DNA from: a virus
IMG/VR virus record: IMGVR_UViG_3300009509_000013
Coordinates: 10,286 to 74,285 of that record
Strand: one strand, 5' to 3'
DNA: 64,000 bases
In this document: positions 1 through 64,000 of the stretch, in pieces
Layout of the letters: the number at the start of each line of letters is the position of its first letter
Numbering within the stretch: the first letter of the stretch is position 1
Translations under genes and position numbers: made by a program
The notes under the pieces: generated by a model
Told to the model about the DNA's origin: nothing
The model's database searches: none
What the model saw: only the letters and a program-made list of their open reading frames with translations

Positions 1-2
1 TC

Positions 3-3000
3 GTAACCCGCCATCCAATCCATTGAATCGTAAAGCCCGCCCGTGTTCGTGCTTCGATCCAATTGCAAGCGCGAATGCTTTTGACCGTCCCAATAGAGCC
101 CCTTCCGCGCGATCAATTCGATCCCGCCGTTCGTATCCGAAGACGTGTCATAGGCATTGATTGATTGCCGGTCGCTTCCGCCCATCCAAATGTTCGCGTC
201 GGAATAGCTATAGCCGGTCGGAGCGCTCGGAACCGTCGTCATTGTTCCGATTGTCAAATGGGTGTAAGTCGCCCCGATGATCTTGACCGAATCGGTTTCG
301 GGCGCGACGTAATTCCCAACGGAAAGCCCGTTTCCGACTTCAACGCCGTTGACGTTGATCCGCATTCCGTGAGTTCCGGCGGCGTAAAAGTCCATCCAAT
401 TGTTGCCGCGATAATAGAGAATGTAATCGTTCGCGTCGAAGTTGAGAACGGGATTCCCGCTATTGTACGCGAGATAAACATTCGAATATGCGTTCAAAGT
501 CCCGTCGATCATGTAGGTGTTCGCGCTAACTTGGATCTGACTGCTCGAAGCGTAGCACGAAGACGACCCGCCAAATTCGCAACGATTGTTGGCTTGCGAA
601 ATCACAAGCGTCGAGTTCCAACCGGGAACCGCGTCGCCGTCGCTCGCCGGGGTCGTTCCGCTCAAAGTGTAAAAAGTGAACCCGCCGCCGTCCATAAGCA
701 TTCGAGCCGGATTCTCGCCGCCGGCGTGAACCTTCCAAGTCGAGCTTTCATAGTCACAATTCCAAGTGAAATTGACGCGACCCGATCCGTTTTGAACGGA
801 CCAAACCGCGCGACCGCTCGACCCGCCGGCAATTGAAATTCGATTCGTGCTAGGACTAGGCCCGACATTCGTCGCCGGAACAAGATCCGGGTGAACGTCG
901 ATTTGACCCCATTTCCCGATTTGAAGTTGCCGCGTCGGGCTTGTCCCGCCCGACCAAACGCCGAACGCGGTCCAATTGACTTGATCGTCGGAATTCGTTG
1001 AATCCGCAAACGGGAACACAACGCCGAAAGCCGGATTCTTCAAGCTCGGTTCAAGGAAATCGTTCGCGACGTCAACAATGATTCCGCTTCGTCCCGACGT
1101 CGTGATCAACCGCGCGTTCGGTCTGTCGAATTGCGTTGTCCCATATGACAACGTTGAAGAATGCGCGCCCGGATCTAGCGTCAAGAATGCGCCGGTGAAT
1201 TCGGTTCCGGTTGCTCCCGTCGCTCCGACAATATCCGAGTTCGCCGAAAGCGTGATATTGCTTCCGTTCAAAACGGAAATCGCGCTATTGAACGTCGCGG
1301 TTCCCGTGACGCCGAAACCGCTCCCCATTGTCAACGCGCCGCCGAAATAGCTTGGCGTCGTTCCCGCCGTGTAGACCGCCCAATTTGACGACGTTCCAAT
1401 CGTTTGCGCGTTCACATAGACACCGTAAACGTTCGTCGGCGATCCGGTGAAAGCTTCGACCCAATAGCCGATTGCGTTTGTCGCAACGCCGCCGCCCGTG
1501 TCGTAATTTTGAGCGCGGAAGCTTGCCGAAGTCGTGACGTTTCCGCCGCCGGCGACTTGAACGACGCCCGACGTTCCGACAAGCGTTTGAATCGTTCCGC
1601 TTGGATGCGTTGAAGCGGCGTATCCGCCAAGCCCCATTTTCAAGCCCGTGTCCGCCGCGCCGTATTGCCCGGAAAAATAGCCGACCAATTGGTTTTGTGC
1701 GACCGCGCCGGCCCAAGTGCCTTGAACAAGCATTCGATACGAATTCGCGTCCGGGGTCGTCGCTCCAATGCCGACCCAATTCGTCGCAATCCGCATTTGT
1801 TCGCCGCCGGCTCCGGTTCGAAAAGCAAATTCACCTTGATTCGCCGTTTCGAAACGGAATCCGCCGTTCAACGTTCCCAAATTTCCGACTTGAAAGTGAT
1901 ATTCAAGATCGGTCGGATCGGTCAAAGTTGTCGATCTTTGGTGAACCGAAACGCGCCCATAGCGCGGCGATCCGCCTTGCGTAACTGTCGGCCCGGAAAA
2001 GTGAAAGCCCCGCCAAAATGGGTTTTGTGCGTCCGTCCCGCCTAGCGGCCAAAAAACAAAATAGCCGGTGTCGGGTTTCGAAACGTTCAAATTCCCGTTT
2101 GAATCAAGTTGAATGTCAGAGCCGCCGGAAACGTCCGAACGCTCGATTCGAATCGCCGGGGTTGAAGTCGAGTCGATATGAACGCGCGCCGCCGGCGGAT
2201 TGTTCCCGTCGCCGATTGCGATCCCTTGCGAATAGTGACCTTCCGCCCAACGTCGAACGCTTGAACCAATGTCTTGCGAATTGTCGACCGCCGGCAAGAA
2301 ATCGCCGGAGAACGACAAATTGATCACATAGAGATCCGAGAACCGCTTCGTCGGCGTTCCGAGCGCCGCGCCGCCGTTCACGTCCGGTTCAATGTCGTCA
2401 TTGACGCGGGTCTTCCCCGTAATGTTCAACGAATAGCCGGCGGCGTCGAAGCCGCCGATTCCGACACGCCCCGTCGAGCCGTCGACATAGAACTTCGTAT
2501 TCGCCGCGACCTTGTGACTCCAATCGCCGCGAATCGTGTGTGAATCAACGTCGTCGTCGTCGCCGGCGGTCAAGTTGTTTGTGATCGTTTCGCTCGAATT
2601 GACTTGAACGACGTTTTCTTGCGTCGTCGTCCCTTTGACCCAAAGATTCCCGTTTTTGTCGACTTCAAAAACCGGAGCGCCCGCCGTGTCGCGAACCGTG
2701 ATCGCCTTGATTGAATCCGTCGCGAAGCTTTTCACGTCGATCTTGACGTGACCGGAAACCGGGTCGCGTTTCGTAATGTCGCCAATGTCCGAAAGCGAAA
2801 AGTCGATCACGTTTTGCGACGCCGTGTTGAACGTCGCCGGCGTTCCGCCGTTGCCCGTGACCGTTCCCAAAAAAGCGTGCTCGCCGCTTGAAGAAACCGA
2901 GCCGTTCCGCCAAATCGTCGGACCTAGAAGAATGACTTCATAGTCGCTTGCCGTCGTCGAAATCGCCGCGCCTTGACCGAGATCGCCGGTCGTCGTGATC

Positions 3001-3584
3001 TTGTTCGCTCCGCCGCTCCAAACGACCGAGCGCGTTTCAATCGCCACGCCCGGAAGCGTCCCGTCTTTTGCCGGCGACTTCCGAAAGACCATAACTTGAC
3101 GCCCGGCATTCGAAACGCCGGCTTCCGTGACCGAATTGACCGTGAACGTGATCGTCCCGTTTCCATTGTCGACAACCGCGTCGGGCTCCGCCCTTTCTCC
3201 GATTGTTTCAAGCTCGCGTTCGTATTCCGGGAAGCCGGTTCGCGGATTGATTTGAACCCCGTCCGGCTTCGTCGTGTAGTGAAGCCCGACTTCGTAAGTG
3301 ATCCCGACTGCGTTCTCGAATTGAAGCCCGGAGTTCGGAGCAAGCGAAGGGTCCATGAAATGCCCGTCGCCGTCCGTGACCGCTTGAAGCCCCGTCAAAC
3401 GGATCTTGTTCGCGCCGTCGCCGGCGAGCCCTATCGCCGAATCGTAAACGCCGCCGACTCGAAAAGCCCGCTCCATTCCTTCGCGAATCGTTTCGCGCAT
3501 GAAGCCGAACCAACGGTCGCGAAAGTCTTCCGTTCCGAGCAATCGCTTCGGGGATAGATTCACAAATTCCGCATTCGTTGTCAT
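3..3584 (-). CDS. tail fibre / receptor-binding protein 2 (runs off the left edge; absent from ORF track)
   Basis: ATG at 3584 after AAGGGAG. Manual translation MTTNAEFVNLSPKRLLGTEDFRDRWFGF...PDGVQINPRTG...TTTQENVVQVNSSETITNNLTAGD parallels the N-terminus of 3957-7946. Frame spot-checked open at about 2050 and at 3-100; G/T/S-rich beta-type sequence. Confidence 0.85.
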   Translation of the reverse strand, partial: MTTNAEFVNLSPKRLLGTEDFRDRWFGFMRETIREGMERAFRVGGVYDSAIGLAGDGANKIRLTGLQAVTDGDGHFMDPSLAPNSGLQFENAVGITYEVGLHYTTKPDGVQINPRTGFPEYERELETIGERAEPDAVVDNGNGTITFTVNSVTEAGVSNAGRQVMVFRKSPAKDGTLPGVAIETRSVVWSGGANKITTTGDLGQGAAISTTASDYEVILLGPTIWRNGSVSSSGEHAFLGTVTGNGGTPATFNTASQNVIDFSLSDIGDITKRDPVSGHVKIDVKSFATDSIKAITVRDTAGAPVFEVDKNGNLWVKGTTTQENVVQVNSSETITNNLTAGDDDDVDSHTIRGDWSHKVAANTKFYVDGSTGRVGIGGFDAAGYSLNITGKTRVNDDIEPDVNGGAALGTPTKRFSDLYVINLSFSGDFLPAVDNSQDIGSSVRRWAEGHYSQGIAIGDGNNPPAARVHIDSTSTPAIRIERSDVSGGSDIQLDSNGNLNVSKPDTGYFVFWPLGGTDAQNPFWRGFHFSGPTVTQGGSPRYGRVSVHQRSTTLTDPTDLEYHFQVGNLGTLNGGFRFETANQGEFAFRTGAGGEQMRIATNWVGIGATTPDANSYRMLVQGTWAGAVAQNQLVGYFSGQYGAADTGLKMGLGGYAASTHPSGTIQTLVGTSGVVQVAGGGNVTTSASFRAQNYDTGGGVATNAIGYWVEAFTGSPTNVYGVYVNAQTIGTSSNWAVYTAGTTPSYFGGALTMGSGFGVTGTATFNSAISVLNGSNITLSANSDIVGATGATGTEFTGAFLTLDPGAHSSTLSYGTTQFDRPNARLITTSGRSGIIVDVANDFLEPSLKNPAFGVVFPFADSTNSDDQVNWTAFGVWSGGTSPTRQLQIGKWGQIDVHPDLVPATNVGPSPSTNRISIAGGSSGRAVWSVQNGSGRVNFTWNCDYESSTWKVHAGGENPARMLMDGGGFTFYTLSGTTPASDGDAVPGWNSTLVISQANNRCEFGGSSSCYASSSQIQVSANTYMIDGTLNAYSNVYLAYNSGNPVLNFDANDYILYYRGNNWMDFYAAGTHGMRINVNGVEVGNGLSVGNYVAPETDSVKIIGATYTHLTIGTMTTVPSAPTGYSYSDANIWMGGSDRQSINAYDTSSDTNGGIELIARKGLYWDGQKHSRLQLDRSTNTGGLYDSMDWMAGY

Positions 3585-3628
3585 TGCCTTTTGCTCCCTT
3601 GCGACTCGCGCGCCGTCACTTCAACCGC

Positions 3629-3943
3629 CTATTCAATCGTTCCCGCCGCGTGTCCGTTGTCGATCAACCATTGGTAAAGAACGCGCTTCACGCCGGCATA
3701 AACGAGTTCGTCGGTCAAAGAAATTTCCGCGACAACCGCGTCATAATCGGAATCCGTCAAGACGAATCCTTTCGGTTTTCCGCCTTGACCTTGAACCCAA
3801 TCGTCGCCCGACACGTCGCCGAATTGAACCATGAATTCGATCAAGCCTTCGCGCCAAGTGAATTCGATTATCTTCGCGCGCGGATAGGTTTGACCCGGAT
3901 CGTTGTCGCCGGGATCAAAAGGCGTCGTCAAAAGAATCGGCAT
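3629..3943 (-). CDS. small fibre-associated protein (chaperone/adaptor candidate)
   Basis: ATG 3943 (MPILLTTPFDPG) after AAAGGGA; lies between the two fibre genes. Confidence 0.6.
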   Translation of the reverse strand: MPILLTTPFDPGDNDPGQTYPRAKIIEFTWREGLIEFMVQFGDVSGDDWVQGQGGKPKGFVLTDSDYDAVVAEISLTDELVYAGVKRVLYQWLIDNGHAAGTIE

Positions 3944-3956
3944 TGCAAGTCCCTTT

Positions 3957-6900
3957 CTATGCCGCCGCCGCTTCAAGCGCCGCGATTCGCTCCGCTTGTG
4001 CGTCGACAATGGTCTTCAATTTCTTGATTGCTTCAACAAGATAGCATTCGAGCCCGGCGAGATTCGTGTGTTTCACGCCCGGTTCTCCCGGTTGCCGACC
4101 TTCGAAATCTTGATCGGTGTTTTGAACCCAATCGGGCTTGATCGCTTCAACCTCTTGAGCAATGAAGCCCGTCACAACGTCGCCGCCGTTGCTTCCGTGT
4201 TTTTCGGGATTCTTCCATTTGAACGTGCGCCCCTTCAAACGACAAATCACGTCAAGCGGATCGGCGGTTTCTGTCAAATCTCGAATATCGATCTTGATTC
4301 GAGCGTCCGACGTGTTGACCCAATAGATCCCCGTCGTCTTCCCGGCGTTTCCGTTGCAATAGAACGCGCCGCCGGCAACGCAACCGTCCGCTTGCGTATA
4401 GAGCGAATCAGTGTAATTCGTATGATCCGCGAAAAAGTTCCATTGACCGCCCGTTGAATCGTATCCGGTCGAATCGTTGAATCGAAAATAATCCTGATTC
4501 GTTCCCGTCGTCGTGCTTGGCGTCCCAAAGAACAACCCGCCGGCGACGCAAAGCCCGGTCGCAATATAAGTTCCGTGCGCGTATGTCGAAGCCGTGTAAG
4601 ACGTCGTTCCTATCGCGACTTTCGTCGCCGCGCCGTCAATCGTCATCATTGCAAACGTTCCCGCCCCAAGGTGAAGCCTTTGGGTCGAGTGATCATAGTC
4701 AATGTAACCGTCTTGACTGTTTTCCGGGTCGGCAAATGACAATCGCCCATAAGATGCGTTGTCGGTTGCGATTGTGATCCCGGTGTTCCCGCTCGAATTC
4801 GTCACAACAAGATCGTCCCAATTCGTGTGTGGCGTTCCGCTATACATTGACCCGTTGCCAGAAACGAAAGTCGAGTTCCCTTGCCAATAGACGCGCCATG
4901 AAGTCGGCGTTCCGAGCGCGCCGCCCAAGTTGCCGTGAAGAACCGGCCCGTCCGGTGTCAAGCCGGCATAAGTCGCGCCGCTCCCGGCCCAACGCAAAAC
5001 GTGATTCGTGTCGGTTCCCCAACCGCGAAGTTGAATGTGATGATCGTTGATTGCTATGATTTGCGAATCCGTGATTCGCATTACTTCGTCGGCGGCGGCG
5101 GCGGATTGTGTTCCCGCCCAAAAGTGAATCGTTCCATTCGCCGCAAGGTGAAGATCTTCGGTTCCGCCCGCGATCAAAGACGGATAAAGCGTTTCTTCGC
5201 CGGCATGAATGACAAGCTCCGCGCCCGGAGCGATCCAAAGATTGTGACCCGACGTGTAAGTTCCATAACGCCCAATGACGCTATTGGTCGCGCTCCCGTC
5301 GAAAAATTGGATTGACCCTTGCGTTCGAATGTTTCCGGCGACGTCGAGCAACCCGCCGAAATAGTCATGCGGCCCGCCCGAATAGATCCCGTAATTGATC
5401 GCCGCGCCGCTTTGTTGTTGAACCAAAAGCCCGTATTTCGTCGTCGTGTTCGACGAAGTTCCGTTCAAGATTTCAACGCCAACCGCCGAAGTGAAACTTC
5501 CCAAACTTCCGGGATCGGTCAAGACGCGAAGCGCTCGACACGCGCCGCCGGCGACGTTGCCGGAGCTTCCCGCGCGAATGTATGCGCCTTCAATCGTCGA
5601 TTGTGAACCGCCGTCGTTTCGATAGTTGCGCCCGTGAATGTATGCCGCGCGCATCAAATAGGTGTTGTTCCCGTAAGCAAAGGCTTCAACTTGCGCGTGG
5701 TTTTGTTCGGCGGTTGTCAATGCCGAATAGTTTTCAGTCAAATAGAGTCGCCCGCCAAAAGCGCGGATCGCGTAATTGTTGACCGGGGAAGACGCGCCCG
5801 AAACGCCGGCGATTCGAATCGCGCATTTGTCGCCGGAAATTGTTCCGGCGGAAGCGCCGTCTTGAATGTAGATTGTCGAAAGGTTGCCCGTGACCGTGTG
5901 ACCCGCTTGAACGTCCGCTTGAAGATTCAACGTTTCGACGTTTCCGGTTGAAGCGCCGCTTCCGCCGGCGTTTGCGCGGATATAGGCGGCGCGAAGTCCC
6001 GACCATGTTCCGCTTGTCGCGGTCAAATCGGTGTTCACAACCAAGCCATAGGGCGAATTGGTTCCCGTGTTGTTCGTGAAATCGAAATCGAAGAAGACGC
6101 CGCGAGCGCTCGAATAGGTCAAAGCGCCATAGCTTTTCGAAACCTTCAAGATTTCGTCGAGCGAACCGAGCGTCGACGAAGTTCCGACTTGAAGCGCGTC
6201 GAACCAACCTTCGGCCCAATGCGTCGCCGCCGCGCCTATGTCATACGTCGAAGCGCTTGAAGGAACGACGTCGAAGCCGAAGCCATTGTTGATCACAATG
6301 TCGTTCGTGTTGACGGTCCCGAAGTAACCGTTCGGCCAACGGTCGCCGCTTGTTCCAATGTCATAACTTCCATTCGGTCGAAGCGTCGCCGCGACGTGAA
6401 TCCAATCGGTTGAATCCTTGTCGCAATGAAGCCAAGTTTTGCTTGTGCTGAAATCCCCGCCCGCCGCCGTGTTTTCTTGAAGATAGAATTCGCCGGCGTT
6501 CAAGATTTGACGCCAAAGCCCGCCCGCCGTGTAACCAATATCGGTTTCACGGAAATTCAAAGTCGGAGTTCCGCGTTCAAGTTGCAAATAGCCGTGAATA
6601 TCCAATGAACCGGCAATATCCGACCAACCCGTTCCGTTCACGTCGAGTTCGCCGCCGACTTGAAAATCGCCGCCGACCGAAGACGTTCCCGTTCCGTTCG
6701 CAGAAATGACGCCCGCGAGAACTTGAAGATTCCCGGTTGTGATTCGAGCGCCGCCCGTGACGCCTAGTTGATAGGTCGCGTCGGGAGCTTGCCCCATTCC
6801 GACGCGCCCGGAAGCGCCGTCAACATAGAAATAGTTCGCGCTCCCGCCCGTGTCCGTATGCCGCCAAGTTCCTTTGATCAAATGCGAGTCGCCCGAATTG

Positions 6901-7946
6901 TCGCCCGCCGTCAAATTGTCCGTGATCGTTTCCGACGAATTCACTTGAACGACGTTGTTTTGCGTCGTCGTTCCCGCGACTTGAAGATTTCCCGAAATCA
7001 CAACGTCGCCGTCTTCGTCGACCTTGAACTTCGTCACGCCTAGCGAATCTTGAACTTCAAGTTGCGGTTCGTCGACGTCGTAAGGGTCCGCCTTGACTCG
7101 AATCTTCGTGAATCCGTGCGTGTCCGTTCGAAGAATTTCCGAAATGTCGGAGATCGTCGCCGTGATCGGACGTTGAAGCCCCGTGTCGAATGTCGTCGGC
7201 GGATTCCCGCCGCCGGCTCCCGTCACCTTACCTATGAAACAATATCCATTGACGTTGAAAAGAGTCGTATTCCGCCGAACGGTCGGCCCAAGCAAAACGA
7301 TCTGATAGTGCGCCGGATTTGTCGACGGCGAAGATTGCCCGAATTGCGCCGTCGTCAAAACATAGTTGTTCGTCCCATTCCATTGAACGGTGAGTTCTTC
7401 GATTGCGATTGATTCAAGCGTTGCGGCTTTTCCCGGCGTGATCTTCCAAACGAGACACTTCCGACCCGCGTGTGAAACTCCGGCTTCACAAACCGAATTG
7501 ATATTGACGTTCAAGCCGCTTCCGGCAACCGCGACGCTTGTCGGATCGGCGCGTTCTCCGATTGTCTCGACAAATGAAACGAATTCCGGTTCGCCGGAAC
7601 GCGGGTTGATTTGAACTCCGTCCGGGATCTCCGTGTAGTGAAGCGCGACGTCGTATTGAACCGTATTCGCGTTTTGAAATTGAATCCCCGTCGAATAGCC
7701 GCTCGCCGCCGGGTCGAGAATGTGACCGTCGCCGTCGACCGCTTCGGAAGTTCCGTCGATCTTGAACTTGTCCGCGCCGTCCGCCGACAAACCAAGCGGA
7801 GAATCAAAAACGCCGTCTTTGCGATACGTCGCCGCCGCGACGTCTTCGTTCAATGTCTTCAAATATCCGAGAAAGCGGTCGGCGAAATCTTCCCTTCCGA
7901 GTAACCGCTTCGGATTGAAACTAACGAATTGTGCGCCCGTTGCCAT
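3957..7946 (-). CDS. tail fibre 1 with C-terminal peptidase S74 intramolecular chaperone
   Basis: 1329 aa, Gly/Thr/Ser-rich. C-terminus SDARIKIDI...RLKGRTFKWK...GFIAQEVE..PDWV...LVEAIKKL matches the S74 motif set. Confidence 0.9.
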   Translation of the reverse strand: MATGAQFVSFNPKRLLGREDFADRFLGYLKTLNEDVAAATYRKDGVFDSPLGLSADGADKFKIDGTSEAVDGDGHILDPAASGYSTGIQFQNANTVQYDVALHYTEIPDGVQINPRSGEPEFVSFVETIGERADPTSVAVAGSGLNVNINSVCEAGVSHAGRKCLVWKITPGKAATLESIAIEELTVQWNGTNNYVLTTAQFGQSSPSTNPAHYQIVLLGPTVRRNTTLFNVNGYCFIGKVTGAGGGNPPTTFDTGLQRPITATISDISEILRTDTHGFTKIRVKADPYDVDEPQLEVQDSLGVTKFKVDEDGDVVISGNLQVAGTTTQNNVVQVNSSETITDNLTAGDNSGDSHLIKGTWRHTDTGGSANYFYVDGASGRVGMGQAPDATYQLGVTGGARITTGNLQVLAGVISANGTGTSSVGGDFQVGGELDVNGTGWSDIAGSLDIHGYLQLERGTPTLNFRETDIGYTAGGLWRQILNAGEFYLQENTAAGGDFSTSKTWLHCDKDSTDWIHVAATLRPNGSYDIGTSGDRWPNGYFGTVNTNDIVINNGFGFDVVPSSASTYDIGAAATHWAEGWFDALQVGTSSTLGSLDEILKVSKSYGALTYSSARGVFFDFDFTNNTGTNSPYGLVVNTDLTATSGTWSGLRAAYIRANAGGSGASTGNVETLNLQADVQAGHTVTGNLSTIYIQDGASAGTISGDKCAIRIAGVSGASSPVNNYAIRAFGGRLYLTENYSALTTAEQNHAQVEAFAYGNNTYLMRAAYIHGRNYRNDGGSQSTIEGAYIRAGSSGNVAGGACRALRVLTDPGSLGSFTSAVGVEILNGTSSNTTTKYGLLVQQQSGAAINYGIYSGGPHDYFGGLLDVAGNIRTQGSIQFFDGSATNSVIGRYGTYTSGHNLWIAPGAELVIHAGEETLYPSLIAGGTEDLHLAANGTIHFWAGTQSAAAADEVMRITDSQIIAINDHHIQLRGWGTDTNHVLRWAGSGATYAGLTPDGPVLHGNLGGALGTPTSWRVYWQGNSTFVSGNGSMYSGTPHTNWDDLVVTNSSGNTGITIATDNASYGRLSFADPENSQDGYIDYDHSTQRLHLGAGTFAMMTIDGAATKVAIGTTSYTASTYAHGTYIATGLCVAGGLFFGTPSTTTGTNQDYFRFNDSTGYDSTGGQWNFFADHTNYTDSLYTQADGCVAGGAFYCNGNAGKTTGIYWVNTSDARIKIDIRDLTETADPLDVICRLKGRTFKWKNPEKHGSNGGDVVTGFIAQEVEAIKPDWVQNTDQDFEGRQPGEPGVKHTNLAGLECYLVEAIKKLKTIVDAQAERIAALEAAAA

Positions 7947-7950
7947 TGCT

Positions 7951-9231
7951 TCAACTCCCGAAGTTTATGTCGACCGTTTCCGTTTCGAGCGGATTCAACC
8001 AAAATTCGATCTCGCTCGCTTCAAGCTTCGCGCCGGCGACGTGAAAGAAGCCGACCTTCCCCTTCGTGAGCGACGAATCGGTCGCGTTGATCTTCATGTC
8101 GCCGTCGAGAAAGACGCGAAGCCGGTTCGTTGCTCCGTCCGGGATCGCTTCAACCCGAATCATATAGAACACGTCTTCGAAGATTTGCTCGACCGCCGGG
8201 AACGTGTAAGTCGCAATCGTCGACACGACGCCCGCGATTTTCTTCCCAAGTCGAAGCGAACCAAACGACCCCAAGTTCGGCGCGATTCCCGCCCAATAGA
8301 AATTGTCGTCGTCGACTTCATAGAACTTGATCCCGGCGAAGCCGGCTCCAAGTTGCTTGACGCGAGCGCCGACAACGCAATCGGCCCAATCGTCCGCGCC
8401 GTCGATCCTCGTGACTGTGACCCGTTGCGCTTGCGTATCGTCGAGCAATTTCAAATTGCCGTCTTCGACAAGAATGTCGAGATCCGCGCCGCCCGCCGTC
8501 ATTGTCCATTGAAAATTGTCGCCCGCGACGTTGAACAAATCGAGAAACGTCAAATAGGAAACTTCGATTCGTTCGGAGATCGGTCGCATCAAATTGACGA
8601 TATTCTTCACAAGGTCGCGGTTTAGCGGGTTGTTCAAGTTGTCGACGATTCGAAGATTCATTCGGCGTTCGTCATACGACGGAGCGCCGGGAAGGTCGAT
8701 CAACCAAGGGTCGCGACCCTCTTGTTCGTGACCGAGCGCCGTTTCGTCCATGACGAAGCGAAAGTCGAACCAATTCCAAAGGCGAAGCCGGCTCCCCGTG
8801 ATCAATCGCATGACGTTGATCAACGTGTCTTCCGGCCCGCGCTTCTTCCAAAGCGGAACCGACGCCGCGATCAAACGCCGAAGCGTTCGCGCGTCAAGCG
8901 CGCTCGTTATGTAATCGAGTTCTTTTGTCCAACCGACAATATCCTTCAAGTATAGAAGAAGCCGGTCTTCGATCTCCGTGACCGACCAAAGCGTTTTCAG
9001 ATTGAAGATCGAAGTGTGTGTTTGCTCCCATGCCGCTTGCGGTCCCGTGAACAACCGCTTGACGAAAAGTTCGCCTTCAAGTCGATCCGCGATTCGAATC
9101 GGCTCGATCAAAAATTCATACATATCGAGCGGAAGAATTTCTTCCGGCTCCGGCGGTTCAATGTAACCGAGCGTTTGCCCCGTGACTCCGCCGCCGGGGA
9201 TCGGGTTTCCTGCTAGATCTTGGATCGCCAT
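7951..9231 (-). CDS. baseplate protein, P2 gpI/tail protein I-like, with C-terminal beta-sandwich
   Basis: LLYLKDIVGW...RRLIAASVPLWKKRGPEDTL resembles gpI-like domains; downstream of baseplate J; C-terminus resembles a ConA/lectin fold. Confidence 0.7.
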   Translation of the reverse strand: MAIQDLAGNPIPGGGVTGQTLGYIEPPEPEEILPLDMYEFLIEPIRIADRLEGELFVKRLFTGPQAAWEQTHTSIFNLKTLWSVTEIEDRLLLYLKDIVGWTKELDYITSALDARTLRRLIAASVPLWKKRGPEDTLINVMRLITGSRLRLWNWFDFRFVMDETALGHEQEGRDPWLIDLPGAPSYDERRMNLRIVDNLNNPLNRDLVKNIVNLMRPISERIEVSYLTFLDLFNVAGDNFQWTMTAGGADLDILVEDGNLKLLDDTQAQRVTVTRIDGADDWADCVVGARVKQLGAGFAGIKFYEVDDDNFYWAGIAPNLGSFGSLRLGKKIAGVVSTIATYTFPAVEQIFEDVFYMIRVEAIPDGATNRLRVFLDGDMKINATDSSLTKGKVGFFHVAGAKLEASEIEFWLNPLETETVDINFGS

Positions 9232-9246
9232 TGCTTCCCCGCTTCC

Positions 9247-10707
9247 CTACGGAACAACCGTCAACGTGTAGAGTGTTCCGGGAACTTGGTCGCCCGTCAC
9301 AAGCTCGACCTTTTCGCCGGCGACGTTCAAAACGCTAACCGTCGCGAGCCCATTGTCGAAGGAATACTTCGCCGGGTTGCGAATGTCCGCGTTGTCCGTC
9401 ATTGGTTCATTGAAATAGACGTCGATTCGATTCTCGCCGACCGCTTCAAGCCGATCAATGTCGGGAGCTTCCCCGATTCCCGTGAAAGCGTCGGAGTCAA
9501 ACCCCGGATCGACGACGTTCCCCACAACGTCAACCATGTTTGAAACGGTGCCTTCGTATGAAGCGCCGTCCGTCATTTCCGACGTTTCGACTTCGACCCA
9601 TTCCGGCGTTGCCACGTTTTGAGCCGTGACCGCCGAAAAGAACAAGTTCGCCGCGCCCGGCGTCAATACCGCGACCGAATAGTTCGCCGGATTCAAAAGC
9701 GCGTCGTCTTTCCGCATTGGTTCGTCAAAATTGAACCGGAGCTTCGTCGAGCTTACGACGTCGATCCCGGAAAGCCGGGGAGCGCGACCGAGCCCGCCGA
9801 AAAGATCCGTGTTCGTCGGCGGAGCCATAGCGTTTCCGGCGAGGTCTTCGACGTCCGAAACCGCCATTTCATAGTTATCGACCCCCGTTGTCATTTCCGA
9901 CAAAACGTGAAGGTCGACATAGGTCGGATTCAAGACCGCTTCCGGCGTGATCGTGTCGAACGTGATCGGCCAAGCGAGCGCGCCCGGCGTGATCACATAG
10001 TTCGCCGGATCGACAAGCGCCGCGTTGTCGACGACCGGCTCGGAAAACGAAACGCGAATCGTGTCGAGCGCCGTCGCGACAACCGTGATCGTCGGAGCAA
10101 CGCCAACGCCTGAAAAGCTCGCCGTGTCGTTTGCCGTGTCAATCGGATTTCCTACGGCGTCGACGACGTTCGACACTTCAACCGAATACGACGCGCCGTT
10201 CGTCATTTCGTTGACTGTCACGTCGACATAGGTCGGATCGGCGACCGCTTCCGGCGCGACCGCCGTCGCCGTGATCGGAACGCCCGTCGTTTCCGTGAAG
10301 ACGTAATTCCCCGGCAAGTTCAACGCCGCGTCGTCGCTCATTGGTTCGTTGAAGACGACGCGAACGGTTGTCGAATCTTGCGCTTCCGCGCTTGCGACTT
10401 GCGGTTCAACTCCGATTCCGGTGAAGCCCGCCGACAAAAAGCCGACGTCCATTGTTTCGGCGAGAACGTTTTCGAGCCCCGCGTCGACCGTGACCGTCAA
10501 CGCCGCGCCGTCGAGCATTTCCGGCGTGACCGTCAAGCGCGCCTTGTTCGTCCCGAAGCCAATCGAAACGGTCGAAACGCCGTGTCCGCCGATTGTGTAG
10601 CTCGCCGGATCTTGGAAAAGCGCGTTTTGATTCATAGCTTGATCGAAGACGACTTCGACCGTGTATTCGTCAATCGCGCTCGCGCTTGAAACTTTCGGAT
10701 TCGCCAT
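9247..10707 (-). CDS. virion protein of five tandem Ig-like domains
   Basis: Five ~100-aa repeats with core [VI]xVxF[NDS]EPMxDxAAL..PxNY. Confidence 0.75.
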   Translation of the reverse strand: MANPKVSSASAIDEYTVEVVFDQAMNQNALFQDPASYTIGGHGVSTVSIGFGTNKARLTVTPEMLDGAALTVTVDAGLENVLAETMDVGFLSAGFTGIGVEPQVASAEAQDSTTVRVVFNEPMSDDAALNLPGNYVFTETTGVPITATAVAPEAVADPTYVDVTVNEMTNGASYSVEVSNVVDAVGNPIDTANDTASFSGVGVAPTITVVATALDTIRVSFSEPVVDNAALVDPANYVITPGALAWPITFDTITPEAVLNPTYVDLHVLSEMTTGVDNYEMAVSDVEDLAGNAMAPPTNTDLFGGLGRAPRLSGIDVVSSTKLRFNFDEPMRKDDALLNPANYSVAVLTPGAANLFFSAVTAQNVATPEWVEVETSEMTDGASYEGTVSNMVDVVGNVVDPGFDSDAFTGIGEAPDIDRLEAVGENRIDVYFNEPMTDNADIRNPAKYSFDNGLATVSVLNVAGEKVELVTGDQVPGTLYTLTVVP

Positions 10708-10717
10708 GATCTAGCCC

Positions 10718-12889
10718 CTACGCCGCGACGACCGTGATCGAAACGGTTCCCAAAACCGGGAGTTCGCGCGGTTGAAGCGCGACGTTCGCCGGCGGAGTCG
10801 TCACTTCGACCTTTTCAATCGACTCGCTCGTTTCGAAAATTTCATGATTGATTCGAGAAACGGCGACTTCTTCGCCGAACTCCCATTCGAATGTCACGCC
10901 GTCTTGCTTCAACGCTTCCGGTTGAATGACTTGTTGAAGCCGGTTGATCACGGATTGAACTTCAACCGACCCGTAAACCGTCGCCGCGACGTTGATCACT
11001 TTCGGCGTGTAATTGACCGACGTGATTTCTTGGTTCGCGACGAAATGCTTTTCGATTCTCGGAACCGCGAAAGCGTCGCCGTTGAAATAGAGATCGAGCG
11101 CCGCAAGTTGTTCGTTCGACGCTTGCCCGCCGCCCGCCGCGACGACAACAAGCTCGACCGTTTTCGGCCCGAATCCTTCTTCGAACGGTTTCGCGCGCGT
11201 GAACGGCTTCGCGCCGTTTTCGTCCGTGAATTGCTTCGCCAATTGCGCCGCGTCGTCCGGCGTGATCGCGACTTCTTTCACGCGAAGCGACGCCGGCCCT
11301 TCGATCTTCGCTTGTTCAAGCGATTCTTCCGTCGAACCTTGCGCTTCCGACCAACCCGTCGCCGGTCGCGGATTGAACACGGCGTTTATGAACGACAAGC
11401 CGGTTTTGTCCGTTGTGACTGTCGACGCGCCGACATTGCCGTCGTTTTTCGCCCCGTAGCGATACGCCGCGACGATATTCGACACGCCGATTCCGGGGAT
11501 TCGTCCCGCTACTCCGTCGCCAAAAATGACGGTCGCTCGGTCGTTCTCGCCGCGCTCGACCCGATAGTGTTTGTCGCTCGCCGCGCTTCCGAGAAAATTG
11601 TCGACTTCGGTCCATTCTTCGCCGTCGACCGTGATCGTCATTGTGCTTTCGATATAGTAATCCTTCGACGTTTCGAACCGTTGATTCGCGAGCCCGGTTG
11701 AAGAACCGAGCGGGTCGTCGGTATGGCTTCGCCCTTGCGTTGCCAAGCGCGCGACGTATTGCTTCCCCTTGTCGATTCGGATTCGTTGGAAGACCGGGGA
11801 AGTTGTTCCGCCCAAGATTTCGACGATTCGATAACGCAACCAATAGGCGGAAAAACCGTTGACCGCCGTCGCGACCCAATTCCGCGTTAGGGTTTGCGGA
11901 AGCGGATATTCGACTTCGCCGCCGCCCGGATTCGAAAAGTTGTTCGGTTCGTCGACGACTTCCGACAAAATTTCCCAATCGCTCCCGACCGTGTAATCGG
12001 TCGGATCGGTTGAAGGGGTCGTTTGCCCTAGAAGCCCGGTTGTCGCGATATTCTTTCCGCCGACCCAAGTTGTTTCGACGTCTTCATAAGCCGTTGTCGA
12101 ATTGAATTGAACGCGAACCTTTGTCCCTTGCCGATTTTCGAGCCCAAGATATGACGTCAAATCGAATTGAAGCGAGCCGCCTAGATTCGTGACCGAAGTC
12201 GGCGCGGTCTTTCGAAAGTTCCCGTCGTAATACTCCCAAACGCCCTTGATATTCGCCGCGAGCGTCGTCAACCCGGCGATTGACAATTGATTCCACATTG
12301 CTTCGGGGTGTCCGAAATAGATCGCGTCTTTCACGGCGGGAGTCGCCCAAGGGGAAAAGTCGTCGCCCGGAGTGACCGCCGAATTCGCCTTCGTCGTGTA
12401 ATCGGTGAACGCCCCGCTTTCTTCGCCGAAGCATTTCCCAAGTTGATCGGTTCGCGTGACCGCGAGCGCCGTCAACGCTTCGAAATAGCGCGAAGGTTCG
12501 TTTCCTTGCTTCGTCGTCGCCGCTTGCGCGCCGGCGGGAATGACAACCGTCGAGCCCGCCGAAAAGACCTTCGCGAGTTCATAAACCAAATCGACTTGCG
12601 CCGGCGACGACGCGCGAAGGTTGAAGTCGATCAAGCGAAGCATGTTCCGAACCGTTTCGACAAGCTTCGCGGTCGGAAGCGTCGATTCATTCGCGACAAG
12701 ATCGATCAAGACGTTGTTCGAATGCCCAACAAGCGCGACCGCTCGAAGAAATTGAATGAACGGCTCGAAGGCGCTTTCGTCCGTAATCTCAGGAACGTTG
12801 CGCCGCTTGTATTGAATGAGCGCTTCGAGAATTTGCGGATAGTAAAATCCGGTGAAATCGAAGTCGGGGATTTCAATATTCGTTGCCAT
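10718..12889 (-). CDS. baseplate J-like wedge protein
   Basis: ANESTLPTAK, LGSSTGLANQRF, VIFGDGVAGRIP, YRYG...GNV and ESLEQAK..GP.SLR...AIT.DD motifs. Confidence 0.9.
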   Translation of the reverse strand: MATNIEIPDFDFTGFYYPQILEALIQYKRRNVPEITDESAFEPFIQFLRAVALVGHSNNVLIDLVANESTLPTAKLVETVRNMLRLIDFNLRASSPAQVDLVYELAKVFSAGSTVVIPAGAQAATTKQGNEPSRYFEALTALAVTRTDQLGKCFGEESGAFTDYTTKANSAVTPGDDFSPWATPAVKDAIYFGHPEAMWNQLSIAGLTTLAANIKGVWEYYDGNFRKTAPTSVTNLGGSLQFDLTSYLGLENRQGTKVRVQFNSTTAYEDVETTWVGGKNIATTGLLGQTTPSTDPTDYTVGSDWEILSEVVDEPNNFSNPGGGEVEYPLPQTLTRNWVATAVNGFSAYWLRYRIVEILGGTTSPVFQRIRIDKGKQYVARLATQGRSHTDDPLGSSTGLANQRFETSKDYYIESTMTITVDGEEWTEVDNFLGSAASDKHYRVERGENDRATVIFGDGVAGRIPGIGVSNIVAAYRYGAKNDGNVGASTVTTDKTGLSFINAVFNPRPATGWSEAQGSTEESLEQAKIEGPASLRVKEVAITPDDAAQLAKQFTDENGAKPFTRAKPFEEGFGPKTVELVVVAAGGGQASNEQLAALDLYFNGDAFAVPRIEKHFVANQEITSVNYTPKVINVAATVYGSVEVQSVINRLQQVIQPEALKQDGVTFEWEFGEEVAVSRINHEIFETSESIEKVEVTTPPANVALQPRELPVLGTVSITVVAA

Positions 12890-12905
12890 GCCGTCGCCCT
12901 TTCAA

Positions 12906-13286
12906 TCAAGCGCCCGAAGTGAACGACTTCGAAAACGTGTTCACTTCGTCCGATTCGATGTTCAAATATTTGAACGTCAACTTCAATTCTTGCGTTCCTT
13001 CGTTCGCTTCCCAAGCAATCGTGTTCGTCAAAAGCTTGAAACGGTGAAGGCGAAAGAAGTCGTCAAAAAGCGTTTTCACCTTCCGCAAAATGAGCGCGCG
13101 AAGGTTCGGATCGTTGACGTTGAAAATCATGTCGGAGCCAAGCCCCAAATCTTTTTGAAAAGCGTTTTCGGAATCGTTATCCGACAACGCCGTGAAAATG
13201 ATCTTTTGATCGTTTTCGTCGCCGTCAACAAGCTTCGCGCCGCCTTGCTTGTTCACGCCGACCGGAATGTTCAACCCTTGCGCCAT
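12906..13286 (-). CDS. baseplate wedge / sheath initiator (gpW/gp25-like)
   Basis: 126 aa directly upstream of baseplate J; LG.GSDMIF...D and alpha/beta pattern. Confidence 0.7.
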   Translation of the reverse strand: MAQGLNIPVGVNKQGGAKLVDGDENDQKIIFTALSDNDSENAFQKDLGLGSDMIFNVNDPNLRALILRKVKTLFDDFFRLHRFKLLTNTIAWEANEGTQELKLTFKYLNIESDEVNTFSKSFTSGA

Positions 13287-13298
13287 TGCTTCAACCCT

Positions 13299-13874
13299 TC
13301 AATAAACCGTGTCCGTGTTCGTGATCGGCAAAGGTCCGCCGCTCGCCGGCGGAGTCGTATCGAGCCCCGCGATCAAAACAACAATCGCGCCGCCCGTTGT
13401 CGCGTTGTGAAACGCGGTCGCGAGCTTTCCCGCTTTCGAAGCCGCCGATTCTTTCGCGTTCGAAGCCAAAATCGAAGTGATCTCCGCTTTCAAAGCTCCC
13501 GGCGGACATGCGACAACCGCGCTCGTTTGTTCAACGCCCCATGTCCCATTTCCGCCGACGCCCGAAGACGGCGGAGTTCCAACCGAAAACGTCGCGCCGG
13601 TCCAATAGGCGACGAACGCCGCGTCGAATTCCAATTCGGCAAGCGCCGGCGTGTTCGTATCGGCGAACACAAGCGCGCTTTCGAAGCCCGCCGCGTTTGC
13701 CGACGCGATTCCGTCGCCGGAAACGTCTTCAACGTCCGCCGCGTAAGTGTCATAAGCCGCCGCCCAATTCGCCGCCGCTTCCGCCGCGTCCGCCGGAAAA
13801 CCGATAAAATCATCATGCGCTTCGTCGAGCATTTTGATCAATTCGGTTTCAAGCTTTGATTTGTCTAGCGCCAT
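13299..13874 (-). CDS. baseplate/spike-associated protein
   Basis: Likely start ATG 13874 (MALDKSKLETEL) just after the spike stop; Ala-rich with an internal repeat. Confidence 0.55.
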   Translation of the reverse strand: MALDKSKLETELIKMLDEAHDDFIGFPADAAEAAANWAAAYDTYAADVEDVSGDGIASANAAGFESALVFADTNTPALAELEFDAAFVAYWTGATFSVGTPPSSGVGGNGTWGVEQTSAVVACPPGALKAEITSILASNAKESAASKAGKLATAFHNATTGGAIVVLIAGLDTTPPASGGPLPITNTDTVY

Positions 13875-13876
13875 GA

Positions 13877-14857
13877 TCAATCCGCTCCGTCCGGGAATTT
13901 CAACTTGTTCGAATTGATCGACGTGTCCCAAACTTCCGAAGGTCCGGTCGTCGGCGGAGAACTAGGCCCGACGCCCGTCCCGTGAACATGCGCGTCGAGC
14001 CAAGTGTTCAATTTCCCCCAAAGTGTTTCCAAGTGATCGGCGATTGCGGCGCTAACGTCCGCGACTCCAAGTTCGGTCACGGTGTCCGCGTCTTTCCCCG
14101 TCACCTTCACGCCCGCCCCGCCGTCGATTGTGACTTCAAGGTTCGTTCCGCCGGCGTCGAGCTTGACGATATGGGAACCGCCGTCAATCGAAAGTTCGAA
14201 CGTCTTCCCGTCGCCGTCCATTTTCAAGACGTCGTTCCCGTCGTTCAACGAAACTTCAATCGCGTTTCCGGCGTCAACCGGCTTCAAGTGAAGAAACGTC
14301 TTTTCGAGCGTTGTCACTTTGAACGAACCGTCGACGTCGATCAAAACTTGCGTCGTGTTCGCCGGGTCGGTCTTCAACGCTTGATCCGGCTCCGACAAGT
14401 CTTTGACCCAAGTCAAAAAGATCTTCGTCGCGCCTTCCGTGTCGTCGAAAAGCAAAATGTGACCCGCCGGCGTAGCGAAACCCCGCCGCTTCCCGTAATT
14501 CTCGGAAACGAAGTCGGGGTGAATCGGCGCGGGAATGTTCGTCGATTCGCCGTCAAGTTCTTCGTCCGTGTAGGGTCGAACCATGCGCCAACGAACGTTG
14601 TCCGTTCCGCCTTCGAGCAACCCTTGACCGGGCGATTCGTCCGTTTCGGTTCCCGTGACGATCTCGATTTCGACTTGTTCGCCAACGTCGGGAACGACGA
14701 ACCAACCCCAATCAAGCGACGGTTCAATGAAGTCCGGCAATTCGGAATCTTCGTCGCCCAAAAGTTGCGCGCAAGCGACCTTGATCCTTCCCCGATTTTC
14801 TTCGTCTTCGGTTGAAGTGACCGTCGCAATATAGCGTTCTGTGATCGTCCCGTTCAC
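13877..14857 (-). CDS. baseplate central spike (gpV/gp5-like)
   Basis: GTG start overlapping the upstream TGA; OB-fold signature D.ENRGRIKV...VPDVGEQV; beta-repeat middle; C-terminal HVH in AHVHGTGVGPSSPP. Confidence 0.85.
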   Translation of the reverse strand: MNGTITERYIATVTSTEDEENRGRIKVACAQLLGDEDSELPDFIEPSLDWGWFVVPDVGEQVEIEIVTGTETDESPGQGLLEGGTDNVRWRMVRPYTDEELDGESTNIPAPIHPDFVSENYGKRRGFATPAGHILLFDDTEGATKIFLTWVKDLSEPDQALKTDPANTTQVLIDVDGSFKVTTLEKTFLHLKPVDAGNAIEVSLNDGNDVLKMDGDGKTFELSIDGGSHIVKLDAGGTNLEVTIDGGAGVKVTGKDADTVTELGVADVSAAIADHLETLWGKLNTWLDAHVHGTGVGPSSPPTTGPSEVWDTSINSNKLKFPDGAD

Positions 14858-15984
14858 GCTAGGCTTTTCCTTCCCGAAAATTCGACCGTGTAACCGCCGC
14901 CCGACGACATGGAATGTCGAACGCGCGAAAAGAACCAACGCCCGTCGAACTCCGTTCCGAGCCCGTCAAGCGTGTGAATCTGTCGAGCCCGCAAAGACTC
15001 GACGCCGATCAACCGACCGCCGCCCGTGATCAAGTTTTCCCGCATTCGGCGAAACCATTGTTCCGCCCAAGCCTTCACGTCCGCCGGTTTTTTGAACCGC
15101 TTGTTCGTGAATTCTTCGAACGAAAAGTCGCCAATGAAAAGTTTGACCGTCGACCCGCGACCTTCCGCGACTTCTTCGTCGGCGGTTCCGGTCCAAGTCG
15201 CGTCCGGCGGATCTTCGTCTTCTTCGATTTCTTCTTCAATGACCTTGCCGGTCTTTTCGTCTTTCACGCGAACCTTGATCTTTGTGTTCGCGCCTTGAAT
15301 CAAGAATTCCGGCGTGAAGCTCAAAAGAGCCCGGTTCCCCGTGTTGTAATTGAACGTATATTCTTTGTCTTGCGTCAACGATTTCGACGGGTCTTTGAAG
15401 TGAAGCGTCCATTTCCCGTTTTCGTCGCCGTCGACCCAAAAGAAGAAGCCCGTCATGTTCGCGAGCCCCTTCACGAATTGATAGTCGGACAAGCCGACCT
15501 TTTGAAAAAGCTTCGCGTCGATTTGCGGAGCGTCGTCAATGTCCGCTTCGAAGCCGTAAAACTCCGCCTTCCCGTTCACGACGTCGGAAACGCCTTCGCC
15601 GGGAAATGAACGCCCGCCCTTGCCGCCCTTTTTCTTCGAGCCTTCGGGCGCGTTGTCCATCATTTTGAAGTCTTTCGTGTAGCCGACGATCTCCATTGTC
15701 GGAAGCACGGCTTCGGGGAACGTCGGTCGCGGCTTCACGATCACAACCCGCCCGACGTGTTCAAGCGTCGTTCCGTAACCCATATGAATCGAGATCTCGT
15801 TTCCCGGCTTGAAAACCTTCAAGTCTTGAAAGACAAGATTCGGATTCGCGATCACGATCTTTGCCATGTCCGCGATCCCGTCCGTGCTTTCATACGTCAC
15901 CTCTTGAACATACTTCGTCAAACCCGTTCCGAGATCGGTCCCGGCAATGTTCAAGATGTAGTTTGGAGCGAGATCTTCCGGCAT
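14854..15984 (-). CDS. baseplate hub (late control gpD/gp27-like)
   Basis: SDYQFVKGLA..GF.FWV and LDGLG.EFDGRWF..RVRH...GGY.VEF motifs; synteny. Confidence 0.85.
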   Translation of the reverse strand: MPEDLAPNYILNIAGTDLGTGLTKYVQEVTYESTDGIADMAKIVIANPNLVFQDLKVFKPGNEISIHMGYGTTLEHVGRVVIVKPRPTFPEAVLPTMEIVGYTKDFKMMDNAPEGSKKKGGKGGRSFPGEGVSDVVNGKAEFYGFEADIDDAPQIDAKLFQKVGLSDYQFVKGLANMTGFFFWVDGDENGKWTLHFKDPSKSLTQDKEYTFNYNTGNRALLSFTPEFLIQGANTKIKVRVKDEKTGKVIEEEIEEDEDPPDATWTGTADEEVAEGRGSTVKLFIGDFSFEEFTNKRFKKPADVKAWAEQWFRRMRENLITGGGRLIGVESLRARQIHTLDGLGTEFDGRWFFSRVRHSMSSGGGYTVEFSGRKSLA

Positions 15985-15987
15985 GGC

Positions 15988-16767
15988 TTACAAGTCCAAA
16001 ATGACGTGCGAAACGAACGAACGATTTCGCAAGTCGAACATTTGTTGACGAAGCCGCTTTTGTGGCGAATCTTCTTTCGCGAATGCGCCTTCAAGCGGGA
16101 TCGAAGTTTGCGTGACCTTTTCCTTTCGAAGCGTCGATTTGTCCGGGAGCTTGATCACGTCGCCGGCTTGAATGTTCGGTTTCGTCGGGTGACGCTTCCG
16201 AATCACGTCGCCAAGCAACGGATTTCCATATTCGCGCTCGGTCAACGCTTCGTAATAGTCCCGACGCCGCGCCCGGTGATAGCGCGTTTCGCCGAAAAAC
16301 GTGTCGTCGATTGAATAGGGAATGTATTCGCGAAGAACCATTTGAAAGGTTGCCCCGCGAAGCCCGCCGAATGCGTCGGGTTGATCATAGTTGATCGGCC
16401 CAAGTGATTCGAGAATACATTCGGGAATTTGAATGTGTGAATCGCCGATCCAAAACGTCAAGATCGGCGGGTGTCCTTCAACGCCGCCAAGCTTCGTCGT
16501 CCATGACTTCAACGTGTCAAGCGTGTTTTGAATGTCCGAAAAATCGACCGCCGAATATTTGTAAAGCCGGGCTTGAAACGTGACCTTGTTCATTTGCCCG
16601 TGCAAAAATTGAGTGATCGCCTTCGCCGCGCCTAGCGAATAGTGTTCGGCGTATTCTCCGCCCCAACCTTCTTCGGTGATCGCGGTCGGTTCGTATTGAC
16701 CTTCGATTGTTTGAAAGGTTTCGGTGTTCGTTAGGAACCAAGTCCGAAGCGTCGTGAAAAGTGACAT
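15988..16767 (-). CDS. tube initiator gpU-like fused to LysM/gpX-like domain
   Basis: Follows the TMP; PPILTFW...R.ATF.M.LREY then REYGNP...IRK.HP...GDVIKLP. Confidence 0.75.
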   Translation of the reverse strand: MSLFTTLRTWFLTNTETFQTIEGQYEPTAITEEGWGGEYAEHYSLGAAKAITQFLHGQMNKVTFQARLYKYSAVDFSDIQNTLDTLKSWTTKLGGVEGHPPILTFWIGDSHIQIPECILESLGPINYDQPDAFGGLRGATFQMVLREYIPYSIDDTFFGETRYHRARRRDYYEALTEREYGNPLLGDVIRKRHPTKPNIQAGDVIKLPDKSTLRKEKVTQTSIPLEGAFAKEDSPQKRLRQQMFDLRNRSFVSHVILDL

Positions 16768-16772
16768 TGCTT

Positions 16773-19370
16773 TTAGCCTCCCGCTCCGACCGGAACCGCG
16801 CCTTGTTCAAGTAGCATTTTCCGTTGAAACGGAGTCGTCTTGAATCCGCCGCGTTCGGAAATCTCTTGCTTGTGCCGCCCGGAAGCGTAAGCGACTTCGC
16901 GACCGTCGACGTTCAAGCAATTGTTGATGTTCAATTGACGCTTGTCTTCGAGCTTCGCCGCGACGTCGACCTTCGGCGGTCGAGCGGTTCGCGCCTTTTC
17001 TCGCTTCTTCATGTTCGTGATTTGCGTCGCTTGGCTTTCTTGCGTCGTGTCTTGCACGCCTTGAAGCCCCTTTTCGACGACCTTCACGCCTTGCGTCTTC
17101 TTCTTTTCTTCTTCGGGGAATACGATTCCGCCGATCCCCTCTTTGGCAAACGCCTTGATCCCTTCCGGGATCGGAATGTGAAGCGTTTCGGCGAGCTTGA
17201 CCGCCGCCGCCATAAGCTTTCGAATCGGCAAAAGAACGAAATCGAAAATCGCGATTCCGAGCTTCGCGATTCCGCGAATCATGTTCCCGGAGAACATATC
17301 GCGAAAAGCGTCAATGACCCGCGTGATCGTTTGCCAAACGACCCTAAACGGCGTGACCATGTATTCCCAAACGATAGGAGCGACCGCCGCAATGATCGGA
17401 ATCAAGAATTGAACGACCTTCAAGACCGCCGTTGCGACCGCCCCGATCACGGAAGCAATTGTTCGCCCGACTTCGCGCCAATCAACCGAAACGGATTCCG
17501 TTCCGTCCGAAATGCTCGCCACAACGTCTTGAAAGGCGAGCTTGATCATTGCGATTGTTTCGTTCCAAATGATCCCCAATTCTTCGATCACGGGAATGAA
17601 GCCTTCCTTCAATCCCAACCAAAGCGGCTTGATCGCGTTTTCGTAAACGTCGAGAACCCATGACTTGATCGAGCCCCAAACGCGAACCGCCGTGTCGAGC
17701 AAGCTTTCGTTCGGTTCCCGAAGCAATTGAAACGCCGCATAGACGACGCCAAGAATTGCGAGAACCGGCCAAAACGCGCCCGAAATGAAAGTCGCGAGCC
17801 CCGAAATCGCCGGAATGACGACCGAAGAAATCACGAACGCGATCCCGGCAAACCCGACCAAAACGGGAACCGCCGCCGCCGCGACGCCTGCAAACAAGAC
17901 CGCAAATTTCGCAATCGACCGGAAGGTTTCGCCGCCGAATGTCGCCTTCGCCCGGTCGGACAATTGAACGAAAAAGTTCCGAAGCGACGCGATCCCGCTT
18001 TTGACAAGGTTGATCGCGTCGACGACTCCGAGCGCAATGTTCCCAATGACCGGCCCGAATTCGCCTATCACGCCTTGAACGACGTCCGCTTCGGTCCCGA
18101 CGCCCGCCGCGACTCGCTTGAACGCCGATTGAATCTTTTGAATCGCTTGAACGACAAGACCGAGCTTTGTCGCCGCGACCGTGACGAATTCCGTCAAGGG
18201 AGCCAAAAGCGGTTGAAATAGTTCGATTGAAAAGCCTTCCATTGCCGAAGCGAAGATCGTCAATTGCCCCTTCAAATTCGCGAGCCGGATCTTCGCCATT
18301 TCTTCCGCCGCGCCTTCGGCTTCGAAGTTTTGCTTCACCAATTCGTCGAGCGACTTTTTCCCCGCCGCTTGAAGGGCGAAGAAAGCCTTTTGACCGCGAA
18401 GCCCGAAAAGCTCCGTCGCCATTGCCGTTCGTTTGATCGGGTCTTTGACCTTGTTCAACTTCAAGGCGAATTGTTCGACGATCCGCGAAACCGGAAGAAG
18501 CCGATTGTTTGAATCGCGAAGCGCGATCCCCCAATTCGTCATAAGCTCCGCGCCCTTCGACGAAGGATTCGCGAGCTTGTTGAACATATTGACCATTGAC
18601 GTTCCGCCTAGCGTCGCGTCAAGACCGGAGTCGGCGAGCTTTCCGGCGACCGCCGCCGCTTCTTCGAGCGGAACGCCAAGCGTTCGCGCCGAACCCGCCA
18701 TCATGCGGAACGTTTCACCAAGCTTCGAAATGTTCGTGTTCGTCTTCGAAGACGTGTTCGCGAGAACGTCGGCGACACGTTGCGCTTGATCCCATTCAAG
18801 CCCCATGCCTTTGACCGTCTTCGCTACCACGTCGGAAGCTTCGGCGAGCCCCATTGAATCCGCCGCCGCCGCGTTCATGATTCCGCCAATGCCGCCAATG
18901 ATTTGACCGACGTCCGCGCCCGCGCGAGCCATGTTTTCCATAGCTTGCCCGGCTTCGGTCGCCGTGAATTGCGTCGAAGCGCCAAGTTGCTTCGCCTTCA
19001 ATTCAAGCGGAGCCATGTCTTCGGTTGTGATCCGAAGAATCGACCGCGTGTTCGACATTTGTTGTTCGAAGTCCGCCGCTTTTTTCGCCGCGAACCCCAT
19101 TCCGAGCCCGACCGGAGCAAGCGCCATTGCCGCCGAACGCGCCGCGCTTGTCATTTGTGACAAGCCTTGCGCCATGTTCCGACCGGAAGACCGCGCGATT
19201 TGAGCCATTGCCCGCGCGGTTGAAGCGCCGACGCGCGCCATTGTTGCGGGAAGCATGTTCGCTTTCGTGTTCAATTGAACGAAAGCGTTTCCGGCTTGCC
19301 CCATAGTGGCGATTGCTTGATTCCCGTCAAACTTTAGGAGCCCGCCTAGCCCTATGGTTTCAAACGCCAT
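16773..19370 (-). CDS. tail tape measure protein (TP901-type)
   Basis: 865 aa; ADFEQQMS, KAKQLGASTQFTATEAG, ADVLANTSSKTNT, LFG motifs; hydrophobic central segments. Confidence 0.95.
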   Translation of the reverse strand: MAFETIGLGGLLKFDGNQAIATMGQAGNAFVQLNTKANMLPATMARVGASTARAMAQIARSSGRNMAQGLSQMTSAARSAAMALAPVGLGMGFAAKKAADFEQQMSNTRSILRITTEDMAPLELKAKQLGASTQFTATEAGQAMENMARAGADVGQIIGGIGGIMNAAAADSMGLAEASDVVAKTVKGMGLEWDQAQRVADVLANTSSKTNTNISKLGETFRMMAGSARTLGVPLEEAAAVAGKLADSGLDATLGGTSMVNMFNKLANPSSKGAELMTNWGIALRDSNNRLLPVSRIVEQFALKLNKVKDPIKRTAMATELFGLRGQKAFFALQAAGKKSLDELVKQNFEAEGAAEEMAKIRLANLKGQLTIFASAMEGFSIELFQPLLAPLTEFVTVAATKLGLVVQAIQKIQSAFKRVAAGVGTEADVVQGVIGEFGPVIGNIALGVVDAINLVKSGIASLRNFFVQLSDRAKATFGGETFRSIAKFAVLFAGVAAAAVPVLVGFAGIAFVISSVVIPAISGLATFISGAFWPVLAILGVVYAAFQLLREPNESLLDTAVRVWGSIKSWVLDVYENAIKPLWLGLKEGFIPVIEELGIIWNETIAMIKLAFQDVVASISDGTESVSVDWREVGRTIASVIGAVATAVLKVVQFLIPIIAAVAPIVWEYMVTPFRVVWQTITRVIDAFRDMFSGNMIRGIAKLGIAIFDFVLLPIRKLMAAAVKLAETLHIPIPEGIKAFAKEGIGGIVFPEEEKKKTQGVKVVEKGLQGVQDTTQESQATQITNMKKREKARTARPPKVDVAAKLEDKRQLNINNCLNVDGREVAYASGRHKQEISERGGFKTTPFQRKMLLEQGAVPVGAGG

Positions 19371-19371
19371 G

Positions 19372-19572
19372 TCACTTCCCCTTTGATGCGCGCTTTATTG
19401 CCTCCGCTTCGTCTTTCTTTTGCTTGTGAAGCCTTTCAATGTACCATTCGCGATCCGACGAACTCATTCCTTGAATGTCGCCGAACGTCATTCCCGGCAT
19501 ACAATAGGTCAACGCGAACACTTGTTCGCGAAGCTCTTTTGTCGGCGTTACCGGGAAGAACTTGCGAAAAAA
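19372..19572 (-). CDS. -1 frame extension of the tail assembly chaperone (gpE'/gpT/gp51-like)
   Basis: Slippery T-TTT-TTC at 19572-19566; -1 frame reads FRKFFPVTPTKELREQVFALTYCMPGMTFGDIQGMSSSDREWYIERLHKQKKDEAEAIKRASKGK* and ends 1 nt before the TMP ATG. Confidence 0.75.
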   Translation of the reverse strand, partial: FFRKFFPVTPTKELREQVFALTYCMPGMTFGDIQGMSSSDREWYIERLHKQKKDEAEAIKRASKGK

Positions 19573-20390
19573 TCGTCATAGCCCCAATCAAGCGACCGAA
19601 GGAACTCGCGCTTACATTTCGGACACTCGCCTTTGATCGACATATCCGGCCCGACCCGATGATCGTCGATCAAGGTCGAAAGCCCTTCAATGTCGCGTTT
19701 CGTCATTTCGTCGAGTTCGTTTCCGCCAAGCGGAATCGAACCAACCCCTTCGAGTTCGTGAATGCTTCCAAGAATCACGCCGATCTTGAAACCGCTTATG
19801 TCGTATTGCCCCGAAACTTGCATTGTTTCGACGACGTTCCAACGTTGCGGACCAAGCTTCAACGTTTCGACTTTCTTCCCGCGAACTTCAATCGGGGTCG
19901 TGAGCTTGTATTTCCAAAGCGCGTCGGCGAGCTTGCCGACCGTGCGAACGTCGAGCGTCGACAAATCGCCGACGAAATCGAATTCGTTTCGGCACGTCGC
20001 GCAAGTGATCCGCATTTTGAGATCCGGCCCAAGCGCTTCAACCCGCAACCGCGCGTAAGCGTGAAAAACGTCGGCGGTCCAAGCTTGCGACAAAATGACG
20101 CGCCTTTCTTCGAGCTTCATGTTCTCGAAGTCGTGCTTCCCCCATTTCGTCGCCATTGTGCCAAGAATCATTGCGACATATTCCGGCATTGTCGCGTTCC
20201 GGTTTTGATCTCGAAGCGCTCCGATCTCGCGTTCTTCTTTCATGCGCCAAGCGCGAAAAGAGAAAGCGCGCGGTTCGCCGTCGAAGCCAATCGGAAATTG
20301 ATTCCCGAACTTGTCGAGCGTGATCGATTTGACGGTCGCTTCGGTTGAAGCGCCGTTTTCATTCTTGGTTGCTTCTTTGGTATCTTGCAC
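19548..20390 (-). CDS. tail assembly chaperone (T4 gp26-like, two CxxC motifs)
   Basis: Between tube and TMP; GTG start with GGAGGTGA SD; CATC and CPKC motifs; ends DDFF at the slippery site. Confidence 0.75.
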   Translation of the reverse strand: MQDTKEATKNENGASTEATVKSITLDKFGNQFPIGFDGEPRAFSFRAWRMKEEREIGALRDQNRNATMPEYVAMILGTMATKWGKHDFENMKLEERRVILSQAWTADVFHAYARLRVEALGPDLKMRITCATCRNEFDFVGDLSTLDVRTVGKLADALWKYKLTTPIEVRGKKVETLKLGPQRWNVVETMQVSGQYDISGFKIGVILGSIHELEGVGSIPLGGNELDEMTKRDIEGLSTLIDDHRVGPDMSIKGECPKCKREFLRSLDWGYDDFFASSSR

Positions 20391-20451
20391 GATTCACCTC
20401 CAATCGGATCAAGCCTTGTAAAGCCCAATCGTGCGATATGGTTGAAAAGGT

Positions 20452-20892
20452 TTAGCCGGGAAGCGGTTCAATGTCGTCCGCCGAAAAACTCCATTCGACT
20501 TGTGCGAGTTCGCCGTCGTTCGCCATTTCGAGATCCGGCAATTTCCGCTTGAACGGCCAAAGACCAACAATCGCGAAGCTCGCAATCGTCGTGCCTTCAA
20601 TCGACTTGTGGATCAAAGTCGCCGCCTTTTTGTAGGTCGGCGAAACCGGGTCTTGACCTTCGCGAAGCCAAATTTCCATAGCCGCTTGTTGCGTCCTATG
20701 GTGCAACGGAAGCATTGCCGTGAATTCTGTCGGCCCGCGATTGCCGCCGCTCGCGACCGTTCGGTCGGGAAGTTGCGTCTTTTGAATCTCGTCTTCAATC
20801 CCCGAAATTTCGGTGAATGTGAAGGTGAGCCCCGGAACCAACAATTCATAATTGTTGACCGGAATGTGATTCGGATCGATTGCGCCTTTCAT
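20452..20892 (-). CDS. tail tube protein (gp19-like)
   Basis: Downstream of sheath; FTEISG, WP.K.KLPDLE...E.A.VEW pattern; GGAGG SD before ATG 20892. Confidence 0.85.
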   Translation of the reverse strand: MKGAIDPNHIPVNNYELLVPGLTFTFTEISGIEDEIQKTQLPDRTVASGGNRGPTEFTAMLPLHHRTQQAAMEIWLREGQDPVSPTYKKAATLIHKSIEGTTIASFAIVGLWPFKRKLPDLEMANDGELAQVEWSFSADDIEPLPG

Positions 20893-20948
20893 GTTCCTTG
20901 CCTCCAATCGGGTGAAGCTTCGCTTTCGGTTAGCTTACTTTGCCCGCG

Positions 20949-21158
20949 TTACTCGATTTCGACTCCCGCCGTGACGTCGGTCGCGCTTGTCGGCGCGGTC
21001 GCCGAATCGTGATCCGCCTTCAATTGATTGAATTGAGCGACAAGATCGTTTTGAGTCGCGACCATTGCGACCAAAACGTCATAGAGTCGATCCGTCCCGT
21101 GTGATTCGTCGATCCCCGCGCCGGCGTTGCCGACCAATCTCTTTAGTTTGACTGCCAT
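20949..21158 (-). CDS. small virion-associated protein
   Basis: 69 aa with AAAGGAAAAGGG SD; short coiled coil; between sheath and tube. Confidence 0.55.
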   Translation of the reverse strand: MAVKLKRLVGNAGAGIDESHGTDRLYDVLVAMVATQNDLVAQFNQLKADHDSATAPTSATDVTAGVEIE

Positions 21159-21228
21159 GATTGAACCCTTTTCCTTTCAAATCAAAGTTCGTGTTCCGCC
21201 TCAACCGCTCGCTTGGCGCGGCGATCCG

Positions 21229-23511
21229 TTACCCAACGGAATCAAAGATTCCTTGCTTGCCAATGATGATATTGAACCGCTCGACCGTATCGGCCAATCG
21301 AAGCTTGATCTCCGCGAACATATCGCCATTGGCGCGCGTCGCGTCCGTGTTGTTCTCCGCGTCGATCTTGATCTTCGCGGCGTCGTCGAGCTTGTCGCCA
21401 CGAATGGCGCGCTTGACGAACTCCGGTTGAAAGAAGCTTCGAAGCGCCGTGAACGCGAGCTTTTCCGTCACGGGATCGTTGATCATGAACACGATCCAAT
21501 CGAACGACTCTTGCAAGACGTGTTCATAATACGACATTTGTTCTCTTTGGTGCTTCCACTTCCAAGCGGGATCGAGCCACAAGGTTCGATCTCCCCAAAG
21601 AATGAAGTTCCCGCGCTTCTTTTTGATCACGTTGATTCCGAGCGGATTCAAGATTTCTTCGTCAAGAATCGCGTCGCCGGTCGGAAGCTTCAAGATCTTC
21701 GGAAGCGTCGCTTCGATTCCGGCTTGTGCCTTGTGATAGCCGGTGTAATCGTTCGACACGCGAGCTTCGCGCCCTTGGATTTGCCCGGTCAACGGAACAA
21801 GCTTCAACTTCCCGTCCGCGCCGTCGACCGGATCGACAACGTAGCCATAGCTCGGAACACTTACGACCGCGTAATCGTTCCGCCCAAGCGTGTTGTTGAT
21901 ATAGTCGTCGAACTCGTTTTCGGTGACTTTCGTCGCCGGAACTTCATAGCGGTATTGATGATTCTTCGCCGCCGCGTATGCGACGCCCGCCTTTTGAACC
22001 GCCGTCGACGTGACGCCCGGAGTCGCGAACTTCACAAGCCCCATGTTTTTGTCGGTCAAACGGTTGAAGGGAGAAAGGTCGACGTCCCACAATTGTTGAT
22101 TGTATTCGGGATCGCCGACGCCGGCGTTTCCGTCACGTCCGCCGGAAAGCGGAAGCGGAGCTTCAACAAGAAATTCGTCGGCGGGAGCGCCGTCGACCGT
22201 CATGTCGGAGCCGTCCGCAACGGTGATCGATTTGTGATCGTTGTCGACGATTCGGAACTTCACCTTCGCCGCGTTCACCTTGTCGGGATAGCATTTCCCG
22301 CCGATCAATTGATCGGCAACGAAAGGCTTGTAATTCACAACAAGCGTGTCCGCCGCCGCGAGCGGAGTCGCGCCCGCCGTGACTGTGAAAGGCGGCGACC
22401 ATTTGTTGTTTGGATTGAACAACGTTCCAAGCGTGACCGTTCCGAGCGCGCCGAACTTGTCGGAAACCGCGTCGCCGCTTGTCGGCGCGGTCATGGTGAT
22501 CGTGATCTTTTGCGCGACCATTTCGTCGGTTGTCGTTCCGAGCGCAAAGGTCGGATTGCCGCCGGCGACCGGGGAATTGATCGTGAAGTCGTGAATCAAC
22601 GCGGTCAAAACGGTTGCCGTGACCGTATCGATCACGCCGTAATGATTCGCCGGGCGAACCGCCGGAACATGCGCGCCGGTCCAAAGATCGACGACTTCGA
22701 TTTCGTCGTTCGCGCCGTCTTCGTTGATCACGTCGACCCAATAGCGCCCCGACGTCGGATTCGTCGAAAGGTTCGGATATTTCTTCACGAACCGCCCGTC
22801 GACGAAGACCGAAAGCGCGAATTCGGTTGAAGCGTTTTCTTCGCCGTCTTCGATCAAGATCGAAACCGCCTTGTCTTCGTTTTCCATGACAAGGTAATAG
22901 CGGAGATCGCCGCCGCCGCCGTGATCGGTCAGCATGGTTTGATCCGCTTCAACCGTGATCAAGCCCGCCGCCGTGTTCCCAACAATCGGATAGCGCGTGT
23001 TCGCGACGGCGGAAAGCTCGACATAGCCGCCCTTCCATTCGTCTTCTTTGAACGCGCTTGAACCCGTGTCGAGCGTGATTTCGGTCAAGTCGCCGATTGC
23101 GCTCAAGTCGTCCGTGTAGCGCTTCGCCTTGCCGCCCCAACGTCCGCCGTTCTTTGCCTTGACGGTTCCCATTGGAACCAAAAGCGACCCATAGCGCCCG
23201 TAAAGCGTCCGCGACGCTTGAAGTTCGTTCCCGTCCGTGACTCGAATCAAGACAAGCCCGCCGGCTCCGGCGGCGTTGTCGTAAAAGTCAATGCAAGCGT
23301 CGGGAGCGAGCGAGTCGTCGATATAGCTTCCGAATTTCTTCAAAAAGCTCGACTTGTTCGACAAGCGAACCATTTCGCCGACCGGACCTTTTTCGAAGAT
23401 CCCGCCGTATCCCGCCCAACCGAGCGCGCCGGGCTCGATTGTCTTTTCGCCTTCAAGTTCCGTGACGCTTACGCCCGCGCCGCGAATGGGTCCAAATCGC
23501 TTTTGTGCCAT
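21229..23511 (-). CDS. contractile tail sheath protein
   Basis: GVSVTE, FEKGP, KN.GRWG, LSGGRDG, LNPLGINVI, WGDRTL and FMINDP motifs. Confidence 0.95.
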   Translation of the reverse strand: MAQKRFGPIRGAGVSVTELEGEKTIEPGALGWAGYGGIFEKGPVGEMVRLSNKSSFLKKFGSYIDDSLAPDACIDFYDNAAGAGGLVLIRVTDGNELQASRTLYGRYGSLLVPMGTVKAKNGGRWGGKAKRYTDDLSAIGDLTEITLDTGSSAFKEDEWKGGYVELSAVANTRYPIVGNTAAGLITVEADQTMLTDHGGGGDLRYYLVMENEDKAVSILIEDGEENASTEFALSVFVDGRFVKKYPNLSTNPTSGRYWVDVINEDGANDEIEVVDLWTGAHVPAVRPANHYGVIDTVTATVLTALIHDFTINSPVAGGNPTFALGTTTDEMVAQKITITMTAPTSGDAVSDKFGALGTVTLGTLFNPNNKWSPPFTVTAGATPLAAADTLVVNYKPFVADQLIGGKCYPDKVNAAKVKFRIVDNDHKSITVADGSDMTVDGAPADEFLVEAPLPLSGGRDGNAGVGDPEYNQQLWDVDLSPFNRLTDKNMGLVKFATPGVTSTAVQKAGVAYAAAKNHQYRYEVPATKVTENEFDDYINNTLGRNDYAVVSVPSYGYVVDPVDGADGKLKLVPLTGQIQGREARVSNDYTGYHKAQAGIEATLPKILKLPTGDAILDEEILNPLGINVIKKKRGNFILWGDRTLWLDPAWKWKHQREQMSYYEHVLQESFDWIVFMINDPVTEKLAFTALRSFFQPEFVKRAIRGDKLDDAAKIKIDAENNTDATRANGDMFAEIKLRLADTVERFNIIIGKQGIFDSVG

Positions 23512-23524
23512 GATTTCGAGCCTC

Positions 23525-24781
23525 CTACGCTTCAACCGTTGCGTTCATGTTTCCGTCCATGACGAACCGCTTCACACCGAAAATCGGTTTCGAATCTTCA
23601 ACGAAAAATAGCGCGTTCTCGATTCGAAAGCGAATTCTGCCAGTGTGAAGGTCGCCGGAGTTCGCCGGGGTCGTCATGTCAAATTCGTCGATAAGGAATA
23701 GCCGAAATCTTTCGTCCATTCCTACAGATTTTATTGTCGGATTGTTGGCGAAAAATCTCTTTATTTCGTCCGCCAACCTTTGATGATCAACGCCTTTATC
23801 CGTGATCAAGTGAAGCAAAACTTCAAGATTTCCTTGAAGGGGAGCGGGAATTTTCCAACCTTCCCCGGTCGCGCGATTCAAAACGTGATCGTCTTGACCG
23901 AGCTTCGACGCGCCGATCAAGTTTATGTCGTCGAGAATGATCGACGGAACCTTTTCGATCTCCGTGTAGTCTTGCGATGTCGTGACCGCGACTTCCGGTT
24001 CATACACAAACCGAATGAAAAGCACGTCGCCGGCGGCTTGCGCGCCGGTCAACGTGATCACTTGCGTTCCGACGTCGAACGAATCGAAGACGTCGGTCAA
24101 ATGCTCCGGGTCGTTCGTATGGTTGAAGACCGAATCGATCCCGGTCACGTTGTAAGGGGTTTCGAGCTTGTAATCGTTTTTGAGATCGACGGTTGACGCC
24201 GCCGCTTCAAGTTGAATCATGAAGCGCGAGATCGGTTGAAGCCCGCTTCGAATCAACGGAACAAGCGACCGATAGATCAAGTCGTCTTGAAACTCGATTG
24301 TCGATTCATACAAGACTTTGACCGCGTAAACGTAAGGGGAAAACGCCGCGTTCGTTGTCTTCAAATTGATCACGACTTGAAGCTTCCGCGCTTGAACGAC
24401 GCCGGGGAAGAAGCTCGCAATGTTCGCCGCGACTTCCGCTTCGGTGTTCCAATCGACCGCGTTCACTTCCCAAGTCGACCCGTTCCAAAAATATTCGTCG
24501 GTCCCGTCCGAAAGCCTGAAACCGAGCGACGTCACGACGACGCCGGCTTCGTCTTTGAAGTGATCGGCGATCACTTCGAAGCCGATCCATTGTTGAACGG
24601 TCGTCGGGTCCGTGACCCAAGTCTTCGCGAAAATGTCCGGGTCGGTCGAGAACGCTTCCCCGGCAAGTTGCAATCGGTTGAAGCCCGACGTCGGATTCAA
24701 GCGCGCGCCGGTCCCTAACACGATTCGCGAACGGTTTTCTTCTTCGAACGCGAACGTCTTGATCAACTTTGTCGTTTTCAT
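23525..24781 (-). CDS. tail completion / sheath terminator with N-terminal extension
   Basis: Directly upstream of sheath; ATG 24781 overlaps upstream TGA; C-terminal part resembles tail-terminator folds (KVPSIIL...D, LHLIT). Confidence 0.6.
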   Translation of the reverse strand: MKTTKLIKTFAFEEENRSRIVLGTGARLNPTSGFNRLQLAGEAFSTDPDIFAKTWVTDPTTVQQWIGFEVIADHFKDEAGVVVTSLGFRLSDGTDEYFWNGSTWEVNAVDWNTEAEVAANIASFFPGVVQARKLQVVINLKTTNAAFSPYVYAVKVLYESTIEFQDDLIYRSLVPLIRSGLQPISRFMIQLEAAASTVDLKNDYKLETPYNVTGIDSVFNHTNDPEHLTDVFDSFDVGTQVITLTGAQAAGDVLFIRFVYEPEVAVTTSQDYTEIEKVPSIILDDINLIGASKLGQDDHVLNRATGEGWKIPAPLQGNLEVLLHLITDKGVDHQRLADEIKRFFANNPTIKSVGMDERFRLFLIDEFDMTTPANSGDLHTGRIRFRIENALFFVEDSKPIFGVKRFVMDGNMNATVEA

Positions 24782-25398
24782 CCTTTTGTGATCTCCCGCA
24801 TTGCCGCATTCACGGCGGCTTCCCAATTCTTCCGCGCTTTCTTGCGGAGATCGGGAAGGTCAAACGCCGCTTTCACAAAAGGTCGCGACGGAATGACAAT
24901 CGCCGGCGTGTTCGGCTTCAACCGCTCCCAACCGCCCGGCATTCGCTCCCAAAGCTCCGCCGCTCGACCGGAAAGCTTCGACGGTTGCCAATCCCCGATT
25001 GAAACCTTCCAAAGCACATAGAACAAATTCCGCATTCGTTGGGTAACGGTGATCTCCGTCCCTTCGTGCAATGCGACGCCGACATTGTAGAAACGATCCG
25101 TCTTCAAGACTCCGACGAAAACCGTTTTGTCGTCGACGATCTTTTGCCCAATCGCTTGAAAAAGCGAACTCGAATTGTCGACAAGCGGCTTCGTGCTCCC
25201 CTTGATCGCAGTCGTCAAAGGCTTGTTCGGCTTGAAGTTGCCGGCTTGAATGACCTTCCGAATTGTTCGAACGCCTAGAAGCCCGTTCAATTCGGTCGCG
25301 CGGCGAATGTGTTTCCGCATGGCGGAAGAAAATTGATGCTTTCGGAATGCGCGCGAAAGCTTTCCCCAATCCCCCGTTTTCTTCCATTCGGTCGCCAT
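24778..25398 (-). CDS. neck / virion morphogenesis protein (HK97 gp10-like)
   Basis: KGSTKPLVD, LHEGT and IPSRPF motifs; basic protein. Confidence 0.75.
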   Translation of the reverse strand: MATEWKKTGDWGKLSRAFRKHQFSSAMRKHIRRATELNGLLGVRTIRKVIQAGNFKPNKPLTTAIKGSTKPLVDNSSSLFQAIGQKIVDDKTVFVGVLKTDRFYNVGVALHEGTEITVTQRMRNLFYVLWKVSIGDWQPSKLSGRAAELWERMPGGWERLKPNTPAIVIPSRPFVKAAFDLPDLRKKARKNWEAAVNAAMREITKG

Positions 25399-25405
25399 GT
25401 CTCGA

Positions 25406-25792
25406 TCAAAGAACGCCGGTCCAAATTCCGCCGGCGGATTTCTCGACAAGCGCCTTCGTGACTTCAACGCCGGTTTCAATGTCGACGAATCCGCGCTTCA
25501 CTTCGCGCGGTTCCGCGAACTTGAATTCGTCGTCGCCCTTGCGAACGAAGTCGCATTTGAAAAGACGATAATTCACTTCGTCGTCTTTTTGCGTCGGAAC
25601 GTACACTTCCGCGATCACGCTTTTCGAGAAAACTTCAATCGGCCAAACCGAGCCATTCTTCGCGACATTCATTTTCGGCAAAAGATAGCCGGCGAGCGAC
25701 TTCCGAAGCTTTTGCATGAATTCGCCGACCGACTCTTTTTCTCCGAGCGGAAGGTTCGCTTTGTGAACTAGAACTTCGCGTGTTTCTGTCAT
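25406..25792 (-). CDS. hypothetical protein with scaffold-like C-terminal tag (putative internal head protein)
   Basis: 128 aa ending VEKSAGGIWTGVL, compare scaffold end VQKNEGGMWKGVL. Confidence 0.65.
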   Translation of the reverse strand: MTETREVLVHKANLPLGEKESVGEFMQKLRKSLAGYLLPKMNVAKNGSVWPIEVFSKSVIAEVYVPTQKDDEVNYRLFKCDFVRKGDDEFKFAEPREVKRGFVDIETGVEVTKALVEKSAGGIWTGVL

Positions 25793-25803
25793 GATTGATC
25801 CCC

Positions 25804-26211
25804 TTACCTTTCGCCGCTTCGCGACGGTTGTCTATCTGCAAAGAACGCCTTGACCATTGTCGGCCCGCCTATGTCGTCATAGGTCGCGGTCGGTTGAAGC
25901 CGCGTTATGTAAACGTCGGTCTTCAAGCCGCCCATTTCAATGAACCGATCATTTTGTTGAAGCTCGATCCCTTGCGCCGCAAGGTCGACGTAACGAAAAA
26001 GAGCGTAACCCGAAGCGCCCTCTTGCGCTCCGCCCTTCGTCATTGACAACCCAAGTTCGAAATCCCATTTCACTTGAGCCTTGACCGTCTTGACCGGATT
26101 CCGCTTCGCGAATTGAATCGGCTCCCGTGCGTCGTCGTCGACGAACGAACCCGCCCGGTCGATTTGTTCAATCTTGACCGGGATCGGGTGAATCAAATTC
26201 GGAACCGGCAT
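25804..26211 (-). CDS. head closure / head-tail joining protein
   Basis: 135 aa beta-rich protein after the adaptor; DDDAREP motif. Confidence 0.65.
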   Translation of the reverse strand: MPVPNLIHPIPVKIEQIDRAGSFVDDDAREPIQFAKRNPVKTVKAQVKWDFELGLSMTKGGAQEGASGYALFRYVDLAAQGIELQQNDRFIEMGGLKTDVYITRLQPTATYDDIGGPTMVKAFFADRQPSRSGER

Positions 26212-26220
26212 TTCTTCCCC

Positions 26221-27327
26221 CTACCTAAAAGACCAATGCGCCGGCGTCGCCGCGCCCATTGGCGCGCGATACAAGCGCAAGATTTGTTGAATCTCCGGGT
26301 CGCTTGTGACTCCGTTCAAAATCCCCGCCGGTTGCGCCTTCGGAGCCGTGACCGCAAACTTCCGCCGGTGATCGTCGGTTTCTTCTTCAACAAGCGGTCC
26401 CGTCGCCGGCGGCGGCGGAGCGGGGAGCGTTGCCGCTTGCGCCGGATTGATCGGATTCGTGATCTTCTCATAAACGAGCTTCATTAGAGCCCGTCGAATC
26501 GCCTTCGGCGTCGAACCGTCCGCTTCCGTGTAGCCGAAGATCCCTTTGATTTCTTGGTTCTGATAGCCGCGCCGGAAACGATTCGAGCCCGAATAGTTGA
26601 CCGGGCGATTGAAAATGTCGAAGCTTTCTTCGGGCTTCAACGAAATTTTCGGGTTGTGCCTATGGTCCGGGAAACCCGCGCGCCCGTTGTAAATCACATA
26701 AGCTTCGGGATCGAGTTCGACCGTCGACTTGTTGATCTTGATATAGTCGATTGAAATGATCGGAACCCCGAAAAACAACGTGTCCGAATCGTTGCCGTCA
26801 ATCGACAAGATCATTTGACGCGCGTTGAACCATTGGCGCGTTGTCCGTTCAAGGATCGCTTGCCAAAGTTCGATTTGCGCGAGAACGTCTTCGTCCGCCA
26901 TCATTGCGACGTCGATCCCCAAGTCGCGAATGTCTTGAACGCTGCAATAGGTATCGACCGACGACCCCGCCGACTCGACCAAAACTTCGAAGTCTTCGAA
27001 GCCGGCTTGATACGCCGACGAAGGCCCGACCTTCCAACGCCATTCGATCCTATGCGTTCCGATTGGCTCCGCAAGGCTTGGGGTCCAACCTTTCGCCGCG
27101 CCGTTGTCGTAAGCGTAATATGAGCCAACGCCAAACTTTCCGGGCGCGCTCGAAACGTCTTCATAGTCGCCCGGCGTCGTCGGGAAGATTTGAGTTCCGG
27201 GGAGCCCCGCCGAAATGTCGAAGATCCGAAACCCGATTTCGTGCATGTCGGTTAGAACGCCGTTGACCGTCACAAACCAATTGATGATCGACGGAAGATT
27301 TTCTTGACCCCTTGCTAGTGCTGGCAT
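26221..27327 (-). CDS. head-tail adaptor (gp6/gp15-like) with N-terminal Ig-like domain
   Basis: YCSVQDIR...ILER.TRQWF, G.FGY, PKAIRRA and IQQILRLYR motifs. Confidence 0.75.
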   Translation of the reverse strand: MPALARGQENLPSIINWFVTVNGVLTDMHEIGFRIFDISAGLPGTQIFPTTPGDYEDVSSAPGKFGVGSYYAYDNGAAKGWTPSLAEPIGTHRIEWRWKVGPSSAYQAGFEDFEVLVESAGSSVDTYCSVQDIRDLGIDVAMMADEDVLAQIELWQAILERTTRQWFNARQMILSIDGNDSDTLFFGVPIISIDYIKINKSTVELDPEAYVIYNGRAGFPDHRHNPKISLKPEESFDIFNRPVNYSGSNRFRRGYQNQEIKGIFGYTEADGSTPKAIRRALMKLVYEKITNPINPAQAATLPAPPPPATGPLVEEETDDHRRKFAVTAPKAQPAGILNGVTSDPEIQQILRLYRAPMGAATPAHWSFR

Positions 27328-27337
27328 GATCGATCCC

Positions 27338-27634
27338 CTATGGATAAGTCCCGGTCGGATCGAACGGCGAACCGACGACTTCGAGCGCCGTCAACCCGGA
27401 CGTGTCCGCGTCGATCACAAAGCCTTGAAGCTTGTCGTTCGTTCGGGGCGCGACCGTCGTTTGAATGCGCGTGTCCGTGATTTCGGTCCAACCTTTGCGC
27501 GGATCGGTCGGCGAATAGACGACGCCATTCCAAATCAAGCGAAAGCTCCCCGGAACGAATCGAACCGGGGATTCGAATTCTTGATTTGCGCCGTCGACCG
27601 CGCCGACCAAATCCACGATCAAAGCGTCGGACAT
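27338..27634 (-). CDS. small beta-rich virion protein
   Basis: GAVDGANQEF...F.PGS..L.WNGV motif; abuts the upstream stop. Confidence 0.6.
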   Translation of the reverse strand: MSDALIVDLVGAVDGANQEFESPVRFVPGSFRLIWNGVVYSPTDPRKGWTEITDTRIQTTVAPRTNDKLQGFVIDADTSGLTALEVVGSPFDPTGTYP

Positions 27635-27847
27635 TCATTCCCCTTTCGCGTCGGTTGAAGCGCCGTCCGCTTCGCTCGACTCGCCTTCCGCCGGCTCCGC
27701 TTCAACCGGCTTCGCTTCGTCCGCCGGAGCTTCCGCCGCCGGCTCGACCGCTTCAACCGGCTCCGCTTTCGGAGCGACTTCCGGTTCGACTTGCGATCCC
27801 GCGCAAGCGTATAAAAGACAACCGAGAATGATCAAGAAATACCGCAT
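27635..27847 (-). CDS. small lipoprotein (spanin or exclusion candidate)
   Basis: MRYFLIILGCLLYAC signal/lipobox-like peptide followed by an E/A/P-rich tail; GGAAAGGGG SD. Confidence 0.6.
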   Translation of the reverse strand: MRYFLIILGCLLYACAGSQVEPEVAPKAEPVEAVEPAAEAPADEAKPVEAEPAEGESSEADGASTDAKGE

Positions 27848-27861
27848 TTTTGACCCCTTTC

Positions 27862-28275
27862 CTACGTTTGAAAGTCCGAATCGCGAAACCCCTTCGGGAG
27901 CGGTTGCGGCCAAAGCAAACCGAGCCCCAAGCCCGCGACGCAATACAAGATCAACCCATATTGCACGGGAGCCCCAAAAAACCAAAGCGGGAGCCTTCCG
28001 AGCAAATCGAGAACAACGCCGACCGCCGCAACGGTTGAAGCGCCGGCGAGCATTCCGACCCGAAGCCAACGTCGCCCCGAATAGAACACGGGAACGAACC
28101 AATGCGTCGGGAGAACGCACGTCATGACCGCGATCATGGGGTGACGAAACGCCGCGTCGGTCGTGATCGCGCTCCAAGTGTTCCCCGCCGTGTCGTCGCT
28201 CGCGAGAAAAATGTCGACGATCACGAAAAGCGCAATCGTCCCGAACCAAATGAACGCGACCGTTTTCTTTGTCAT
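27862..28275 (-). CDS. membrane protein with about 4 TM segments (holin candidate)
   Basis: Four hydrophobic stretches, KK near the N-terminus; ATGA overlap with upstream gene. Confidence 0.6.
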   Translation of the reverse strand: MTKKTVAFIWFGTIALFVIVDIFLASDDTAGNTWSAITTDAAFRHPMIAVMTCVLPTHWFVPVFYSGRRWLRVGMLAGASTVAAVGVVLDLLGRLPLWFFGAPVQYGLILYCVAGLGLGLLWPQPLPKGFRDSDFQT

Positions 28276-29072
28276 GGCGACGACTCCGTTTCCGAAATCC
28301 CGTAAATCGTCGCGACTGCAACGTCGCCGCCGAACTCCGCGTCGTTTTCAAGCGCGATTCGGATTTCCATTCCGACCGACGCCTTCAAATCCGTCGCGCC
28401 GCGCTCAGAATAGGGCCAACGAAAAACGTGAATCGGCCCTTTCATTCCGCGCCATGACGACCCGCCCATTTGCGGAATCGACGGATAGGCGAGCGACGCT
28501 TCGTTGATAAAGTCCATCATGGTTTGATAGACGGTCGGGCTTCCGTATGGATTGCCGGCGACATACAATTGAAAAAGAACCGTGTCGTTCAATTCGACAT
28601 TCTCGGAAAATTGAACTTCGATTTGCGTGATCCGAAGTGTTTTCCCTTGTTCCGGCTTGATCGTGAAAGTCGATTTGTCGGCGTAATGATAATGAACCGC
28701 GACGACCGTCTTTCCCGACTGTGACGAATTGAACGTGACCGCGCCGGTCAAATAGTTGATCGAATAGTCTTTGTCAGTTTGCCCCGGTGAATTTTCTTCA
28801 ACCGGGGAGCCGTCGACTTCGATTTCGGGTTGATAGACGTTGCGAAGATCACGTTCGCCCGTCAACTTCCCGTGTGTGACGTCGACCCAAGCGCGCGCCG
28901 TTGCCGGTTCAAAAGTCAATCCGTCGCCGGAATCCGTCAACGTTTCGTCGGTCACTTCAACCGAACCTTCGAACCAAGTCGTCTTGTCGCACCAATTCGG
29001 AGAAATGACTTCAAGACGACTTACTTCGGAAGCCGGTTCGATTTGAATCTTATGGTGTGTCGCTTGTGGCAT
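28272..29072 (-). CDS. putative virion protein
   Basis: TAATG coupling; contains DYSINYLTGAVTF...V.YHY beta module. Confidence 0.65.
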   Translation of the reverse strand: MPQATHHKIQIEPASEVSRLEVISPNWCDKTTWFEGSVEVTDETLTDSGDGLTFEPATARAWVDVTHGKLTGERDLRNVYQPEIEVDGSPVEENSPGQTDKDYSINYLTGAVTFNSSQSGKTVVAVHYHYADKSTFTIKPEQGKTLRITQIEVQFSENVELNDTVLFQLYVAGNPYGSPTVYQTMMDFINEASLAYPSIPQMGGSSWRGMKGPIHVFRWPYSERGATDLKASVGMEIRIALENDAEFGGDVAVATIYGISETESSP

Positions 29073-29278
29073 TAGCTTTGCTCCGCCGGATTCGCCCGGA
29101 ACTTGATTCGAAATCCTTCCGGCCAAGCCGTCGAAAGTGTTTCAAGCGGACAAACCCAAATCGCGACGCCTTCAACGTCGCTCGATTCATGACCTTCGAG
29201 CTTCTTTTCGCCGACTAGAACCATTTGCGTTCCGGGGTGCTTCGGGCATTCCGGCGGCGGGTCGCGAGCGATTGTCAT
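29072..29278 (-). CDS. small protein with CxxH...C motif
   Basis: 68 aa, coupled on both sides; CPKH and WVC. Confidence 0.55.
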   Translation of the reverse strand: MTIARDPPPECPKHPGTQMVLVGEKKLEGHESSDVEGVAIWVCPLETLSTAWPEGFRIKFRANPAEQS

Positions 29279-30444
29279 GTTACCGCGCCCCTTTCAAGTT
29301 CGAAGAAGCCGTTCGCGTTGACCGCGCAAGCGGCGGCGTTCGACGCCTTGTTTTTGACGCTCGCGATCAAGAAATGCCCCTTCGATTTTTCGAGCTTGAT
29401 CGGCGCGCCGAATTGAACTTGTTGTGACGACGACGCTTGAACAAATGCGTCGACGACGCGATCAAGCTTGTCGTATGTGACGACAATCGCGACGCCGCTT
29501 CCGGGAGCGGTCTTCAAATTGATTGCTTGTCGTAACCCGTCCGCCGAATCGTCGACCGTGTAATCGGCGACAATTGTCTTCGGAACCCCGTCAACCGTTA
29601 CCGCGACATGACTCGCCGCCGCGACCGCATTCGCCGAAAGTTCGAAGATCTTCGTCACACCGTCGCCGACGAAATTTTCAACCGCGTCGCGCGCGATTCC
29701 GCGATAAACCAAAAGTTCCGACGCTTGATCATTGCCGATCAAAAGATCGGTTATGAACGCAACGTCGATCTTCGGATTCGTCGTGAGCCCCGCGACTTCT
29801 TTGTCGAAGAAAACCATTTCGGCGTTTGTCGCGAGAACGCGGCGAACCGACAAAAAGATCGGGTTGTCGGCGCGTGTCCGCGTTCCGACTTCGCCGAAAA
29901 CGCCGATTCGCCCGACGCGCCAATCTTGATCGTCAACTTCAACCAAGATTCGCTTGAAAAGCCGTTGAAGCGTTGCGTCGTTTACGGTCGCCGTCAAGTC
30001 GAGCCCGGAGCCCGAACCTTGCGCGGTTGAAGCGGAAAATGAAATTCCTTCGAGCTTCAAACCCTGTTCAATCGCGCGAATGAAAAGCGCGCAATTGTGC
30101 GATCCCGCGATCCAATTGTCGTCGAAATCTTCGTCGGCATTGAAAAGAGCGGCGAGCCCCGCCGCAATGTCGAAAACCGTGTCGCCCGCTTCAACCGTGT
30201 AGACTTTTTGAAATGACCCAACGTTGACCGTGACCGTGTTTCCCGCTTCCGGGTTTCCGGCAATCGCAACAAAGCCGAAAGGGTTGTTGTCGAAACCGAA
30301 AATGTTCCCAACCCCCACAACGTCGAGCGTCAAGTTCACGTTCGTTTCAAGCGCGCCGTTGTCGACGTTGACCGGGGAGCCGTCTTCGCTTCGAAGCGTG
30401 ACGCCTAGATTCCCGTCCGGTGTTAGGCTAGGAACGAAGCTCAT
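29275..30444 (-). CDS. putative virion decoration protein
   Basis: 389 aa beta-rich; F.GDG.TK.F.L...V.VDGV...DYTV module. Confidence 0.65.
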   Translation of the reverse strand: MSFVPSLTPDGNLGVTLRSEDGSPVNVDNGALETNVNLTLDVVGVGNIFGFDNNPFGFVAIAGNPEAGNTVTVNVGSFQKVYTVEAGDTVFDIAAGLAALFNADEDFDDNWIAGSHNCALFIRAIEQGLKLEGISFSASTAQGSGSGLDLTATVNDATLQRLFKRILVEVDDQDWRVGRIGVFGEVGTRTRADNPIFLSVRRVLATNAEMVFFDKEVAGLTTNPKIDVAFITDLLIGNDQASELLVYRGIARDAVENFVGDGVTKIFELSANAVAAASHVAVTVDGVPKTIVADYTVDDSADGLRQAINLKTAPGSGVAIVVTYDKLDRVVDAFVQASSSQQVQFGAPIKLEKSKGHFLIASVKNKASNAAACAVNANGFFELERGAVT

Positions 30445-31133
30445 ATTTGAATTTCCTTCCCTTGAAAAAAGACGCTCAAATGATCAAGCTTCGTCAAGTC
30501 GTCTTGAACCGTCACGCGAACATAGTCGGGCGACGCGAACGTTCCCGCCTTTTTGAGAACGAGCCCGCCGATCCCGAAGTAACCGCGAGCGACGTTCGGG
30601 CTCGCGACAATCAATTCGAAACCGCCGGGCGGGGAAAATTGAAGAATCTCGCGCGTTCGTTGCAAATTTGCGATTCCATAAACAACGTCGCCGGCTTTCA
30701 CTTCAATCAAAACGCCATTCGGAAGCGCGACTTCCCCCATGAAATAGTCGCCGAATTTGACCGAACCGTCTTCGACGACAAGGCTTAGACCGCTCGTTTC
30801 AACGTCCCAAGTCGCGCCCGGATTCCATTCGTAAATGACCGGAGTCACGGAACCGTCGACCGCCATTTCGGGCGAACCGCCGCCGTCTTCAATGAATTCA
30901 TTGATCGCGCCCGCGCCCGCCGAAGAAATTTGCGCGTCGACAAGCAAGCGCTTCGCATTGTTGACGCTCGCGAGATTTGACGAAGCTCCGCCTTTGATTT
31001 CAACGATTGTCGGGTTTCCCGCGCCGCCTTGTCCCGAATCGACCGCGAGCCGTTTCGTTCCGGCGTCGTCAATGACAGAAACGGCGGCGGTTCCCGCTTC
31101 GTTGTAAAGTATTGCCGCCGGTGAGTCGCTCAT
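30441..31133 (-). CDS. putative virion protein
   Basis: 230 aa; MAVDGSVTPV, ALPNGV and VQDDLT.LD motifs; coupled. Confidence 0.65.
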   Translation of the reverse strand: MSDSPAAILYNEAGTAAVSVIDDAGTKRLAVDSGQGGAGNPTIVEIKGGASSNLASVNNAKRLLVDAQISSAGAGAINEFIEDGGGSPEMAVDGSVTPVIYEWNPGATWDVETSGLSLVVEDGSVKFGDYFMGEVALPNGVLIEVKAGDVVYGIANLQRTREILQFSPPGGFELIVASPNVARGYFGIGGLVLKKAGTFASPDYVRVTVQDDLTKLDHLSVFFQGKEIQI

Positions 31134-31621
31134 TATGTGATCGTCCTAACCCGCGACGTTTCAAAAACGCCCGAATACGTTATCGCGTCCGAAACGGTCG
31201 CGAGAACGGTTGAACCGTCCGTGTCGTAAACCTTCCAAACAATCGGCGTCGGCGTGACATTGGTCGCCCCGCCGCCCGTTCGCGTGATCGTCTTTTCGAC
31301 GATCTTCTTCAACTTCGAAGACGATTCCCACCAAATGACCGACGTCGGGAAAGGCGAAGCCGCCGGAAGCGTTTCCTTGAACGCTCCCGACGCGAAGCCT
31401 TCCGCCGGCCCGTCGTCAATGAAGTGAATCAGATTTCGGATCGCGGCGTGTCTTGAAGTCTCGACGCCCAACGGCGAAAACGTTCCGTCATTGTCTCGAA
31501 GACGGAACAAGCCCGACACGTTCCGCATTGCGCCAACGATTGTCGGGTCGCTCGCTTCCGGGGTTAGTTGAAGTTCGTCTTCTTCTCTACTCCCCGGAAA
31601 TCTGTCGGGTGTCCGTGGCAT
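31133..31621 (-). CDS. putative virion protein
   Basis: 162 aa; TAATG coupling to the next gene; AGGGG SD. Confidence 0.6.
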   Translation of the reverse strand: MPRTPDRFPGSREEDELQLTPEASDPTIVGAMRNVSGLFRLRDNDGTFSPLGVETSRHAAIRNLIHFIDDGPAEGFASGAFKETLPAASPFPTSVIWWESSSKLKKIVEKTITRTGGGATNVTPTPIVWKVYDTDGSTVLATVSDAITYSGVFETSRVRTIT

Positions 31622-31631
31622 TCACGCCCCT

Positions 31632-32186
31632 TCATGACTTCCGCTTCGACTTCTTCGTCGCCGCCTTCGTCTTCGGCGGCTTTGAACCGTTGCCGCCTTC
31701 GTGTTCGTCTTCGGCAAGATCGCTTGAAGCGGCGGAACGACCAAGATCGTCGCCGGCGTCTTCGTCTTCCATTCTTTGATAGCGTTCGTATTTTTGCGCT
31801 TCGCTTTTGAAGTGACCGCCGATTGCGTTCGCCGCGCGTTCAAGCCCCTTCAATTGACCTTGCATGTCGATCAAATCGGTTTGGTTTTCACGCGCGATCC
31901 CCCGAACGATTTCGGTGATCCGCGTTACTTCCGAAATCCGAAGCTTCGCAAGCTCCGGTTCAAGTTCGCCCGCTTCAACCGCTTGGTTGATTGGCGTGCA
32001 TTCCTGAAAGATTCGCTTCGAAATCACGTCCGCCGCTTGAACAATTCCCCGCTTTTGTTCAATGGCGTTTCGAACTTGAAGCATTTGAAGATCAATGTGT
32101 GTGACCGCCTCTTGAAGCCCTTCGAGCTTCGCGCGCGGAACGTCCGCCTTGATCTCCGACAACGTTTCGTTTTGTGTTAGGTTCAT
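31632..32186 (-). CDS. coiled-coil protein with basic tail
   Basis: 184 aa helical; K-rich C-terminus; GGGGG SD. Confidence 0.6.
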   Translation of the reverse strand: MNLTQNETLSEIKADVPRAKLEGLQEAVTHIDLQMLQVRNAIEQKRGIVQAADVISKRIFQECTPINQAVEAGELEPELAKLRISEVTRITEIVRGIARENQTDLIDMQGQLKGLERAANAIGGHFKSEAQKYERYQRMEDEDAGDDLGRSAASSDLAEDEHEGGNGSKPPKTKAATKKSKRKS

Positions 32187-32235
32187 GTTTCCCCCGCTTG
32201 TGCCGCCTATTCAATCGGCCAATTGCGGTTGAAGG

Positions 32236-33792
32236 TTATTGTTGCAACGCAATCGAAATGAGCACGTCGCCGCTTTTCACGCCTTTCGGGAAATCGACTT
32301 TCAAGTCGCCCGCGCTTGCTGTCGTCCCGACATAGACGTCGTTTTTCACTGTGACATTCCCGCCGTATAGAAGCCGACCATTCAAGAAAACAAATGTGTC
32401 GACGTTCGCCGGCGTGTTCATGTCAATCGAATGCGTCGTCAAGTCAAACGTCGCCGCCGGAATGTTCACGCCTTGCGCGTAATTCGAGCCCGCGACAAAG
32501 ATTTTCAGGTCAAGATCGACGCCGCCCTTTTCCATTGCATATTTCAAAGCGTCGGAAATCGAAACGAACGCGCCGGAGCCTTCGAAAACCGTCTTCAAGG
32601 CGGAGATCGCGCCGGTCGTCGCGTCGTCGAGCGGAAGCGCCGTCGTTTCACGAACGGTTTGAAATTGCACGTTCCCGGCGGGAGCCGAAACTTCCGCCGC
32701 GCCGGTCGTCGCTCGAAGCTCGATTGCCGACGAATCGATCACGCCGACCGCCGTCTTTCCGACGTTGATCGCTTGATCTGTCGTGTCGAACGCCGCGCCT
32801 TGCGCGAAATTGTTGTCGGCGGCGTCGCAATCGAAAAGATCGACGTCGCCGGTCACTTGAACCAAATCGGTTCCGCCGTCGTTCCGCTCGATTTGAAAAA
32901 GAATGTTCCCGCCGCTTTTGCGGAAGATCCATTTCTTCGTGTCCGCGAGCCGAATGTCGACGTCGTTCGCGTCAACTTCGATATAGTGACCGCCGTCATA
33001 GGCGGAATCGAGCCCGCCAAAGCCCGCCGCGATTTGATCGGCTTCGGACAAATCGCCGCGAAGCGAATCTTCGACCATGCTCGCGAGATCGTTCCGAACC
33101 GTGTATGAATAGTTGATCGACTTGCCGCCAATGTCCGCCGCCGGGCAAAGCTCCAAATCGTCGAACGTTGCATTTTGCCGAACGAACGTGATTTGACCGA
33201 GATCATTTCCGGTCAATGCGAAGTTGTTTCCGTCCGTCGCCGCGCTTCCGACTTGAAGCAAACCCCAAACGCGCCGGTCGCTCGAAGTGATCGGGTCGCC
33301 GGTTGTCGCGTCGAAAATCGAAACAAGATTCTTCGGCTTCAATGGCGATTCGCCGGAAAGTTCCGTCAACGAAGCGGAGCCAACCGCGCCGCCCAATTGA
33401 GCGACGACCGCGCCCTTCGTCGCGACGTTGATCGCGATCACTTCGGAAGGCGGGTCGCCGGCGTTCGTCAACGTGACGTAAGCTTGCGCGCCCGGAACCG
33501 CAATGTCTTGAAGATTCAACTTCCAACGAAGGAAATCTTTTTCTTCAAGCGCGGTTTGATTGTAAAGCGCTTTCAACGAAGCGTCGCCGCCGAAAACGGT
33601 TGCAATGTCGTCGTGCCAATTGCCCGCCGCGTCGCCGTGAATGATCCGCTTGACTTGCGAAAGAACGAACTCTTGAAAGTCCGCATAGTCGACGGACGAC
33701 GCTTCGCCGCCCGCGATTGCCGCCGCGCTTTTTTGATCGTCAAACGAATCCGGTTTGTAAAGTTGATCGAGTCTAACAAGCGAAACCGTCAT
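32236..33792 (-). CDS. large putative virion (head fibre/decoration) protein
   Basis: 518 aa acidic and G/A/D/T-rich; C-terminal FLNGRLL...DVYVGT...GD.K.DF; GGAGG SD. Confidence 0.65.
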   Translation of the reverse strand: MTVSLVRLDQLYKPDSFDDQKSAAAIAGGEASSVDYADFQEFVLSQVKRIIHGDAAGNWHDDIATVFGGDASLKALYNQTALEEKDFLRWKLNLQDIAVPGAQAYVTLTNAGDPPSEVIAINVATKGAVVAQLGGAVGSASLTELSGESPLKPKNLVSIFDATTGDPITSSDRRVWGLLQVGSAATDGNNFALTGNDLGQITFVRQNATFDDLELCPAADIGGKSINYSYTVRNDLASMVEDSLRGDLSEADQIAAGFGGLDSAYDGGHYIEVDANDVDIRLADTKKWIFRKSGGNILFQIERNDGGTDLVQVTGDVDLFDCDAADNNFAQGAAFDTTDQAINVGKTAVGVIDSSAIELRATTGAAEVSAPAGNVQFQTVRETTALPLDDATTGAISALKTVFEGSGAFVSISDALKYAMEKGGVDLDLKIFVAGSNYAQGVNIPAATFDLTTHSIDMNTPANVDTFVFLNGRLLYGGNVTVKNDVYVGTTASAGDLKVDFPKGVKSGDVLISIALQQ

Positions 33793-33806
33793 TTCCTAAC
33801 CTCCAT

Positions 33807-34160
33807 TCAAGCCGGATCGAACCGACGCTTGCCAATTCGCCGAAGCGAAACACGCGCGGCGCGTTGCTCCCGGTGAACCATAATGATTGCACGAATATCG
33901 CCCGCAAAGCACGTTATTCGCTCCCCGCCCTTCACTTTGCTTGCGGGATCGGGATCGATTATTTCGGGAAGATAAGAAACGCGGTCGAAGCCTTGCGGCT
34001 TGGGAAGGGAATATTGAACGCCGCTTTCCGTGACTGTGAATCCTGAAATCCGGGCTTGAAACTCCGGGTCTTTCAACTTTCGCAGCCATTCTTGCGCTTG
34101 CTCATGATCTGAAAGATCGATCCGTGAAGTCAATCCGTCGCATGTATGCACCTTGAACAT
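33807..34160 (-). CDS. hypothetical protein
   Basis: 117 aa; GAGGGGAG SD. Confidence 0.65.
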   Translation of the reverse strand: MFKVHTCDGLTSRIDLSDHEQAQEWLRKLKDPEFQARISGFTVTESGVQYSLPKPQGFDRVSYLPEIIDPDPASKVKGGERITCFAGDIRAIIMVHREQRAARVSLRRIGKRRFDPA

Positions 34161-34210
34161 GCGGCTCCCCTCTTGAGCAATGCGCCAAGCGAAGGTTGTC
34201 GCGTTGTTCG

Positions 34211-34543
34211 CTAGAACTTTTTCTTCTTCTTTTTGTCGTCGTCCGCTTCGCCGTCGCCGACTTCCGCCTTCGGATTTTCCTTCGGGTCGACCTTTCCTTC
34301 GGGCTTTTCCGCCTTCGGGGATTTCGCCAACGAACGCGCTTTGCCTTCGTCAACGCCGACGACGACCAACTTCGAAGCAACGTTTCCGTGCTTCGCCTTC
34401 AAGTGATCGAGTTCGTCGGGAGTCAAAACCAAAGTTGACCGGGGTCGGATATACAACGCGCCCTTTCGGGAGCGCTTGCAATCCTTCGGAAAGTCGTCAA
34501 CTTGGCAAGCTGTAACGCCAATTGGAACTTGCACAAGTGCCAT
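34211..34543 (-). CDS. small K-rich protein
   Basis: GGAGG SD before ATG 34543; poly-K C-terminus. Confidence 0.65.
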   Translation of the reverse strand: MALVQVPIGVTACQVDDFPKDCKRSRKGALYIRPRSTLVLTPDELDHLKAKHGNVASKLVVVGVDEGKARSLAKSPKAEKPEGKVDPKENPKAEVGDGEADDDKKKKKKF

Positions 34544-34600
34544 GTCTTCGCCTCCGTCAAAGTGTGACAAGAAACCGGCGAAGCCGGAGCCTAGCTTTCG

Positions 34601-34975
34601 CTAGGCCCGGCTTTTCCGTTTCTTCGTCTTTTTCTTACGAGCCCCGCCGCCTTCGTCTTCGGCGTCGTCGGGAGCCGCGTCTTCACCTTCGCCTTCGTCC
34701 GCTTCTTCGTCGTCGTCGACGATCCGCTTTCTTTCGTCGGCGGCGAGAACCGCCGATTCAAGGCTTGGGTTTGTTGCGTCTTCCGCCGGAGCTTTCGCTT
34801 TCTTCTTCGGAGCCGCTTCGAGCATTTGAACGGAATATTCCGACGCAACCTGATAATAGGCTATGTCGTCCGCGTTCGTGATCGTTTGCGGTTGTCCCTT
34901 TTTGAAAGTTCGACCCCTTGCCGTGTGACTCTGGCAACCGATAAGCTCAACCTTTGCCCTAACAAGATCTGCCAT
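34601..34975 (-). CDS. capsid-adjacent protein with acidic then basic tail
   Basis: GGAG SD; directly downstream of MCP. Confidence 0.65.
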   Translation of the reverse strand: MADLVRAKVELIGCQSHTARGRTFKKGQPQTITNADDIAYYQVASEYSVQMLEAAPKKKAKAPAEDATNPSLESAVLAADERKRIVDDDEEADEGEGEDAAPDDAEDEGGGARKKKTKKRKSRA

Positions 34976-35033
34976 TCTTGAGTCTCCAATCAAATAGCGT
35001 CGAGTGTCTTGCGACCCCTTGCTAGGTTAAAGG

Positions 35034-36233
35034 TTACACGCCTTGACCGATGTTCTTCGCGAAAACAATCGCGTCAAGTTCTTCGTAATTGACCGCGACT
35101 TTCGCCGTGATCGCATACTGATTGACGCCCTTGTAAATGTCGCGATCTTTCTCGATCCGAATGTCGCGCCCGATCCCGACGATCATGTTGCTTTGATGCG
35201 TCAAGATCATTTGCGGATTCGCGTCGAACGTGACCTTGACAACGGTCCCGGTCGGAATCGAAGAAGCGGCGTCGCGCTTCACGGTTCCGGCGGCGTAGTC
35301 AACGATATAATCGTTGCCCGCGCCTTCGACGTATGGCGTGATCGGAGTTCCGCCAAGATCCGGCGGAGTCACGACGACGTTCTCGACCGGGGAGAATCCG
35401 AGCGCGGATTCGGCAACGCCGGTCAAGGTAACGTGAACGGTCGTCCGAACGGTGAAGTCCCAAAGCGGAACTTCCACAATCGGAACGCCGAACGGCGATT
35501 GCATGGAACCGCCGGCGGCGGAGTCGCCAAGCGCGGTTGCGCGTGTGGCGAGCTTTTCCATGTAAAGTTGCGCCAAGTCGGGCGACATGAACCAACGCAA
35601 CGCCGACTTGTTCCGGCGGAACTTGGTCGGCATGGCGCGAATCATCTTCCCGAAGATCGCGAGCCCAATGTTCGCGCCTTCGGCGTCGACGACATGCGCG
35701 CCGCGAGCGAGCTTCAACCAACCGTCTTGAAGCGCAAGATACGAATCCTTGATATACTTCGTCGAAGATCCGTTGTCTTTCAGATCGCTTTCAAGGGCGG
35801 CGTGACCGAGCAAGTCGCCGTTGATGTAGAGTTCTTCGAGATCGTTGGCGGTTTGCGTCGACATCATGCGAATGATGTGTTCTTCAACGTTGTCGCCTTC
35901 GATATTGATCTCTTTGAAGTTGTCGCCGATCTCGAACGGAACGATCAACTCGCGCGGAGTCAACGTCACCTTCGAAGTCGACACGCCGCGACGAAGCGCG
36001 ACGTCTTGGGCTTCCGCCTTCGGGAGCGCAAGCCGCTTGCCGACGCCGATCTTTTCGATCTCCAAAGACTCGTTGCGAAACCGAACAACGCGAGCGTTGT
36101 TCTTCAAAACGGTTTCGTCGACAACGTAGTCAATGAAGCGGTCGCTTTGCGCCGGATTCAACTTGCCAGCGGCGGCGAGCGCGTCGGTCGTGATAACAGC
36201 CTTTCGAACGATTTCTTCGTTGGGAATGCTCAT
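35034..36233 (-). CDS. major capsid protein (HK97 fold, PBSX XkdG-like)
   Basis: AGKLNPAQSDRFI, NIEG, DLEEL.INGD, DGWLK, MPTKF, FGVPIV.VP and RDIRIE motifs; GGAGG SD. Confidence 0.92.
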   Translation of the reverse strand: MSIPNEEIVRKAVITTDALAAAGKLNPAQSDRFIDYVVDETVLKNNARVVRFRNESLEIEKIGVGKRLALPKAEAQDVALRRGVSTSKVTLTPRELIVPFEIGDNFKEINIEGDNVEEHIIRMMSTQTANDLEELYINGDLLGHAALESDLKDNGSSTKYIKDSYLALQDGWLKLARGAHVVDAEGANIGLAIFGKMIRAMPTKFRRNKSALRWFMSPDLAQLYMEKLATRATALGDSAAGGSMQSPFGVPIVEVPLWDFTVRTTVHVTLTGVAESALGFSPVENVVVTPPDLGGTPITPYVEGAGNDYIVDYAAGTVKRDAASSIPTGTVVKVTFDANPQMILTHQSNMIVGIGRDIRIEKDRDIYKGVNQYAITAKVAVNYEELDAIVFAKNIGQGV

Positions 36234-36292
36234 GGTTCTAACCTCCAAAATCCTTTCAATGAAGTTCCTTCAAGCGTCGTCGCTCGCCGGAG

Positions 36293-37300
36293 CTACAGAA
36301 CGCCCTTCCACATTCCGCCTTCGTTCTTTTGAACGTCGACGGTCGAATCGGTCTTGCCTTCGTCGTCAACCGACTTCGACGGGGCGCGAGCCTTTTCGAT
36401 CTTTTCGATTCGCTCCGTCACGGGAGCGATTGCCTTCGAAACCGCCTCTTGCACGATTGAAGCGACGTCGACGGGATCGGCGTTGCCGCCGTTGCCGTCT
36501 TCCGACTTCATGGTTCCGACCGGCTTCACGCCGCCCTGAAACTTCGTGTCCGCCGGAAGCGCCTTCGAAAGATCCGCGAGCATTGCCTTCGCAATGGCGG
36601 GATCAACGTCGCCGATCAAGTTCACAAGGTTCGAAACCGTGCTCTTGATCGAATCGATCCGGCTTTGCGTGAAGCTTTTCGACTTCACGACGGGTTGACC
36701 GGAAACGAGAACGCTTCCGTCTTGCATGACTTGAACCGCCGGAACCGGAGCGTCGGCGTTGCCGTCTTCGCTCTTTTTGGTTTCGGTTTTCTTCGTCTTG
36801 TCTTTTCCGCCGAACATGAAGCCCGCCTTTTGAAGTGCCGCCTTGTCAACGGCGTTCGCGCCCTTCGCGAAGTTCGCGACCGCCTTCAACGAAGCAACGA
36901 TTTCCTTGGGAAGTGCCTTTTCGACTTCGACTTCGGAAGTCGAACCCTCCCCGGCGTCGGCATTGGTTGAAGCGGCGTCGCCGCTTTCACCTTCGCCTTC
37001 CGCGCCCGCGTCGGCATTGGTTCCGGGATCGGTTGCTTCGCCGTTCCCTTCCCCGCCGTCCGCGTTCATTTTGACGATTTCGGTTTCGGAAGCGTTGCCT
37101 TTTGCTTCCGTCTTCGCTTCGTTGTCCGCCGCGAATGCACTCATTTTTTCGCCTCCTAGCCGTTTAACAACCAAAAACTCCCGCAAATTTGCGGGACGAT
37201 CCACAAGGGATACTTCTTTGACGTCCAAGTCGAGCAAGCGCCGCGCCTTCGACGTCTTCGCTTTCTCGACCGATACCACTTTTTCTTGTTCAATGTCCAT
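36293..37300 (-). CDS. capsid scaffold protein with N-terminal protease-like strand
   Basis: LLDLDVKEVSLVDRPAN N-terminus, low-complexity E/G/A/K body, ends GGMWKGVL; internal AGGAGG-N7-ATG at 37144. Confidence 0.8.
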   Translation of the reverse strand: MDIEQEKVVSVEKAKTSKARRLLDLDVKEVSLVDRPANLREFLVVKRLGGEKMSAFAADNEAKTEAKGNASETEIVKMNADGGEGNGEATDPGTNADAGAEGEGESGDAASTNADAGEGSTSEVEVEKALPKEIVASLKAVANFAKGANAVDKAALQKAGFMFGGKDKTKKTETKKSEDGNADAPVPAVQVMQDGSVLVSGQPVVKSKSFTQSRIDSIKSTVSNLVNLIGDVDPAIAKAMLADLSKALPADTKFQGGVKPVGTMKSEDGNGGNADPVDVASIVQEAVSKAIAPVTERIEKIEKARAPSKSVDDEGKTDSTVDVQKNEGGMWKGVL

Positions 37301-37337
37301 TTTCACAGACTTTCCCCAATCGTTCGCGACCAATTTT

Positions 37338-39320
37338 TCAGGAAGCGACGGTTGCGATTCCCCCAATCGAAAAGCCGGTGATCTTGCCGGCTTTGATTTT
37401 CTTCCAAAGTTGATCGTTCTCGATCTTGACCTTCATGATCCAAGATCCCTTTTTGACTTTCTTCCCGCCAAGCTTCATTGCGACTTCGGAAACGTAGCTT
37501 TCGACAAGCGTCACGCCGATTTGACCGAAAATCGTGTGCATCAAACCGAGCTTCGTCGATTCGCGATAGCGCGCCAAAAAGTTGTGCGCCGCCTTTTCGA
37601 TCACGGCTTCGTCAACCGTGTCTTTTTGCGCGTCGACCGTTCCCGGCTCCAAAACGACGCCCGTCACTTGCCGCTTTTCCGCCTTCAAAATCGGAACGAA
37701 GACTTTCTCGATTTGCTCCGCTTCGTCCGGGCTCCAAGTCCAAGCCCCTTCGCCGACTTCTTTCAAGACGAAGACGCCTTTCACTTCCGCGCCGTCAAGC
37801 TCGACTTTCATTTCAGAATCTTCGAGCTTCAAGACGCGAGCGGAACCGGCGTCAAGCTTCGTGATCTTGCATTCGACGCCCTTCGTCGGATTCAAGAAAT
37901 GTCCGCCGGAAACGACGCCTTCGAAATCGAGCGCTTCCCTATGCGGTTCCGACTTGAACACGACTTCGCAAACGCTTTCGGGGTCGGCGTCCGTTCCCAT
38001 TTCAACGGAAACAAGTTCGTCGTGACCAATGTCGAGCCGGAGCAACGTCGATTCTTCGCCGCCGGCGACCGCCTTGTGAATCGCGAAACGGGAATGATTC
38101 ATTGACGCCTTGCGGATTTCCCGCTTGAACGGAAGCGCGAAGTCGATCTCGACGTCGCCCTTCGTGATCGCTTGAACCAAACCGTCGCGAATCGTCTTCG
38201 CTTCGCCGTCGTCGGTCTTTTCCCAATAGCGGGAGCCTTCCGGGATCTGCTTTCGAACTTCAACCGGAAGCGCCGAAACGCCCGCCGGCGGAAGCCAACC
38301 CTTTTCGACCGCTTCTTCGGTCAAAACGAACGGCGTGAAATCGTCGGAGTGTGACGCCTTCCAATCGTCGCCGTCGCGCTTGAACAAAATCGGATAATTC
38401 AACCCCGTTCCTTGGGGGAAATATTCGTGAAACCCGTCGAATTGTGCGCCGAATTCGACGACGCCCTTTTCGACGATTTGCAAAACGCCGCCTTCGTCGT
38501 CGAAGATCCCCGCCTTCGTCCGCGCTTCAATGTCGAGCCATGCGACCGGAGCCGGAGCTTTGCGCTTGCAAACGACTTCCCGCTTCCATTCGCCGGAACG
38601 GAAATCAATCGCGGAAACCGCTTCAACCGGAAGCGCCCGCGCTTGCTTCAACGTTTCGACGGGAGCCGTCACGGGAGCGATTTGCGTGTCGAGTTCCCAA
38701 CCGACCGCGACGTCGCCCGCCCGCGCTCGGAATTCGCTTCGGAGCGCCTTCCCGATCCATCTTTGGTGAACCGTGAACGGGTGCTTTTCGTCTTCTGTCG
38801 GAACGTCGACAAACGGATCGAGCGTTTCGCCCTTTTCGACTTCGACCGAATTCACAACCGCCTTCGTCGCGTCAATCGGTTGAAGCGTCGGTCGCTCCGC
38901 CTTCGTGACTTCGAATTCGGTTGAAACGTCGTCGAGCATGTCGCCCGGCGGGGAAGGGTGCGCGACGTTCCGGTCGGCGAGTTCGTCGACGATCAAAGCG
39001 TGAAGGTTCATTGAACCTTCGCGATCCGCCTTCGTCATGAACTCCCGGTGAAGCTCCGCGTGAAGCTCGACAAGCTCCGTCGCCGAACATTTCGAAACGT
39101 CGATCACGTCCGACCAAAACTTTTCGGTCGCCGTCTTGCGCTTCGGCTTTTCTTCTTTCACTTTGATTCCGCTTGAACCAAGCGAAGCCGGAGCGAGCTT
39201 CCCGGCGTTTCCGAGATCGGTTGAAGTGATCGCCTTCGACGCTTCAACCGTTGATCGCTTTTCGATCTTGTCGGTCGCCGACATTGCCCGTCGCGGCATT
39301 CGTTTTCTTTTCGCCGTCAT
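37338..39320 (-). CDS. prohead protease (C-terminal XkdF-like domain) with large N-terminal extension
   Basis: KRQVTGVVLEP..VDAQ.D, IEKAAHNF, MH, VESY, GSWIM and LW..IKAGKITGFSIGG motifs. Confidence 0.88.
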   Translation of the reverse strand: MTAKRKRMPRRAMSATDKIEKRSTVEASKAITSTDLGNAGKLAPASLGSSGIKVKEEKPKRKTATEKFWSDVIDVSKCSATELVELHAELHREFMTKADREGSMNLHALIVDELADRNVAHPSPPGDMLDDVSTEFEVTKAERPTLQPIDATKAVVNSVEVEKGETLDPFVDVPTEDEKHPFTVHQRWIGKALRSEFRARAGDVAVGWELDTQIAPVTAPVETLKQARALPVEAVSAIDFRSGEWKREVVCKRKAPAPVAWLDIEARTKAGIFDDEGGVLQIVEKGVVEFGAQFDGFHEYFPQGTGLNYPILFKRDGDDWKASHSDDFTPFVLTEEAVEKGWLPPAGVSALPVEVRKQIPEGSRYWEKTDDGEAKTIRDGLVQAITKGDVEIDFALPFKREIRKASMNHSRFAIHKAVAGGEESTLLRLDIGHDELVSVEMGTDADPESVCEVVFKSEPHREALDFEGVVSGGHFLNPTKGVECKITKLDAGSARVLKLEDSEMKVELDGAEVKGVFVLKEVGEGAWTWSPDEAEQIEKVFVPILKAEKRQVTGVVLEPGTVDAQKDTVDEAVIEKAAHNFLARYRESTKLGLMHTIFGQIGVTLVESYVSEVAMKLGGKKVKKGSWIMKVKIENDQLWKKIKAGKITGFSIGGIATVAS

Positions 39321-39362
39321 TGTTGCCCGCCATGATAGCCGGAGAAAGTCGAAGTTCAAAAC

Positions 39363-39569
39363 TCAAGTCGAAATTGCAATTTCGCGCACCTTTTCGAAAT
39401 ATTCTGTCGGGTCGTCGAAAAGATATGAAATTGTTTCGGCCAAATCTCCGGGAATTTCGCCATTTTTGGCGAGATTTTTCATAATATTCAAAGCGCCGTC
39501 AAGGTCGTTTCTGTCGAGCTTGTAAACGTCGCGCTTTGCGTCTTCGATTTGCTTTTCGGAAAGTGCCAT
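39363..39569 (-). CDS. putative immunity protein for the MuF toxin domain
   Basis: 68 aa helical and acidic, visibly AT-richer than its flanks, 8 nt after the MuF stop. Confidence 0.55.
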   Translation of the reverse strand: MALSEKQIEDAKRDVYKLDRNDLDGALNIMKNLAKNGEIPGDLAETISYLFDDPTEYFEKVREIAIST

Positions 39570-39577
39570 TCGACCCC

Positions 39578-41647
39578 CTAGAACGCCGCGTTCACGTTGC
39601 GTTCAAGTTGCTTTTGAAATTCTTCGGTGAATGAAGCCGCTTCGCTTTCAGTCATTCCGGCGATCATTCTCGCCGGCGGCTTCGTGCTTCGCGCGAAGTG
39701 TTTCGGATAGTCTTGACCGCGCATGACCGTTGCCCGCGTCGACCGCATTTTGATTGAAGCGGCTTCGAGAATTTCGTCGAGTTCCTTTTCGGCGATTCGT
39801 TCAACGTCGATTCCGGCTTTCGCGATTGCGGTTTCGGTTGCGGCGGCGATCTCTTTTTTGACCGTCTTGATTTCGTATTCATACGCGCCATAACGCCGCC
39901 CGGTCTTTGCGTCGACAATGCGCGCCGGATTGACGCCCCATTTTCGGATCATGATCTGTCGACTCAAGTGTTCACAAGTCGCTTCTTCGAGCGCAAGCGC
40001 CGCGCCTTTCAATTGGTTCAATGCAATCGGCGCGTGTGAATGAATCGTTTCGTGAACCAAAACCGAAAACGCTTCGTTCGCCGCGTCCGTTCGCGCGCCC
40101 TTTGCGAAAAGCGCCGCTTGTTTTTGAACGTCGCGCGTGATCCAAATCGCGCCATTCTCGACGAACTTCCCGTTCGCGCGCCCCATGTTTTGTTTGACTT
40201 GCGCGATCAAGAAATTGAATTTGTCGCGCTTGTCTCGCGTCGCGGTCGCCGTTTCGACGTTGCTCCAAATGATCGACCGCTCGATCATTCCGTGTTCCGC
40301 CATAAGCGCGTTCAATTCTTTGCGGATCGCCGCTTGTTGCGCCGGCGAATATTGCTTGAATGTCGCCGTTACGCCGGGAATCCCTTCGCGCTTCGCCGCG
40401 ACCGCCTTTTCAAGCGCCTTTTGATTGAACGCCTTCGTCGGCGTGACGTTCGTCTTCGGAAGATCCGGGAAGATTGTCTTCGCCGCTTGCGCCGCTTGCG
40501 ACGCTTGAATCGCAGAAGCCGCAACGCCCGCCGCGCGCCCGATGTTCGTCACGTTGCGCGAAATTTCAATCGGGTCGGAAAGGTTTTCATAGGTCGTCGA
40601 TTCTTCCGAAACGTCGACCGTGCAACGGCAACGAAAGTGAAACGGCGGGGAAGAAAAGCCGGCGTCGGCGAGCGCCTTCGCGTCTTTCGGACCTTGCGGA
40701 CCTTTGCCGCTTGTGACATTCGCGAGCTTCCCCGGCGATAGCCAAGGGTGAGCTTTCCGCATGTCTTCGGGAGTCGTCGCTTCGAGATCGCGAACCATTT
40801 GATCGACGCCTTGACGAACCGAAAAGATCTTTCCGTTCATTGTGTCGCAAACCGGACACGTTCGTTCGTCGCTCGGATTCACGATTTCGTAATAGGTGAC
40901 GCCAATCGACGCGAAGCTTCGCATTTGACCTTGTGCGCGCGCGACCGTCGCCGCGTTCGCGACAAGCCCTTCGAAATATTGCCGATCCGTTCCGGTGAAT
41001 CCCTTCGGTGTCGAAAAGATTCCGAGCGCGTCGCGCGTTCGCTCCGCCATGACCTTTCCCGCCGCGCGTCCGACCGCTCCGGTTTCCATTGCTTCGCGCG
41101 TCGTCTTTTCGATTGTTTGCGCGACGTTTTTGTCGAAGTGCTCCCCGATCCAAAGCGTTTGTTGATCTTTGATCGCGCGAAGCGCTCCGTCGTCTACCAC
41201 GTCGAACGACGGCAAAACTTGCGCCTTGAAGCCCGCCGCCTTTTTCACTTCCGCCGTTGCGTTCGGCGTATCGAATTGAAGCGACGCCTTCGTTTGTCGC
41301 GTTGCTTTCTTGTGACCGGCGATCCGCGCGAGCCGATAGACTTCCGCGATCTCCCGGTTGAAGCGCGGCGTGACCGCCTTCGCCCAAGGTCGCATGATTC
41401 GCTTGATCGTCGCCGCGATTTGAGCCGACGAAGCCCCGCGCTCCGCCATGCTCCCCGCTTTCTCCGCCGCTTTTTTCGAACGGTCGCGCCATTCCTTCAA
41501 GAGATATTCGCGAAGACGTGTTTCGATCTTCGCGATTTGCGCGACTTCCGAAAGCCGAAGCGCCTTCGCGATCAAGACGTCGGAAGCGATCAACCCGTCA
41601 TAGAGCCGACCGACGTCAAGCCTTTGTGTCGCCGCCGTTGAAGCCAA
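39578..41647 (-). CDS. MuF/SPP1 gp7-like minor head protein with C-terminal zinc metallopeptidase
   Basis: DERTCPVC..MNG and PPFHFRCRC MuF motifs; C-terminal LVHETIHS...LEEATCE; start codon uncertain (TTG). Confidence 0.88.
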   Translation of the reverse strand: MASTAATQRLDVGRLYDGLIASDVLIAKALRLSEVAQIAKIETRLREYLLKEWRDRSKKAAEKAGSMAERGASSAQIAATIKRIMRPWAKAVTPRFNREIAEVYRLARIAGHKKATRQTKASLQFDTPNATAEVKKAAGFKAQVLPSFDVVDDGALRAIKDQQTLWIGEHFDKNVAQTIEKTTREAMETGAVGRAAGKVMAERTRDALGIFSTPKGFTGTDRQYFEGLVANAATVARAQGQMRSFASIGVTYYEIVNPSDERTCPVCDTMNGKIFSVRQGVDQMVRDLEATTPEDMRKAHPWLSPGKLANVTSGKGPQGPKDAKALADAGFSSPPFHFRCRCTVDVSEESTTYENLSDPIEISRNVTNIGRAAGVAASAIQASQAAQAAKTIFPDLPKTNVTPTKAFNQKALEKAVAAKREGIPGVTATFKQYSPAQQAAIRKELNALMAEHGMIERSIIWSNVETATATRDKRDKFNFLIAQVKQNMGRANGKFVENGAIWITRDVQKQAALFAKGARTDAANEAFSVLVHETIHSHAPIALNQLKGAALALEEATCEHLSRQIMIRKWGVNPARIVDAKTGRRYGAYEYEIKTVKKEIAAATETAIAKAGIDVERIAEKELDEILEAASIKMRSTRATVMRGQDYPKHFARSTKPPARMIAGMTESEAASFTEEFQKQLERNVNAAF

Positions 41648-41656
41648 AACGCGCCC

Positions 41657-43456
41657 CTATTCTTCGTCGAGATCGTCGCCGTGATCGTGCTCCGATTCCG
41701 TGACTTCCGCGCGCCAACGCGCTTCGAGTCGCTTGTTCATTTGAAGCAAGCGTTCGACGATCACTTCGTCGCGGAAAAGATCGGGATCGGTTGCGCCGGT
41801 TAGCATGTCGATTGCCTTCAACGCCGTCACTTGTTGACCGGGCTCCGCCGGGTCCGCCTTGTTTTTGACCGCTTCGGCCATTTGCAGCGAAAACGGAACG
41901 TCGGGATCGATCCCTTCCGGGAATGGCGGGAGTTCGATTCCGAGAATATCTTCGAGCGCGATCCGCGCAATTCGCGGCGTCATGCCGCCCGTTTTTTCCG
42001 CGCCGCCCAAGATCTTCACAAGTTCCGTGTTGTCCGTTGTGTTCGGCGTGTTCGACTTGAACTTGTGATAAACGATCCCCATGACCGGGAACAAAATCCG
42101 ATTGACCCAAGAATCGAACGACGTTCGTTCCGGGTTGAAAACTTGTTCGTCGGCGAGCTTGCGCGACGACTCCGCCGTCGCTCGCGTGTAATCGTCGGAG
42201 CGCCCGACGAAGATCGGCGGAAGCCGGAAGACGCGACGAATCTTGTCTTGATTGTTGCCGCTATAGTTTTGAAACAAAGCGTCTTTGTGTTGCTCTTTGA
42301 CAAGCGGCTTGATCTCCATTTTGATTTGACCGCCGTCTTCGCCTTCGAGATCGCCTTCGCCTTCGAGAATCAAAAACTTCGAATAGTTGTCCGACCCTTG
42401 AATTTGCGACTCGACGAAATCTTTGATTCGGTTGATCGACCCTTGTGTCAATTGCCCGTTCGAAACGAGAACAACCATGCTTGGAATATTATTCGACTTG
42501 AAGGTCGTGAAATTTATTTCTTCGGCGGCGCGATCTCCAAAAATTGAAAGCAAGTTGCCAATGTAGCGCGGAAGACCATAGGGCGAACGCGCCGAATAGA
42601 TCTTGAAGTGAACGATTTCGTTCGCGCGGAAATTTTCGGGGAGATCTTCTTTCGCGACGTCGCCGGTTCGATTGTCGATCACGCGCGGATCGCCGAACTC
42701 TTTGAACCAACGCATTTTGAACGACCCGACATAGGAAAGATTTCGTCGAAGAATCGCGCGCGATTGCGCGAAGCGACGAAACCGCTTCCAAGTCGGAAGC
42801 TTCGAAACACGAACCGACCCGTCCGGTTGCCGTTCAAGAATCGGCATTTCGACGGGAAGCATTTCTTCGTCAATCGGCGAAAGCCGCATTTGATAGCTTG
42901 GAATATGGTTGAAGCCTTGCACGTCGCCGGCGACGTTCCGAATCACTTCGAGATAAGCGTTCCCCGTCGTTTCGAGATCTTTCCGAATTCGCTTTCGGGT
43001 TTCGGTGAAGTCTTCGTCAATCGTCGCATAGGCGAAGAAATTTTCGAGCCGAATCTTTTCGCCCTTCACGTTGTCGGCGAGCGCCTTCGGCGTTTTTTCG
43101 TTCATTTCGACGCGCGGAACGAACCGGAACCCGAAGCCTTCAATGTTCGTTTGCATGGCTTCGATACATTGGTTCAATTCCGAAGAATGTTCCGGGAGCA
43201 TTGCCAACGTGAGCAAGTCGAACGGCGGATCGATCAAGTTCCCCTTCGCCGCCATTGCTTGAAACGGGTCGTCGGCGAGTTCTTTCGATTTCCCGGCTTC
43301 CGAGAATTCATTCGGCGCGGCTTTCGTTATGCTTTCGTCGAGCCCGACGACAATCGCCCGGACCTTCGTCGCCGGTTGAAGCGACGATTGATTCGCTTGC
43401 GCGCTTTGTGCGTTTGCGTCTTTGTGCATGTCGACGATTTTTGTTTGTTCAATCAT
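41657..43456 (-). CDS. portal protein (PBSX/HK97 family)
   Basis: IDPPFD, DLETTGNAYLEV.RN, NEIVHF, YGLP, D..F..Y and FRLPPIFVG motifs. Confidence 0.93.
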   Translation of the reverse strand: MIEQTKIVDMHKDANAQSAQANQSSLQPATKVRAIVVGLDESITKAAPNEFSEAGKSKELADDPFQAMAAKGNLIDPPFDLLTLAMLPEHSSELNQCIEAMQTNIEGFGFRFVPRVEMNEKTPKALADNVKGEKIRLENFFAYATIDEDFTETRKRIRKDLETTGNAYLEVIRNVAGDVQGFNHIPSYQMRLSPIDEEMLPVEMPILERQPDGSVRVSKLPTWKRFRRFAQSRAILRRNLSYVGSFKMRWFKEFGDPRVIDNRTGDVAKEDLPENFRANEIVHFKIYSARSPYGLPRYIGNLLSIFGDRAAEEINFTTFKSNNIPSMVVLVSNGQLTQGSINRIKDFVESQIQGSDNYSKFLILEGEGDLEGEDGGQIKMEIKPLVKEQHKDALFQNYSGNNQDKIRRVFRLPPIFVGRSDDYTRATAESSRKLADEQVFNPERTSFDSWVNRILFPVMGIVYHKFKSNTPNTTDNTELVKILGGAEKTGGMTPRIARIALEDILGIELPPFPEGIDPDVPFSLQMAEAVKNKADPAEPGQQVTALKAIDMLTGATDPDLFRDEVIVERLLQMNKRLEARWRAEVTESEHDHGDDLDEE

Positions 43457-43466
43457 GGTCAACCCC

Positions 43467-44936
43467 TTACATAATGCCCGGTTCTTCGCGCCGTCGCTTT
43501 TTGCGTTTCAACTTGCTCGCCGTGATCGCCAAGTCGAGCGCGTCGAAGCCGTCTTTGTAGCGAAAATTAGGAAACAAAACCAACAAGTCGATCAAGTCGG
43601 TCAAGTTCTTTCGGAAGAAAACGCGCTTGTCTTCAAACATTGGCGACAATTTCCAAGCGCGCGTCACCTTGTCTTTGTCCGTGTGAATCGCCTTCAACCG
43701 AAGATTTTTGTCGCCGTCTTTCAAGTGCTGATATTGCGCGGCTTGGTAAGCGTTCGTTTCAATGCCGCAACGGATCGGGTCGTGCCTTCGATAGAACTCT
43801 TTGATCTTTCGCGTTTGATCGTTGAAGCGAAGGTGTCCTTCGAAGTAATCGATCACATAATGATCTTCGGTCTTCGTGTCGATTCCGACGACCGCAATCG
43901 CGAACTTGTCGGCTTTCTCGCTTTCCGAAATCGCCAAGTCAACGCCCATGAACACGCGAAGCCCGCCGGGGATCTCCGAATCGTCGACCTTTTGACAGTC
44001 GTCATATTGGAAGATCTCGCCCTTCATTGCTTCGGTGTCGCATTGGTATTGAGCGTTGAAAATGATCGTTCCCGACTTGCGCTTCTTTTCCTTGAACCAC
44101 TTCGGCGGATATTTGTCCGGCCAAGGCGAACGCCCGTCTTCGTCAAGCGCGGGAATGATTTGATGATGATCGGCGAGTTCGTTCGCGATCAAATGCCCAT
44201 AGAGATCGTCGAAGTGATAGCGCGTTCCTAGCCTATGGTGTTCCCCTCTATGCGGAACCGACTTGTCCGGCGGTTCAAGGCAAGGGTCGAGCGTTTGATA
44301 ATACCATTGACGAACGCGGTCGCGCATGTATTTCGTCCGCGTGTTGTCTTCGTCAACCAAGTCGTCGGAAAGGATCACGTCGTAATGTTTGCCGACGACG
44401 GCGGCTTCAACGCCGATGCAAGTGATCGTTGATTCTTTCGAATACTTCGTTCGGGGAGCGACTTCGATTTCGCGGTTGTCCCATTTTCCGACCTTGTGCG
44501 GATCGTAATACTCGCCGAAAAGTTCCGCGAAGCGTTCGTTCCCTTCAAGGTGTCCTTTGATTTCTTTTAGGAACGCTTCGCTTTGCGCGCTCGTTTTGCT
44601 CGCGATCAAAATCCGAATGTTCGGATCTTTCGCGAGCAAATGAAGCGACTTCGTGATCGTGCAAACGGTCGACTTCCCCGCGCCACGAAACACAAGTTGA
44701 AGGTTGTCCGGGTGAATGAATTGATAGCGAAGCAACGCCAAATGAAACGGTTCGATTTGATAGTCGAGAACCGCCGTCGCGAGAATGTCGATCCGGTTGT
44801 GATCGATGATCATTCGCCGGAGCCATTCGTTCCCCATTGCCCGATAGTGTCGGGCGAGATCTAGCAATTGCCCGCGATCCGCTTCTTCAATCGCTTTCGG
44901 CGAGCCTTGCAAAATTGGGAAAACGGAACTCGACAT
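43467..44936 (-). CDS. terL: terminase large subunit
   Basis: Walker A FRGAGKS, Walker B ILSDD, motif III GTRYH.DDLY, FNAQYQ, nuclease GVDLA and KDGFDA. Confidence 0.95.
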   Translation of the reverse strand: MSSSVFPILQGSPKAIEEADRGQLLDLARHYRAMGNEWLRRMIIDHNRIDILATAVLDYQIEPFHLALLRYQFIHPDNLQLVFRGAGKSTVCTITKSLHLLAKDPNIRILIASKTSAQSEAFLKEIKGHLEGNERFAELFGEYYDPHKVGKWDNREIEVAPRTKYSKESTITCIGVEAAVVGKHYDVILSDDLVDEDNTRTKYMRDRVRQWYYQTLDPCLEPPDKSVPHRGEHHRLGTRYHFDDLYGHLIANELADHHQIIPALDEDGRSPWPDKYPPKWFKEKKRKSGTIIFNAQYQCDTEAMKGEIFQYDDCQKVDDSEIPGGLRVFMGVDLAISESEKADKFAIAVVGIDTKTEDHYVIDYFEGHLRFNDQTRKIKEFYRRHDPIRCGIETNAYQAAQYQHLKDGDKNLRLKAIHTDKDKVTRAWKLSPMFEDKRVFFRKNLTDLIDLLVLFPNFRYKDGFDALDLAITASKLKRKKRRREEPGIM

Positions 44937-44941
44937 TCGCT

Positions 44942-45163
44942 TCAATGCTCCCCACCAAAACACGCATGATCAAGAAATTGAAACGCCGCGAAGATTTGTT
45001 CGGCTTCGGCTTGCGAGCGCGCCGCAATTTCAACCGACCCGCTTTCTTCGTCGGCGATCAACGCTTCGCGCCCGTCAACAAAGAATCGGTGAACTTTGCC
45101 TTCCGGTTGCGCGCCTTGATCGTAAACGAGAACGACGTTCGGACTATCGCTTTTCGACGTCAT
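44942..45163 (-). CDS. hypothetical protein
   Basis: 73 aa filling the gap before terL. Confidence 0.5.
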   Translation of the reverse strand: MTSKSDSPNVVLVYDQGAQPEGKVHRFFVDGREALIADEESGSVEIAARSQAEAEQIFAAFQFLDHACFGGEH

Positions 45164-45515
45164 AGCCGGAAACCAAAACGTCGACGCCCGCCGCGCCCGC
45201 GCCGCCGGTCACGGCAACGAACATGATCCGCCCCAAACAATGCGCGGAAAATTCGAACGGAGTCGCCGCGCCCGGAGCGACCTTCGCCGCCGTGTCGGAA
45301 TCGACGACAAACTTGTTCGCCGCTTGGCTCCAATAGTGAACCGCAACGGTCGGCGTCAACGCCGCGCCCGGAATGACTTGAATGTTCGCCCATTCGTGCG
45401 ACGCCATGTTCATTCCGTGTTCTTTCGGAACATTCGCGATTGTATCAACCGCCGCGACCTTGCTTCTATGCTCCGCGTATTCCGGCGCTTTCTTTGGTGC
45501 TCTTTGAATCGTCAT
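45144..45515 (-). CDS. hypothetical beta-rich protein
   Basis: 123 aa; GGGAG SD; operon-like spacing. Confidence 0.6.
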   Translation of the reverse strand: MTIQRAPKKAPEYAEHRSKVAAVDTIANVPKEHGMNMASHEWANIQVIPGAALTPTVAVHYWSQAANKFVVDSDTAAKVAPGAATPFEFSAHCLGRIMFVAVTGGAGAAGVDVLVSGYDVEKR

Positions 45516-45518
45516 GTC

Positions 45519-45884
45519 TTACCGCTCCCAATCTTCGGACGTGAAACCGTTTGAACCCAACCGTTCCCGCGCCCAAGTGAAAACGACTTCGGGGTCGAAG
45601 TCGCGACAAGAGAACACGTCAAGTTTGACTTCACGGCGAAGCGGCCAAGCGTGAATTGCAACGTGTGACGTCGACAAAATCGCGCAAGCCGTCACGCCGC
45701 CTTCGTCTTCGAACGGTTCCCTTCCGAGCTTTTCAATTTCTAGCGGAACCGAAACGCTCAAAGTTCCGAGCGTCGTCATTCCGAGCGCTTCAACCAAATC
45801 GCAAACGGCGATCTTCATTCCGGCTTCGTCGTTCACTTTCGCCGGGTCGCAATCGCCGTCAAAAACAAGGTGTCTCCCGCTCAT
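45519..45884 (-). CDS. speD: S-adenosylmethionine decarboxylase proenzyme family protein
   Basis: G.HLV.D N-terminus; GGVT...ILSTSHVAIHAWP...KLDVFSC.DF matches the pyruvoyl AdoMetDC signature. Confidence 0.85.
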   Translation of the reverse strand: MSGRHLVFDGDCDPAKVNDEAGMKIAVCDLVEALGMTTLGTLSVSVPLEIEKLGREPFEDEGGVTACAILSTSHVAIHAWPLRREVKLDVFSCRDFDPEVVFTWARERLGSNGFTSEDWER

Positions 45885-45898
45885 TTCGCCCCGCCAAA

Positions 45899-45929
45899 AG
45901 GCGACGCCCCGGAAAACCGGAGCGCCGCC
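45899..45929 (-). terminator. stem-loop between genes
   Basis: GGCGGCGCTCCGG-TTTT-CCGGGGCGTCGCC followed by TTTT on the minus strand. Confidence 0.45.
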
Positions 45930-45956
45930 TTCAAGGGTTGTTCGGCTCCGGTCGGC

Positions 45957-46262
45957 TTACTCGTAAGCCTTCCAAAAAACCTTTTCGCCGGCGACGTTCA
46001 AATCGCCGTCTTGACCGAGCTTGAACCCGGTCGACAACGGGGTGATCCCGTTCGGCGACGCAACCGCCGACTTGGTTCCGGCGGTCACTTCTTTGACGCA
46101 AGTTGCGTCCGCCATGCCTTCGACCCAAGTCGCCGAAGCGAGCCCGTCGAGATTCAAAAGCTCGACCGCGCTCGGACGGAACGGCAACGTCTTGATCTCG
46201 ACGTCCGCCGCGCCTTCGCCCTCAAAGGTTCCGAACAAAACTTTTCTGCTTCCACTTGCCAT
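45957..46262 (-). CDS. hypothetical beta-rich (possibly virion) protein
   Basis: 101 aa; GGAGG SD; LPFRP.AV.L.N...NGIT...GF.LG motif. Confidence 0.6.
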   Translation of the reverse strand: MASGSRKVLFGTFEGEGAADVEIKTLPFRPSAVELLNLDGLASATWVEGMADATCVKEVTAGTKSAVASPNGITPLSTGFKLGQDGDLNVAGEKVFWKAYE

Positions 46263-46381
46263 GATTCAACCTCCAAGTTGAAACCCGCCCTTGACAGACC
46301 GCTATCCCGGCAAAAGAACTTCGGTCCTGTTACGCTCGCACCATTGCGAACGGAACTCGAAGCGGATCAAAAAACCCATTG

Positions 46382-46870
46382 TTACCACCACGCCCAACGA
46401 TCATTAGGATCGCCCCAAGCTTCGCGCGGAATCTTGACCCGTTGCCCGGCGAAGCGACGCGCGTCAACTTCGAACGGGTTGTCGTAATACGAATGAAGAT
46501 TTCGCATGAAGCAAAATATGAAAATTGAGATCAAAAAGTAAAGGAAAGGCGAAAGAATCCCGAAGATCATTTGTTGTTTGACGTGTCGCGATTCATGCGG
46601 AATCGTCCGCTCGCCCTTCGCGTCGTGTCGAAGCACAATGAACGCGCCCGACGACCAACCGAGCCAACCGGGATCGCCCGGTTCGTTGTTCTTTCCTTCG
46701 AGCGTCTTCGAAAGCCAAGTTCCCTTGACCGTTCGGAACTCGACGAAATCAAGCGACGCTTCAACGAATCGAACTTGTCGGAACGCCCAAAGCCCGCCGA
46801 TATAGATCGCGGAAACGAGCGACACGGGAAGAAGCCAAATGTGACCGAGAATTTTCAAGAAAGACTTCAC
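46382..46870 (-). CDS. membrane-anchored HExxH zinc metallopeptidase-like protein
   Basis: Hydrophobic N-terminus; HESRHVKQ, a TM segment, then YYDNPFEVDAR. Confidence 0.7.
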   Translation of the reverse strand: MKSFLKILGHIWLLPVSLVSAIYIGGLWAFRQVRFVEASLDFVEFRTVKGTWLSKTLEGKNNEPGDPGWLGWSSGAFIVLRHDAKGERTIPHESRHVKQQMIFGILSPFLYFLISIFIFCFMRNLHSYYDNPFEVDARRFAGQRVKIPREAWGDPNDRWAWW

Positions 46871-47538
46871 ATTTCCGCCTTTCGCTTTCGAACGACACGT
46901 CGCCCGCCGTGAACCTTGTTCGCTTTCGCCTTGTTCGTCTTGTTCTTTGCCTTCGTCTTCCCCGTGTTCCCCGCTTTCGTCATTGGAGCCGGCGGGAGCG
47001 CCGGCTTTTCGTCATAATGCAACGCGCCGGGGTCCATGTCCAAAATTGACTGTTCCCCGTATTTCCCGATCAACGAATTCAAATTCGCGAGTTCGCTTGT
47101 GATCATGGTTCGAAGTTGTTTGTTCGTCATGTCCGAAACCATGACGCCGGCGAGAATTCGCTTTTCTTCGGGTCGCTTGTCGATCAACCCAATGTCTTGA
47201 CCGAACTTCACGATCTTGTCGACAATATCCGACTTCGCCCGGATTGCCCCGACGCGCGCCGAAAGTTGTCCGGGAGCGAAGACGTCGCCCAATTCGTCGA
47301 GCGCCTTCAAGCAAGCCCGTTGCTCGACCATGTAATCGACGAAGACTTCTTCGACGGGTCGATTTCGGAGCCGTTCGCCTTCGAGTTCGTAAAGCTTCCG
47401 CTTCAACCGATCAAATTGATCTTGTTCAAGCCCCATTGCGTCGCGAGCTTCGGCGTCGGACATTCCTTCGCCCAAGTGTGCAAGCAAGCGCGCAACCGCT
47501 CCGCGAAGTTCGTCTTTTGTCATTCCGAGCGTTGCCAT
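46867..47538 (-). CDS. terminase small subunit candidate
   Basis: First gene of the late operon; N-terminal HTH-like helices, helical core, basic tail. Confidence 0.55.
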   Translation of the reverse strand: MATLGMTKDELRGAVARLLAHLGEGMSDAEARDAMGLEQDQFDRLKRKLYELEGERLRNRPVEEVFVDYMVEQRACLKALDELGDVFAPGQLSARVGAIRAKSDIVDKIVKFGQDIGLIDKRPEEKRILAGVMVSDMTNKQLRTMITSELANLNSLIGKYGEQSILDMDPGALHYDEKPALPPAPMTKAGNTGKTKAKNKTNKAKANKVHGGRRVVRKRKAEM

Positions 47539-47546
47539 TGCGCGGA

Positions 47547-47580
47547 ATTATAGACCGAAAAGAGCAAAAAAACCTAGCGA
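47547..47580 (-). promoter_or_regulatory. putative late promoter (TATAAT without consensus -35; near-leaderless mRNA)
   Basis: TATAAT at 47552-47547, 8 nt before the ATG at 47538; no SD. Confidence 0.5.
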
Positions 47581-47610
47581 AACGCCGGGAAGTCGATTCG
47601 TAAACGGAAC

Positions 47611-47636
47611 GCCGGCGGGGAGAATCCCCCGCCGGC
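47611..47636 (-). terminator. strong hairpin closing the early region
   Basis: GCCGGCGGGG / CCCCGCCGGC perfect 10-bp stem. Confidence 0.6.
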
Positions 47637-47666
47637 AACGGAACGGAAAGGAACGGAGATCAAAAA

Positions 47667-48386
47667 CTAGGCGACGCGCAAAAGCGAACGTTCAACGCCC
47701 TTCGATTGTGCCTTCGCGCGCCTTCGCGCGTCAAGCTTTTTCAAGCAACGTTCGGCTTTTGTTTCGTATTCGTCGCGCCGCTTTTCTGTCGGCGAACAAC
47801 CCGCCGCCGCCAACCAATGCCCGGCGGCTTCCGAATAGCGAAGCTCCGCTTCGGCGTCGCGCGCGAGCTTCGCCCAATACGCCGGCGAACGTTGCTCCGC
47901 TTCGGAGCGCCGCTTTCGTTCGTAATAGTCAACCTTCGCTTGCCATTTCGACAATTGAGTTCGAAGCCGCTTGATCTTCGTCGTCAATTCTTTGACCTTC
48001 GCCTTCGCCTTGCGTTCCCGACCTTCCGACGCGAGCGCCGCGCGCTCCGCCTTCGACTTCGGTTGAAGCGGAACCTTCCGGCGAAGCTCGATCCCGTCGA
48101 CTTCAACCGCCATGATCCAAGGGTTTTCGGGAGCCGCGTCGCGACCGCCGGCGACGAACGCGCAACCCCAAGCGAGCGCTTGCGCGACCTTCGTCACGTC
48201 GACCGCGCCCTTCGGGATTCTCAGGCGAATTGACGACCGCCCCGCCCTAACTGTCGGGTGACTTTGCCGCGCGCCCGTGACCGTCAACGTCGCGCGCGTG
48301 ACGCCCCATTCGCGAGCGATCCGCGTGAACAAGCTTCGGAGATCGCGCCCGTTCAAGTCGGTCTTGTTCTCGATTGCGAGCTTCAT
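47667..48386 (-). CDS. hypothetical basic coiled-coil protein
   Basis: 239 aa; ATGA overlap with the receiver gene. Confidence 0.65.
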   Translation of the reverse strand: MKLAIENKTDLNGRDLRSLFTRIAREWGVTRATLTVTGARQSHPTVRAGRSSIRLRIPKGAVDVTKVAQALAWGCAFVAGGRDAAPENPWIMAVEVDGIELRRKVPLQPKSKAERAALASEGRERKAKAKVKELTTKIKRLRTQLSKWQAKVDYYERKRRSEAEQRSPAYWAKLARDAEAELRYSEAAGHWLAAAGCSPTEKRRDEYETKAERCLKKLDARRRAKAQSKGVERSLLRVA

Positions 48387-48721
48387 TTTTCCCCGCCTTT
48401 CGGTTGAAGCGCGGCTTCAATCGCCGCGCGAAGTGTCGTTCGACTTGCCGGCTTGCTCAAAATGGCGACCGCGCCAATCGGTTGAAGCGCCATTGACCCG
48501 GAGTGAATGACAACCGGAACCGGCGATTCTTCGAGAACGCGAGCCCCGCCGCCGTTCGGCATGACCCAATCGGAAACGACGACCGCCGCTTCGGAGTAAA
48601 GCGCCGCCGCTTCAACCGGGTCGCTCGCCGTCACGACGTCGAAGCCTTCCCGCCGAAGCTCGCGCTCGACCGCCTTCAAGATCTCCGGCGTGTCGTCGAC
48701 AATCAAAATCTTCGTGTTCAT
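48383..48721 (-). CDS. single-domain response regulator receiver (CheY-like)
   Basis: ILIVDD, phospho-acceptor SDWVMP..GG, IHSG and LSKP all present. Confidence 0.9.
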   Translation of the reverse strand: MNTKILIVDDTPEILKAVERELRREGFDVVTASDPVEAAALYSEAAVVVSDWVMPNGGGARVLEESPVPVVIHSGSMALQPIGAVAILSKPASRTTLRAAIEAALQPKGGEK

Positions 48722-48777
48722 ATTCCCCGCCTTTCGGGGCGAAGCTCCGGGCTTTCGCCCGGAGCCCGCCGCCCTGT

Positions 48778-49662
48778 TTAGATCGCTTCGGCGATCAATT
48801 CCGCTTCGGCTTCAACCGCCGCTTCGAGCATGTAACGGCGAATCCCCCGGAAGCGCTTCGTTTGAATCGCGACCGGATTCACGAACTCGACGAAATCGCC
48901 GGTCACTTGAACGGCTTCCGGCTCGATCAAGCCTTGCGCGACCAATTCGTCGACGGTCGCTTCGGCTTTCGCGCTCGGAGCTTCCGCCGGACGGGTGACG
49001 ACATAGGAGCCGCCGACCTTGCGCTTCCCGCATTTTCTTTCTTGCTCCAAGGCGACCGCGCCTTCGGGAATCAAGTCAACGCCCTTCGCCGCGATCTTGT
49101 CGCGAGCTTCGGCTTCCATTGCGTCGGAAACGATGTATTCCGCCGCGCTCGGAACGTAAAGCCCGAAGATTCGGCCAAGGGGAAGACGACCGGAGCCGCC
49201 GCAACGCTCGCACATTTTCTTGGCGTCGTCCGCGACTTCGCCGGTCGGCTTGCCGTCGCGTTCGTTGTGCTTCGCGTGACGTCGCATTCCGAGCCAATCG
49301 CGATAGGCGAGTTCGGTTCCGTCGTCGAGCTTCACCTTCCCGCCGGTTCCGCGAACGATCTCGCCCAACCCGCCGCAATCGCCGCAAGCAACCGGCTTGC
49401 CGTCTTGCTCGGTCGCGACGATCTCGCCCTTGCCGGAGCATGTTTCGCAAGCTTTGACTTCGAGGCAATCCGGGCAATCTTCATGCTCGCCTTCGTCGTG
49501 CGCCACGAAGACGACCGTTCCCGGCTCCATAAGCGCCGCCGCGATATGGTGATTCGGGACGCGCTTCGAAAGCCCTTGCTCTTTGACTTCCGTCATGAAC
49601 GCTTCAATCGTCGGATAGTCGCGAGCGCCAACCCATTGAAGATATGTCTTGTTGATTTGCAT
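48778..49662 (-). CDS. protein with DnaJ-type CxxCxGxG zinc-finger repeats
   Basis: CPDC, CETCSGKG, CGDCGGLG and CERCGGSG; AAAGGA SD. Confidence 0.75.
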   Translation of the reverse strand: MQINKTYLQWVGARDYPTIEAFMTEVKEQGLSKRVPNHHIAAALMEPGTVVFVAHDEGEHEDCPDCLEVKACETCSGKGEIVATEQDGKPVACGDCGGLGEIVRGTGGKVKLDDGTELAYRDWLGMRRHAKHNERDGKPTGEVADDAKKMCERCGGSGRLPLGRIFGLYVPSAAEYIVSDAMEAEARDKIAAKGVDLIPEGAVALEQERKCGKRKVGGSYVVTRPAEAPSAKAEATVDELVAQGLIEPEAVQVTGDFVEFVNPVAIQTKRFRGIRRYMLEAAVEAEAELIAEAI

Positions 49663-49697
49663 TGTCCGATCCTTTCGTTTCGTGTTCCGTTGTTCCG

Positions 49698-49765
49698 TTC
49701 TATACTTAGTGTCTCAAATTTCGGTTGAAGTGTCAAGCCTAATTTCGAAAAAAATCACCTAAAAA
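49698..49765 (-). promoter_or_regulatory. early promoter cassette 1
   Basis: TTGACA (49736-49731), 17 nt beginning CTTCAACCG, GACACT (49713-49708); upstream T tracts. Confidence 0.75.
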
Positions 49766-49786
49766 TTCCCCTGAAATATTGCAGTT

Positions 49787-49963
49787 TTAGACCTTCCAAG
49801 GCGGCTTGACCCGCTCGACCTTGCCGGCTTTCGTGTTCCGGGAACGGTTGTTTTTGGAGCGCGAAAAAAGCGAGCGCTCGAAGCCGTCGTTCCGGTCGGC
49901 GTAAGAACCAAGCTCGACCGAAAGCGCGCGACGAAGTGAAAGCGTTGAAGCGTTGCAAGTCAT
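49787..49963 (-). CDS. 58-aa basic protein (not in ORF track)
   Basis: AACGGAGATCGGAACC-ATG; MTCNASTLSLRRAL...KPPWKV*. Confidence 0.45.
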   Translation of the reverse strand: MTCNASTLSLRRALSVELGSYADRNDGFERSLFSRSKNNRSRNTKAGKVERVKPPWKV

Positions 49964-50026
49964 GGTTCCGATCTCCGTTCCTTCCGTTGCCGGCGGAGCC
50001 CCGCGCCCCGCCGGAGTTCGGTCGAC

Positions 50027-50323
50027 CTATCGGTCGACCTTCGGGCAAAGGTCGCCTTGTGCGACCGCCGCCCGGAGCCAAGCCCGCGCGAAAGCTTTCG
50101 CCTTCGCGACGGACGAAAAGCCGCGCCCGCCGTCGATTGCTTCCCAAATGTGACCGAGCATTCCGAGCCGGTCGACGCGATAGTCGCCTTCGCGACCGTC
50201 GATTCGGAACGCGAGCGAATGAACCCGCGAGCCGATCTTCGCGGTTGCGGTTGCGCCATAAATGCGGGAGTCGACTTTTTTGAACGTCATGGTTGAAGCT
50301 CCGTTGTTTGTCGTGTTCTTCAT
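50027..50323 (-). CDS. small early protein
   Basis: MKNT start at the promoter, or internal ATG 50290 with GGAG SD. Confidence 0.6.
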   Translation of the reverse strand: MKNTTNNGASTMTFKKVDSRIYGATATAKIGSRVHSLAFRIDGREGDYRVDRLGMLGHIWEAIDGGRGFSSVAKAKAFARAWLRAAVAQGDLCPKVDR

Positions 50324-50390
50324 TCTATACTTAGTGTCTCATGAATCGGTTGAAGTGTCAACCCCTAATTTCAAAAAAAATGATCTTTTT
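50312..50390 (-). promoter_or_regulatory. early promoter cassette 2
   Basis: TTGACA (50361-50356)-N17-GACACT (50338-50333)-AAGTATAGA-ATGAAGAACACG. Confidence 0.75.
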
Positions 50391-50449
50391 TCTGCTAGGA
50401 AAAATTGAAGTTTTGGCGGGGAGTTCGGGAGCGCGAAGCGCTTCAACCG

Positions 50450-50677
50450 TCAATAAAGAATCGTGTCGAAGCCCAACGAATCGCGCCGCCGGGGAAGGTC
50501 GCGCTTCGGAACGCCGGCTTCCGCCGCGCAAAACCCGACAAGTTCCGGCGAATCCGTGACGATCCCGACGCAAGTCTTCCCGAACATTCCGCGCCCGGAA
50601 TAGTCGCGATAAACGCGCGCGCTTGCGCCTTCGTCTTCCATGCGTTCAACGATTGCTTCCGCTTGTTCAAGTGTCAT
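50450..50677 (-). CDS. small early protein
   Basis: ACGGAGATCGGAACA-ATG; YSGRGMFGKTC.GIV...DSLG...ILY motif typical of small phage proteins. Confidence 0.65.
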   Translation of the reverse strand: MTLEQAEAIVERMEDEGASARVYRDYSGRGMFGKTCVGIVTDSPELVGFCAAEAGVPKRDLPRRRDSLGFDTILY

Positions 50678-50749
50678 TGTTCCGATCTCCGTCAATGAAC
50701 GACGGAGCCCGCCGGCGACCGCCGCCGGCGAAGCTCCGCGCGTTCGTGT

Positions 50750-50950
50750 TCACTTGCAAAACCGGGGAGCCGCGCCCCAACGTTCCGACGTGACGCGATC
50801 CGCTTCTTTGACGATCAAAAGATCGGCGTCCGCGCGATAGCCCATGACGACCGCCTTCACGCCGAAATTTTCGACGACGTGACCGAAGGCGACCCAACGC
50901 CCCGACGCGATCTTGACCGGCTCCATTCTGTCGTTTTCGAATTGTCGCAT
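50750..50950 (-). CDS. small early protein
   Basis: CGGAG SD before ATG 50950 (MRQFENDR). Confidence 0.55.
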   Translation of the reverse strand: MRQFENDRMEPVKIASGRWVAFGHVVENFGVKAVVMGYRADADLLIVKEADRVTSERWGAAPRFCK

Positions 50951-51015
50951 TTGCTCCGCTCCGTTTCGGTTGAAGGGGAGCGCCGGGGTCGAGCCCCGCG
51001 CGCTCCGCGTTTCTG

Positions 51016-51330
51016 TTACTTGTTCACCATGCGATAGATCGTTTCGTTCAAGTTCTCGACGAAGACGCCGTTCGCCGACTCGACGACTTTCATTTCGTAG
51101 GTTCGGCGATTGAAGCGAACGAACTCGACGTCGTAAAGGTCGAGCGCTCGGTCGAGCTTGACGACGATCTTCGTCAACTTCGAACGACCGACGACGAAGT
51201 GAAGACCGTCTTCGCCCGCGACCGCTTGACGCGCTCCGCAAGCCATTTTTGTTCCGACCGTGATTTGACTCCAAATGATTTGACCCGCGTTCATGGTTTC
51301 CGTTCCTTTCGTTGTGTCCGTGTTCTTCAT
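51016..51330 (-). CDS. small early protein
   Basis: MKNT start or ATG 51294 with AAAGGA; I..QI...GAR...DLYDVEF...GVFVENL motif. Confidence 0.65.
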   Translation of the reverse strand: MKNTDTTKGTETMNAGQIIWSQITVGTKMACGARQAVAGEDGLHFVVGRSKLTKIVVKLDRALDLYDVEFVRFNRRTYEMKVVESANGVFVENLNETIYRMVNK

Positions 51331-51418
51331 TCTATACTTAGTGTCTCATAAAAAGCGGAGCCCGTCAAGCAAAAACGACAAGAAAAATTGAAAAAACGAC
51401 ATGAATTTTTCAAATATT
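51319..51418 (-). promoter_or_regulatory. early promoter cassette 3
   Basis: TTGACG (51368-51363)-N17-GACACT (51345-51340); 51363-51418 is identical to 53081-53136. Confidence 0.75.
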
Positions 51419-51502
51419 AGAGCCAAAACAGAGCCAAAACAGAGCCAAATTTCGTCAATAATTACGCCTAGTTGTGAACGACGCCCTAGAATGCCCTAGA
51501 AT
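51419..51502. repeat. short tandem repeats
   Basis: AGAGCCAAAAC x2 plus a partial third (51419-51449); GCCCTAGAAT x2 (51483-51502). Confidence 0.85.
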
Positions 51503-51607
51503 CGACGCAACGAAGCCCGCCCTTGTCCGCGCCCGTGCGACCCCTGAAACGCGCTTGACGCCCCGGAATTCGCGCCCCTATGCCCAAAATTGAGCCCTTC
51601 CGCCGGC

Positions 51608-51752
51608 GATTCAACCGTTCGGGGAAGCGACGCTTCAACCGTTGCGCCCCGCTTCAACCGTTCGGGAGCCGTCGCTTCAACCGAAAGTGATCCAAGGGAT
51701 CGAAGCCCGATCCGGTCGGCTTGCGCCGACCGGCGAGCGCTCGCTTCAACCG
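51608..51752. repeat. cluster of TTCAACCG repeats in non-coding DNA
   Basis: TTCAACCG at 51610, 51634, 51653, 51676 and 51745. Confidence 0.85.
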
Positions 51753-52108
51753 TGATACGCGGCGACGACCGAAACCTTCCCGGCGATCTCGCGTTTGAAC
51801 TCCGCGACCATTTCGGGATCGAACGACCGGAACCGCGACCGGGAAGTCGACACGCCGTTCGCGCTTGTCGTCGACTCGCCGAAGATCGAAGCCGGGGTCG
51901 GTTGGTTCCAACCGTCAACGATCAAAATGAACGGAGCGAAGCCGCCGACGATCTCCGACTCGCTCCGCTTGCGCTTCGCGACGAAGCGAACGAACGGCGC
52001 GGCGTCGTATTGCGCCCAAGTCTTGCGCCCGTGTTCGATCAACTTCGCTTCAATCGCGATCACGTTTCCGAAAAGCTCGCTCTTTGTGTAAATCGTGACC
52101 TTTCGCAT
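51746..52108 (-). CDS. small early protein
   Basis: 120 aa; AAAGGG SD. Confidence 0.65.
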   Translation of the reverse strand: MRKVTIYTKSELFGNVIAIEAKLIEHGRKTWAQYDAAPFVRFVAKRKRSESEIVGGFAPFILIVDGWNQPTPASIFGESTTSANGVSTSRSRFRSFDPEMVAEFKREIAGKVSVVAAYHG

Positions 52109-52121
52109 TGTTCCGACCCTT

Positions 52122-52250
52122 TCAAGCCTTGCGGCTTATGGTTGCGCGCTTCGCGGTTCCGGTCGTCGGGCGAACTTGGCAAGCGTTCCCGGTTGCCAGC
52201 GTTGCCAGAATGACCATGATCGCGAATGCTTTGTTTGCCGTGTTCTTCAT
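52122..52250 (-). CDS. 42-aa signal-peptide-like ORF (not in ORF track)
   Basis: MKNTANKAFAIMVILATLATGNACQVRPTTGTAKRATISRKA* beginning at the cassette 4 start site. Confidence 0.45.
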   Translation of the reverse strand: MKNTANKAFAIMVILATLATGNACQVRPTTGTAKRATISRKA

Positions 52251-52320
52251 TCTATACTTAGTGTCTCATAAATCGGTTGAAGCGTCAAGCAAAAAACGCA
52301 AGAAAATCTGATTTTTTTCG
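52239..52320 (-). promoter_or_regulatory. early promoter cassette 4
   Basis: TTGACG (52288-52283)-CTTCAACCG...N17-GACACT (52265-52260)-AAGTATAGA-ATGAAGAACACG. Confidence 0.75.
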
Positions 52321-52364
52321 GGTTATTTTTCGGATATTTAGACGAAGGCGGCGATTTTTCGACG

Positions 52365-52392
52365 AAAACCGCCGGGAATCGAACCCGGCGGC
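52365..52392 (-). terminator. intrinsic terminator
   Basis: GCCGCCGGG-TTCGATT-CCCGGCGGT-TTTC after the stop at 52406. Confidence 0.6.
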
Positions 52393-52405
52393 TTGCGTTT
52401 CCGAC

Positions 52406-53020
52406 CTAGTAAAGCGCCTTGACCGCTTCGAGCAACCGGCGAGCCGTCACGACGTCGCCCGCGTCGATTGCCGCTTCAACGCGCGCGTGAAGCAAGTTCC
52501 GAGCGTCGGCGATTGCGTCGTTCGTCATGGGGATCGAAAGAACGTTCGCGGCTTCGGCGACCGGCTCCGCTTCAACCGTCGCGGCTTCGACGATTGCTTC
52601 GGCGGAGATCACAACCGCCGGAGCCGCGCGGAGCGCTTCAAGTTGCGCGTCGGCGGCTTCGCGAACCGAAACATGCTTATAGAAATCAACGTCGAAATAG
52701 TCGGTCATTGAATCGGAGTCGTCGCGATTGTAGGCTTCGACGATCCCGGCGATCTTGTCTTCGGTTTCCTTCCAAGCGTCGAGCGCTTCCCAATCCCGCC
52801 CATATTCGTCGTTAGTGTCGCGAAGCGTGACGAATTGAACCGGAGCTTCTTTGACGTCGACGGAAAGGCTTTGGCCCATGCTGTAACGGGAAATCCGAAC
52901 GCCGAACTTCCAACCCTTGCCGAAAGCGGCTTTCAAGTCGGCGCGAACTTTCTTCGCGACGTCTTTCAAGTCTTGCCCGTTCTCGAATTTGCTTCCAATG
53001 TATCCGCGTCCGTAACTCAT
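52406..53020 (-). CDS. LPD29-like domain protein
   Basis: AKKVRADLK..F...KFGVR...YSMG.S..V...YN.DDSDSMTDYFDV motif; GGCGGAG SD. Confidence 0.7.
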   Translation of the reverse strand: MSYGRGYIGSKFENGQDLKDVAKKVRADLKAAFGKGWKFGVRISRYSMGQSLSVDVKEAPVQFVTLRDTNDEYGRDWEALDAWKETEDKIAGIVEAYNRDDSDSMTDYFDVDFYKHVSVREAADAQLEALRAAPAVVISAEAIVEAATVEAEPVAEAANVLSIPMTNDAIADARNLLHARVEAAIDAGDVVTARRLLEAVKALY

Positions 53021-53047
53021 GATCTCCGCCTTTCTTGTTGTGTTCCG

Positions 53048-53136
53048 TTCTATACTCTTTGTCTCATAAATCGGTTGAAGCGTCAAGCAAAAACGACAAG
53101 AAAAATTGAAAAAACGACATGAATTTTTCAAATATT
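53048..53136 (-). promoter_or_regulatory. early promoter cassette 5
   Basis: TTGACG (53086-53081)-CTTCAACCG...N17-GACAAA; duplicated 56-bp upstream block. Confidence 0.7.
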
Positions 53137-53335
53137 CGGATTCATTGAAGATTTTCTTCAAAAAAAATTGCTTTTTTGGGGTCGATTTTTCTGAAATTAG
53201 GCTTCGACGGAGCCCCGGAACGGAGAAACCGGAGCCCCGTCGAGCCCGAACGGAACGGAACGAAGTCGATTCGTTGACCCGGCGAGCCCCGCCGGGAGCC
53301 GCCGGCGGTTAGCGCCGGCGGCTTTCGTCGTCGGT

Positions 53336-53869
53336 TCAAGCGGCTTCGGGAATCACGAACGCGCCTTTCGGCCCGATTCCTTCGACGCCGGGGAAGTAAG
53401 CCTTCAAGACTGCCCAAAGATTCCCCTTGTAAGCCGCCGGGAACGTGTTCAACTTGGCTTGTTTGTCCCAACGTCGACCGGGAACCCGGCGGAGCGCGGC
53501 GACAAAGCCTTCGAAGTCTTCGTCGGTCGGCTTGGCGCGGAGCCCGATCCGGTCGCCTTCGAGTTCGACGATCTCGACCGGGCGAACGCGCTTCACGATC
53601 CGGTCGGCGAGCTTGTCGCAACCAAGCGCGCGGAGCGCGGCGACGCCTTCGACGACCGCGATCCCGGTCTGTTCAAGCGCGATTGCGTAAACGATCCGAT
53701 TCGCTTCGGCGCGCTTGTCTTCGTCGAGCGACGCGACGCCGTATTTCTTCCGGCAATCGGGACCGAGCCCGGCTTCGACGGAAGCGGCGTCAACCAAGGG
53801 ACGACCGCAAGCGGCGCAATGGGTCGCGAGCATTTGCGTTGCGGGAGCGTTTTCATAGTTGCTTGACAT
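53336..53869 (-). CDS. DUF6011-like Zn-finger protein with C-terminal HARP-like domain
   Basis: CAACGRPL.D..S...GLGPDC and C-terminal VPGRRWD...FP; ACGGAGATC SD. Confidence 0.7.
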   Translation of the reverse strand: MSSNYENAPATQMLATHCAACGRPLVDAASVEAGLGPDCRKKYGVASLDEDKRAEANRIVYAIALEQTGIAVVEGVAALRALGCDKLADRIVKRVRPVEIVELEGDRIGLRAKPTDEDFEGFVAALRRVPGRRWDKQAKLNTFPAAYKGNLWAVLKAYFPGVEGIGPKGAFVIPEAA

Positions 53870-53898
53870 GGTTTCGATCTCCGTTGTTTGTGTTCCGT

Positions 53899-54084
53899 TC
53901 AACCCTTCGCGATTTCGACCGCCGCGCGATAGCTTGAAAGATTCTCGCCGCGACCGTCGACCGTTCCGATTTCAAAGCCGTCGCCGATCCGCGTGACGAT
54001 TCGCCCGAAGACAACCGCCGTCGCGCCTTGCGAAAGCTCGAAAAGCCGTTTCCGAATGTTCTCGATTTTCTTTGCGTTGTTCAT
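53899..54084 (-). CDS. small early protein
   Basis: AAAGGGAACGGAAC-ATG directly after cassette 6. Confidence 0.6.
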   Translation of the reverse strand: MNNAKKIENIRKRLFELSQGATAVVFGRIVTRIGDGFEIGTVDGRGENLSSYRAAVEIAKG

Positions 54085-54096
54085 GTTCCGTTCCCT

Positions 54097-54165
54097 TTCT
54101 ATTCTCAGTGTCGCAAATTCCCGCGTTCGTGTCAAGTCTAATTTCGAAAAAATTCACCTAAAAAG
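54097..54165 (-). promoter_or_regulatory. early promoter cassette 6
   Basis: TTGACA (54135-54130)-N17-GACACT (54112-54107); upstream block nearly identical to 49731-49764. Confidence 0.7.
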
Positions 54166-54241
54166 TGATAGGAAAAACGCCAAATATTCCGACAATTTGA
54201 CAGAAAATGACCGCGAGCGCTTCAACGAATCGGCGTTTTGC

Positions 54242-54270
54242 TTGTCGATTTTAGTCAAAGCGGATAGAAT
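54242..54270 (+). promoter_or_regulatory. sigma70-like promoter of the divergent HTH operon
   Basis: TTGTCG-N17-TAGAAT. Confidence 0.55.
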
Positions 54271-54325
54271 TGAAGAATCAAGATTGACGCCGGCGGAACG
54301 CCGGCAAAACGACGGAGTTCACAAA

Positions 54326-54583
54326 ATGCCAAGGGGAAGAACCGCGAAGGTTGAACCGAAGACGGAAGGCGCGCGCCTTTTGCTCGAAGCAATCGAGAAC
54401 GATCCGAAGCTCGACCAAACCCGCGCGGCGCGTGAAGCCGGGCTTCCGCTCGGATTGATCAACCATATCTTGCACGGAAGGCGAAGCCTTTCGCTTGAAG
54501 TCGCCGTGAAAATCGAAAAGCGCTTCGGCGTTCCGCCGGCGGCTTGGTTGGAGCCCGCGCGCGAAAGCCGGGAAGCCGCATGA
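54326..54583 (+). CDS. XRE/HigA-type helix-turn-helix regulator
   Basis: QTRAAREAGL...INHILHGRRSLSLEVAVKIEKRFGVP..AWL; GGAG SD before ATG 54326. Confidence 0.85.
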   Translation: MPRGRTAKVEPKTEGARLLLEAIENDPKLDQTRAAREAGLPLGLINHILHGRRSLSLEVAVKIEKRFGVPPAAWLEPARESREAA

Positions 54584-54687
54584 AGTTGATCGCCCTTTTG
54601 ATTGCGGCGTTCGCCCTTTTGATCGTGTCGATCTTTCTTCATGCGTTCGCCGGAACGCCGGCGAATTTTGATCCGCTCGATCCCTAG
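54580..54687 (+). CDS. 35-aa single-TM peptide (not in ORF track)
   Basis: ATGA overlap with the HTH stop; MKLIALLIAAFALLIVSIFLHAFAGTPANFDPLDP*. Confidence 0.5.
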   Translation: MKLIALLIAAFALLIVSIFLHAFAGTPANFDPLDP

Positions 54688-54702
54688 CGGTATTCTCCCG
54701 CT

Positions 54703-54978
54703 ATGCCATTCCCAAACGAACACGCCGCGCGACAAGTCGACCCCGGTCAATTCGAAAGCTTTCGCCGAACCAAGCCGAAAGGTTTTCCGAAAGGGGTTTC
54801 GGCGATCATAGGAATTCGAAGCAACGGGAAGACCGCGATTCAATCGCTTCGCTTCGACAAAAATCTTTGGACAGTAGCGCAAGCGCGAACGTGGCTTCGA
54901 AACAACAAGTTCAAAACGACAATCGAACCCGCGAGCGGAAAGCCCGTCAACAAAAATTTTTGGGGGAACGCCGTTTGA
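54703..54978 (+). CDS. stand-alone head-associated domain protein
   Basis: MPFPNEHAAR..DP..F..FRR...QSLRFDK..WT..QA..W resembles a module I recall fused to phage head proteases; ends VNKNFWGNAV. Confidence 0.7.
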   Translation: MPFPNEHAARQVDPGQFESFRRTKPKGFPKGVSAIIGIRSNGKTAIQSLRFDKNLWTVAQARTWLRNNKFKTTIEPASGKPVNKNFWGNAV

Positions 54979-55169
54979 ATGATTGCCCGACATGCGAAGC
55001 AATGCGGGAGCAAGCCGAACGCCTTCGCGAAATCATTGAAGCCGACCGCGAGCGCGTAAAGCTCGCCGACGTCGTGATCGCCGCCGCGAGAAAATCAAAA
55101 GACGAAGACGTTCAACGCGCCGTTCGAATCTTCGACGAAGCGCTCGCCCTTCAAAGCGCGACGCCGTAA
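54975..55169 (+). CDS. small CxxC coiled-coil protein
   Basis: TTGA overlap; CPTC followed by a helix. Confidence 0.5.
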   Translation: MNDCPTCEAMREQAERLREIIEADRERVKLADVVIAAARKSKDEDVQRAVRIFDEALALQSATP

Positions 55170-55636
55170 GCGTGACCGACCGCGCGACACGCGCGACACA
55201 AACAGCATTGACAACCGTCCGAATGATGATTGCCACGAAGATTCGTCAAAATGATCTTCGCGCCGGCGAGCGACAAACCGCGTCGGGCTTTCGTCACGGC
55301 GTCGTCGTGAATTTCCGTCGCGCGTTGTTCGATTTCTTCGACGACGCGAGCCGCGACCGAATGCCAATTCTTTTCGGCGGCGTCTTCGTCGAATAGGTCG
55401 AAGCACGCTTCGCAAACCGCGTCTTCGATTGCGATCAAAATCGCCGGTTCAATCGTCGAAATCGGTTCCGGCTTTGGTTCCGGTTCGGGCTCCGGCTCCG
55501 GGTCGGGTTGCGCTTCGGGCTTGAACGTGACCTTCGTCGGCGTCAACGTGACTTTCGCGAAGTCTTGAAAGCCGAAGTTCGTCTTTCCGTTGCCGCCGTT
55601 TCCGCCCGACTTTGTGATCGCTTGAACCGCCGTCAT
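55151..55636 (-). CDS. hypothetical protein (PE repeats, C-terminal Cys cluster)
   Basis: ATGA overlap; PEPEPEPEP; CQCCLCRAC. Confidence 0.55.
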   Translation of the reverse strand: MTAVQAITKSGGNGGNGKTNFGFQDFAKVTLTPTKVTFKPEAQPDPEPEPEPEPKPEPISTIEPAILIAIEDAVCEACFDLFDEDAAEKNWHSVAARVVEEIEQRATEIHDDAVTKARRGLSLAGAKIILTNLRGNHHSDGCQCCLCRACRAVGHAYGVAL

Positions 55637-55920
55637 GACCGGACAAGCCGCAAGTGAAGTTGACGGTCGTCGACCTTTGGCTTCCGGTCTTGAAGCGCTT
55701 CGATTGTCGCGCAAGCCTTCGAAGTCGCCGCGTCGGTCGGCGCGATTCGGTCGGCGTCAAAACTTCCCTTCGCTTGAACGAATTCCGTGAACGCTTTCAA
55801 AAGTTGATCCCGTTCGTCTTTGAAGCGCGCGCCTTCGTCTTCAAGTTTTTGCATTTGACGAAGCAAGAAATCGCAATCGCGCTCCCGCGCTTCGAGCGCG
55901 GCTTTCGTTTCTTTGTCCAT
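55633..55920 (-). CDS. coiled-coil protein
   Basis: AACGGAGATCGAAAAC-ATG at 55920. Confidence 0.6.
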   Translation of the reverse strand: MDKETKAALEARERDCDFLLRQMQKLEDEGARFKDERDQLLKAFTEFVQAKGSFDADRIAPTDAATSKACATIEALQDRKPKVDDRQLHLRLVRS

Positions 55921-56071
55921 GTTTTCGATCTCCGTTCTTTCGGCCCGAACCTTCACTTGAAACACGCCGGAGCGACGCGCGCAACAAACAAAACGCGACG
56001 CCGCTCCGCCGAAAACGAAAACTTCGCGCCATTTCTCGCGAAGAATCTTCAAATTCGAACCGATCTTTTCG

Positions 56072-56371
56072 TTATGGTTTGACAATCGTCGGGTGATTCT
56101 TTTCCGCTTCGATTGCGTTCGCCTTCGCTTCGAGAACCCAAAGCGCCGCGATCCGAGTCAATTCGGCGTAAAGATTCGAAACGATAGCGTTCGCCGATTG
56201 CGTCGACGTTCCAATCGCCGCGAAACCGAGCCCGACTTCGTTTCCGAGCGCTTCGGACATTTCCGAAAACTTCGCGAGCGCTTCAACGCCCGTTTCGGTC
56301 GCCGCCTTCAATTGATCGAGATAGTCGGCGAGCTTTGGATTCAAGCCGCGAATCGAGTCATTTTCTGCCAT
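56072..56371 (-). CDS. helical hypothetical protein
   Basis: GGAAAGGGA SD before ATG 56371. Confidence 0.6.
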   Translation of the reverse strand: MAENDSIRGLNPKLADYLDQLKAATETGVEALAKFSEMSEALGNEVGLGFAAIGTSTQSANAIVSNLYAELTRIAALWVLEAKANAIEAEKNHPTIVKP

Positions 56372-56780
56372 TGTCTTTCCCTTTCCAAATCCGTTTGATT
56401 GCATTGACGAAGCCGACCTTCGGCTTCGGTGTTCCCTGTATCCATTCGGGCGCGACGACCTTCGACCGAATGCTTCGCGTTTCAACCGGAACGCCAAGTT
56501 CTTTTGAATGATTGATTCCTTCGATCATTCCTTCGGTCAATCCCCGGTCGAGATAAACGACCGTCGCGTCGGCGAAGCCGCGCCAAGCGAACCCGGCTTC
56601 GATTCCCTTCCGTCTTTCTTCGGGCTTCGTGTCGTCGAGAACGCCCTTTTGCGTATAGAGCAAATGGGAAGCGAACGGCGCTTCGTCGCGCTTCAAGCAA
56701 TCGGCGAGACATTCGCGCCCATAGATTTCATTCGCTTCGACGTCGCCCGAATATGGCGATTCGACAATGACCCTTCGCAT
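56358..56780 (-). CDS. nucleoside 2-deoxyribosyltransferase-like Rossmann-fold protein
   Basis: VIVESPYSGD..N..Y...C...EAPFASHLLY...LDD..PEER..GI.AG...VVY.D.G.T.GM; TGATG coupling. Confidence 0.7.
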   Translation of the reverse strand: MRRVIVESPYSGDVEANEIYGRECLADCLKRDEAPFASHLLYTQKGVLDDTKPEERRKGIEAGFAWRGFADATVVYLDRGLTEGMIEGINHSKELGVPVETRSIRSKVVAPEWIQGTPKPKVGFVNAIKRIWKGKDNGRK

Positions 56781-57535
56781 CAAAGCGCCCGCGTGTCGAT
56801 AAACCACGAAACGAGAAACGTCACGATCTTTTCGGAGTAACCTTCGCGAAGCACAACGCGCCCGACGATCACGGGGTCGCCGCGTCGACGTCGCGGCGGA
56901 AGCGCGCCCAATTCGTCGAAGATCTTTTTCTTCATGGCGCGATCCGTGTCTTTCAAGATTTGCGGCTTCGCGACCGCAAACGGAAAATCAACTTCGGTGA
57001 ACTCGACCGGGGTCGAATAGTGAATCTTCGTCATTTTCCCGTTGCGGTCTTCTTTCTCCCGCGTGTCCGTTGTCGCAAGCGGAGCCGGGTCGACGTAATC
57101 GCCGACGCCTTCCGGCGGCGAGTTCGTGTTTTGATCGTTGACCCATTGCCCGAATTGTTCCTTTTGAACCGGCTTGTCGCGCGTCGTCCGAATCGCGAAG
57201 ACGTCGACCGGGAAGTTCGGAACGATACAATAGCCGGCTTCGAGCGCCGCCTTCACCTTGCGATAGAACTCGACTTGACGTTCGGCGCGCCGGAGCCGTG
57301 TCTTCCAAGGCGCGACGCGCCATTTCGAAGCGCGCGCGATCTCCAAGTTCTCCGCGATCTCCGATTTGTCTCGCTCGATCTCCGCGATCTTCGCTTCGGC
57401 CCAAGCAATCAAGCCGCGTTGCGCGACTTCCATTTCGGCGGGATCGCGAGCGATCACGATCACGTCTTCGGCTCCCGGCGGAATCGTTTCAACCGTCGCC
57501 GACTCTTGCTTCGTCAACGCCTTCGTTTCTGTCAT
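56780..57535 (-). CDS. hypothetical protein (coiled-coil N-terminus)
   Basis: 251 aa; GGAG SD; coupled. Confidence 0.7.
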   Translation of the reverse strand: MTETKALTKQESATVETIPPGAEDVIVIARDPAEMEVAQRGLIAWAEAKIAEIERDKSEIAENLEIARASKWRVAPWKTRLRRAERQVEFYRKVKAALEAGYCIVPNFPVDVFAIRTTRDKPVQKEQFGQWVNDQNTNSPPEGVGDYVDPAPLATTDTREKEDRNGKMTKIHYSTPVEFTEVDFPFAVAKPQILKDTDRAMKKKIFDELGALPPRRRRGDPVIVGRVVLREGYSEKIVTFLVSWFIDTRAL

Positions 57536-57714
57536 GACTCCAACCTTTCACGAATTCGGGCTTCCGCGATTTCGACGTGAAACGACGAACGCGCGTAAGC
57601 TTCAACCAAAAGCATTCCGGGAATCCAAGCGATCACAATCGCAAACCGCAAGACATACCACGGAAGCAAGACGACCCGACGAACGCCTTCGAAGATTCGA
57701 TCACGAAGAAACAT
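57532..57714 (-). CDS. small membrane protein
   Basis: 60 aa with a hydrophobic core; overlaps both neighbours. Confidence 0.5.
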   Translation of the reverse strand: MFLRDRIFEGVRRVVLLPWYVLRFAIVIAWIPGMLLVEAYARSSFHVEIAEARIRERLES

Positions 57715-58393
57715 TGTCTTCGCCTTCCGGGAGCGCCTTCACGTCATGAACGCGAAGCGCCGTTCGACGCAATTCTTCGAGCCCGGTTCTTTCGACGACG
57801 CCCGTCACGAATGCTTCGACTTCCGCCTTCGCCGTTGAAACGACCTTTTCGGTTGCGTCTTGAAATTGATCGAGAACGAACGGAATGTTCGATTCGATTT
57901 CTTGCTCGATTTGTTCAAGAATCGAAACGAATTCTTTGATCACGCCTTTCGTCGCCTTGCCTTGCTTGTGCAATTGTTCGGCGCGTCGCCGGTGATCGCT
58001 AATGTATCGCCGGAAACGTTCAAGCCGACCGACAAAGCCGTTCCGAATTCGGTCGAGTTCGATTTCGTCGTCGGGCGGTTCGGCCATTTGCTTTCCGTTG
58101 AATTGCTTCAACGTGCAAGGAACGCCGTCGCCAACGTTCAACGTCGTCAACAATGTCGCGAATTGAGCGGACGAAAGTTCAACTTCGATCAACTTTTGAT
58201 CGGCGAACGCCCGATCTTCCGAAAGCCCGTGTCGCCTATGCGCCGTGTGAATCCGAAGAATCATGCTCGACCCATGATCCCGAAGCGACGAACCGAACAA
58301 GCGCCGCTTCCCGCCGCCATAGATTCGAGCGAATCCGATCATTCCGTAGGATTCATGACGATCAACAATGTCTTCTTCTTTGTCGAATGACAT
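57701..58393 (-). CDS. conserved-looking phage hypothetical protein
   Basis: HESYGMI.F.R...LFGS...IEV.LS..QFA...N.G.GVPCT motif, then coiled coil. Confidence 0.7.
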   Translation of the reverse strand: MSFDKEEDIVDRHESYGMIGFARIYGGGKRRLFGSSLRDHGSSMILRIHTAHRRHGLSEDRAFADQKLIEVELSSAQFATLLTTLNVGDGVPCTLKQFNGKQMAEPPDDEIELDRIRNGFVGRLERFRRYISDHRRRAEQLHKQGKATKGVIKEFVSILEQIEQEIESNIPFVLDQFQDATEKVVSTAKAEVEAFVTGVVERTGLEELRRTALRVHDVKALPEGEDNVSS

Positions 58394-58397
58394 GCTT

Positions 58398-58685
58398 TCA
58401 CCTTTCCAATTTCTTGACCGCGTTTCGCGCCGTCTTCATTTTTCCTTCGGAGAACATGACGCCGCCGGCTCCGTCGAGAAAGAACGTCGCCGCTTCCGCG
58501 ACGACCTTCGCTTCGCGTTCCGTCAACGCCGGCGTTGCGCTTCGAACCGCTTCGAGCGCTTCAAGCAAAACGTCGTGTTCGCCTTGCGTCTTCGCGAAGT
58601 CTTCGACCGGATAGTCAATCGAGATCTTCAACGCGACTTCGAGCGCCGAAAGTTGCTTCTTTGTTACTTCAACCGCAAGCTTCAT
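58398..58685 (-). CDS. hypothetical protein
   Basis: 95 aa; ATGA overlap. Confidence 0.6.
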   Translation of the reverse strand: MKLAVEVTKKQLSALEVALKISIDYPVEDFAKTQGEHDVLLEALEAVRSATPALTEREAKVVAEAATFFLDGAGGVMFSEGKMKTARNAVKKLER

Positions 58686-58888
58686 TGAATCCCCGCCAAT
58701 CCCGACTTGACCGTTTTCGGTTTCGTCTTGAATTTCTTTTGCATTGCCAACCGGAGCGCAAGCGCGATCCGGTGAAGAATCGGATCGTCGGCGTCAATGA
58801 TTGTCGCTCGAATCATGACCTTTTCGAGCGCTTCCGATTCGTCTTTCGACAACGCCAACAAAATTCGATCATTCCCGTTGTGTTTCAT
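58682..58888 (-). CDS. hypothetical protein
   Basis: 68 aa; AGGGA SD. Confidence 0.55.
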   Translation of the reverse strand: MKHNGNDRILLALSKDESEALEKVMIRATIIDADDPILHRIALALRLAMQKKFKTKPKTVKSGLAGIQ

Positions 58889-58897
58889 TGCTATTCC

Positions 58898-59362
58898 CTA
58901 GCGCGGAAGAATTGTGTCGCCTGAAAGAATGCTTTCGACGGTTCGTTCAAGTTCTTCGACGCGCGCTTGAAGCGCGTCGTCGGGCTTCGCTTCAACCGCC
59001 TTTTCAAGTTCCGCGATTTGCGCGACAAGCGTTCCGATTGTTTCGTCGCGTTCGGCGACCTTCCGGTCGGCGTCCGACAATTTGAAATCAAGATCTTCGA
59101 TCTTCGCCTTCAACCGCATGTTCTCCGCGACCGTCTTGTCGTGATCGGAGAATCGCCGCGCGTTCCGGGGAGCCGCCGCGCGAACATGGTCAAGCGCCGT
59201 CGTCAACCGTTGAAGCGCTCGCGCCCCTTGTTCGTCGTCCGCGAATTTCGCCCGACAAGCCCCGTCAAGAATTGCTTCGATTGCTTGCCGCTCGCCTTCG
59301 GACATGACGACTTCGACCTTCGTGTCGTCGTCGACAACGTTCCAATTGACAACCGTGTTCAT
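58898..59362 (-). CDS. coiled-coil protein
   Basis: ATGA overlap at 59362; heptad pattern. Confidence 0.6.
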   Translation of the reverse strand: MNTVVNWNVVDDDTKVEVVMSEGERQAIEAILDGACRAKFADDEQGARALQRLTTALDHVRAAAPRNARRFSDHDKTVAENMRLKAKIEDLDFKLSDADRKVAERDETIGTLVAQIAELEKAVEAKPDDALQARVEELERTVESILSGDTILPR

Positions 59363-59691
59363 GAATCCCCGTCCCTTTCCTTTTCTTCTTCGGTTCGGTC
59401 GTCGACAATCGCAAGCGGCGGAAGCCGCCGGGGTCGGAGCGCTCCAAGCAATGCGCCGACCGTTTGCGACATTCGTTCCGAACCGATCCAAAACGTTTCG
59501 AGATAATCAACCGCGTCGCGAAGCTTTCGCGGTTCAAGGTGCGAGTGTTTCTTCGCGAGCGCCTTCGCTTCTTTCTCCGAATAAATCCCCGCGAGCAAAA
59601 ATTCGTCCGTGTAGCCGCGACATTGCGGAGCATACCAAGCGCCCCGCTTGTGCGACCAAATCAACCAAGCGTCGCCGATTCCGAATTTCAT
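59359..59691 (-). CDS. hypothetical protein
   Basis: WLIWS...GAWY.P...GYT....AG.YS..EA motif; ATGA overlap. Confidence 0.65.
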   Translation of the reverse strand: MKFGIGDAWLIWSHKRGAWYAPQCRGYTDEFLLAGIYSEKEAKALAKKHSHLEPRKLRDAVDYLETFWIGSERMSQTVGALLGALRPRRLPPLAIVDDRTEEEKERDGDS

Positions 59692-59864
59692 TTGAAGAAG
59701 ACCTTTCGAAGCCAATGAAGCCACAACGGTTCAAGCTCGATTTCGACGCAAAGCTCGGTTCCCCCGACGACGACGCCGCGCCTTCCGTTCAATTCAACCC
59801 GGCGACCGATTTGATCGAAACCCGGAGAAATGTCGAGCCAAACCATTGTGACCCGTCGCTTCAT
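59688..59864 (-). CDS. 58-aa protein (not in ORF track)
   Basis: ATGA overlaps on both sides; MKRRVTMVWLDISPG...KVFFK*. Confidence 0.55.
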   Translation of the reverse strand: MKRRVTMVWLDISPGFDQIGRRVELNGRRGVVVGGTELCVEIELEPLWLHWLRKVFFK

Positions 59865-60304
59865 TCGATCCCGTCCGCAAGATCGGCGAGCTTCTTCGTC
59901 GCCGCTTGAAGCAACCGCCGCCGGTGATTCAAGATCGAAACCGAATCGTTGCTATGACCCGAAATGTTCCCGACTTGATCGACGTTCCAATCGCGATAGA
60001 TTTCGAGAACGTGAAGACAATCGTCTTTCGTCATTTCCCGCGCGCCCGCGCGCGCGACGTTCCGCGTCGACGTCGCCTTTCCGTCTTTCGCGTCGAGCAA
60101 CGCGCAAGCCGCTTCCCCTAGCGCTTCAAAGTCGAAGCCCGGCTTCCCGGACGTGAGTTCAACCGCCGCGATCAAAGCGTTGATCTCGCGAATAGAAAGC
60201 TCGACCGTTTTTAGGATTGCGGAACCGACCCGTTCCCCGTTATCGTGGGGGGAGGGATTTCCGACTTCGGGAACCGGGTCGGTTCCTTTCTGATTTCTAA
60301 CCAT
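59861..60304 (-). CDS. hypothetical protein
   Basis: ATG 60304 overlapping the upstream gene end. Confidence 0.55.
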   Translation of the reverse strand: MVRNQKGTDPVPEVGNPSPHDNGERVGSAILKTVELSIREINALIAAVELTSGKPGFDFEALGEAACALLDAKDGKATSTRNVARAGAREMTKDDCLHVLEIYRDWNVDQVGNISGHSNDSVSILNHRRRLLQAATKKLADLADGIE

Positions 60305-60779
60305 TGTCGCCGCCTTTGCCAATGAAATTCGAACACGCCGCGAATTCTTCGCCGGCGTCGTCGACAACAAGCCCGCAAGCGAACGTTGACATTCCCGCCG
60401 CCGCGTTTCGTTCGACCGCCTTCGCTTCGCAATGCGGACAAATGCCGCCCGGAGTCGAATCGGCAAGCAATCGCCCCGCGTCGAAGATCCATTCGCCCGA
60501 AGCAATCGCCGAACGCCAAAGCGCGCCAATTTCGACAAGCCGTTCAAGGTGCATTCGAATCGAATCTTCGATCAAGCGCCCCGCCTCTTGCGGCGAAAGC
60601 GTGATTCCGCCGGCGATTCGTTCATTCACTTTGCCGATCACGAATTCGGCCAAGCTTTCGGGAACGCCTTTCTCGAAGTGAACGTTCGTCATTCCATACG
60701 GCGAAGCCGCCGCGTTGAAGTTCGGGATTCGAGCGCGTTTCCCCGCCGGTCGAACATACATTTCAAAACTTCCCTTCAC
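60297..60779 (-). CDS. hypothetical protein with CPHC Zn motif
   Basis: GTGA overlap; CPHC...FACG...C. Confidence 0.6.
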   Translation of the reverse strand: MKGSFEMYVRPAGKRARIPNFNAAASPYGMTNVHFEKGVPESLAEFVIGKVNERIAGGITLSPQEAGRLIEDSIRMHLERLVEIGALWRSAIASGEWIFDAGRLLADSTPGGICPHCEAKAVERNAAAGMSTFACGLVVDDAGEEFAACSNFIGKGGDNG

Positions 60780-60976
60780 GAAACGAATTCAAGCGCGGCG
60801 TCGTAAGCTTCGCGCGCCGTTCGCCCCGCTTCTTTCATTGCCCGTTCAAGCTCCGCGTCGTCGTCGACGTTGACTTCGCCCTTCGCCGCTTGCGACGTGA
60901 CGATTTGAATCGCGATTTCTTTGATCCGTTCCCGCCTATGCTCCGGCGTTCCGGGCGCGTAATCGTTTGACGACAT
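60776..60976 (-). CDS. small helical protein
   Basis: ATG 2 nt after the ligase stop. Confidence 0.6.
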   Translation of the reverse strand: MSSNDYAPGTPEHRRERIKEIAIQIVTSQAAKGEVNVDDDAELERAMKEAGRTAREAYDAALEFVS

Positions 60977-60978
60977 GA

Positions 60979-61878
60979 TCAACCCATATCCTTCGGATCG
61001 CGAAACCCCAAAAAGATCGGGATTCGCGGCGCGTCTTTCGTTCCGATTGCTTGATATTTGTATTTCACGATCTTTCCGACGTAGGCTTCGCGGTCGTCCC
61101 AAATCGCTTGACGAAGTTCCTTCGTCAACCCGCGCCCCGAACCGATCTTCAAGTCGACTCCGGGGAACAAGCCGTGAACGTCGCGAGCAATGAACTTGCC
61201 AAGCGTTCCCGCCGGAACCTTGCCGTCTTTCGACGAAGATCGCTTCGTCAAACCGATTTCGTTGATCGTCGCTTCGTTCTCGTTTCTCATTTGTTCTTCG
61301 AAGCCGATCACTTCCGCTTCGGAATCTTCGAAAGGCTTGACCTTCAAAAGCCATTGTTGCCGCAACGTCGAGCGCCCTTGTTTGTATTCGCCCGCCGGAT
61401 CGCGCGTCATGGTCCCTTCGAATCCCTGTTCAAGATAGCGTTCGTTCAACGCTTCAAGCTCCGCCGGAGATTCGATCACGACATGCGGAACCAACCGGAT
61501 CAAGTTCCCGAACTTGTGCGCCTTGAAAATCGCGAGCAATTCGCGAAGCCGCTCCGAATAGGGAACGTCGAGCCCCTTCCCGAAGAAATCGAAAACCCAA
61601 AACGTCACGTCCGGTTCGCCTTCGAACGACATGATCCCGGACGTGCAAGCCTGAAACGTTTCGCCGACCATAAGTTCGCCGTCGAAGCCGTCGAGCGCCG
61701 TCGCTTCAAGCCGCTCGCGCGTGAAGTTGTTCGGAATCGGCTTCAACGTGTTCGACAAAATCTTTCCGTCGATCTTCACGCAACGAATCCCGTCGAGCTT
61801 CGGCGACGCAATCAACGGATAGCGAAGCTTCGACAAATCTTTCGGCGCGGTTTCCGCCTTCATGGGTCGCTTGATCAT
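60979..61878 (-). CDS. lig: ATP-dependent DNA ligase (minimal viral type)
   Basis: Motif I SPKLDGIRC, III FDGEL, IIIa FWVFD, IV EGTMTR, V LLKVKP, VI PRIPIFLGFRD. Confidence 0.95.
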   Translation of the reverse strand: MIKRPMKAETAPKDLSKLRYPLIASPKLDGIRCVKIDGKILSNTLKPIPNNFTRERLEATALDGFDGELMVGETFQACTSGIMSFEGEPDVTFWVFDFFGKGLDVPYSERLRELLAIFKAHKFGNLIRLVPHVVIESPAELEALNERYLEQGFEGTMTRDPAGEYKQGRSTLRQQWLLKVKPFEDSEAEVIGFEEQMRNENEATINEIGLTKRSSSKDGKVPAGTLGKFIARDVHGLFPGVDLKIGSGRGLTKELRQAIWDDREAYVGKIVKYKYQAIGTKDAPRIPIFLGFRDPKDMG

Positions 61879-62795
61879 TTTGAATAAGTCCCTTCGAAGC
61901 GCTCGACTTCCGCCAATGAAAAGCGAAGCTCGCCCGTGTTTTGTTCCGGGCGCATGTTTCCGAGCGCGATTTGATTTCGAACCGTCCGAACCGTAACGCC
62001 CCAACGTTGTGCAATTTGCCTAACAGACATTGGATCGATAACGGACAACGGCGCTTTCCGTTTGTCGGCGCGTCGCTTCGCCGACATTGCGCGTTCTTTG
62101 ATATAGTGCAAGATCCGAATCGCCCTTGTCCGATCCAAAACAAGCGGATTCGAAGGCGGAGCGTCGCCGTTCCAAGGCGAAAGCGGATCTTCGAAGTGAA
62201 GCTTGTTGACCCGATAACGAACCCAAAGCTCCCCGCCGCGTTCGAACACTCCCGGACAAAGGTCGCCTTCCTTTTCGAGCGCTTCGAAGACGTGATTTTT
62301 CCGCGCGCCCCGTTGCGCCGCTTCATATTGAGCCCGCCGGCGAACGTAGCGCTCGCGAACGATTGCGATTTCGTCGCCTATCGCTTCATGAAGATCGGAA
62401 AGTTCTTCAATCGTCGCGACAATCGAGCGGCGTCGCGCTTCAAGCGCGCGAACTCGCTTGTCGCATTCGGAAGCGTCGGGAACTTTTTTCTTCCAACGCT
62501 TTCGAGCGTTGCGGCGTTTCCGTTGTTCAAGAAAAGCTTCGTCGCGCTCCGCCAAATATGCCGAATGAGATTCTTTGAATTCGACAAGCGACGCGACGCT
62601 TTGAACAATTCTCTTTTCAAAATATCGCCCGCCGTGTCGCCAAACGCCGCCGTCGTCTTTTTCCCAAATCAACCCGCAATACGGACAACCCGCTTGATTC
62701 GCCGGCGGCGTCAAATTCGAAAGGTCGAACGACTCCCCACAATCGCAAACGATCTCCCAATCGGGACGAAGGTTCTTTGTCGCGTCGGTTGTCAC
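61875..62795 (-). CDS. Zn-ribbon / coiled-coil / C-terminal HTH DNA-binding protein
   Basis: GTGA start; CDC...CPYC; C-terminal MSVRQIAQRWGVTVRTVRN..LRFSLAEVERFE excisionase-like HTH. Confidence 0.65.
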   Translation of the reverse strand: MTTDATKNLRPDWEIVCDCGESFDLSNLTPPANQAGCPYCGLIWEKDDGGVWRHGGRYFEKRIVQSVASLVEFKESHSAYLAERDEAFLEQRKRRNARKRWKKKVPDASECDKRVRALEARRRSIVATIEELSDLHEAIGDEIAIVRERYVRRRAQYEAAQRGARKNHVFEALEKEGDLCPGVFERGGELWVRYRVNKLHFEDPLSPWNGDAPPSNPLVLDRTRAIRILHYIKERAMSAKRRADKRKAPLSVIDPMSVRQIAQRWGVTVRTVRNQIALGNMRPEQNTGELRFSLAEVERFEGTYSK

Positions 62796-63112
62796 TTCGC
62801 CGGCTCCCCTTGCGGCTCCGGTTCCTTCAACTTCACGACGAAGCCTTCGCCGGAATGTCCGTCGTTCTTTGCCGTGACATGCTCGACAACGGGAACGCAA
62901 TTGTCTTTGAATTGCGTCGCAAGGTAGCATTGAACCGCTTCGATCATTGTCGTTTGATTCATTCGGAGTTCATTCGAGCCTTTCAGCATTGGTCGACCTT
63001 TCTTCAATTCTTTGAACGCTTCGCCCAAAGGACAACCGTCCGCGTGTTCGCGAAAGCCATTTCGTCGCGAGCCTTTGCAACAAGCGATTGACCCTTTGGA
63101 AAAGTCGGGCAT
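62792..63112 (-). CDS. hypothetical protein
   Basis: TAATG coupling; KGSNEL..N..TM.EAVQ.YL motif. Confidence 0.55.
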   Translation of the reverse strand: MPDFSKGSIACCKGSRRNGFREHADGCPLGEAFKELKKGRPMLKGSNELRMNQTTMIEAVQCYLATQFKDNCVPVVEHVTAKNDGHSGEGFVVKLKEPEPQGEPAK

Positions 63113-63564
63113 TAGTTCAACGCCTTGTCGCAAGCGCGACGCTCGCGTTCGGCGTCGCATTCTTCGCGCTTCGGGCATGTCTCGCAATCGGGCGGCGAAA
63201 TCGTGTCTTCGATTTTCTCGATTGACCCGCGAAGGCTTTGAAGCACGAACGCGGGAACGTCCGCGTCTTCGTCGACGTGATCGAGCGCGAAAACCGCCGC
63301 GTCGTGAAGCGAACGAAGTTCGTCTTCCGTGAACATTGGTCCGAACGTCAACGGGTCGTTTTGCGCCTTCGTCATTTCCGCCGCCGCGTTGTTCGGATCT
63401 TTGCAAACGGCGATCCGTTCAAGCCAAGCCTTCGCGTTCGGAAACGGAACGCGCTTCCCGCCGTCGTATTGATTCAAAAGCGTCGCATAGTGCGATTGAA
63501 GTCGAACCGACTGTTCAAGCGCGCCCATGATTGCCGCGACGAATTCTTTTTCTTGTGCCTTCAT
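63112..63564 (-). CDS. hypothetical protein
   Basis: ATGA overlap; ALEQSV.LQSHYA.LLN.YDGG.R motif; C-terminal Cys cluster. Confidence 0.6.
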   Translation of the reverse strand: MKAQEKEFVAAIMGALEQSVRLQSHYATLLNQYDGGKRVPFPNAKAWLERIAVCKDPNNAAAEMTKAQNDPLTFGPMFTEDELRSLHDAAVFALDHVDEDADVPAFVLQSLRGSIEKIEDTISPPDCETCPKREECDAERERRACDKALN

Positions 63565-63803
63565 TCTTTCGTTCCGCCCTTCGACACGGGAACAAGCTCC
63601 CGCCCGCGAACTTCGACGCCCAAATCTTCGAAAACGTCGCCGTCTTCGCAAACGTGAACGACTTTCTTCCCGTGCGAAAGCTCGCGCCCTTTGAAAATGC
63701 CGGCGACGCAAAGCCAAGCGCCGTCGTCTTGAACTTGGACAAGCGACGGAATGCCGATCCCGCCGCGAACAACAATGAAGCTCCCCGGTTCAAACGCCGC
63801 CAT
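63561..63803 (-). CDS. small beta-rich protein
   Basis: 80 aa; AAGGGA SD. Confidence 0.55.
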   Translation of the reverse strand: MAAFEPGSFIVVRGGIGIPSLVQVQDDGAWLCVAGIFKGRELSHGKKVVHVCEDGDVFEDLGVEVRGRELVPVSKGGTKE

Positions 63804-63999
63804 TTCGTTTCCCTTCGAGTTCGGCGATTTTCGCCTTCAACTTTTCGTTCTCGATCCGTCTTTCTTGCGCGAGCATTGAAAGCGCTTCTTTGTCCGCGTG
63901 TTCGAAACACATTACAAGACCGGGAACGACTTCGTTCTCGCATTGACCGAGCGACGCCCCGCCGATCACAACGGACGGGTGAACCGAAACGCGATTGAC
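63790..63999 (-). CDS. C-terminal part of a gene entering from the right edge
   Basis: Open frame VNRVSVHP...CFEHADK...KIAELEGKRNGGV*. Confidence 0.5.
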   Translation of the reverse strand, partial: VNRVSVHPSVVIGGASLGQCENEVVPGLVMCFEHADKEALSMLAQERRIENEKLKAKIAELEGKRNGGV

Positions 64000-64000
64000 G

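Follow-up and report, generated by a model that had tools for sequence, protein, structure and literature searches.

Genome-wide loss of CAG/CTG and of more than one hundred restriction-type words in an uncultured marine-sediment phage

What could strip the trinucleotide CAG and its complement CTG (together CWG) from almost an entire phage genome? The question is raised by a 64,000-nucleotide stretch of DNA from an uncultured marine-sediment phage (hereafter the window), for which an original prediction, made by reading the letters alone, had claimed that CAG/CTG are nearly absent. We analysed the window together with the remaining 10,285 bp of its contig (L015), 74,285 bp in all with a GC content of 55.6%. 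On the plus strand of the window, CAG occurs 41 and CTG 75 times against base-composition expectations of about 1,000 and 1,180, giving observed/expected ratios (o/e) of 0.04 and 0.06, or of 0.10 and 0.16 under a first-order Markov model. The whole contig, for which the CWG expectation from base composition was stated as about 1,270-1,300, holds 138 CWG sites, 116 of them in the window (o/e 0.054; 0.13 under a maximum-order Markov model). CWG is the lowest of all 32 strand-symmetric trinucleotides in the contig, and about 95% of CAG/CTG has been removed from the genome, at a remaining density of ~1.8-1.9 per kb that is alike in the early, structural and replication parts. The claim of near-absence is confirmed, down to the by-eye count of about four sites between 40.0 and 45.0 kb, where we found exactly four (40513, 41885, 43728 and 43996) and about 170 are expected. 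Codon usage is also as described, with leucine encoded by TTG (39%), CTT (35%), CTC (21%) and CTG (1%), and glutamine by CAA (96%) and CAG (4%). The scarcity noted for CCTC/GAGG (32 copies, o/e 0.05) and TAA/TTA (337, o/e 0.21) holds as well, its qualifier that this applies outside ribosome-binding sites being checked loosely (of 28 coding-strand GAGG, only 5 are found 14 nt or less from a called start).

Table 1. Positions of the purge, of residual CWG-rich patches and of selected genes in the window
Feature	Position	Strand	Remarks
Genome-wide purge, CAG/CTG and >100 restriction-type words	1..64000		continues across the contig's other 10,285 bp
Small cluster of 3 CWG inside 433-aa structural gene	23630..23830	-	CWG at 23637, 23641, 23725
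Residual CWG-rich patch, three small genes between 518-aa structural gene and major capsid region	33793..34993	-	8 CWG in 1.2 kb
Uncalled ORF, about 118 aa, one of the three small genes	roughly 33807-34160		read from sequence
Portal and large terminase (TerL) genes, used for phage identification and fetching relatives	41657..44963	-	Pfam Phage_portal, Terminase_6C/6N
S-adenosylmethionine decarboxylase-like gene	45519..45884	-	Pfam AdoMet_dc, E 2.8e-19

The purge acts on DNA and not on codon choice. Coding-strand counts in frames 1, 2 and 3 are 25, 35 and 15 for CAG and 11, 23 and 5 for CTG, and intergenic DNA holds 11 CAG and 14 CTG where 110 and 133 are expected; depletion thus extends over all frames and the DNA between genes rather than being limited to in-frame codons of the coding strand. 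Back-translation of the phage's own proteins with the codon usage of its relatives yields 844-998 CAG and 812-877 CTG (about 1,750 in all), compared with an observed 75 and 38 on the coding strand. Furthermore, the choice of a codon depends on its neighbour: NNY codons end in C in 67% of cases elsewhere and in 13 of 187 (7%) ahead of TGN or AGN, and NCA and NCT codons drop from 15% and 14% before non-G to 2% and 1% before G. These data uphold the predicted selection on a very short DNA target as opposed to tRNA adaptation, a reading further backed by the complete absence of CCWGG, CAGCTG, CTGCAG and CAGN3CTG and by 4 of 197 GCWGC sites. The argument first offered against a tRNA cause, that both strands are affected, is weak when taken alone: CAG is the complement of CTG, and selection on the RNA of a single coding strand would leave an identical pattern. 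The argument's conclusion stands on the frame, intergenic and codon-context data. Selection extends even to the proteins, as the Gly-Pro dipeptide occurs 34 times against 80 expected (0.43), with ratios of 0.70-0.80 in relatives.

The loss of CWG, the shortest word affected, is one part of a far broader clearing of over 100 restriction-type words across the genome, which the original prediction overlooked. Across the contig, 41 of the 64 hexamer palindromes do not occur; Markov expectations for 19 of the missing ones are 5-87 (CGATCG 87, CCGCGG 46, GGCGCC 41, TCCGGA 36), and 20 other palindromes stand at or above expectation (TTCGAA 130, TCGCGA 152, GTCGAC 116), making the distribution bimodal. 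Nearly absent 4-mers include TTAA (2 sites), GTAC (6), GGCC (54, with 340-443 expected), GATG and CCTC. Among gapped words, GACN3GTC, GACN5GTC and GCCN5GGC have zero counts, yet GACN4GTC and GACN6GTC occur 57 and 44 times, and the Type I-like GAAN7TCC is reduced to 4 of 81. Zero sites were counted for 123 of 573 REBASE specificities and an o/e below 0.1 for 210 of them; in 60 kb of the chromosome that carries a related prophage, 4 of the 542 specificities for which 10 or more sites are expected have none. The avoided words are known restriction-modification (R-M) recognition sequences in more than 100 cases, spacing-specific gapped sites included, whereas bare CWG matches no enzyme that we found.

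The flanks of CWG show how far such enzymes can account for its loss. All 16 NCAGN contexts are depleted at least 4.7-fold, with even W-flanked sites at 0.13, and depletion is 10 times stronger with C/G than with A/T flanks. The central W is decisive, since GCSGC (489) and CCSGG (263) are plentiful and GCWGC (4) and CCWGG (0) are gone. Stacked R-M sites sharing CWG, as originally proposed, account for the extra-deep loss at C/G flanks, but leave unexplained both the loss in every NCAGN context and the singling out of CAG/CTG among equally common REBASE words: CGA/TCG, GAA/TTC and CGC/GCG occur in REBASE sites as often, yet are enriched here. A generic sum of all known R-M words was rejected, as trinucleotide frequency in REBASE sites does not predict depletion (Spearman rho +0.29). 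Our literature search found neither a CWG-specific 3-bp restriction enzyme, methylase or other defence nor a case of a three-letter word purged genome-wide, and we know of no defence with a bare 3-bp CWG specificity.

The genes of this tailed phage include a tape-measure protein and a peptidoglycan-degrading endolysin, and its host is therefore a bacterium. The sequence is real and natural, given that near-identical contigs are present in runs from several independent studies; contigs from four studies are 99.7-100% identical, with only 17 clean SNPs, one of which makes a CWG and none of which removes one. The purge is absent from ~35 related loci, whose TerL and portal reach 70% and 63% identity, respectively, and whose CAG o/e is 0.37-1.43. 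The protein database holds closer relatives (TerL 70-76% identical), and a phage collection gave no near match, TerL being below 30% to every entry. The nearest cellular match is a prophage in a Myxococcota MAG (TerL 59%, portal 60% identical), and searching 400 more Myxococcota genomes returned merely 2 matches, both weaker; a search for the host by receptor-binding protein found nothing. CCAGCAGG is present in 401 of 401 sampled Myxococcota genomes, a tally that takes in one unpublished genome (G196). The chromosome carrying the related prophage lacks the purge (CAG o/e 0.76 in the chromosome sample), and prophage and chromosome share a moderately low CAG/CTG background of about 0.77. Judged from these comparisons, the purge is a derived, lineage-specific trait. 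One relative, L009, loses GTAC, GGCC, CCTC and CTCA as well but keeps CWG, indicating that loss of CWG is separable from loss of other words. In two other phage contigs, L038 and L037, each with an endolysin homologue, CAG/CTG is the lowest trinucleotide at 0.37 and 0.52, and the deficit in L038 spans every context and frame, with GGCC and CCTC retained.

Almost every ORF was scanned against Pfam, PHROGs and NCBIfam, and no methylase, nuclease or base-modification gene emerged in the contig, although at a completeness of only ~73% a phage-encoded enzyme may have escaped detection. Searches for tRNA genes and Rfam families in the contig were likewise negative. The AdoMet_dc-like gene (Table 1) is, speculatively, the contig's only gene that could conceivably be tied to SAM-dependent defences. 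The two residual CWG-rich patches named in the original prediction (Table 1) are real, but they are mild local highs in which rare-word density reaches at most about a quarter of the unpurged expectation. The longer one, set against a genome mean of 1.9 CWG per kb, carries 12-16 rare 4-mers per 400 bp (mean 4.4) and has no Rfam match; the shorter one carries 11 per 400 bp. Foreign, unameliorated islands were rejected, rare-word density being uniform and the named patches mild. A shielding rule, by which a residual site would persist solely through overlap with a protected word (GATC or GA/TC, for example), is unsupported by the tolerated and absent hexamers or by the residual contexts. Within genes, 34 of the 48 residual GGCC fall in Trp-Pro (13) or Gly-Pro (21) codon pairs; a Gly-Pro codon pair always generates GGNCC.

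The loss is thus DNA-level, genome-wide, lineage-specific and accompanied by the loss of many true restriction-type words, and we consider passive restriction-site avoidance against very diverse defences to be its probable explanation and the best reading. The agents would be R-M systems or related nucleases, and CWG would be hit by stacked specificities (CCWGG, GCWGC, CAGCTG, CTGCAG and Type IIS/IIG/III sites) plus some reader that accepts any flank. Selection over evolutionary time would strip nearly every short word readable by DNA-targeting defences in the host range, every site exposing the DNA to cutting, either directly or after marking, which would favour its loss by synonymous change. 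Six-letter and interrupted sites would have been pushed to zero, and CWG, starting near 1,300 sites, to about 5%. As 138 sites would still be lethal in the face of a classical Type II enzyme, per-site selection on CWG would have to be weaker than on hexamers, or different. On this reading, the genome is an extreme case of evading host DNA cutting by offering nothing to cut.

Alternatively, a single undescribed agent might read CWG as such, the CWG purge being its footprint apart from ordinary restriction sites, which we judge unlikely. This agent might be a nuclease or nickase that cuts often, or a methylase marking CWG for attack by methyl-dependent restriction, and could come from the host or from the phage itself for degrading host DNA. 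The depletion of every NCAGN context, the decisive central W, the separability seen in L009 and the CAG/CTG minima of L038 and L037 all argue for it; yet the literature yields no such enzyme, the contig is without a detected nuclease or methylase gene, 138 sites persist, the tenfold deeper loss at C/G flanks points to several layers and not one reader, and the related prophage and the chromosome that carries it already have a moderately low CAG/CTG as background. Put as a three-base C-A/T-G defence or nuclease, present in the host range or encoded by the phage, whose footprint would be the 20-fold, flank-independent CWG purge, the proposal is one that we entertain tentatively. No restriction, modification or CRISPR system described in prokaryotes would correspond to this reader, and the shallower CWG deficits of L038 and L037, likewise independent of flanks, would be footprints of a similar agent.

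The deamination, PAM and tRNA explanations fit poorly. Mutational decay, in which rapid deamination of the C on both strands, through methylation or otherwise, erodes CWG to TWG/CWA without selection, is very improbable. It is consistent with the raised CAA/TTG (o/e 1.80 against 1.29 in a GC-matched relative), with CAG-to-CAA and CTG-to-TTG being C-to-T changes, and with a residue of ~5% that resembles an equilibrium more than full removal. However, the other expected product, TAG/CTA, is lowered (0.24 against 0.45), leucine CTA drops from 9% to 3% and CTT, a transversion product, climbs from 21% to 35%, CA/TG is depleted overall (o/e 0.68), and CCWGG stands at exactly 0 of 197; nor can deamination yield zero counts for dozens of unrelated 6-mers and gapped words, and neither a methylase gene in the contig nor the effect in relatives was found. 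Selection at the level of RNA or translation, through scarce or nuclease-attacked tRNAs with CUG/CAG anticodons or the site of an mRNA-cleaving toxin, or else CRISPR PAM depletion, is less credible still. With 83 of 88 called genes on one strand, a reader acting on both CAG and CUG in mRNA would produce what looks like a DNA signal on two strands, and in-frame CAG and CTG are indeed rare; but CWG is just as depleted off-frame and between genes, and the codon chosen varies with the one that follows, excluding tRNA adaptation or an anticodon nuclease as sole cause. The loss of every other asymmetric avoided word extends to both orientations (CATC/GATG 23/30, CCAC/GTGG 36/11), as expected of a double-stranded DNA reader. 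The PAM, suggested earlier as a possible target, is unlikely, as the 138 remaining sites would leave many protospacers, and to our knowledge no CWG PAM exists. PAM depletion has been reported in some phage groups, but TTC, named as the type I-C PAM (PMC4246573), is 2.4-fold enriched in the window.

Avoided words portray, in negative, the defences that a phage has encountered, and those of this genome point to an unusually large repertoire in an uncultured marine-sediment host, with Type II palindromes, gapped, Type IIS/IIG-like and Type I-like words, and in CWG a target that no catalogued enzyme explains. A three-base reader, if true, would mean a new class of frequent-cutting or marking enzyme and a new constraint on phage encoding. 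The genome is also a natural example of how extensively coding sequence can be rewritten, having lost 41 hexamer palindromes, one trinucleotide and half the occurrences of a dipeptide, and its list of absent words is a prediction of the host methylome that could tie phage to host in long-read metagenomes.

Among known systems, the HF1-group haloviruses show a comparable palindrome purge, ascribed to diverse sequence-specific host defences (PMC7230728). They resemble this phage in genome size (about 75 kb), in GC content (about 56%) and in missing most hexamer palindromes (per 40 kb, 50 in HF2 as counted here, 42-43 in this phage), but they are archaeal myoviruses not homologous to it, in line with its lack of near TerL matches in the phage collection. 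GATC and CTAG are characteristically absent from these haloviruses, but this phage has 675 GATC (2.4-fold enriched) and 55 CTAG sites; the lowest trinucleotide of HF2 is at 0.44 and 3 of its 4-mers fall below 0.1, indicating no CWG purge and little non-palindromic loss. CpG depletion through 5-methylcytosine deamination, a feature of vertebrate genomes and their small viruses, likewise affects a very short self-complementary word genome-wide, leaving it low but non-zero. Unlike in CpG depletion, one of the two product words is raised here and the other lowered, transversion-derived codons are gained equally, and CWG loss is accompanied by zero counts of unrelated 6-mers. Similar in kind is the avoidance of short palindromic restriction sites in lytic phages such as coliphage T7, reportedly described by Sharp in 1986 and Rocha et al. 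in 2001, where words read by R-M systems are likewise under-represented at the DNA level in a phage without a protective methylase. The difference is one of extent: T7 misses 19 hexamer palindromes per 40 kb and has a single 4-mer, GATC, below an o/e of 0.1, compared with 13-15 such 4-mers in this phage, and the lowest trinucleotide stands at 0.59 in T7 and at 0.05 here.

The trinucleotide pair CAG/CTG (CWG) is nearly absent from the window, which contains 41 CAG and 75 CTG, and the whole contig retains 138 CWG sites, corresponding to an observed/expected ratio (o/e) of 0.054 when the expectation is taken from base composition and of 0.13 under a maximum-order Markov model; no other trinucleotide is as depleted. 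The scarcity is stronger than the original prediction had stated, and its count of about four CAG/CTG between 40 and 45 kb was exact; leucine codons, described there as mostly TTG/CTT/CTC, include only 1% CTG, and 96% of glutamine codons are the predicted CAA. Back-translating the phage's own proteins with the codons of its relatives yields an expectation of about 850-1,000 CAG and 810-880 CTG on the coding strand, where 75 and 38 are observed. The residual CWG sites are evenly spread, with the early, structural and replication parts each having about 1.8-1.9 per kb, and the two CWG-rich patches singled out beforehand (23630-23830 and 33.8-35.0 kb) exist as mild local highs.

In order to separate a DNA-level from a codon-level cause, we analysed reading frames, intergenic DNA and codon context. 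Rather than being confined to in-frame codons of the coding strand, the depletion affects all three frames (CAG 25/35/15; CTG 11/23/5) as well as intergenic DNA, with 11 CAG against 110 expected and 14 CTG against 133. Furthermore, which codon is used varies with the codon beside it: C is the last base of two-fold NNY codons in 67% of cases generally versus 13 of 187 when the next codon begins with TG or AG, and when it begins with G the share of NCA falls from 15% to 2% and that of NCT from 14% to 1%. Off-frame loss, intergenic loss and next-codon dependence together rule out tRNA supply or any other purely in-frame cause as the explanation, in agreement with the earlier suspicion that tRNA adaptation alone was unlikely.

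CWG is merely the shortest of many missing words. Zero sites were found for 41 of the 64 hexamer palindromes, 19 of which have Markov expectations of 5-87, including CGATCG (87), CCGCGG (46), GGCGCC (41), TCCGGA (36), ACGCGT (27), CCCGGG (26), GAGCTC (21), CTCGAG (21), ACCGGT (20) and GGATCC (18). Another 20 occur at or above expectation (TTCGAA 130, TCGCGA 152, GTCGAC 116, AAGCTT 55, GAATTC 48, among others), and this bimodal distribution shows that palindromes are not avoided in general. Among shorter words, TTAA has 2 sites, GTAC 6 and GGCC 54 (against 340-443 expected), and CATC/GATG, CCTC/GAGG, CCAC/GTGG and CTCA/TGAG are depleted in both orientations to an o/e of 0.05-0.14. The loss of gapped words is specific for spacing, with no GACN3GTC or GACN5GTC versus 57 GACN4GTC and 44 GACN6GTC; GCCN5GGC is likewise absent, and GAAN7TCC (4/81 observed/expected) and CCAN7TTC (2/35) are rare. 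Of the specificities in the REBASE list shipped with Biopython that are expected at least 10 times, 123 of 573 have zero sites in the phage and 210 of 573 fall below an o/e of 0.1; in 60 kb of a Myxococcota MAG chromosome that harbours a related prophage, 4 of 542 such specificities have zero sites.

The purge also appears to have altered protein sequence. Since every Gly-Pro codon pair creates GGNCC, we link it to the scarcity of this dipeptide in the contig proteome (34 against 80 expected, a ratio of 0.43, compared with 0.70-0.80 for relatives and 1.13 for the Myxococcota chromosome sample). Trp-Pro pairs make 13 of the 48 residual intragenic GGCC sites unavoidable, and Gly-Pro pairs contain a further 21.

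The window covers bases 10,286-74,285 of a single contig (74,285 bp, classed as linear by IMG/VR, about 73% complete as estimated by CheckV). GC content is 55.6% and flat along the window, and 83 of the 88 called genes lie on the minus strand. Structural genes (portal, large terminase, Mu-F-like protein, XkdF-type prohead protease fusion, tape-measure protein, tail fibre with S74 chaperone domain), replication genes (DnaB-type helicase, DnaC/IstB-like loader, UvsW-like helicase, ATP-dependent DNA ligase) and an endolysin gene (PG_binding_1 and Peptidase_M15_4 domains) identify a tailed phage infecting a bacterium. A collection of cultured phages gave no megablast match, and the large terminase (TerL) is less than 30% identical to that of every record. 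Public runs from several independent studies, with labels including marine sediment and soil, contain nearly the same sequence, and in four of these studies contigs align with 20 kb of the window at 99.7-100% identity, which shows that the sequence is natural and can be reproduced. The AdoMet_dc-like gene may be a polyamine gene, or it might deplete the SAM that SAM-dependent defences require. The plus-strand block opposite the early genes resembles a lysis-lysogeny switch, although the contig yielded no integrase. The 9-mer CTTCAACCG occurs 69 times in the whole contig (40 on the plus and 29 on the minus strand), and its longer form, the 11-mer CGCTTCAACCG, 42 times, with less than one copy expected by chance.

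Features of the phage contig located in the window
Feature	Position	Strand	Remarks
Likely gene, ~118 aa	33807-34160	-	Ribosome-binding site GAGGGGAG; within a 418-bp stretch that the gene caller left as intergenic; inside one of the CWG-rich patches, with 4 residual CWG sites
AdoMet_dc (S-adenosylmethionine decarboxylase-like) gene	45519-45884	-	Pfam E 2.8e-19; ~0.6 kb upstream of the large terminase gene
CheY-like protein (stand-alone response-regulator receiver domain)	48383-48721	-	Pfam E 2.9e-11; among early genes
Cluster of the 9-mer CTTCAACCG	near 51.6 kb (e.g. 51633, 51652, 51675, 51744)		Divergent regulatory region
Sole plus-strand gene block	51795-54978	+	Faces the minus-strand early genes
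HTH_3 repressor-like protein	53993-54583	+	Inside the plus-strand block

Across about 35 related-phage loci (portal 43-63%, TerL up to 70% identical) and a prophage of the Myxococcota MAG (TerL 59%, portal 60%), CAG o/e ranges from 0.37 to 1.43 and none shows a comparable purge, indicating that the trait is derived in the lineage of this phage. In this GC-matched prophage, CTG makes up 18% of Leu and CAG 56% of Gln codons. The Myxococcota MAG chromosome (GC 57-60%, CAG o/e 0.76) is rich in TCGA and GAA, as is the phage background. The CWG-dense word CCAGCAGG is present in tens to thousands of copies in all 401 sampled Myxococcota genomes, a tally that takes in one unpublished genome (G196) and that provides a limited test of a host signature, since the true host may lie elsewhere.

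We consider that the contig probably reflects passive avoidance, in which the phage DNA would have shed words read by exceptionally diverse DNA-targeting defences, with no protective methylase in the recovered part of the genome. As to what reads CWG, the original prediction proposed stacked restriction-modification sites sharing this core, and the zero counts of CCWGG (0/197), CAGCTG and CTGCAG agree with it, as do those of CAGN3CTG, the rarity of GCWGC (4/197), the numerous Type IIS/IIG words containing CWG and the tenfold stronger depletion of CWG flanked by C/G than by A/T (0.013 vs 0.13). Stacking alone, however, does not explain why all 16 flank contexts are depleted at least 4.7-fold, why the loss hinges on the central W (489 GCSGC and 263 CCSGG sites are present) or why trinucleotide frequency in REBASE sites has no predictive value for loss (rho +0.29). 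Furthermore, the losses are separable in other phage contigs. L009 (IMGVR_UViG_3300041583_000566), a relative by its portal (44% identical), shares the CpG and TCGA excess and, in part, the loss of GTAC (0.15), CCTC (0.20), CTCA (0.19) and GGCC (0.33), but not that of CWG (CAG 0.64). Conversely, CAG/CTG is the most depleted trinucleotide in L038 (IMGVR_UViG_3300009509_000010; 0.37, in all contexts and frames) and L037 (IMGVR_UViG_3300022220_000003; 0.52), two large phage contigs that each encode an endolysin homologue (52-54% identity), and the GGCC/CCTC/GATG purge is absent from both. The same observations that count against stacking alone leave room for a discrete, genuinely new 3-base reader of CWG itself, yet we regard this as rather doubtful, given that no CWG enzyme was found in the literature and that the incomplete contig yielded neither a nuclease nor a methylase gene. 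Deamination of methylated CWG fits poorly, as TAG/CTA is scarcer here than among relatives, the share of CTA among Leu codons is down while that of CTT, which requires a transversion, is up, and CA/TG is depleted overall. Depletion of a CRISPR PAM, also raised originally, is unlikely because 138 CWG sites are left.

The probable passive avoidance can be set beside known systems. The HF1-group haloviruses show a very broad palindrome purge that has been ascribed to diverse host defences (PMC7230728), and the very broad loss of hexamer palindromes in this phage is alike and thus precedented, whereas the loss of a trinucleotide and of many non-palindromic 4-mers has no known published precedent. 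Per 40 kb, 42-43 hexamer palindromes are absent here, 13-15 of 136 4-mers fall below an o/e of 0.1 and the lowest trinucleotide is at 0.05; the corresponding values are 19, 1 and 0.59 for T7 and 50, 3 and 0.44 for Halovirus HF2.

Follow-up and report, generated by a model that had tools for sequence, protein, structure and literature searches.

A 9-bp word recurs in both orientations across a phage genome and lies directly after the −35 hexamer in four early promoters

About three quarters of the gene positions at which this phage's proteins permit the 9-bp word CTTCAACCG carry it, and the word recurs in four early promoters, from which we conclude that some factor reads it. The word is sharply bounded, its copies arose by point substitution at their present sites, several of them form a direct array in non-coding DNA, and related phages are nearly devoid of it. 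Our explanation, held tentatively, is that CTTCAACCG is what a sequence-specific DNA-binding protein recognises: an operator where it lies in early promoters, and a word favoured across the whole genome. We infer here that a protein binds CTTCAACCG, that the phage encodes this protein, and what its binding would do.

Abundance, form and origin of the word

The window analysed is a stretch of 64,000 nucleotides from a phage genome of 74,285 bp. A sequence-only reading had counted about 57 copies of the word by eye, in both orientations, in several reading frames and in intergenic DNA. This description was borne out in full: CTTCAACCG/CGGTTGAAG occurs exactly 57 times, from a first copy at 3619 to a last one at 59116, with copies in all stop-free frames and in non-coding DNA:

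3619–59116, both strands (29 plus, 28 minus): dispersed CTTCAACCG network, counted as exact copies in the window

Dinucleotide shuffles of the window gave a mean of 0.84 copies (sd 0.88, maximum 4). The excess also persists under the two stricter backgrounds that the same reading had proposed. A third-order Markov model predicts 7.8 copies, and synonymous codon shuffling leaves 29.2 ± 2.6 in total; as this total includes 20 unshuffled copies, ~9 coding copies are expected, compared with 49 seen. Across the whole genome the word occurs 69 times (929 copies per Mb), with 12 copies in the 10.3 kb beyond the window.

The word is sharply delimited. None of its 27 one-mismatch neighbours exceeds 19 copies, against 69 for the word itself. 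In a logo over the 69 copies, the 9-mer is invariant and is preceded by C at −2 in 52 copies and by G at −1 in 47, with no flank conservation beyond this CG. The CG-extended 11-mer, CGCTTCAACCG, is present in 42 copies (565 per Mb). A second candidate word, the runner-up 9-mer TCGCCGGCG, was rejected: its 49 copies are nearly equalled by the 43 of its most frequent neighbour, which marks it as ordinary codon context. A literature search for CTTCAACCG returned matches in PCR primers only.

Phage genes lie on one strand, 54326–54583 being the only plausible plus-strand gene. Relative to genes, 39 copies are antisense and 30 sense (p = 0.34), which agrees with the earlier remark that the word, unlike stoperators, is not strand-polarised. 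Replichore-like bipolarity was rejected, since the best two-arc model fits 48 of the 69 sites and is not significant by permutation (p = 0.17). About 55 copies (about 80%) fall within coding sequence and at least 13 are extragenic, promoter copies and array included. Non-coding DNA holds ~2 copies per kb, only a modest excess, and density peaks at ~3 per kb around the early promoters.

Saturation of the permitted positions is a new result. All stop-free frames carry the word (as L-Q-P, x-S-T-x, x-F-N-R, R-L-K and x-V-E-x), and the sixth contains TGA. Synonymous codons could spell CTTCAACCG at 68 peptide positions, and 52 of these use it (76%), compared with 9.3 expected. All nine L-Q-P positions are encoded by the word, as are 11 of the 15 x-S-T-x positions, although the latter require the rare codons TCA (0.11) and ACC (0.21). 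Among the 16 opportunities without the word, 11 need one substitution to become CTTCAACCG.

Relatives have the same residues at orthologous positions in different codons (the R-L-K of TerL, for example, is the family consensus), indicating that point substitutions created the copies in situ. An origin from mobile elements or insertions was rejected on the same grounds, together with the unconserved flanks. Word-permitting peptides number 68 in the phage and 30.7 in shuffled proteins; the idea that selection has reshaped the proteins was nevertheless withdrawn, as relatives nearly match the phage over the same alignments (26 vs 29, 18 vs 24 and 2 vs 7).

Two checks suggested with the sequence-only reading, for the word in related phages and in bacterial genomes, found neither conservation in the relatives nor enrichment in the genomes sampled. 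Related phages (60–114 kb; TerL 59–70% identical) carry 0–2 copies of CTTCAACCG each, and the closest relatives in IMG/VR, a JGI metagenome scan and a search of 5.8 billion proteins reach a TerL identity of at most 76%. Two viral contigs with dispersed copies were rejected as relatives: they belong to an unrelated phage, whose leader repeats, periodic at 9 nt, have the word as one unit. In bacterial genomes the 11-mer occurs at 1–3 copies per Mb, compared with 565 in the phage; among 406 sampled genomes (5 + 401) it stays at background, with a maximum of 23 copies in 6.8 Mb, similar to the control. A pair scan returned at least 120 genome loci, and among the matches listed all are local one-strand tandem arrays. 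Given the phages and bacterial genomes sampled, the word appears to be private to this phage lineage.

Early promoters and the non-coding array

The minus strand carries six early promoters, all from one family, at window positions 49715, 50340, 51347, 52267, 53065 and 54114:

49698–49736, minus: early promoter p49715, with TTGACA, the word at 49722–49730, then TGaGACACT and AAGTATAGAA
50323–50361, minus: early promoter p50340, word at 50347–50355, placed as in p49715
51330–51368, minus: early promoter p51347, without the word
52250–52288, minus: early promoter p52267, word at 52274–52282, placed as in p49715
53048–53086, minus: early promoter p53065, word at 53072–53080, placed as in p49715
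54097–54135, minus: early promoter p54114, without the word, adjoining the XRE gene

The word had been reported directly after the −35 hexamer in four of six early promoters, and this is exact: it follows TTGACR at 49722, 50347, 52274 and 53072, and in p49715 it occupies the first 9 nt of the 17-nt spacer. By their upstream parts the six promoters form two subfamilies. Each includes promoters with and without the word, the difference being a spacer swapped as a block. Promoters p51347 and p53065 are identical over 35 nt upstream with the spacer exchanged as a block, while p54114 is nearly identical to p49715 upstream and has an unrelated spacer. Duplication or recombination among paralogous promoters could account in part for the four promoter copies.

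The cluster described earlier in non-coding DNA at 51608–51752 comprises four exact direct copies and one variant:

51609–51752, plus: direct array, variant ATTCAACCG at 51609–51617 and exact copies at 51633, 51652, 51675 and 51744

These five direct copies span 144 bp at spacings of 24, 19, 23 and 69 nt, approximately two helical turns apart. Alongside them are two copies of TCTAGGGC, three of GTTTTGGCTCT and an AT-rich stretch, and the last copy (51744) runs into the stop codon of the 51746–52108 gene. For the two genes on either side of the array, the ESM Atlas yielded no lead. Direct copies accompanied by short repeats and AT-rich DNA resemble iteron origins and type Ib/II plasmid centromeres, whose direct repeats are bound cooperatively. 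Such repeats are not known to extend beyond a single locus, however, whereas 64 further copies of CTTCAACCG are dispersed through this genome.

Candidate readers and consequences of binding

The sequence-only reading had proposed a site for a phage DNA-binding protein and named two helix-turn-helix (HTH) proteins, at 54326 and 61875. The DNA-level part of this proposal stands, as the signal is real and operator-like in four early promoters, but no protein could be assigned to it. Three proteins were considered:

54326–54583, plus: XRE/VapI/HigA-type HTH protein, 85 aa, with three flanking palindromic 15–16-mers
61875–62930, minus: candidate reader, 351 aa, with a weak C-terminal excisionase/MerR-type HTH_17
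47667–48386, minus: candidate reader, 239 aa, lineage-specific, pI 10.5, 23% Lys+Arg

The XRE-type gene is flanked by its own palindrome, GCCGGCG-GAA-CGCCGGC, in three copies (54288–54303, 54526–54541 and 54648–54662), so that its product probably reads these palindromes and is unlikely to be the reader of CTTCAACCG. For the protein at 61875–62930, the HTH_17 matches are weak and the model is of low confidence. For the 47667–48386 protein there is no family match, and the low-confidence structure model is largely helical. AlphaFold models of two candidate readers (pLDDT 63 and 58) were too poor for fold searches. Overall, no usable lead on a binding protein for CTTCAACCG came from Pfam, PHROGs, PDB sequence searches, the ESM Atlas or the two AlphaFold models. 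No early protein had a family or PDB match when a two-domain monomeric immunity repressor of the L5 gp71 type was looked for, and distant homology is possible.

If CTTCAACCG is a protein's operator, its reader would take duplex DNA as a monomer, with CGCTTCAACCG as the optimal site; an asymmetric 9+2-bp site with unconserved flanks is what a DNA-binding domain acting as a monomer should leave as its footprint. The reader would most likely be a product of this phage lineage. Bound to the spacer word after the −35 hexamer, it would exclude RNA polymerase; the four word-bearing promoters could be switched off together, and their two word-less sisters would escape. The array of five direct copies could act as a high-avidity nucleation site or as a sink. 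The ~55 intragenic copies would be maintained through selection on each copy, in which case occupancy of the whole genome seems to matter, possibly for silencing, for roadblocking or for marking phage DNA as own. Several points count against this operator reading, including the lack of an assigned protein and the possible duplication among promoters. We know of no operator or stoperator network that is ~80% intragenic, orientation-free and near-saturating; the sole clear HTH protein seems to have palindromic operators of its own; and a plain advantage of additional copies would predict a non-coding density far above ~2 per kb. Were a phage protein to read CTTCAACCG, the virus would be addressing its entire genome in a novel manner, and the site and its reader would offer a compact 9–11-bp protein–DNA recognition pair.

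A more specific version, which we consider unlikely, is that CTTCAACCG is a phage-private self-mark, read by a phage protein on duplex DNA in either orientation. Such a mark would set the whole phage genome apart from the host chromosome, in the service of protection, silencing, replication or packaging, and selection would install the word nearly wherever the proteome tolerates it. Base modification has a self-marking role in phages such as T4; here, a viral genome would mark itself by sequence.

Known dispersed words and rival explanations

Dispersed words of phages are known in three forms: stoperators, which are intergenic and co-oriented; Chi, which is polar; and host uptake sequences, in which the host genome is word-rich. 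CTTCAACCG matches none of the three cleanly, yet it is strongly maintained. The stoperators of Cluster A mycobacteriophages, which are 13-mers, occupy promoters and short intergenic spaces; their orientation follows transcription, and inversion abolishes their activity (PMC9283540). With the sites of the L5, Bxb1 and TipsytheTRex repressors, CTTCAACCG shares a short asymmetric form (there read by a monomer), lineage specificity and dozens of genome-wide copies that include early promoters (69 here, four of them in early promoters). Unlike stoperators, it is not tied in orientation to transcription (39 antisense, 30 sense), lies mostly within genes and uses three quarters of its synonymous opportunities, and no homologous repressor was recognised among the early proteins of the phage.

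The closest statistical match is the uptake-sequence type, a live rival that we nonetheless regard as doubtful. The word would belong to the host, as do the DUS of Neisseria and the USS of Pasteurellaceae, which would preferentially take up DNA bearing it, and the phage would have gained it, up to host density, through the host's transformation–recombination drive during long prophage periods. Like CTTCAACCG, with its 9-mer core and semi-conserved 2-nt extension, DUS and USS are non-palindromic words of 9–12 nt that occur at ~1 per kb in both orientations without polarity, in all frames, and preferentially at protein-neutral positions; the merely modest non-coding excess fits as well. The 929 copies per Mb compare with USS saturation near 750 per Mb, and temperate Pasteurellaceae phages reach the USS density of their hosts (PMC6776037). 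A temperate lifestyle would also be in keeping with an XRE-type regulator that is transcribed divergently and has operators of its own. Against this stand the lack of a word-rich host among the 406 genomes sampled, where the 11-mer peaks at the 23 copies given above, and the local, one-strand arrays that make up the listed pair-scan matches. Lysogeny is not evident either, as integrase, transposase and partition genes were not found in the non-structural genes scanned. A recombination drive also leaves unexplained the identical placement in two promoter subfamilies and the five direct copies within 144 bp; fixed promoter-spacer placement and a tandem direct array are foreign to uptake sequences, and the inverted-pair terminators of DUS and USS are not prominent for CTTCAACCG. 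To our knowledge, uptake sequences occur in two bacterial families only. If the word is nevertheless host-read, the phage would indicate a new bacterial group that either takes up DNA sequence-specifically or uses a long Chi, and CTTCAACCG would be a host-prediction marker for sediment viromes.

It is improbable that CTTCAACCG is the target of a DNA-modifying or nicking enzyme (a methyltransferase, a hypermodification enzyme or a T5-type nickase), with sites favoured because modification or nicking is useful. Some methyltransferases and nickases typically have non-palindromic sites of 9–11 bp, and the genome bears the marks of extreme restriction-type pressure: CAG/CTG is ~8-fold depleted, and GAGG, TTAA, GATG, GTAC and GGCC are 5- to 15-fold depleted. 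The phage also encodes a SAM decarboxylase and a MazG-type pyrophosphatase. Yet the genes scanned revealed no domain of a methyltransferase or a nuclease, and we know of no modification system that selects for extra target sites. The idea that the 9-mer shields those restriction-type words that survive was rejected, as the surviving avoided words are not clustered near it.

A Chi-like signal, which would tame a host or phage helicase-nuclease (RecBCD or AddAB) and thereby serve linear DNA protection and recombination-dependent growth, is very improbable. The sequence-only reading had offered a Chi/parS-like host signal as its alternative, and the evidence has since weakened it. In favour, the benefit would be additive and position-independent, and neither a recombination module nor a RecBCD inhibitor was recognised in this phage. 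The reverse strand of the word contains GAAGCG, which we take to resemble Gram-positive Chi; against, known Chi sequences are 5–8 nt long, not 9–11. Some phages amass host Chi to ~1 per 1.9 kb; the lambdoid phages LLS and MD8, which lack recombination modules, carry 23–32 copies of 8-mers (PMC12315714). As here, a short word lies far above chance, and there each copy is useful. Chi acts in one orientation, however, and in those phages 87–100% of copies share it (20:3 and 32:0), clustered near one genome end (PMC12315714), whereas CTTCAACCG is non-polar by both the strand count and the bipolar fit, and no bacterial genome enriched in the word was found among the 406 sampled.

A functionless by-product of codon-pair bias and a vocabulary narrowed by avoided words is scarcely credible: CTT and CAA are indeed 1.6- to 2-fold enriched, replacing CTG and CAG, and many GC-rich 9-mers likewise exceed the codon-shuffle null, but the x-S-T-x positions favour the word despite its rare codons, the one-mismatch neighbours are not enriched, and the extragenic copies include promoters and the array.

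The source is an uncultivated 74-kb phage from marine sediment. An N4-like identity was rejected, as the tail sheath, baseplate and tape measure are those of a myovirus. A nanopore or assembly artefact was likewise rejected, near-identical sequence being present in runs from about nine studies. A soil run covers window 38001–58000, which includes 26 copies of the word, with a variant of the phage that is ~4% divergent (~833 substitutions over 20 kb).

The phage genome and its enriched word

The window contains 57 copies of the word CTTCAACCG, counted on both strands, against 0.84 ± 0.88 (maximum 4) in dinucleotide shuffles; the full genome contains 69 (929 per Mb). The genome-wide enrichment described in a sequence-only reading is real, and stronger than that reading could know. 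It persists against both backgrounds proposed there as checks. The expected count is 1.1, 5.7 and 7.8 under first-, second- and third-order Markov models; when synonymous codons are shuffled within genes, 29.2 ± 2.6 copies are left (maximum 38, 300 shuffles), and because 20 of these 29.2 are unshuffled copies, ~9 coding copies are expected versus 49 observed. Scored against this codon-shuffle null, the word ranks top among all frequent 9-mers. The runner-up, TCGCCGGCG, was rejected as not discrete (49 copies versus 43 for its best neighbour). All 27 one-mismatch neighbours of CTTCAACCG have at most 19 copies each. Among aligned copies, the 9-mer is invariant, with C (52/69) and G (47/69) ahead of it and no other conservation; the extended form CGCTTCAACCG (42 copies, asymmetric, sharp-edged) is the best description.

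The window covers bases 10286–74285 of one virus record, 74,285 bp long. Its predicted tail sheath, baseplate wedge, tape measure, portal and large terminase identify the phage as a myovirus. We found no close cultured phage; near-identical sequence recurs in marine-sediment, mangrove and soil metagenomes from ~9 studies, so this is a real, widespread, uncultivated phage. A codon-usage gene model gives ~81 genes, all on the minus strand with one exception:

54326–54583, plus strand: probable XRE/HigA-type gene, 85 aa, the sole exception to the minus-strand layout

Minus-strand order runs from early genes (window ~64000 to 45000) through terminase, head, tail and fibres to lysis. After these come a UvsW-like helicase, a DnaC/IstB-like loader and DnaB, a group that continues across the contig ends. 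Neither a DNA polymerase nor a primase was recognised in the phage. It encodes an S-adenosylmethionine decarboxylase of the pyruvoyl type and a MazG-like pyrophosphatase (window 45519–45884 and L008:2–508, L008 being the sequence paired with the window as whole genome). In one contig from a soil run with a ~4% divergent variant, position 56773 is linked to 57551 through 19 different letters, so that natural variant lacks the 251-aa gene 56780–57535.

Strict nulls were needed for the 9-mer because CTT and CAA are enriched, replacing avoided words. Across the whole genome (window 1–64000 plus L008), CAG/CTG has 138 copies versus ~1,065 expected (~8-fold depleted), and GAGG/CCTC, TTAA, GATG/CATC, GTAC and GGCC are depleted 5- to 15-fold, probably reflecting avoidance of many restriction-type enzymes. 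Both the avoidance and CTTCAACCG are absent in three related phage genomes. Word density shows a weak negative correlation with surviving avoided 4-mers (rho −0.38, p = 0.04; whole genome, 2.5-kb bins), a possible sign that segments poor in the word are the more recent acquisitions.

Distribution and saturation of synonymous positions

Word density is 0.8–1.2 per kb in all modules and is highest near the early promoters, at ~3 per kb. The copies show some clustering (CV of the spacing 1.34, p about 0.005), and four gaps span 5–6 kb. The copies had been described as not strand-polarised, and their orientation is indeed 39:30 (p = 0.34); the best split of the circle into two arcs of opposite polarity explains 48/69 sites (permutation p = 0.17). 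About 55 copies are coding, and several outside called genes lie in real genes missed by the gene caller. One gene that a simple caller missed carries three copies:

27634–27862, minus strand: small lipoprotein-like gene, signal peptide ending LLYAC

Three copies also fall within the 339 nt of a gene for a stand-alone response-regulator receiver domain (48383–48721, 112 aa).

The main new result is the saturation of synonymous opportunities. We listed all codon-aligned peptides able to encode the word by synonymous choice alone: L-Q-P, [SPTA]-S-T-[VADEG], x-F-N-R, R-L-K and [SPTA]-V-E-[VADEG]. The word is present at 52 of the 68 permitting positions, where the codon usage of this genome predicts 9.3. 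It occupies 9/9 L-Q-P positions and 11/15 x-S-T-x positions, though TCA and ACC account for just 11% and 21% of the codons for their amino acids. Eleven of the 16 unused positions are one substitution from the word. This saturation, with most unused positions one step away, argues that almost every copy is individually favoured, in any location and either orientation.

Permitting peptides themselves appeared enriched (68 versus 30.7 in residue-shuffled proteins); this was dropped after a control in relatives, where the same homologous alignments hold nearly as many (26 versus 29, 18 versus 24, 2 versus 7). Identity to relatives is 0.46 at word codons and 0.52 overall in these alignments. The conserved residues SSTG, PSTD, PFNR and ASTE use other codons in relatives, and in TerL the word falls on an R-L-K that is the consensus of 120 homologues. 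These observations show that the copies were made in place by point substitution, mostly without cost to the proteins.

Early promoters, array and candidate readers

A family of six minus-strand promoters occupies the interval from 49.7 to 54.1 kb. Each consists of a T-rich upstream segment followed by TTGACR, a 17-nt spacer, TGaGACACT and then AAGTATAGAA. Their alignment bore out the earlier placement of the word directly after the −35 hexamer in four of six, where it forms the first nine bases of the spacer. The upstream parts fall into two subfamilies, and both include promoters with and without the word that hardly differ otherwise: p53065 and p51347 (named by window position) agree at 35/35 upstream positions, and p49715 and p54114 have two upstream differences. 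Between such sisters, the spacer is replaced as a block. The same placement in two promoter lineages, swapped as a module, suggests that the word behaves here as expected of an operator.

A non-coding cluster noted by eye proved to be a direct array:

between gene 51746–52108 and p51347: 144-bp word array, one variant and four exact copies, all direct

Its copies are spaced 24, 19, 23 and 69 nt. Next to it, at 51400–51510 and upstream of p51347, lie two further short tandem repeats, with two copies of TCTAGGGC and three of GTTTTGGCTCT, and an AT-rich stretch; this could be an origin of replication or control region. At 51744–51752, the word's one stop-containing frame (C-GGT-TGA-AG) provides the actual stop codon of gene 51746–52108. 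Of the two small array-flanking genes, one is an orphan and one belongs to a phage-only family of unknown function.

Two helix-turn-helix (HTH) proteins had been proposed as readers. The XRE protein matches VapI/HigA structures (3trb, E = 1.3e-4), and its gene is bracketed by three copies of the palindrome-like GCCGGCG-GAA-CGCCGGC:

54288–54303, 54526–54541 and 54648–54662: XRE-flanking palindromes, 15–16 bp

Such palindromes are the usual operator type for XRE/HigA-type dimers, and these are probably the protein's own operators. Upstream of the gene there is only a two-mismatch look-alike of the word, and these features together make the XRE protein an unlikely reader. For the 351-aa protein at 61875–62930, the HTH assignment stands as weak HTH_17 and excisionase-like matches; the structure model is poor, leaving it a candidate only. 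Among the 39 called proteins without a tblastn match in relatives, the most suggestive candidate is encoded at 47667–48386 (239 aa, pI 10.5, 23% Lys+Arg), with no family match and a poor, helical model.

Explanations in order of probability

We tentatively favour, at somewhat less than an even chance, a sequence-specific DNA-binding protein, probably phage-encoded, that would read the word; the word would serve four early promoters as their operator, with occupancy over the whole genome under selection. This keeps one part of the proposed stoperator-like network, the word in early promoters. Stoperators, which are 13-mers, occupy promoters and the short gaps between genes, point the same way as transcription and lose their activity on inversion (PMC9283540); the word differs in both orientation and location.

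The main rival, a host uptake-type word, seems unlikely to us, though it is the best class match. Temperate Pasteurellaceae phages build up host uptake sequences to ~750 per Mb, and probably lytic ones do not (PMC6776037); the word resembles these in density, in lacking polarity, in using every frame and in its semi-conserved extension. However, the non-structural genes scanned showed no lysogeny gene, uptake drive leaves the promoter module and array unexplained, and the genomes sampled gave no evidence of a host. A search of 185,579 species genomes for pairs of 11-mers no more than 30 nt apart returned at least 120 loci, nearly all from different taxa among the matches listed; among these, multi-copy loci were all one-strand tandem repeats of period 9–21 or similar local arrays, and none had dispersed copies in both orientations. 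The 11-mer, at 565 per Mb in the phage, numbers 4–10 in each of five sediment-type genomes (2.5–7.9 Mb) and at most 23 in 401 evenly drawn Pseudomonadota genomes, similar to a reversed-word control (the tally includes one unpublished genome, G393, by its count (4) only). These are sampled genomes only, so a host carrying the word may exist.

A modification target is improbable: among the non-structural genes scanned, we recognised no methyltransferase or nuclease, nor a recombinase or integrase. Lower still stands the Chi-like host signal once suggested for the word, which we consider very improbable: Chi-accumulating phages are polar, 20:3 in LLS and 32:0 in MD8, near one end (PMC12315714), whereas the word is not, and the 11-mer stays at control-like level in the sampled Pseudomonadota genomes. 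A compositional by-product is hardly credible for a word that beats the Markov and codon-shuffle nulls and exceeds its neighbours. The remaining probability falls to mechanisms not yet thought of.

An unrelated phage (IMG/VR contigs 3300019839_000015 and 3300017569_000111) has intergenic leaders of 9-nt periodic units upstream of several genes (CTTCAACCG, CTTCAATCG, ATTAAATCG, TTTCAGTCG and TTTCTCTCG), in one orientation throughout. The related phages G002 and G001 carry ~10–12 copies of a roughly 17-nt ribosome-site-to-start block, AAGGAGAACCGGCCATG, and a third relative, G003 (47% GC), has an excess of GC-rich 8-/9-mers (CGCTCGAG, GCGGTCGC and CGCGGTCGC, with 40, 29 and 22 copies).

Follow-up and report, generated by a model that had tools for sequence, protein, structure and literature searches.

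To our knowledge, how a phage chooses which non-structural proteins to pack is known in detail only for a few models (the T4 CTS and the tail of the HK97 protease). Head-packed proteins include many early anti-defence or takeover factors. Scaffold C termini are, as far as we know, coat-binding elements in every system studied (P22, phi29, and 80alpha), and engineered P22 nanoreactors use cargo fused to the C terminus of the P22 scaffold for loading into the procapsid. Encapsulins rely on a cargo-loading peptide, short, C-terminal, and carried on a flexible linker, that directs cargo of many kinds to the inside surface of a shell with the HK97 fold. Among phages and their satellites, the 80alpha scaffold and the SaPI1 protein CpmB have a common C-terminal helix-and-hook (RIIK motif) that binds the coat N-arm in the procapsid (PMC5644958). 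In T4, a short peptide (the CTS of internal proteins IPI-III and of Alt) loads non-structural proteins into the prohead and is removed by the prohead protease at L/I-x-E, and these proteins can travel with the DNA (PMC7411985). For HK97, the work of Duda et al. 2013, as cited in PMC7411985, assigns to the C-terminal tail of the gp4 protease a segment that suffices to carry a protein into the procapsid.

Here, we analyze a window of 64,000 nt within the 74,285-bp genome record of an uncultured tailed phage; the window holds a tailed-phage gene set (terminase-side genes, a MuF-like protein, protease, scaffold, sheath, and neck genes). The preliminary description of this DNA had pointed to similar C termini on the scaffold and on proteins of 128 and 91 aa (here p128 and p91), and the translations bear out all three. 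We consider it probable, from comparison of sequences, that these tails are the docking peptide of the scaffold, which would serve as a portable address tag for cargo and be followed by a probable cut after lysine by the XkdF protease. The genes and tags concerned are:

25406..25792, minus strand: p128, 128 aa, consisting of domain A (an alpha+beta roll), a disordered linker, and the tag; in the late head-tail operon
25409..25447, minus strand: C-terminal tag of p128, V-E-K...W-T-G-V-L, from the translation
35034..36233, minus strand: major capsid protein (MCP), matching phrog_1623 at 1.6e-80
36293..37306, minus strand: scaffolding protein, 337 aa, flanked by the genes for the protease and the MCP
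36296..36334, minus strand: C-terminal tag of the scaffold (its last 13 residues), V-Q-K...W-K-G-V-L, from the translation and conserved in homologues
37338..39359, minus strand: head polyprotein, 673 aa, whose C-terminal part is an XkdF-type prohead protease domain (PF14550 at 6.8e-30)
54703..54978, plus strand: p91, 91 aa, consisting of domain B (BRX-like), a disordered tail, and a variant tag
54946..54975, plus strand: C-terminal tag variant of p91, V-N-K-N-F-W-G-N-A-V, from the translation, of a class that recurs in homologues

Distances of 10.5 and 17.4 kb separate the three tagged genes, one of which is encoded on the opposite strand. The scaffold matches positions 271-394 of phrog_3017 (2.3e-9), a scaffold-like segment in the C-terminal part of this fused family, and homologues of the scaffold adjoin the MCP gene, directly upstream, in ~40 related loci. 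The protease domain occupies polyprotein residues 560-670 (about 37341-37682), with a match to PF14550 of 104 bits against a Pfam gathering cut-off of 24. The tag is absent from this polyprotein and from all of its homologues; some other route must therefore bring at least one head-internal protein in, which counts against the cargo-tag explanation. An internal E-K-F-W-S-D-V-I in the polyprotein (residues 79-86; 39102-39125) is conserved in no homologue, and we therefore read it as a coincidence or a remnant. A frameshift or read-through that fuses protease and scaffold, and would so give the protease a tag, was likewise rejected: the scaffold frame relative to the protease is +1 in the window and the same, +1, or +2 in relatives, such that there is no conserved recoding.

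A scan of 1088 stop-to-stop ORFs (≥40 aa, six frames, entire 74,285-bp genome) with C-terminal patterns that include W-x-G-x-[LVIA], K..W..G..[LV], and V-x-K..W returns three matches only, namely, the scaffold, p128, and p91. The tails of the scaffold and p128 are identical at 8 of 13 residues and share a rare long spacer, K-x-x-G-G-[MI]-W (K-x-x-G-G-φ-W), with the same codons for G-G, G, and V; the tail of p91 is a weaker variant, W-G-N-A-V, and other p91 homologues repeatedly show this form, with N at the third place from the end. We compared these tails with 69 related viral contigs or loci and with large protein libraries. Across relatives, the consensus is K-[SGD]-[FLMI]-W-x-G-[VI]-[LIV], eight C-terminal residues centred on Trp. 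The 69 related loci contain 46 tag matches on the coding strand and no strict match on the other strand, and in five whole related records, the DNA pattern W-x-G-φ-φ-stop has 12 matches, all on the coding strand, versus 3 for a reversed-pattern control. Homologues were expected to keep the tail, and they do: it is found at the scaffold end in ~35 homologues, in ~80% of p128-family representatives (74 strict and 45 near matches among 149 representatives at ≤50% pairwise identity, from a family of 408 clusters), and in about 85% of free-standing p91 homologues (~40/46). Lys stands exactly three residues ahead of Trp in 72 of the 94 tagged members of the A family, and a [VI/T]-x-K motif nearly always precedes the tag. 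The resemblance among the three tails is real and far beyond chance. Literature searches covering XkdF, encapsulins, scaffolds, and capsid targeting yielded no account of the tag; as such, a cargo-loading tag of this form appears not to have been described before, and its placement as a variant of capsid-targeting sequences is well supported by comparison.

AlphaFold2 models of p128 and p91 have folded cores followed by low-confidence tails (low pLDDT; p128 residues 104-128, p91 residues 75-91). The p128 model matches cystatin/NTF2/VirB8-like folds (Z about 7); a protease-like fold, raised by an Atlas search (TM ~0.5 to prohead proteases), was set aside on the matches of its own model. The p128 model also has weak BFVD matches inside "prohead protease" polyproteins, from which we make no protease claim. 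Pfam and PHROGs contain no family that matches p128, domain C, or domain D, and a search of PDB sequence profiles likewise gave no match. p91 falls just short of the Pfam gathering cut-off for the BRX domain (PF08381; 24.1 versus 24.5 bits), and its model superposes on the BRX domain of RLD2 (6l0v) with an rmsd of 2.0 A over 52 residues (target-normalised TM, 0.68; Foldseek E, 0.05). In the window, an HTH-like gene precedes the p91 gene, which is encoded on the opposite strand at a distance from the late module, and the p91 tag is degenerate. This placement and the degenerate tag count against the cargo-tag explanation.

No fewer than four small domains, unrelated to one another, carry the tag: A (p128), B (p91, BRX-like), C, and a zinc ribbon. 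These occur in the architectures A, AA, B, AB, BA, AC, CA, AZ, and zinc ribbon alone, with the tag last in each, in keeping with the earlier proposal that the scaffold peptide was copied onto passenger proteins, and genomes encode one to three small tagged proteins. Scaffold and cargo tags from one genome are closer to each other than those from different genomes (permutation p 0.001-0.02): one relative (L014) has F-W-D-G-V-I three times, and another (L037) has G-L-W twice. The tag is thus conserved, portable, terminal, and specific to the tagged proteins, and scaffold and cargo tags covary. Each comparison that might have disproved the earlier proposal came out in its favour, and the proposal is supported in part. 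Contig scans for the genomes of the closest p128 homologues, for spacer covariation with their scaffolds, found no such genomes.

Domain B also occurs inside head polyproteins elsewhere (S-CBS1 gp04, ordered B, S78 protease, and capsid; CRP-821 gp39) and in XkdF polyproteins of two relatives (L059 and L066), and placement within protease or protease-capsid polyproteins may be an alternative route to the head. For domain A, a search for long fused forms or protease fusions found none, a weakly supported absence that counts against the cargo-tag explanation; the domain was not found among 50,697 phage records, and no cultured phage carries it. In distant cultured relatives of the MCP (Circinus, Grayson, HJ05, and LV6), the scaffold ends are only loosely similar and aromatic, and no extra tagged ORFs lie within 20 kb either side of the MCP gene.

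The motif [VI]-x-K-[ASGNP] occurs 12 times in the polyprotein, 8 times in the scaffold, and 5 times in p128, versus 2.6, 2.05, and 0.59 in shuffles that control composition only, such that some of the enrichment may stem from amphipathic helices or strands in proteins rich in Lys, Ala, and Val; tail proteins have 0-1. Genome-wide, 7 of 13 matches to V-x-V-x-K fall in the polyprotein, scaffold, and p128. In relatives, motif density per 1000 aa is 16.4 in scaffolds and 14.4 in cargo, versus 2.2 in other proteins, and [VI]-x-K-[ASGN] is enriched only in the scaffold, cargo, and protease polyprotein. In all four fused forms, domain B directly follows V-x-K, whereas free forms begin M-P-F-P-N-E-H; this exact position at the domain boundary suggests cleavage after Lys, presumably by the prohead protease. 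The preliminary description had cargo released by a cut after the lysine near each terminus: that lysine does form part of a [VI]-x-K motif, for which head-internal proteins are enriched and which marks the domain boundary in fused forms, and the cut itself is suggested by these positions.

We propose the following mechanism. The eight-residue peptide K-[SGD]-[FLMI]-W-x-G-[VI]-[LIV] would dock the scaffold inside the procapsid shell, and the same peptide on a flexible linker would load small non-scaffold proteins into the procapsid at the binding site of the scaffold. The cargo would be domain A (p128) and domain B (p91) and, in relatives, also domain C and the zinc ribbon. The likely receptor is the MCP, whose N-arm has a conserved [LV]-V-x-K-A motif at residues 8-12, as seen by comparison of homologue N termini. 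The XkdF-type prohead protease would then probably cut after the Lys of [VI]-x-K motifs, which would release scaffold and cargo from their attachment to the shell wall, fragment the scaffold, and set the cargo domains free; the receptor, the cut, and the later fate of the cargo are all inferred. A bolder version, that the tag on any small protein suffices for encapsidation, that [VI]-x-K cleavage by XkdF releases it within the head, and that the domains are delivered to the host with the DNA, is possible but on balance doubtful. The domains at issue in such delivery are BRX-like, NTF2/cystatin-like, zinc ribbon, and others.

Rather than the putative passengers, the small tagged proteins could be auxiliary scaffolds or assembly regulators, like CpmB of SaPI1, that dock at the scaffold site, adjust shell curvature, size, or timing, and are removed afterwards, as the scaffold is. 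CpmB (72 aa) joins an oligomerisation domain to the C-terminal hook of the scaffold and competes for coat protein, and for p128, such a role would agree with a gene within the late structural operon, a generic alpha+beta roll of the kind often used in protein-protein contacts, and a family as widespread and conserved as expected of a morphogenetic factor. We nevertheless think this unlikely, given that the tag sits on four unrelated domains in many orders, which fits cargo better than a precise geometric role, that domain B also lies inside protease-capsid polyproteins of unrelated phages, and that genomes carry one to three such proteins.

Another possibility is that the XkdF prohead protease docks on the tag, which would mark proteins for processing or degradation, with the nearby Lys as the first cut. 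The protease, which has no tag of its own, must find its substrates, and the [VI/T]-x-K motif that nearly always precedes the tag is enriched in the same proteins. Set against this are the binding of scaffold C termini to coat in the systems noted above, the fused domain B, which would be processed without its own tag at that position, and the presence of the tag on small free-standing proteins, which an exosite leaves unexplained unless they are already inside the shell; overall, we rate such docking as quite unlikely.

It is very unlikely that the tag has a different shared partner (the portal, another scaffold molecule by self-association, or an N-arm-like segment of the polyprotein) or forms a membrane-active amphipathic end with no part in head assembly. 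The N terminus of the polyprotein copies the coat N-arm (11/18 identical; conserved in relatives), such that a partner other than coat with the same surface exists, and the tag is Trp-rich and hydrophobic; however, scaffold copies number in the hundreds, too many for the portal, signal peptides and membrane segments are not seen in the tagged protein sequences, and the tag is consistently linked to the scaffold and head polyproteins. Finally, chance or composition has only the shortness of the motif in its favour and a negligible probability, the motif being unique in the genome, strand-specific, always terminal, and kept in hundreds of diverged homologues.

The preferred reading, that of a cargo tag copied from the scaffold, would provide a short sequence rule that predicts head-internal proteins straight from metagenomes, across a clade whose diverged members number in the hundreds, and would also predict a cleavage rule for the poorly studied XkdF protease family. 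The bolder version, if true, would give tailed phages of a large uncultured clade a general, natural system of cargo loading, a living link from phage scaffolds to the cargo-loading peptides of encapsulins. The finding joins the mostly separate fields of scaffold-coat recognition, satellite piracy (CpmB), and encapsulin cargo loading and points to a compact, ready-made natural tag with which HK97-fold shells could be loaded.

The tag can be placed among known systems as follows. Like the P22, phi29, and 80alpha peptides, it lies at the extreme C terminus of a scaffold whose gene is next to that of the MCP, here with a phrog_3017-type scaffold and an XkdF-type protease (PF14550). As in 80alpha and CpmB, a short C-terminal scaffold peptide is also present on a second, otherwise unrelated small protein; however, CpmB is the product of a phage-hijacking satellite, whereas the copies here lie in the phage's own genome, with neither an RIIK hook nor a satellite-encoded partner, and with K-S-F-W-x-G-V-L on at least four domain families in modular combinations. 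The T4 CTS is likewise a short address peptide, and its hydrophobic-x-charged cut (L/I-x-E) would have the proposed [VI]-x-K as its counterpart here, but it is N-terminal, binds the scaffolding core rather than the shell, and is not a copy of the coat-binding end of the scaffold; in place of a T4-type N-terminal propeptide (about 10-20 residues), the tag is C-terminal in every architecture. The HK97 gp4 tail, the nested C/Nu3 genes of lambda, and the P22 fusions similarly use a C-terminal segment to carry a protein into the procapsid, but these are, respectively, the protease itself, a nested in-frame product, and an artificial fusion, whereas unlinked natural genes carry an eight-residue tag here. 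With encapsulins, the tag has in common a short C-terminal peptide on a flexible linker (the low-pLDDT tails) and unrelated cargo (four domains), but encapsulins have no scaffold, protease, or DNA packaging, and their peptide has another consensus (Gly/Ser/Leu-type) and is uncleaved, whereas the window belongs to a tailed phage with protease and scaffold and a consensus centred on Trp.

The record is 74,285 bp long, represents a single virus, and has a G+C content of 55.6%; the window covers most of it. Its late module lies on the minus strand, with connector, neck, and sheath genes farther downstream of the major capsid protein (MCP) gene. The genes of concern are as follows (window positions):

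39578-41647, minus strand: MuF-like head protein, first in the order of the late module
37338-39359, minus strand: polyprotein of 673 aa, with an XkdF-type prohead protease (PF14550, 104 bits) as its final 110 residues
36293-37306, minus strand: scaffold of 337 aa, rich in Ala, Lys, Val, and Glu, matching phrog_3017, a fused protease-scaffold family, in that family's scaffold-like C-terminal part
35034-36233, minus strand: MCP (phrog_1623, 1.6e-80)
25406-25792, minus strand: p128 (128 aa), a late gene tightly packed between two others, with a Neck1-like gene starting 8 nt past its end
53993-54978, plus strand: two-gene islet of an HTH-regulator-like gene and, behind it, the gene for p91 (91 aa), outside the late module and in surroundings that code mostly on the minus strand

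The preliminary description proposed that a C-terminal peptide (the tag) was copied from the scaffold onto p128 and p91, which would be loaded into procapsids and released by cleavage after a Lys. The three C-termini read exactly as it stated, and C-terminal patterns based on a Trp-x-Gly-hydrophobic end (five were tried) match 3 of 1088 ORFs (stop-to-stop, ≥40 aa, six frames, whole genome), namely, these three. The tag of p91 is the weakest; its end, W-G-N-A-V, belongs to the sub-variant W-[SGN]-N-[IL]-[IL] of p91 homologues. In relatives, p91 homologues are encoded within the structural module and on its strand; in this genome, p91 may be expressed at a different time from the late genes.

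The tag is widely conserved. Among 69 related loci from a capsid-protein search of IMG/VR, the same terminal motif occurs in about 35 scaffold, 11 p128, and 7 p91 homologues, and a loose regular expression has 46 terminal matches on the coding strand versus 5 loose and 0 strict ones on the opposite strand. Across five whole related records, the DNA pattern W-x-G-φ-φ-stop has 12 matches, all on the coding strand (3 for a reversed-pattern control), and one complete 94.5-kb genome encodes four tagged proteins and another three. A p128-family profile retrieved 408 clusters from 1.84 billion representative proteins; the best 149 of these comprise 74 strict W-x-G-[VLIA]-[LIVA] ends, 45 near variants, and 30 other ends, several belonging to evidently truncated proteins. 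Free-standing p91 homologues have Trp five residues from the end in about 40 of 46 cases, the sub-variant included. The consensus is K-[SGD]-[FLMI]-W-x-G-[VI]-[LIV], with Lys exactly three residues before Trp in 72/94 tagged members of the p128 (A) family. Many cargo proteins (tagged small proteins other than the scaffold) have a second Trp about 8 residues upstream, as in the extended tail G-x-W-x-[EQ]-T-x-K-S-F-W-x-G-V-L of A-family proteins (72/94 tagged members; e.g., P0055 to P0069). This form is absent from scaffolds and may give cargo an additional contact. A sub-class W-x-G-[LV]-P-[LF], in some cases extended by one or two residues ending in K/R, occurs in some scaffolds (L027, L029, and L031) and some A-family proteins (P0145, P0193, and P0196) alike, which hints that, from clade to clade, the class of the cargo tag matches that of the scaffold tag. 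No cultured phage was found to have domain A, the p128 core, and scaffolds of distant cultured relatives have aromatic ends that resemble the tag only loosely.

Scaffold and cargo tails also covary. Over the last 10 residues, mean identity in 13 non-redundant genomes is 5.39 within a genome versus 4.44 between genomes (permutation p 0.0013), and the likeness holds at the last 8 (p 0.003) and last 6 (p 0.02) residues. For example, F-W-D-G-V-I occurs three times in related locus L014, and L037 has G-L-W in scaffold and cargo alike. In the window, the scaffold and p128 share a spacer, K-x-x-G-G-[MI]-W, that is long and rare (Lys and Trp stand six residues apart in 4/94 tagged A-family members), and their tails have identical codons for G-G, G, and V. 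The covariation suggests that the tails were recently copied or underwent gene conversion, that they co-evolve with a single receptor, or both.

At least four small modules, unrelated to one another, make up the tagged proteins:

Domain A: the p128 core
Domain B: the p91 core, starting P-F-P-N-E-H-A-A-R
Domain C: motif L-P-D-x-x-F ... H-L-R-N-A-L-A-R
Zinc ribbon (Z): four Cys

These occur as A, AA, B, AB, BA, AC, CA, AZ, and Z alone, and the tag is the last element in all. Small four-Cys zinc-ribbon proteins with the same tag are encoded in two related genomes, each complete or nearly so (L076:1501-2100, minus strand, and L083:1267-1518, plus strand); in L014, the last six residues of the zinc-ribbon protein are identical to those of the scaffold and p91 homologue. 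AlphaFold2 models p128 confidently as an alpha+beta roll (mean pLDDT 78) with just generic cystatin/NTF2/VirB8-like matches (Z of about 7) and p91 as a BRX-like fold (pLDDT 85.5; rmsd 2.0 Å over 52 residues to 6l0v). The final 17 to 25 residues are disordered in both models, as would be expected of a linker followed by a peptide that becomes folded once bound.

Domain B also occurs inside head polyproteins. Synechococcus phage S-CBS1 gp04 (L086:4251-6761; 836 aa) consists of an N-terminal domain, B (residues 126-205), an S78 protease (266-374), and a capsid domain (580-832), and Roseobacter phage CRP-821 gp39 (L087:3335-6259) is built similarly; both are annotated as major capsid or head proteins and are really polyproteins of 836 to 974 aa. 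In L059 and L066, B precedes the XkdF protease in one chain. Fused in protease or capsid chains, or free with a scaffold tail, B would have two routes into the head interior, and this is the best indirect evidence for reading the tail as an address to that compartment.

The motif [VI]-x-K-[ASGNP] exceeds shuffled expectation in the polyprotein (12 versus 2.6), scaffold (8 versus 2.05), and p128 (5 versus 0.59), the shuffles controlling for composition and not for secondary-structure periodicity, and numbers 0 to 1 in sheath, neck, and baseplate-region proteins. Seven of the 13 matches to [VIF]-x-V-x-K-[AGNSP] in 88,825 residues of six-frame ORFs fall within those three proteins. Motif density in relatives reaches 16.4 per 1000 residues for scaffolds and 14.4 for cargo, against 7.0 for the capsid protein, 6.8 for polyproteins, and 2.2 for other long same-strand ORFs. 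Domain B directly follows V-x-K in 4/4 fused proteins (free forms start Met-Pro-Phe-Pro), V-x-V-x-K-A stands on either side of domain A, near whose end a K is almost invariant, and residues 8 to 12 of the capsid N-arm are a conserved [LV]-V-x-K-A. The pattern resembles the prohead protease sites L/I-x-E of T4 gp21 and A-x-E of giant phages (PMC7411985), and cleavage after the Lys is a tentative reading of it, to which we give somewhat less than even chances.

The tag itself probably works as a docking peptide. Its contact would be the coat protein, because of the roles of scaffold C-termini in P22, phi29, and 80alpha and the case of 80alpha/CpmB, where the coat N-arm is bound by a tail that the scaffold has in common with another small protein (PMC5644958). 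The tagged small proteins could be either delivered cargo or assembly helpers.

Polyprotein residues 42-58 (39186-39236) copy the capsid N-arm (MCP residues 11-28, 36150-36203; 11/18 identical, E 1e-4), sharing K-A-[IV]-x-[ST]-T-D..L..A-G-K-L-x-P-A, and the giant polyproteins of L003, L005, L008, L014, L019, L022, and L027 also have N-arm-like starts. Should the coat N-arm be what the tag binds, scaffold tails could recruit the untagged protease through this copy; another possibility is that the two segments are a common site for cleavage and recognition. About 20 residues past this segment, an internal tag-like E-K-F-W-S-D-V-I (39102-39125) is not kept in homologues. The protease ORF ends G-F-S-I-G-G-I-A-T-V-A-S (37338-37380), and in fused XkdF proteins the motif after G-F-S-I-G-G is E-V-S-L-V-D-R-P-A-N, which is here at the scaffold N-terminus in the +1 frame (37187-37216), within the best-conserved stretch of scaffold homologues. 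Conserved recoding between the two genes was rejected, as their frames vary among relatives; the scaffold's N-terminal strand may act in trans, completing the protease or docking it.

Capsid-targeting peptides are an established idea, exemplified by the T4 CTS, the HK97 protease tail, encapsulin cargo-loading peptides, and engineered P22 scaffold fusions. To our knowledge, a scaffold tail is common to a second protein in one case, CpmB, which is a satellite protein, whereas here a phage reuses its own scaffold tail on its own proteins. We found no description of the tag in the literature on XkdF, capsid targeting, encapsulin, or scaffolds. Relative to these systems, the novelty is that a phage tags the C-terminus of several small modules, themselves unlinked, mutually unrelated, and free to recombine, with its own scaffold tail, which is kept across hundreds of diverged members and paired with a candidate release site.
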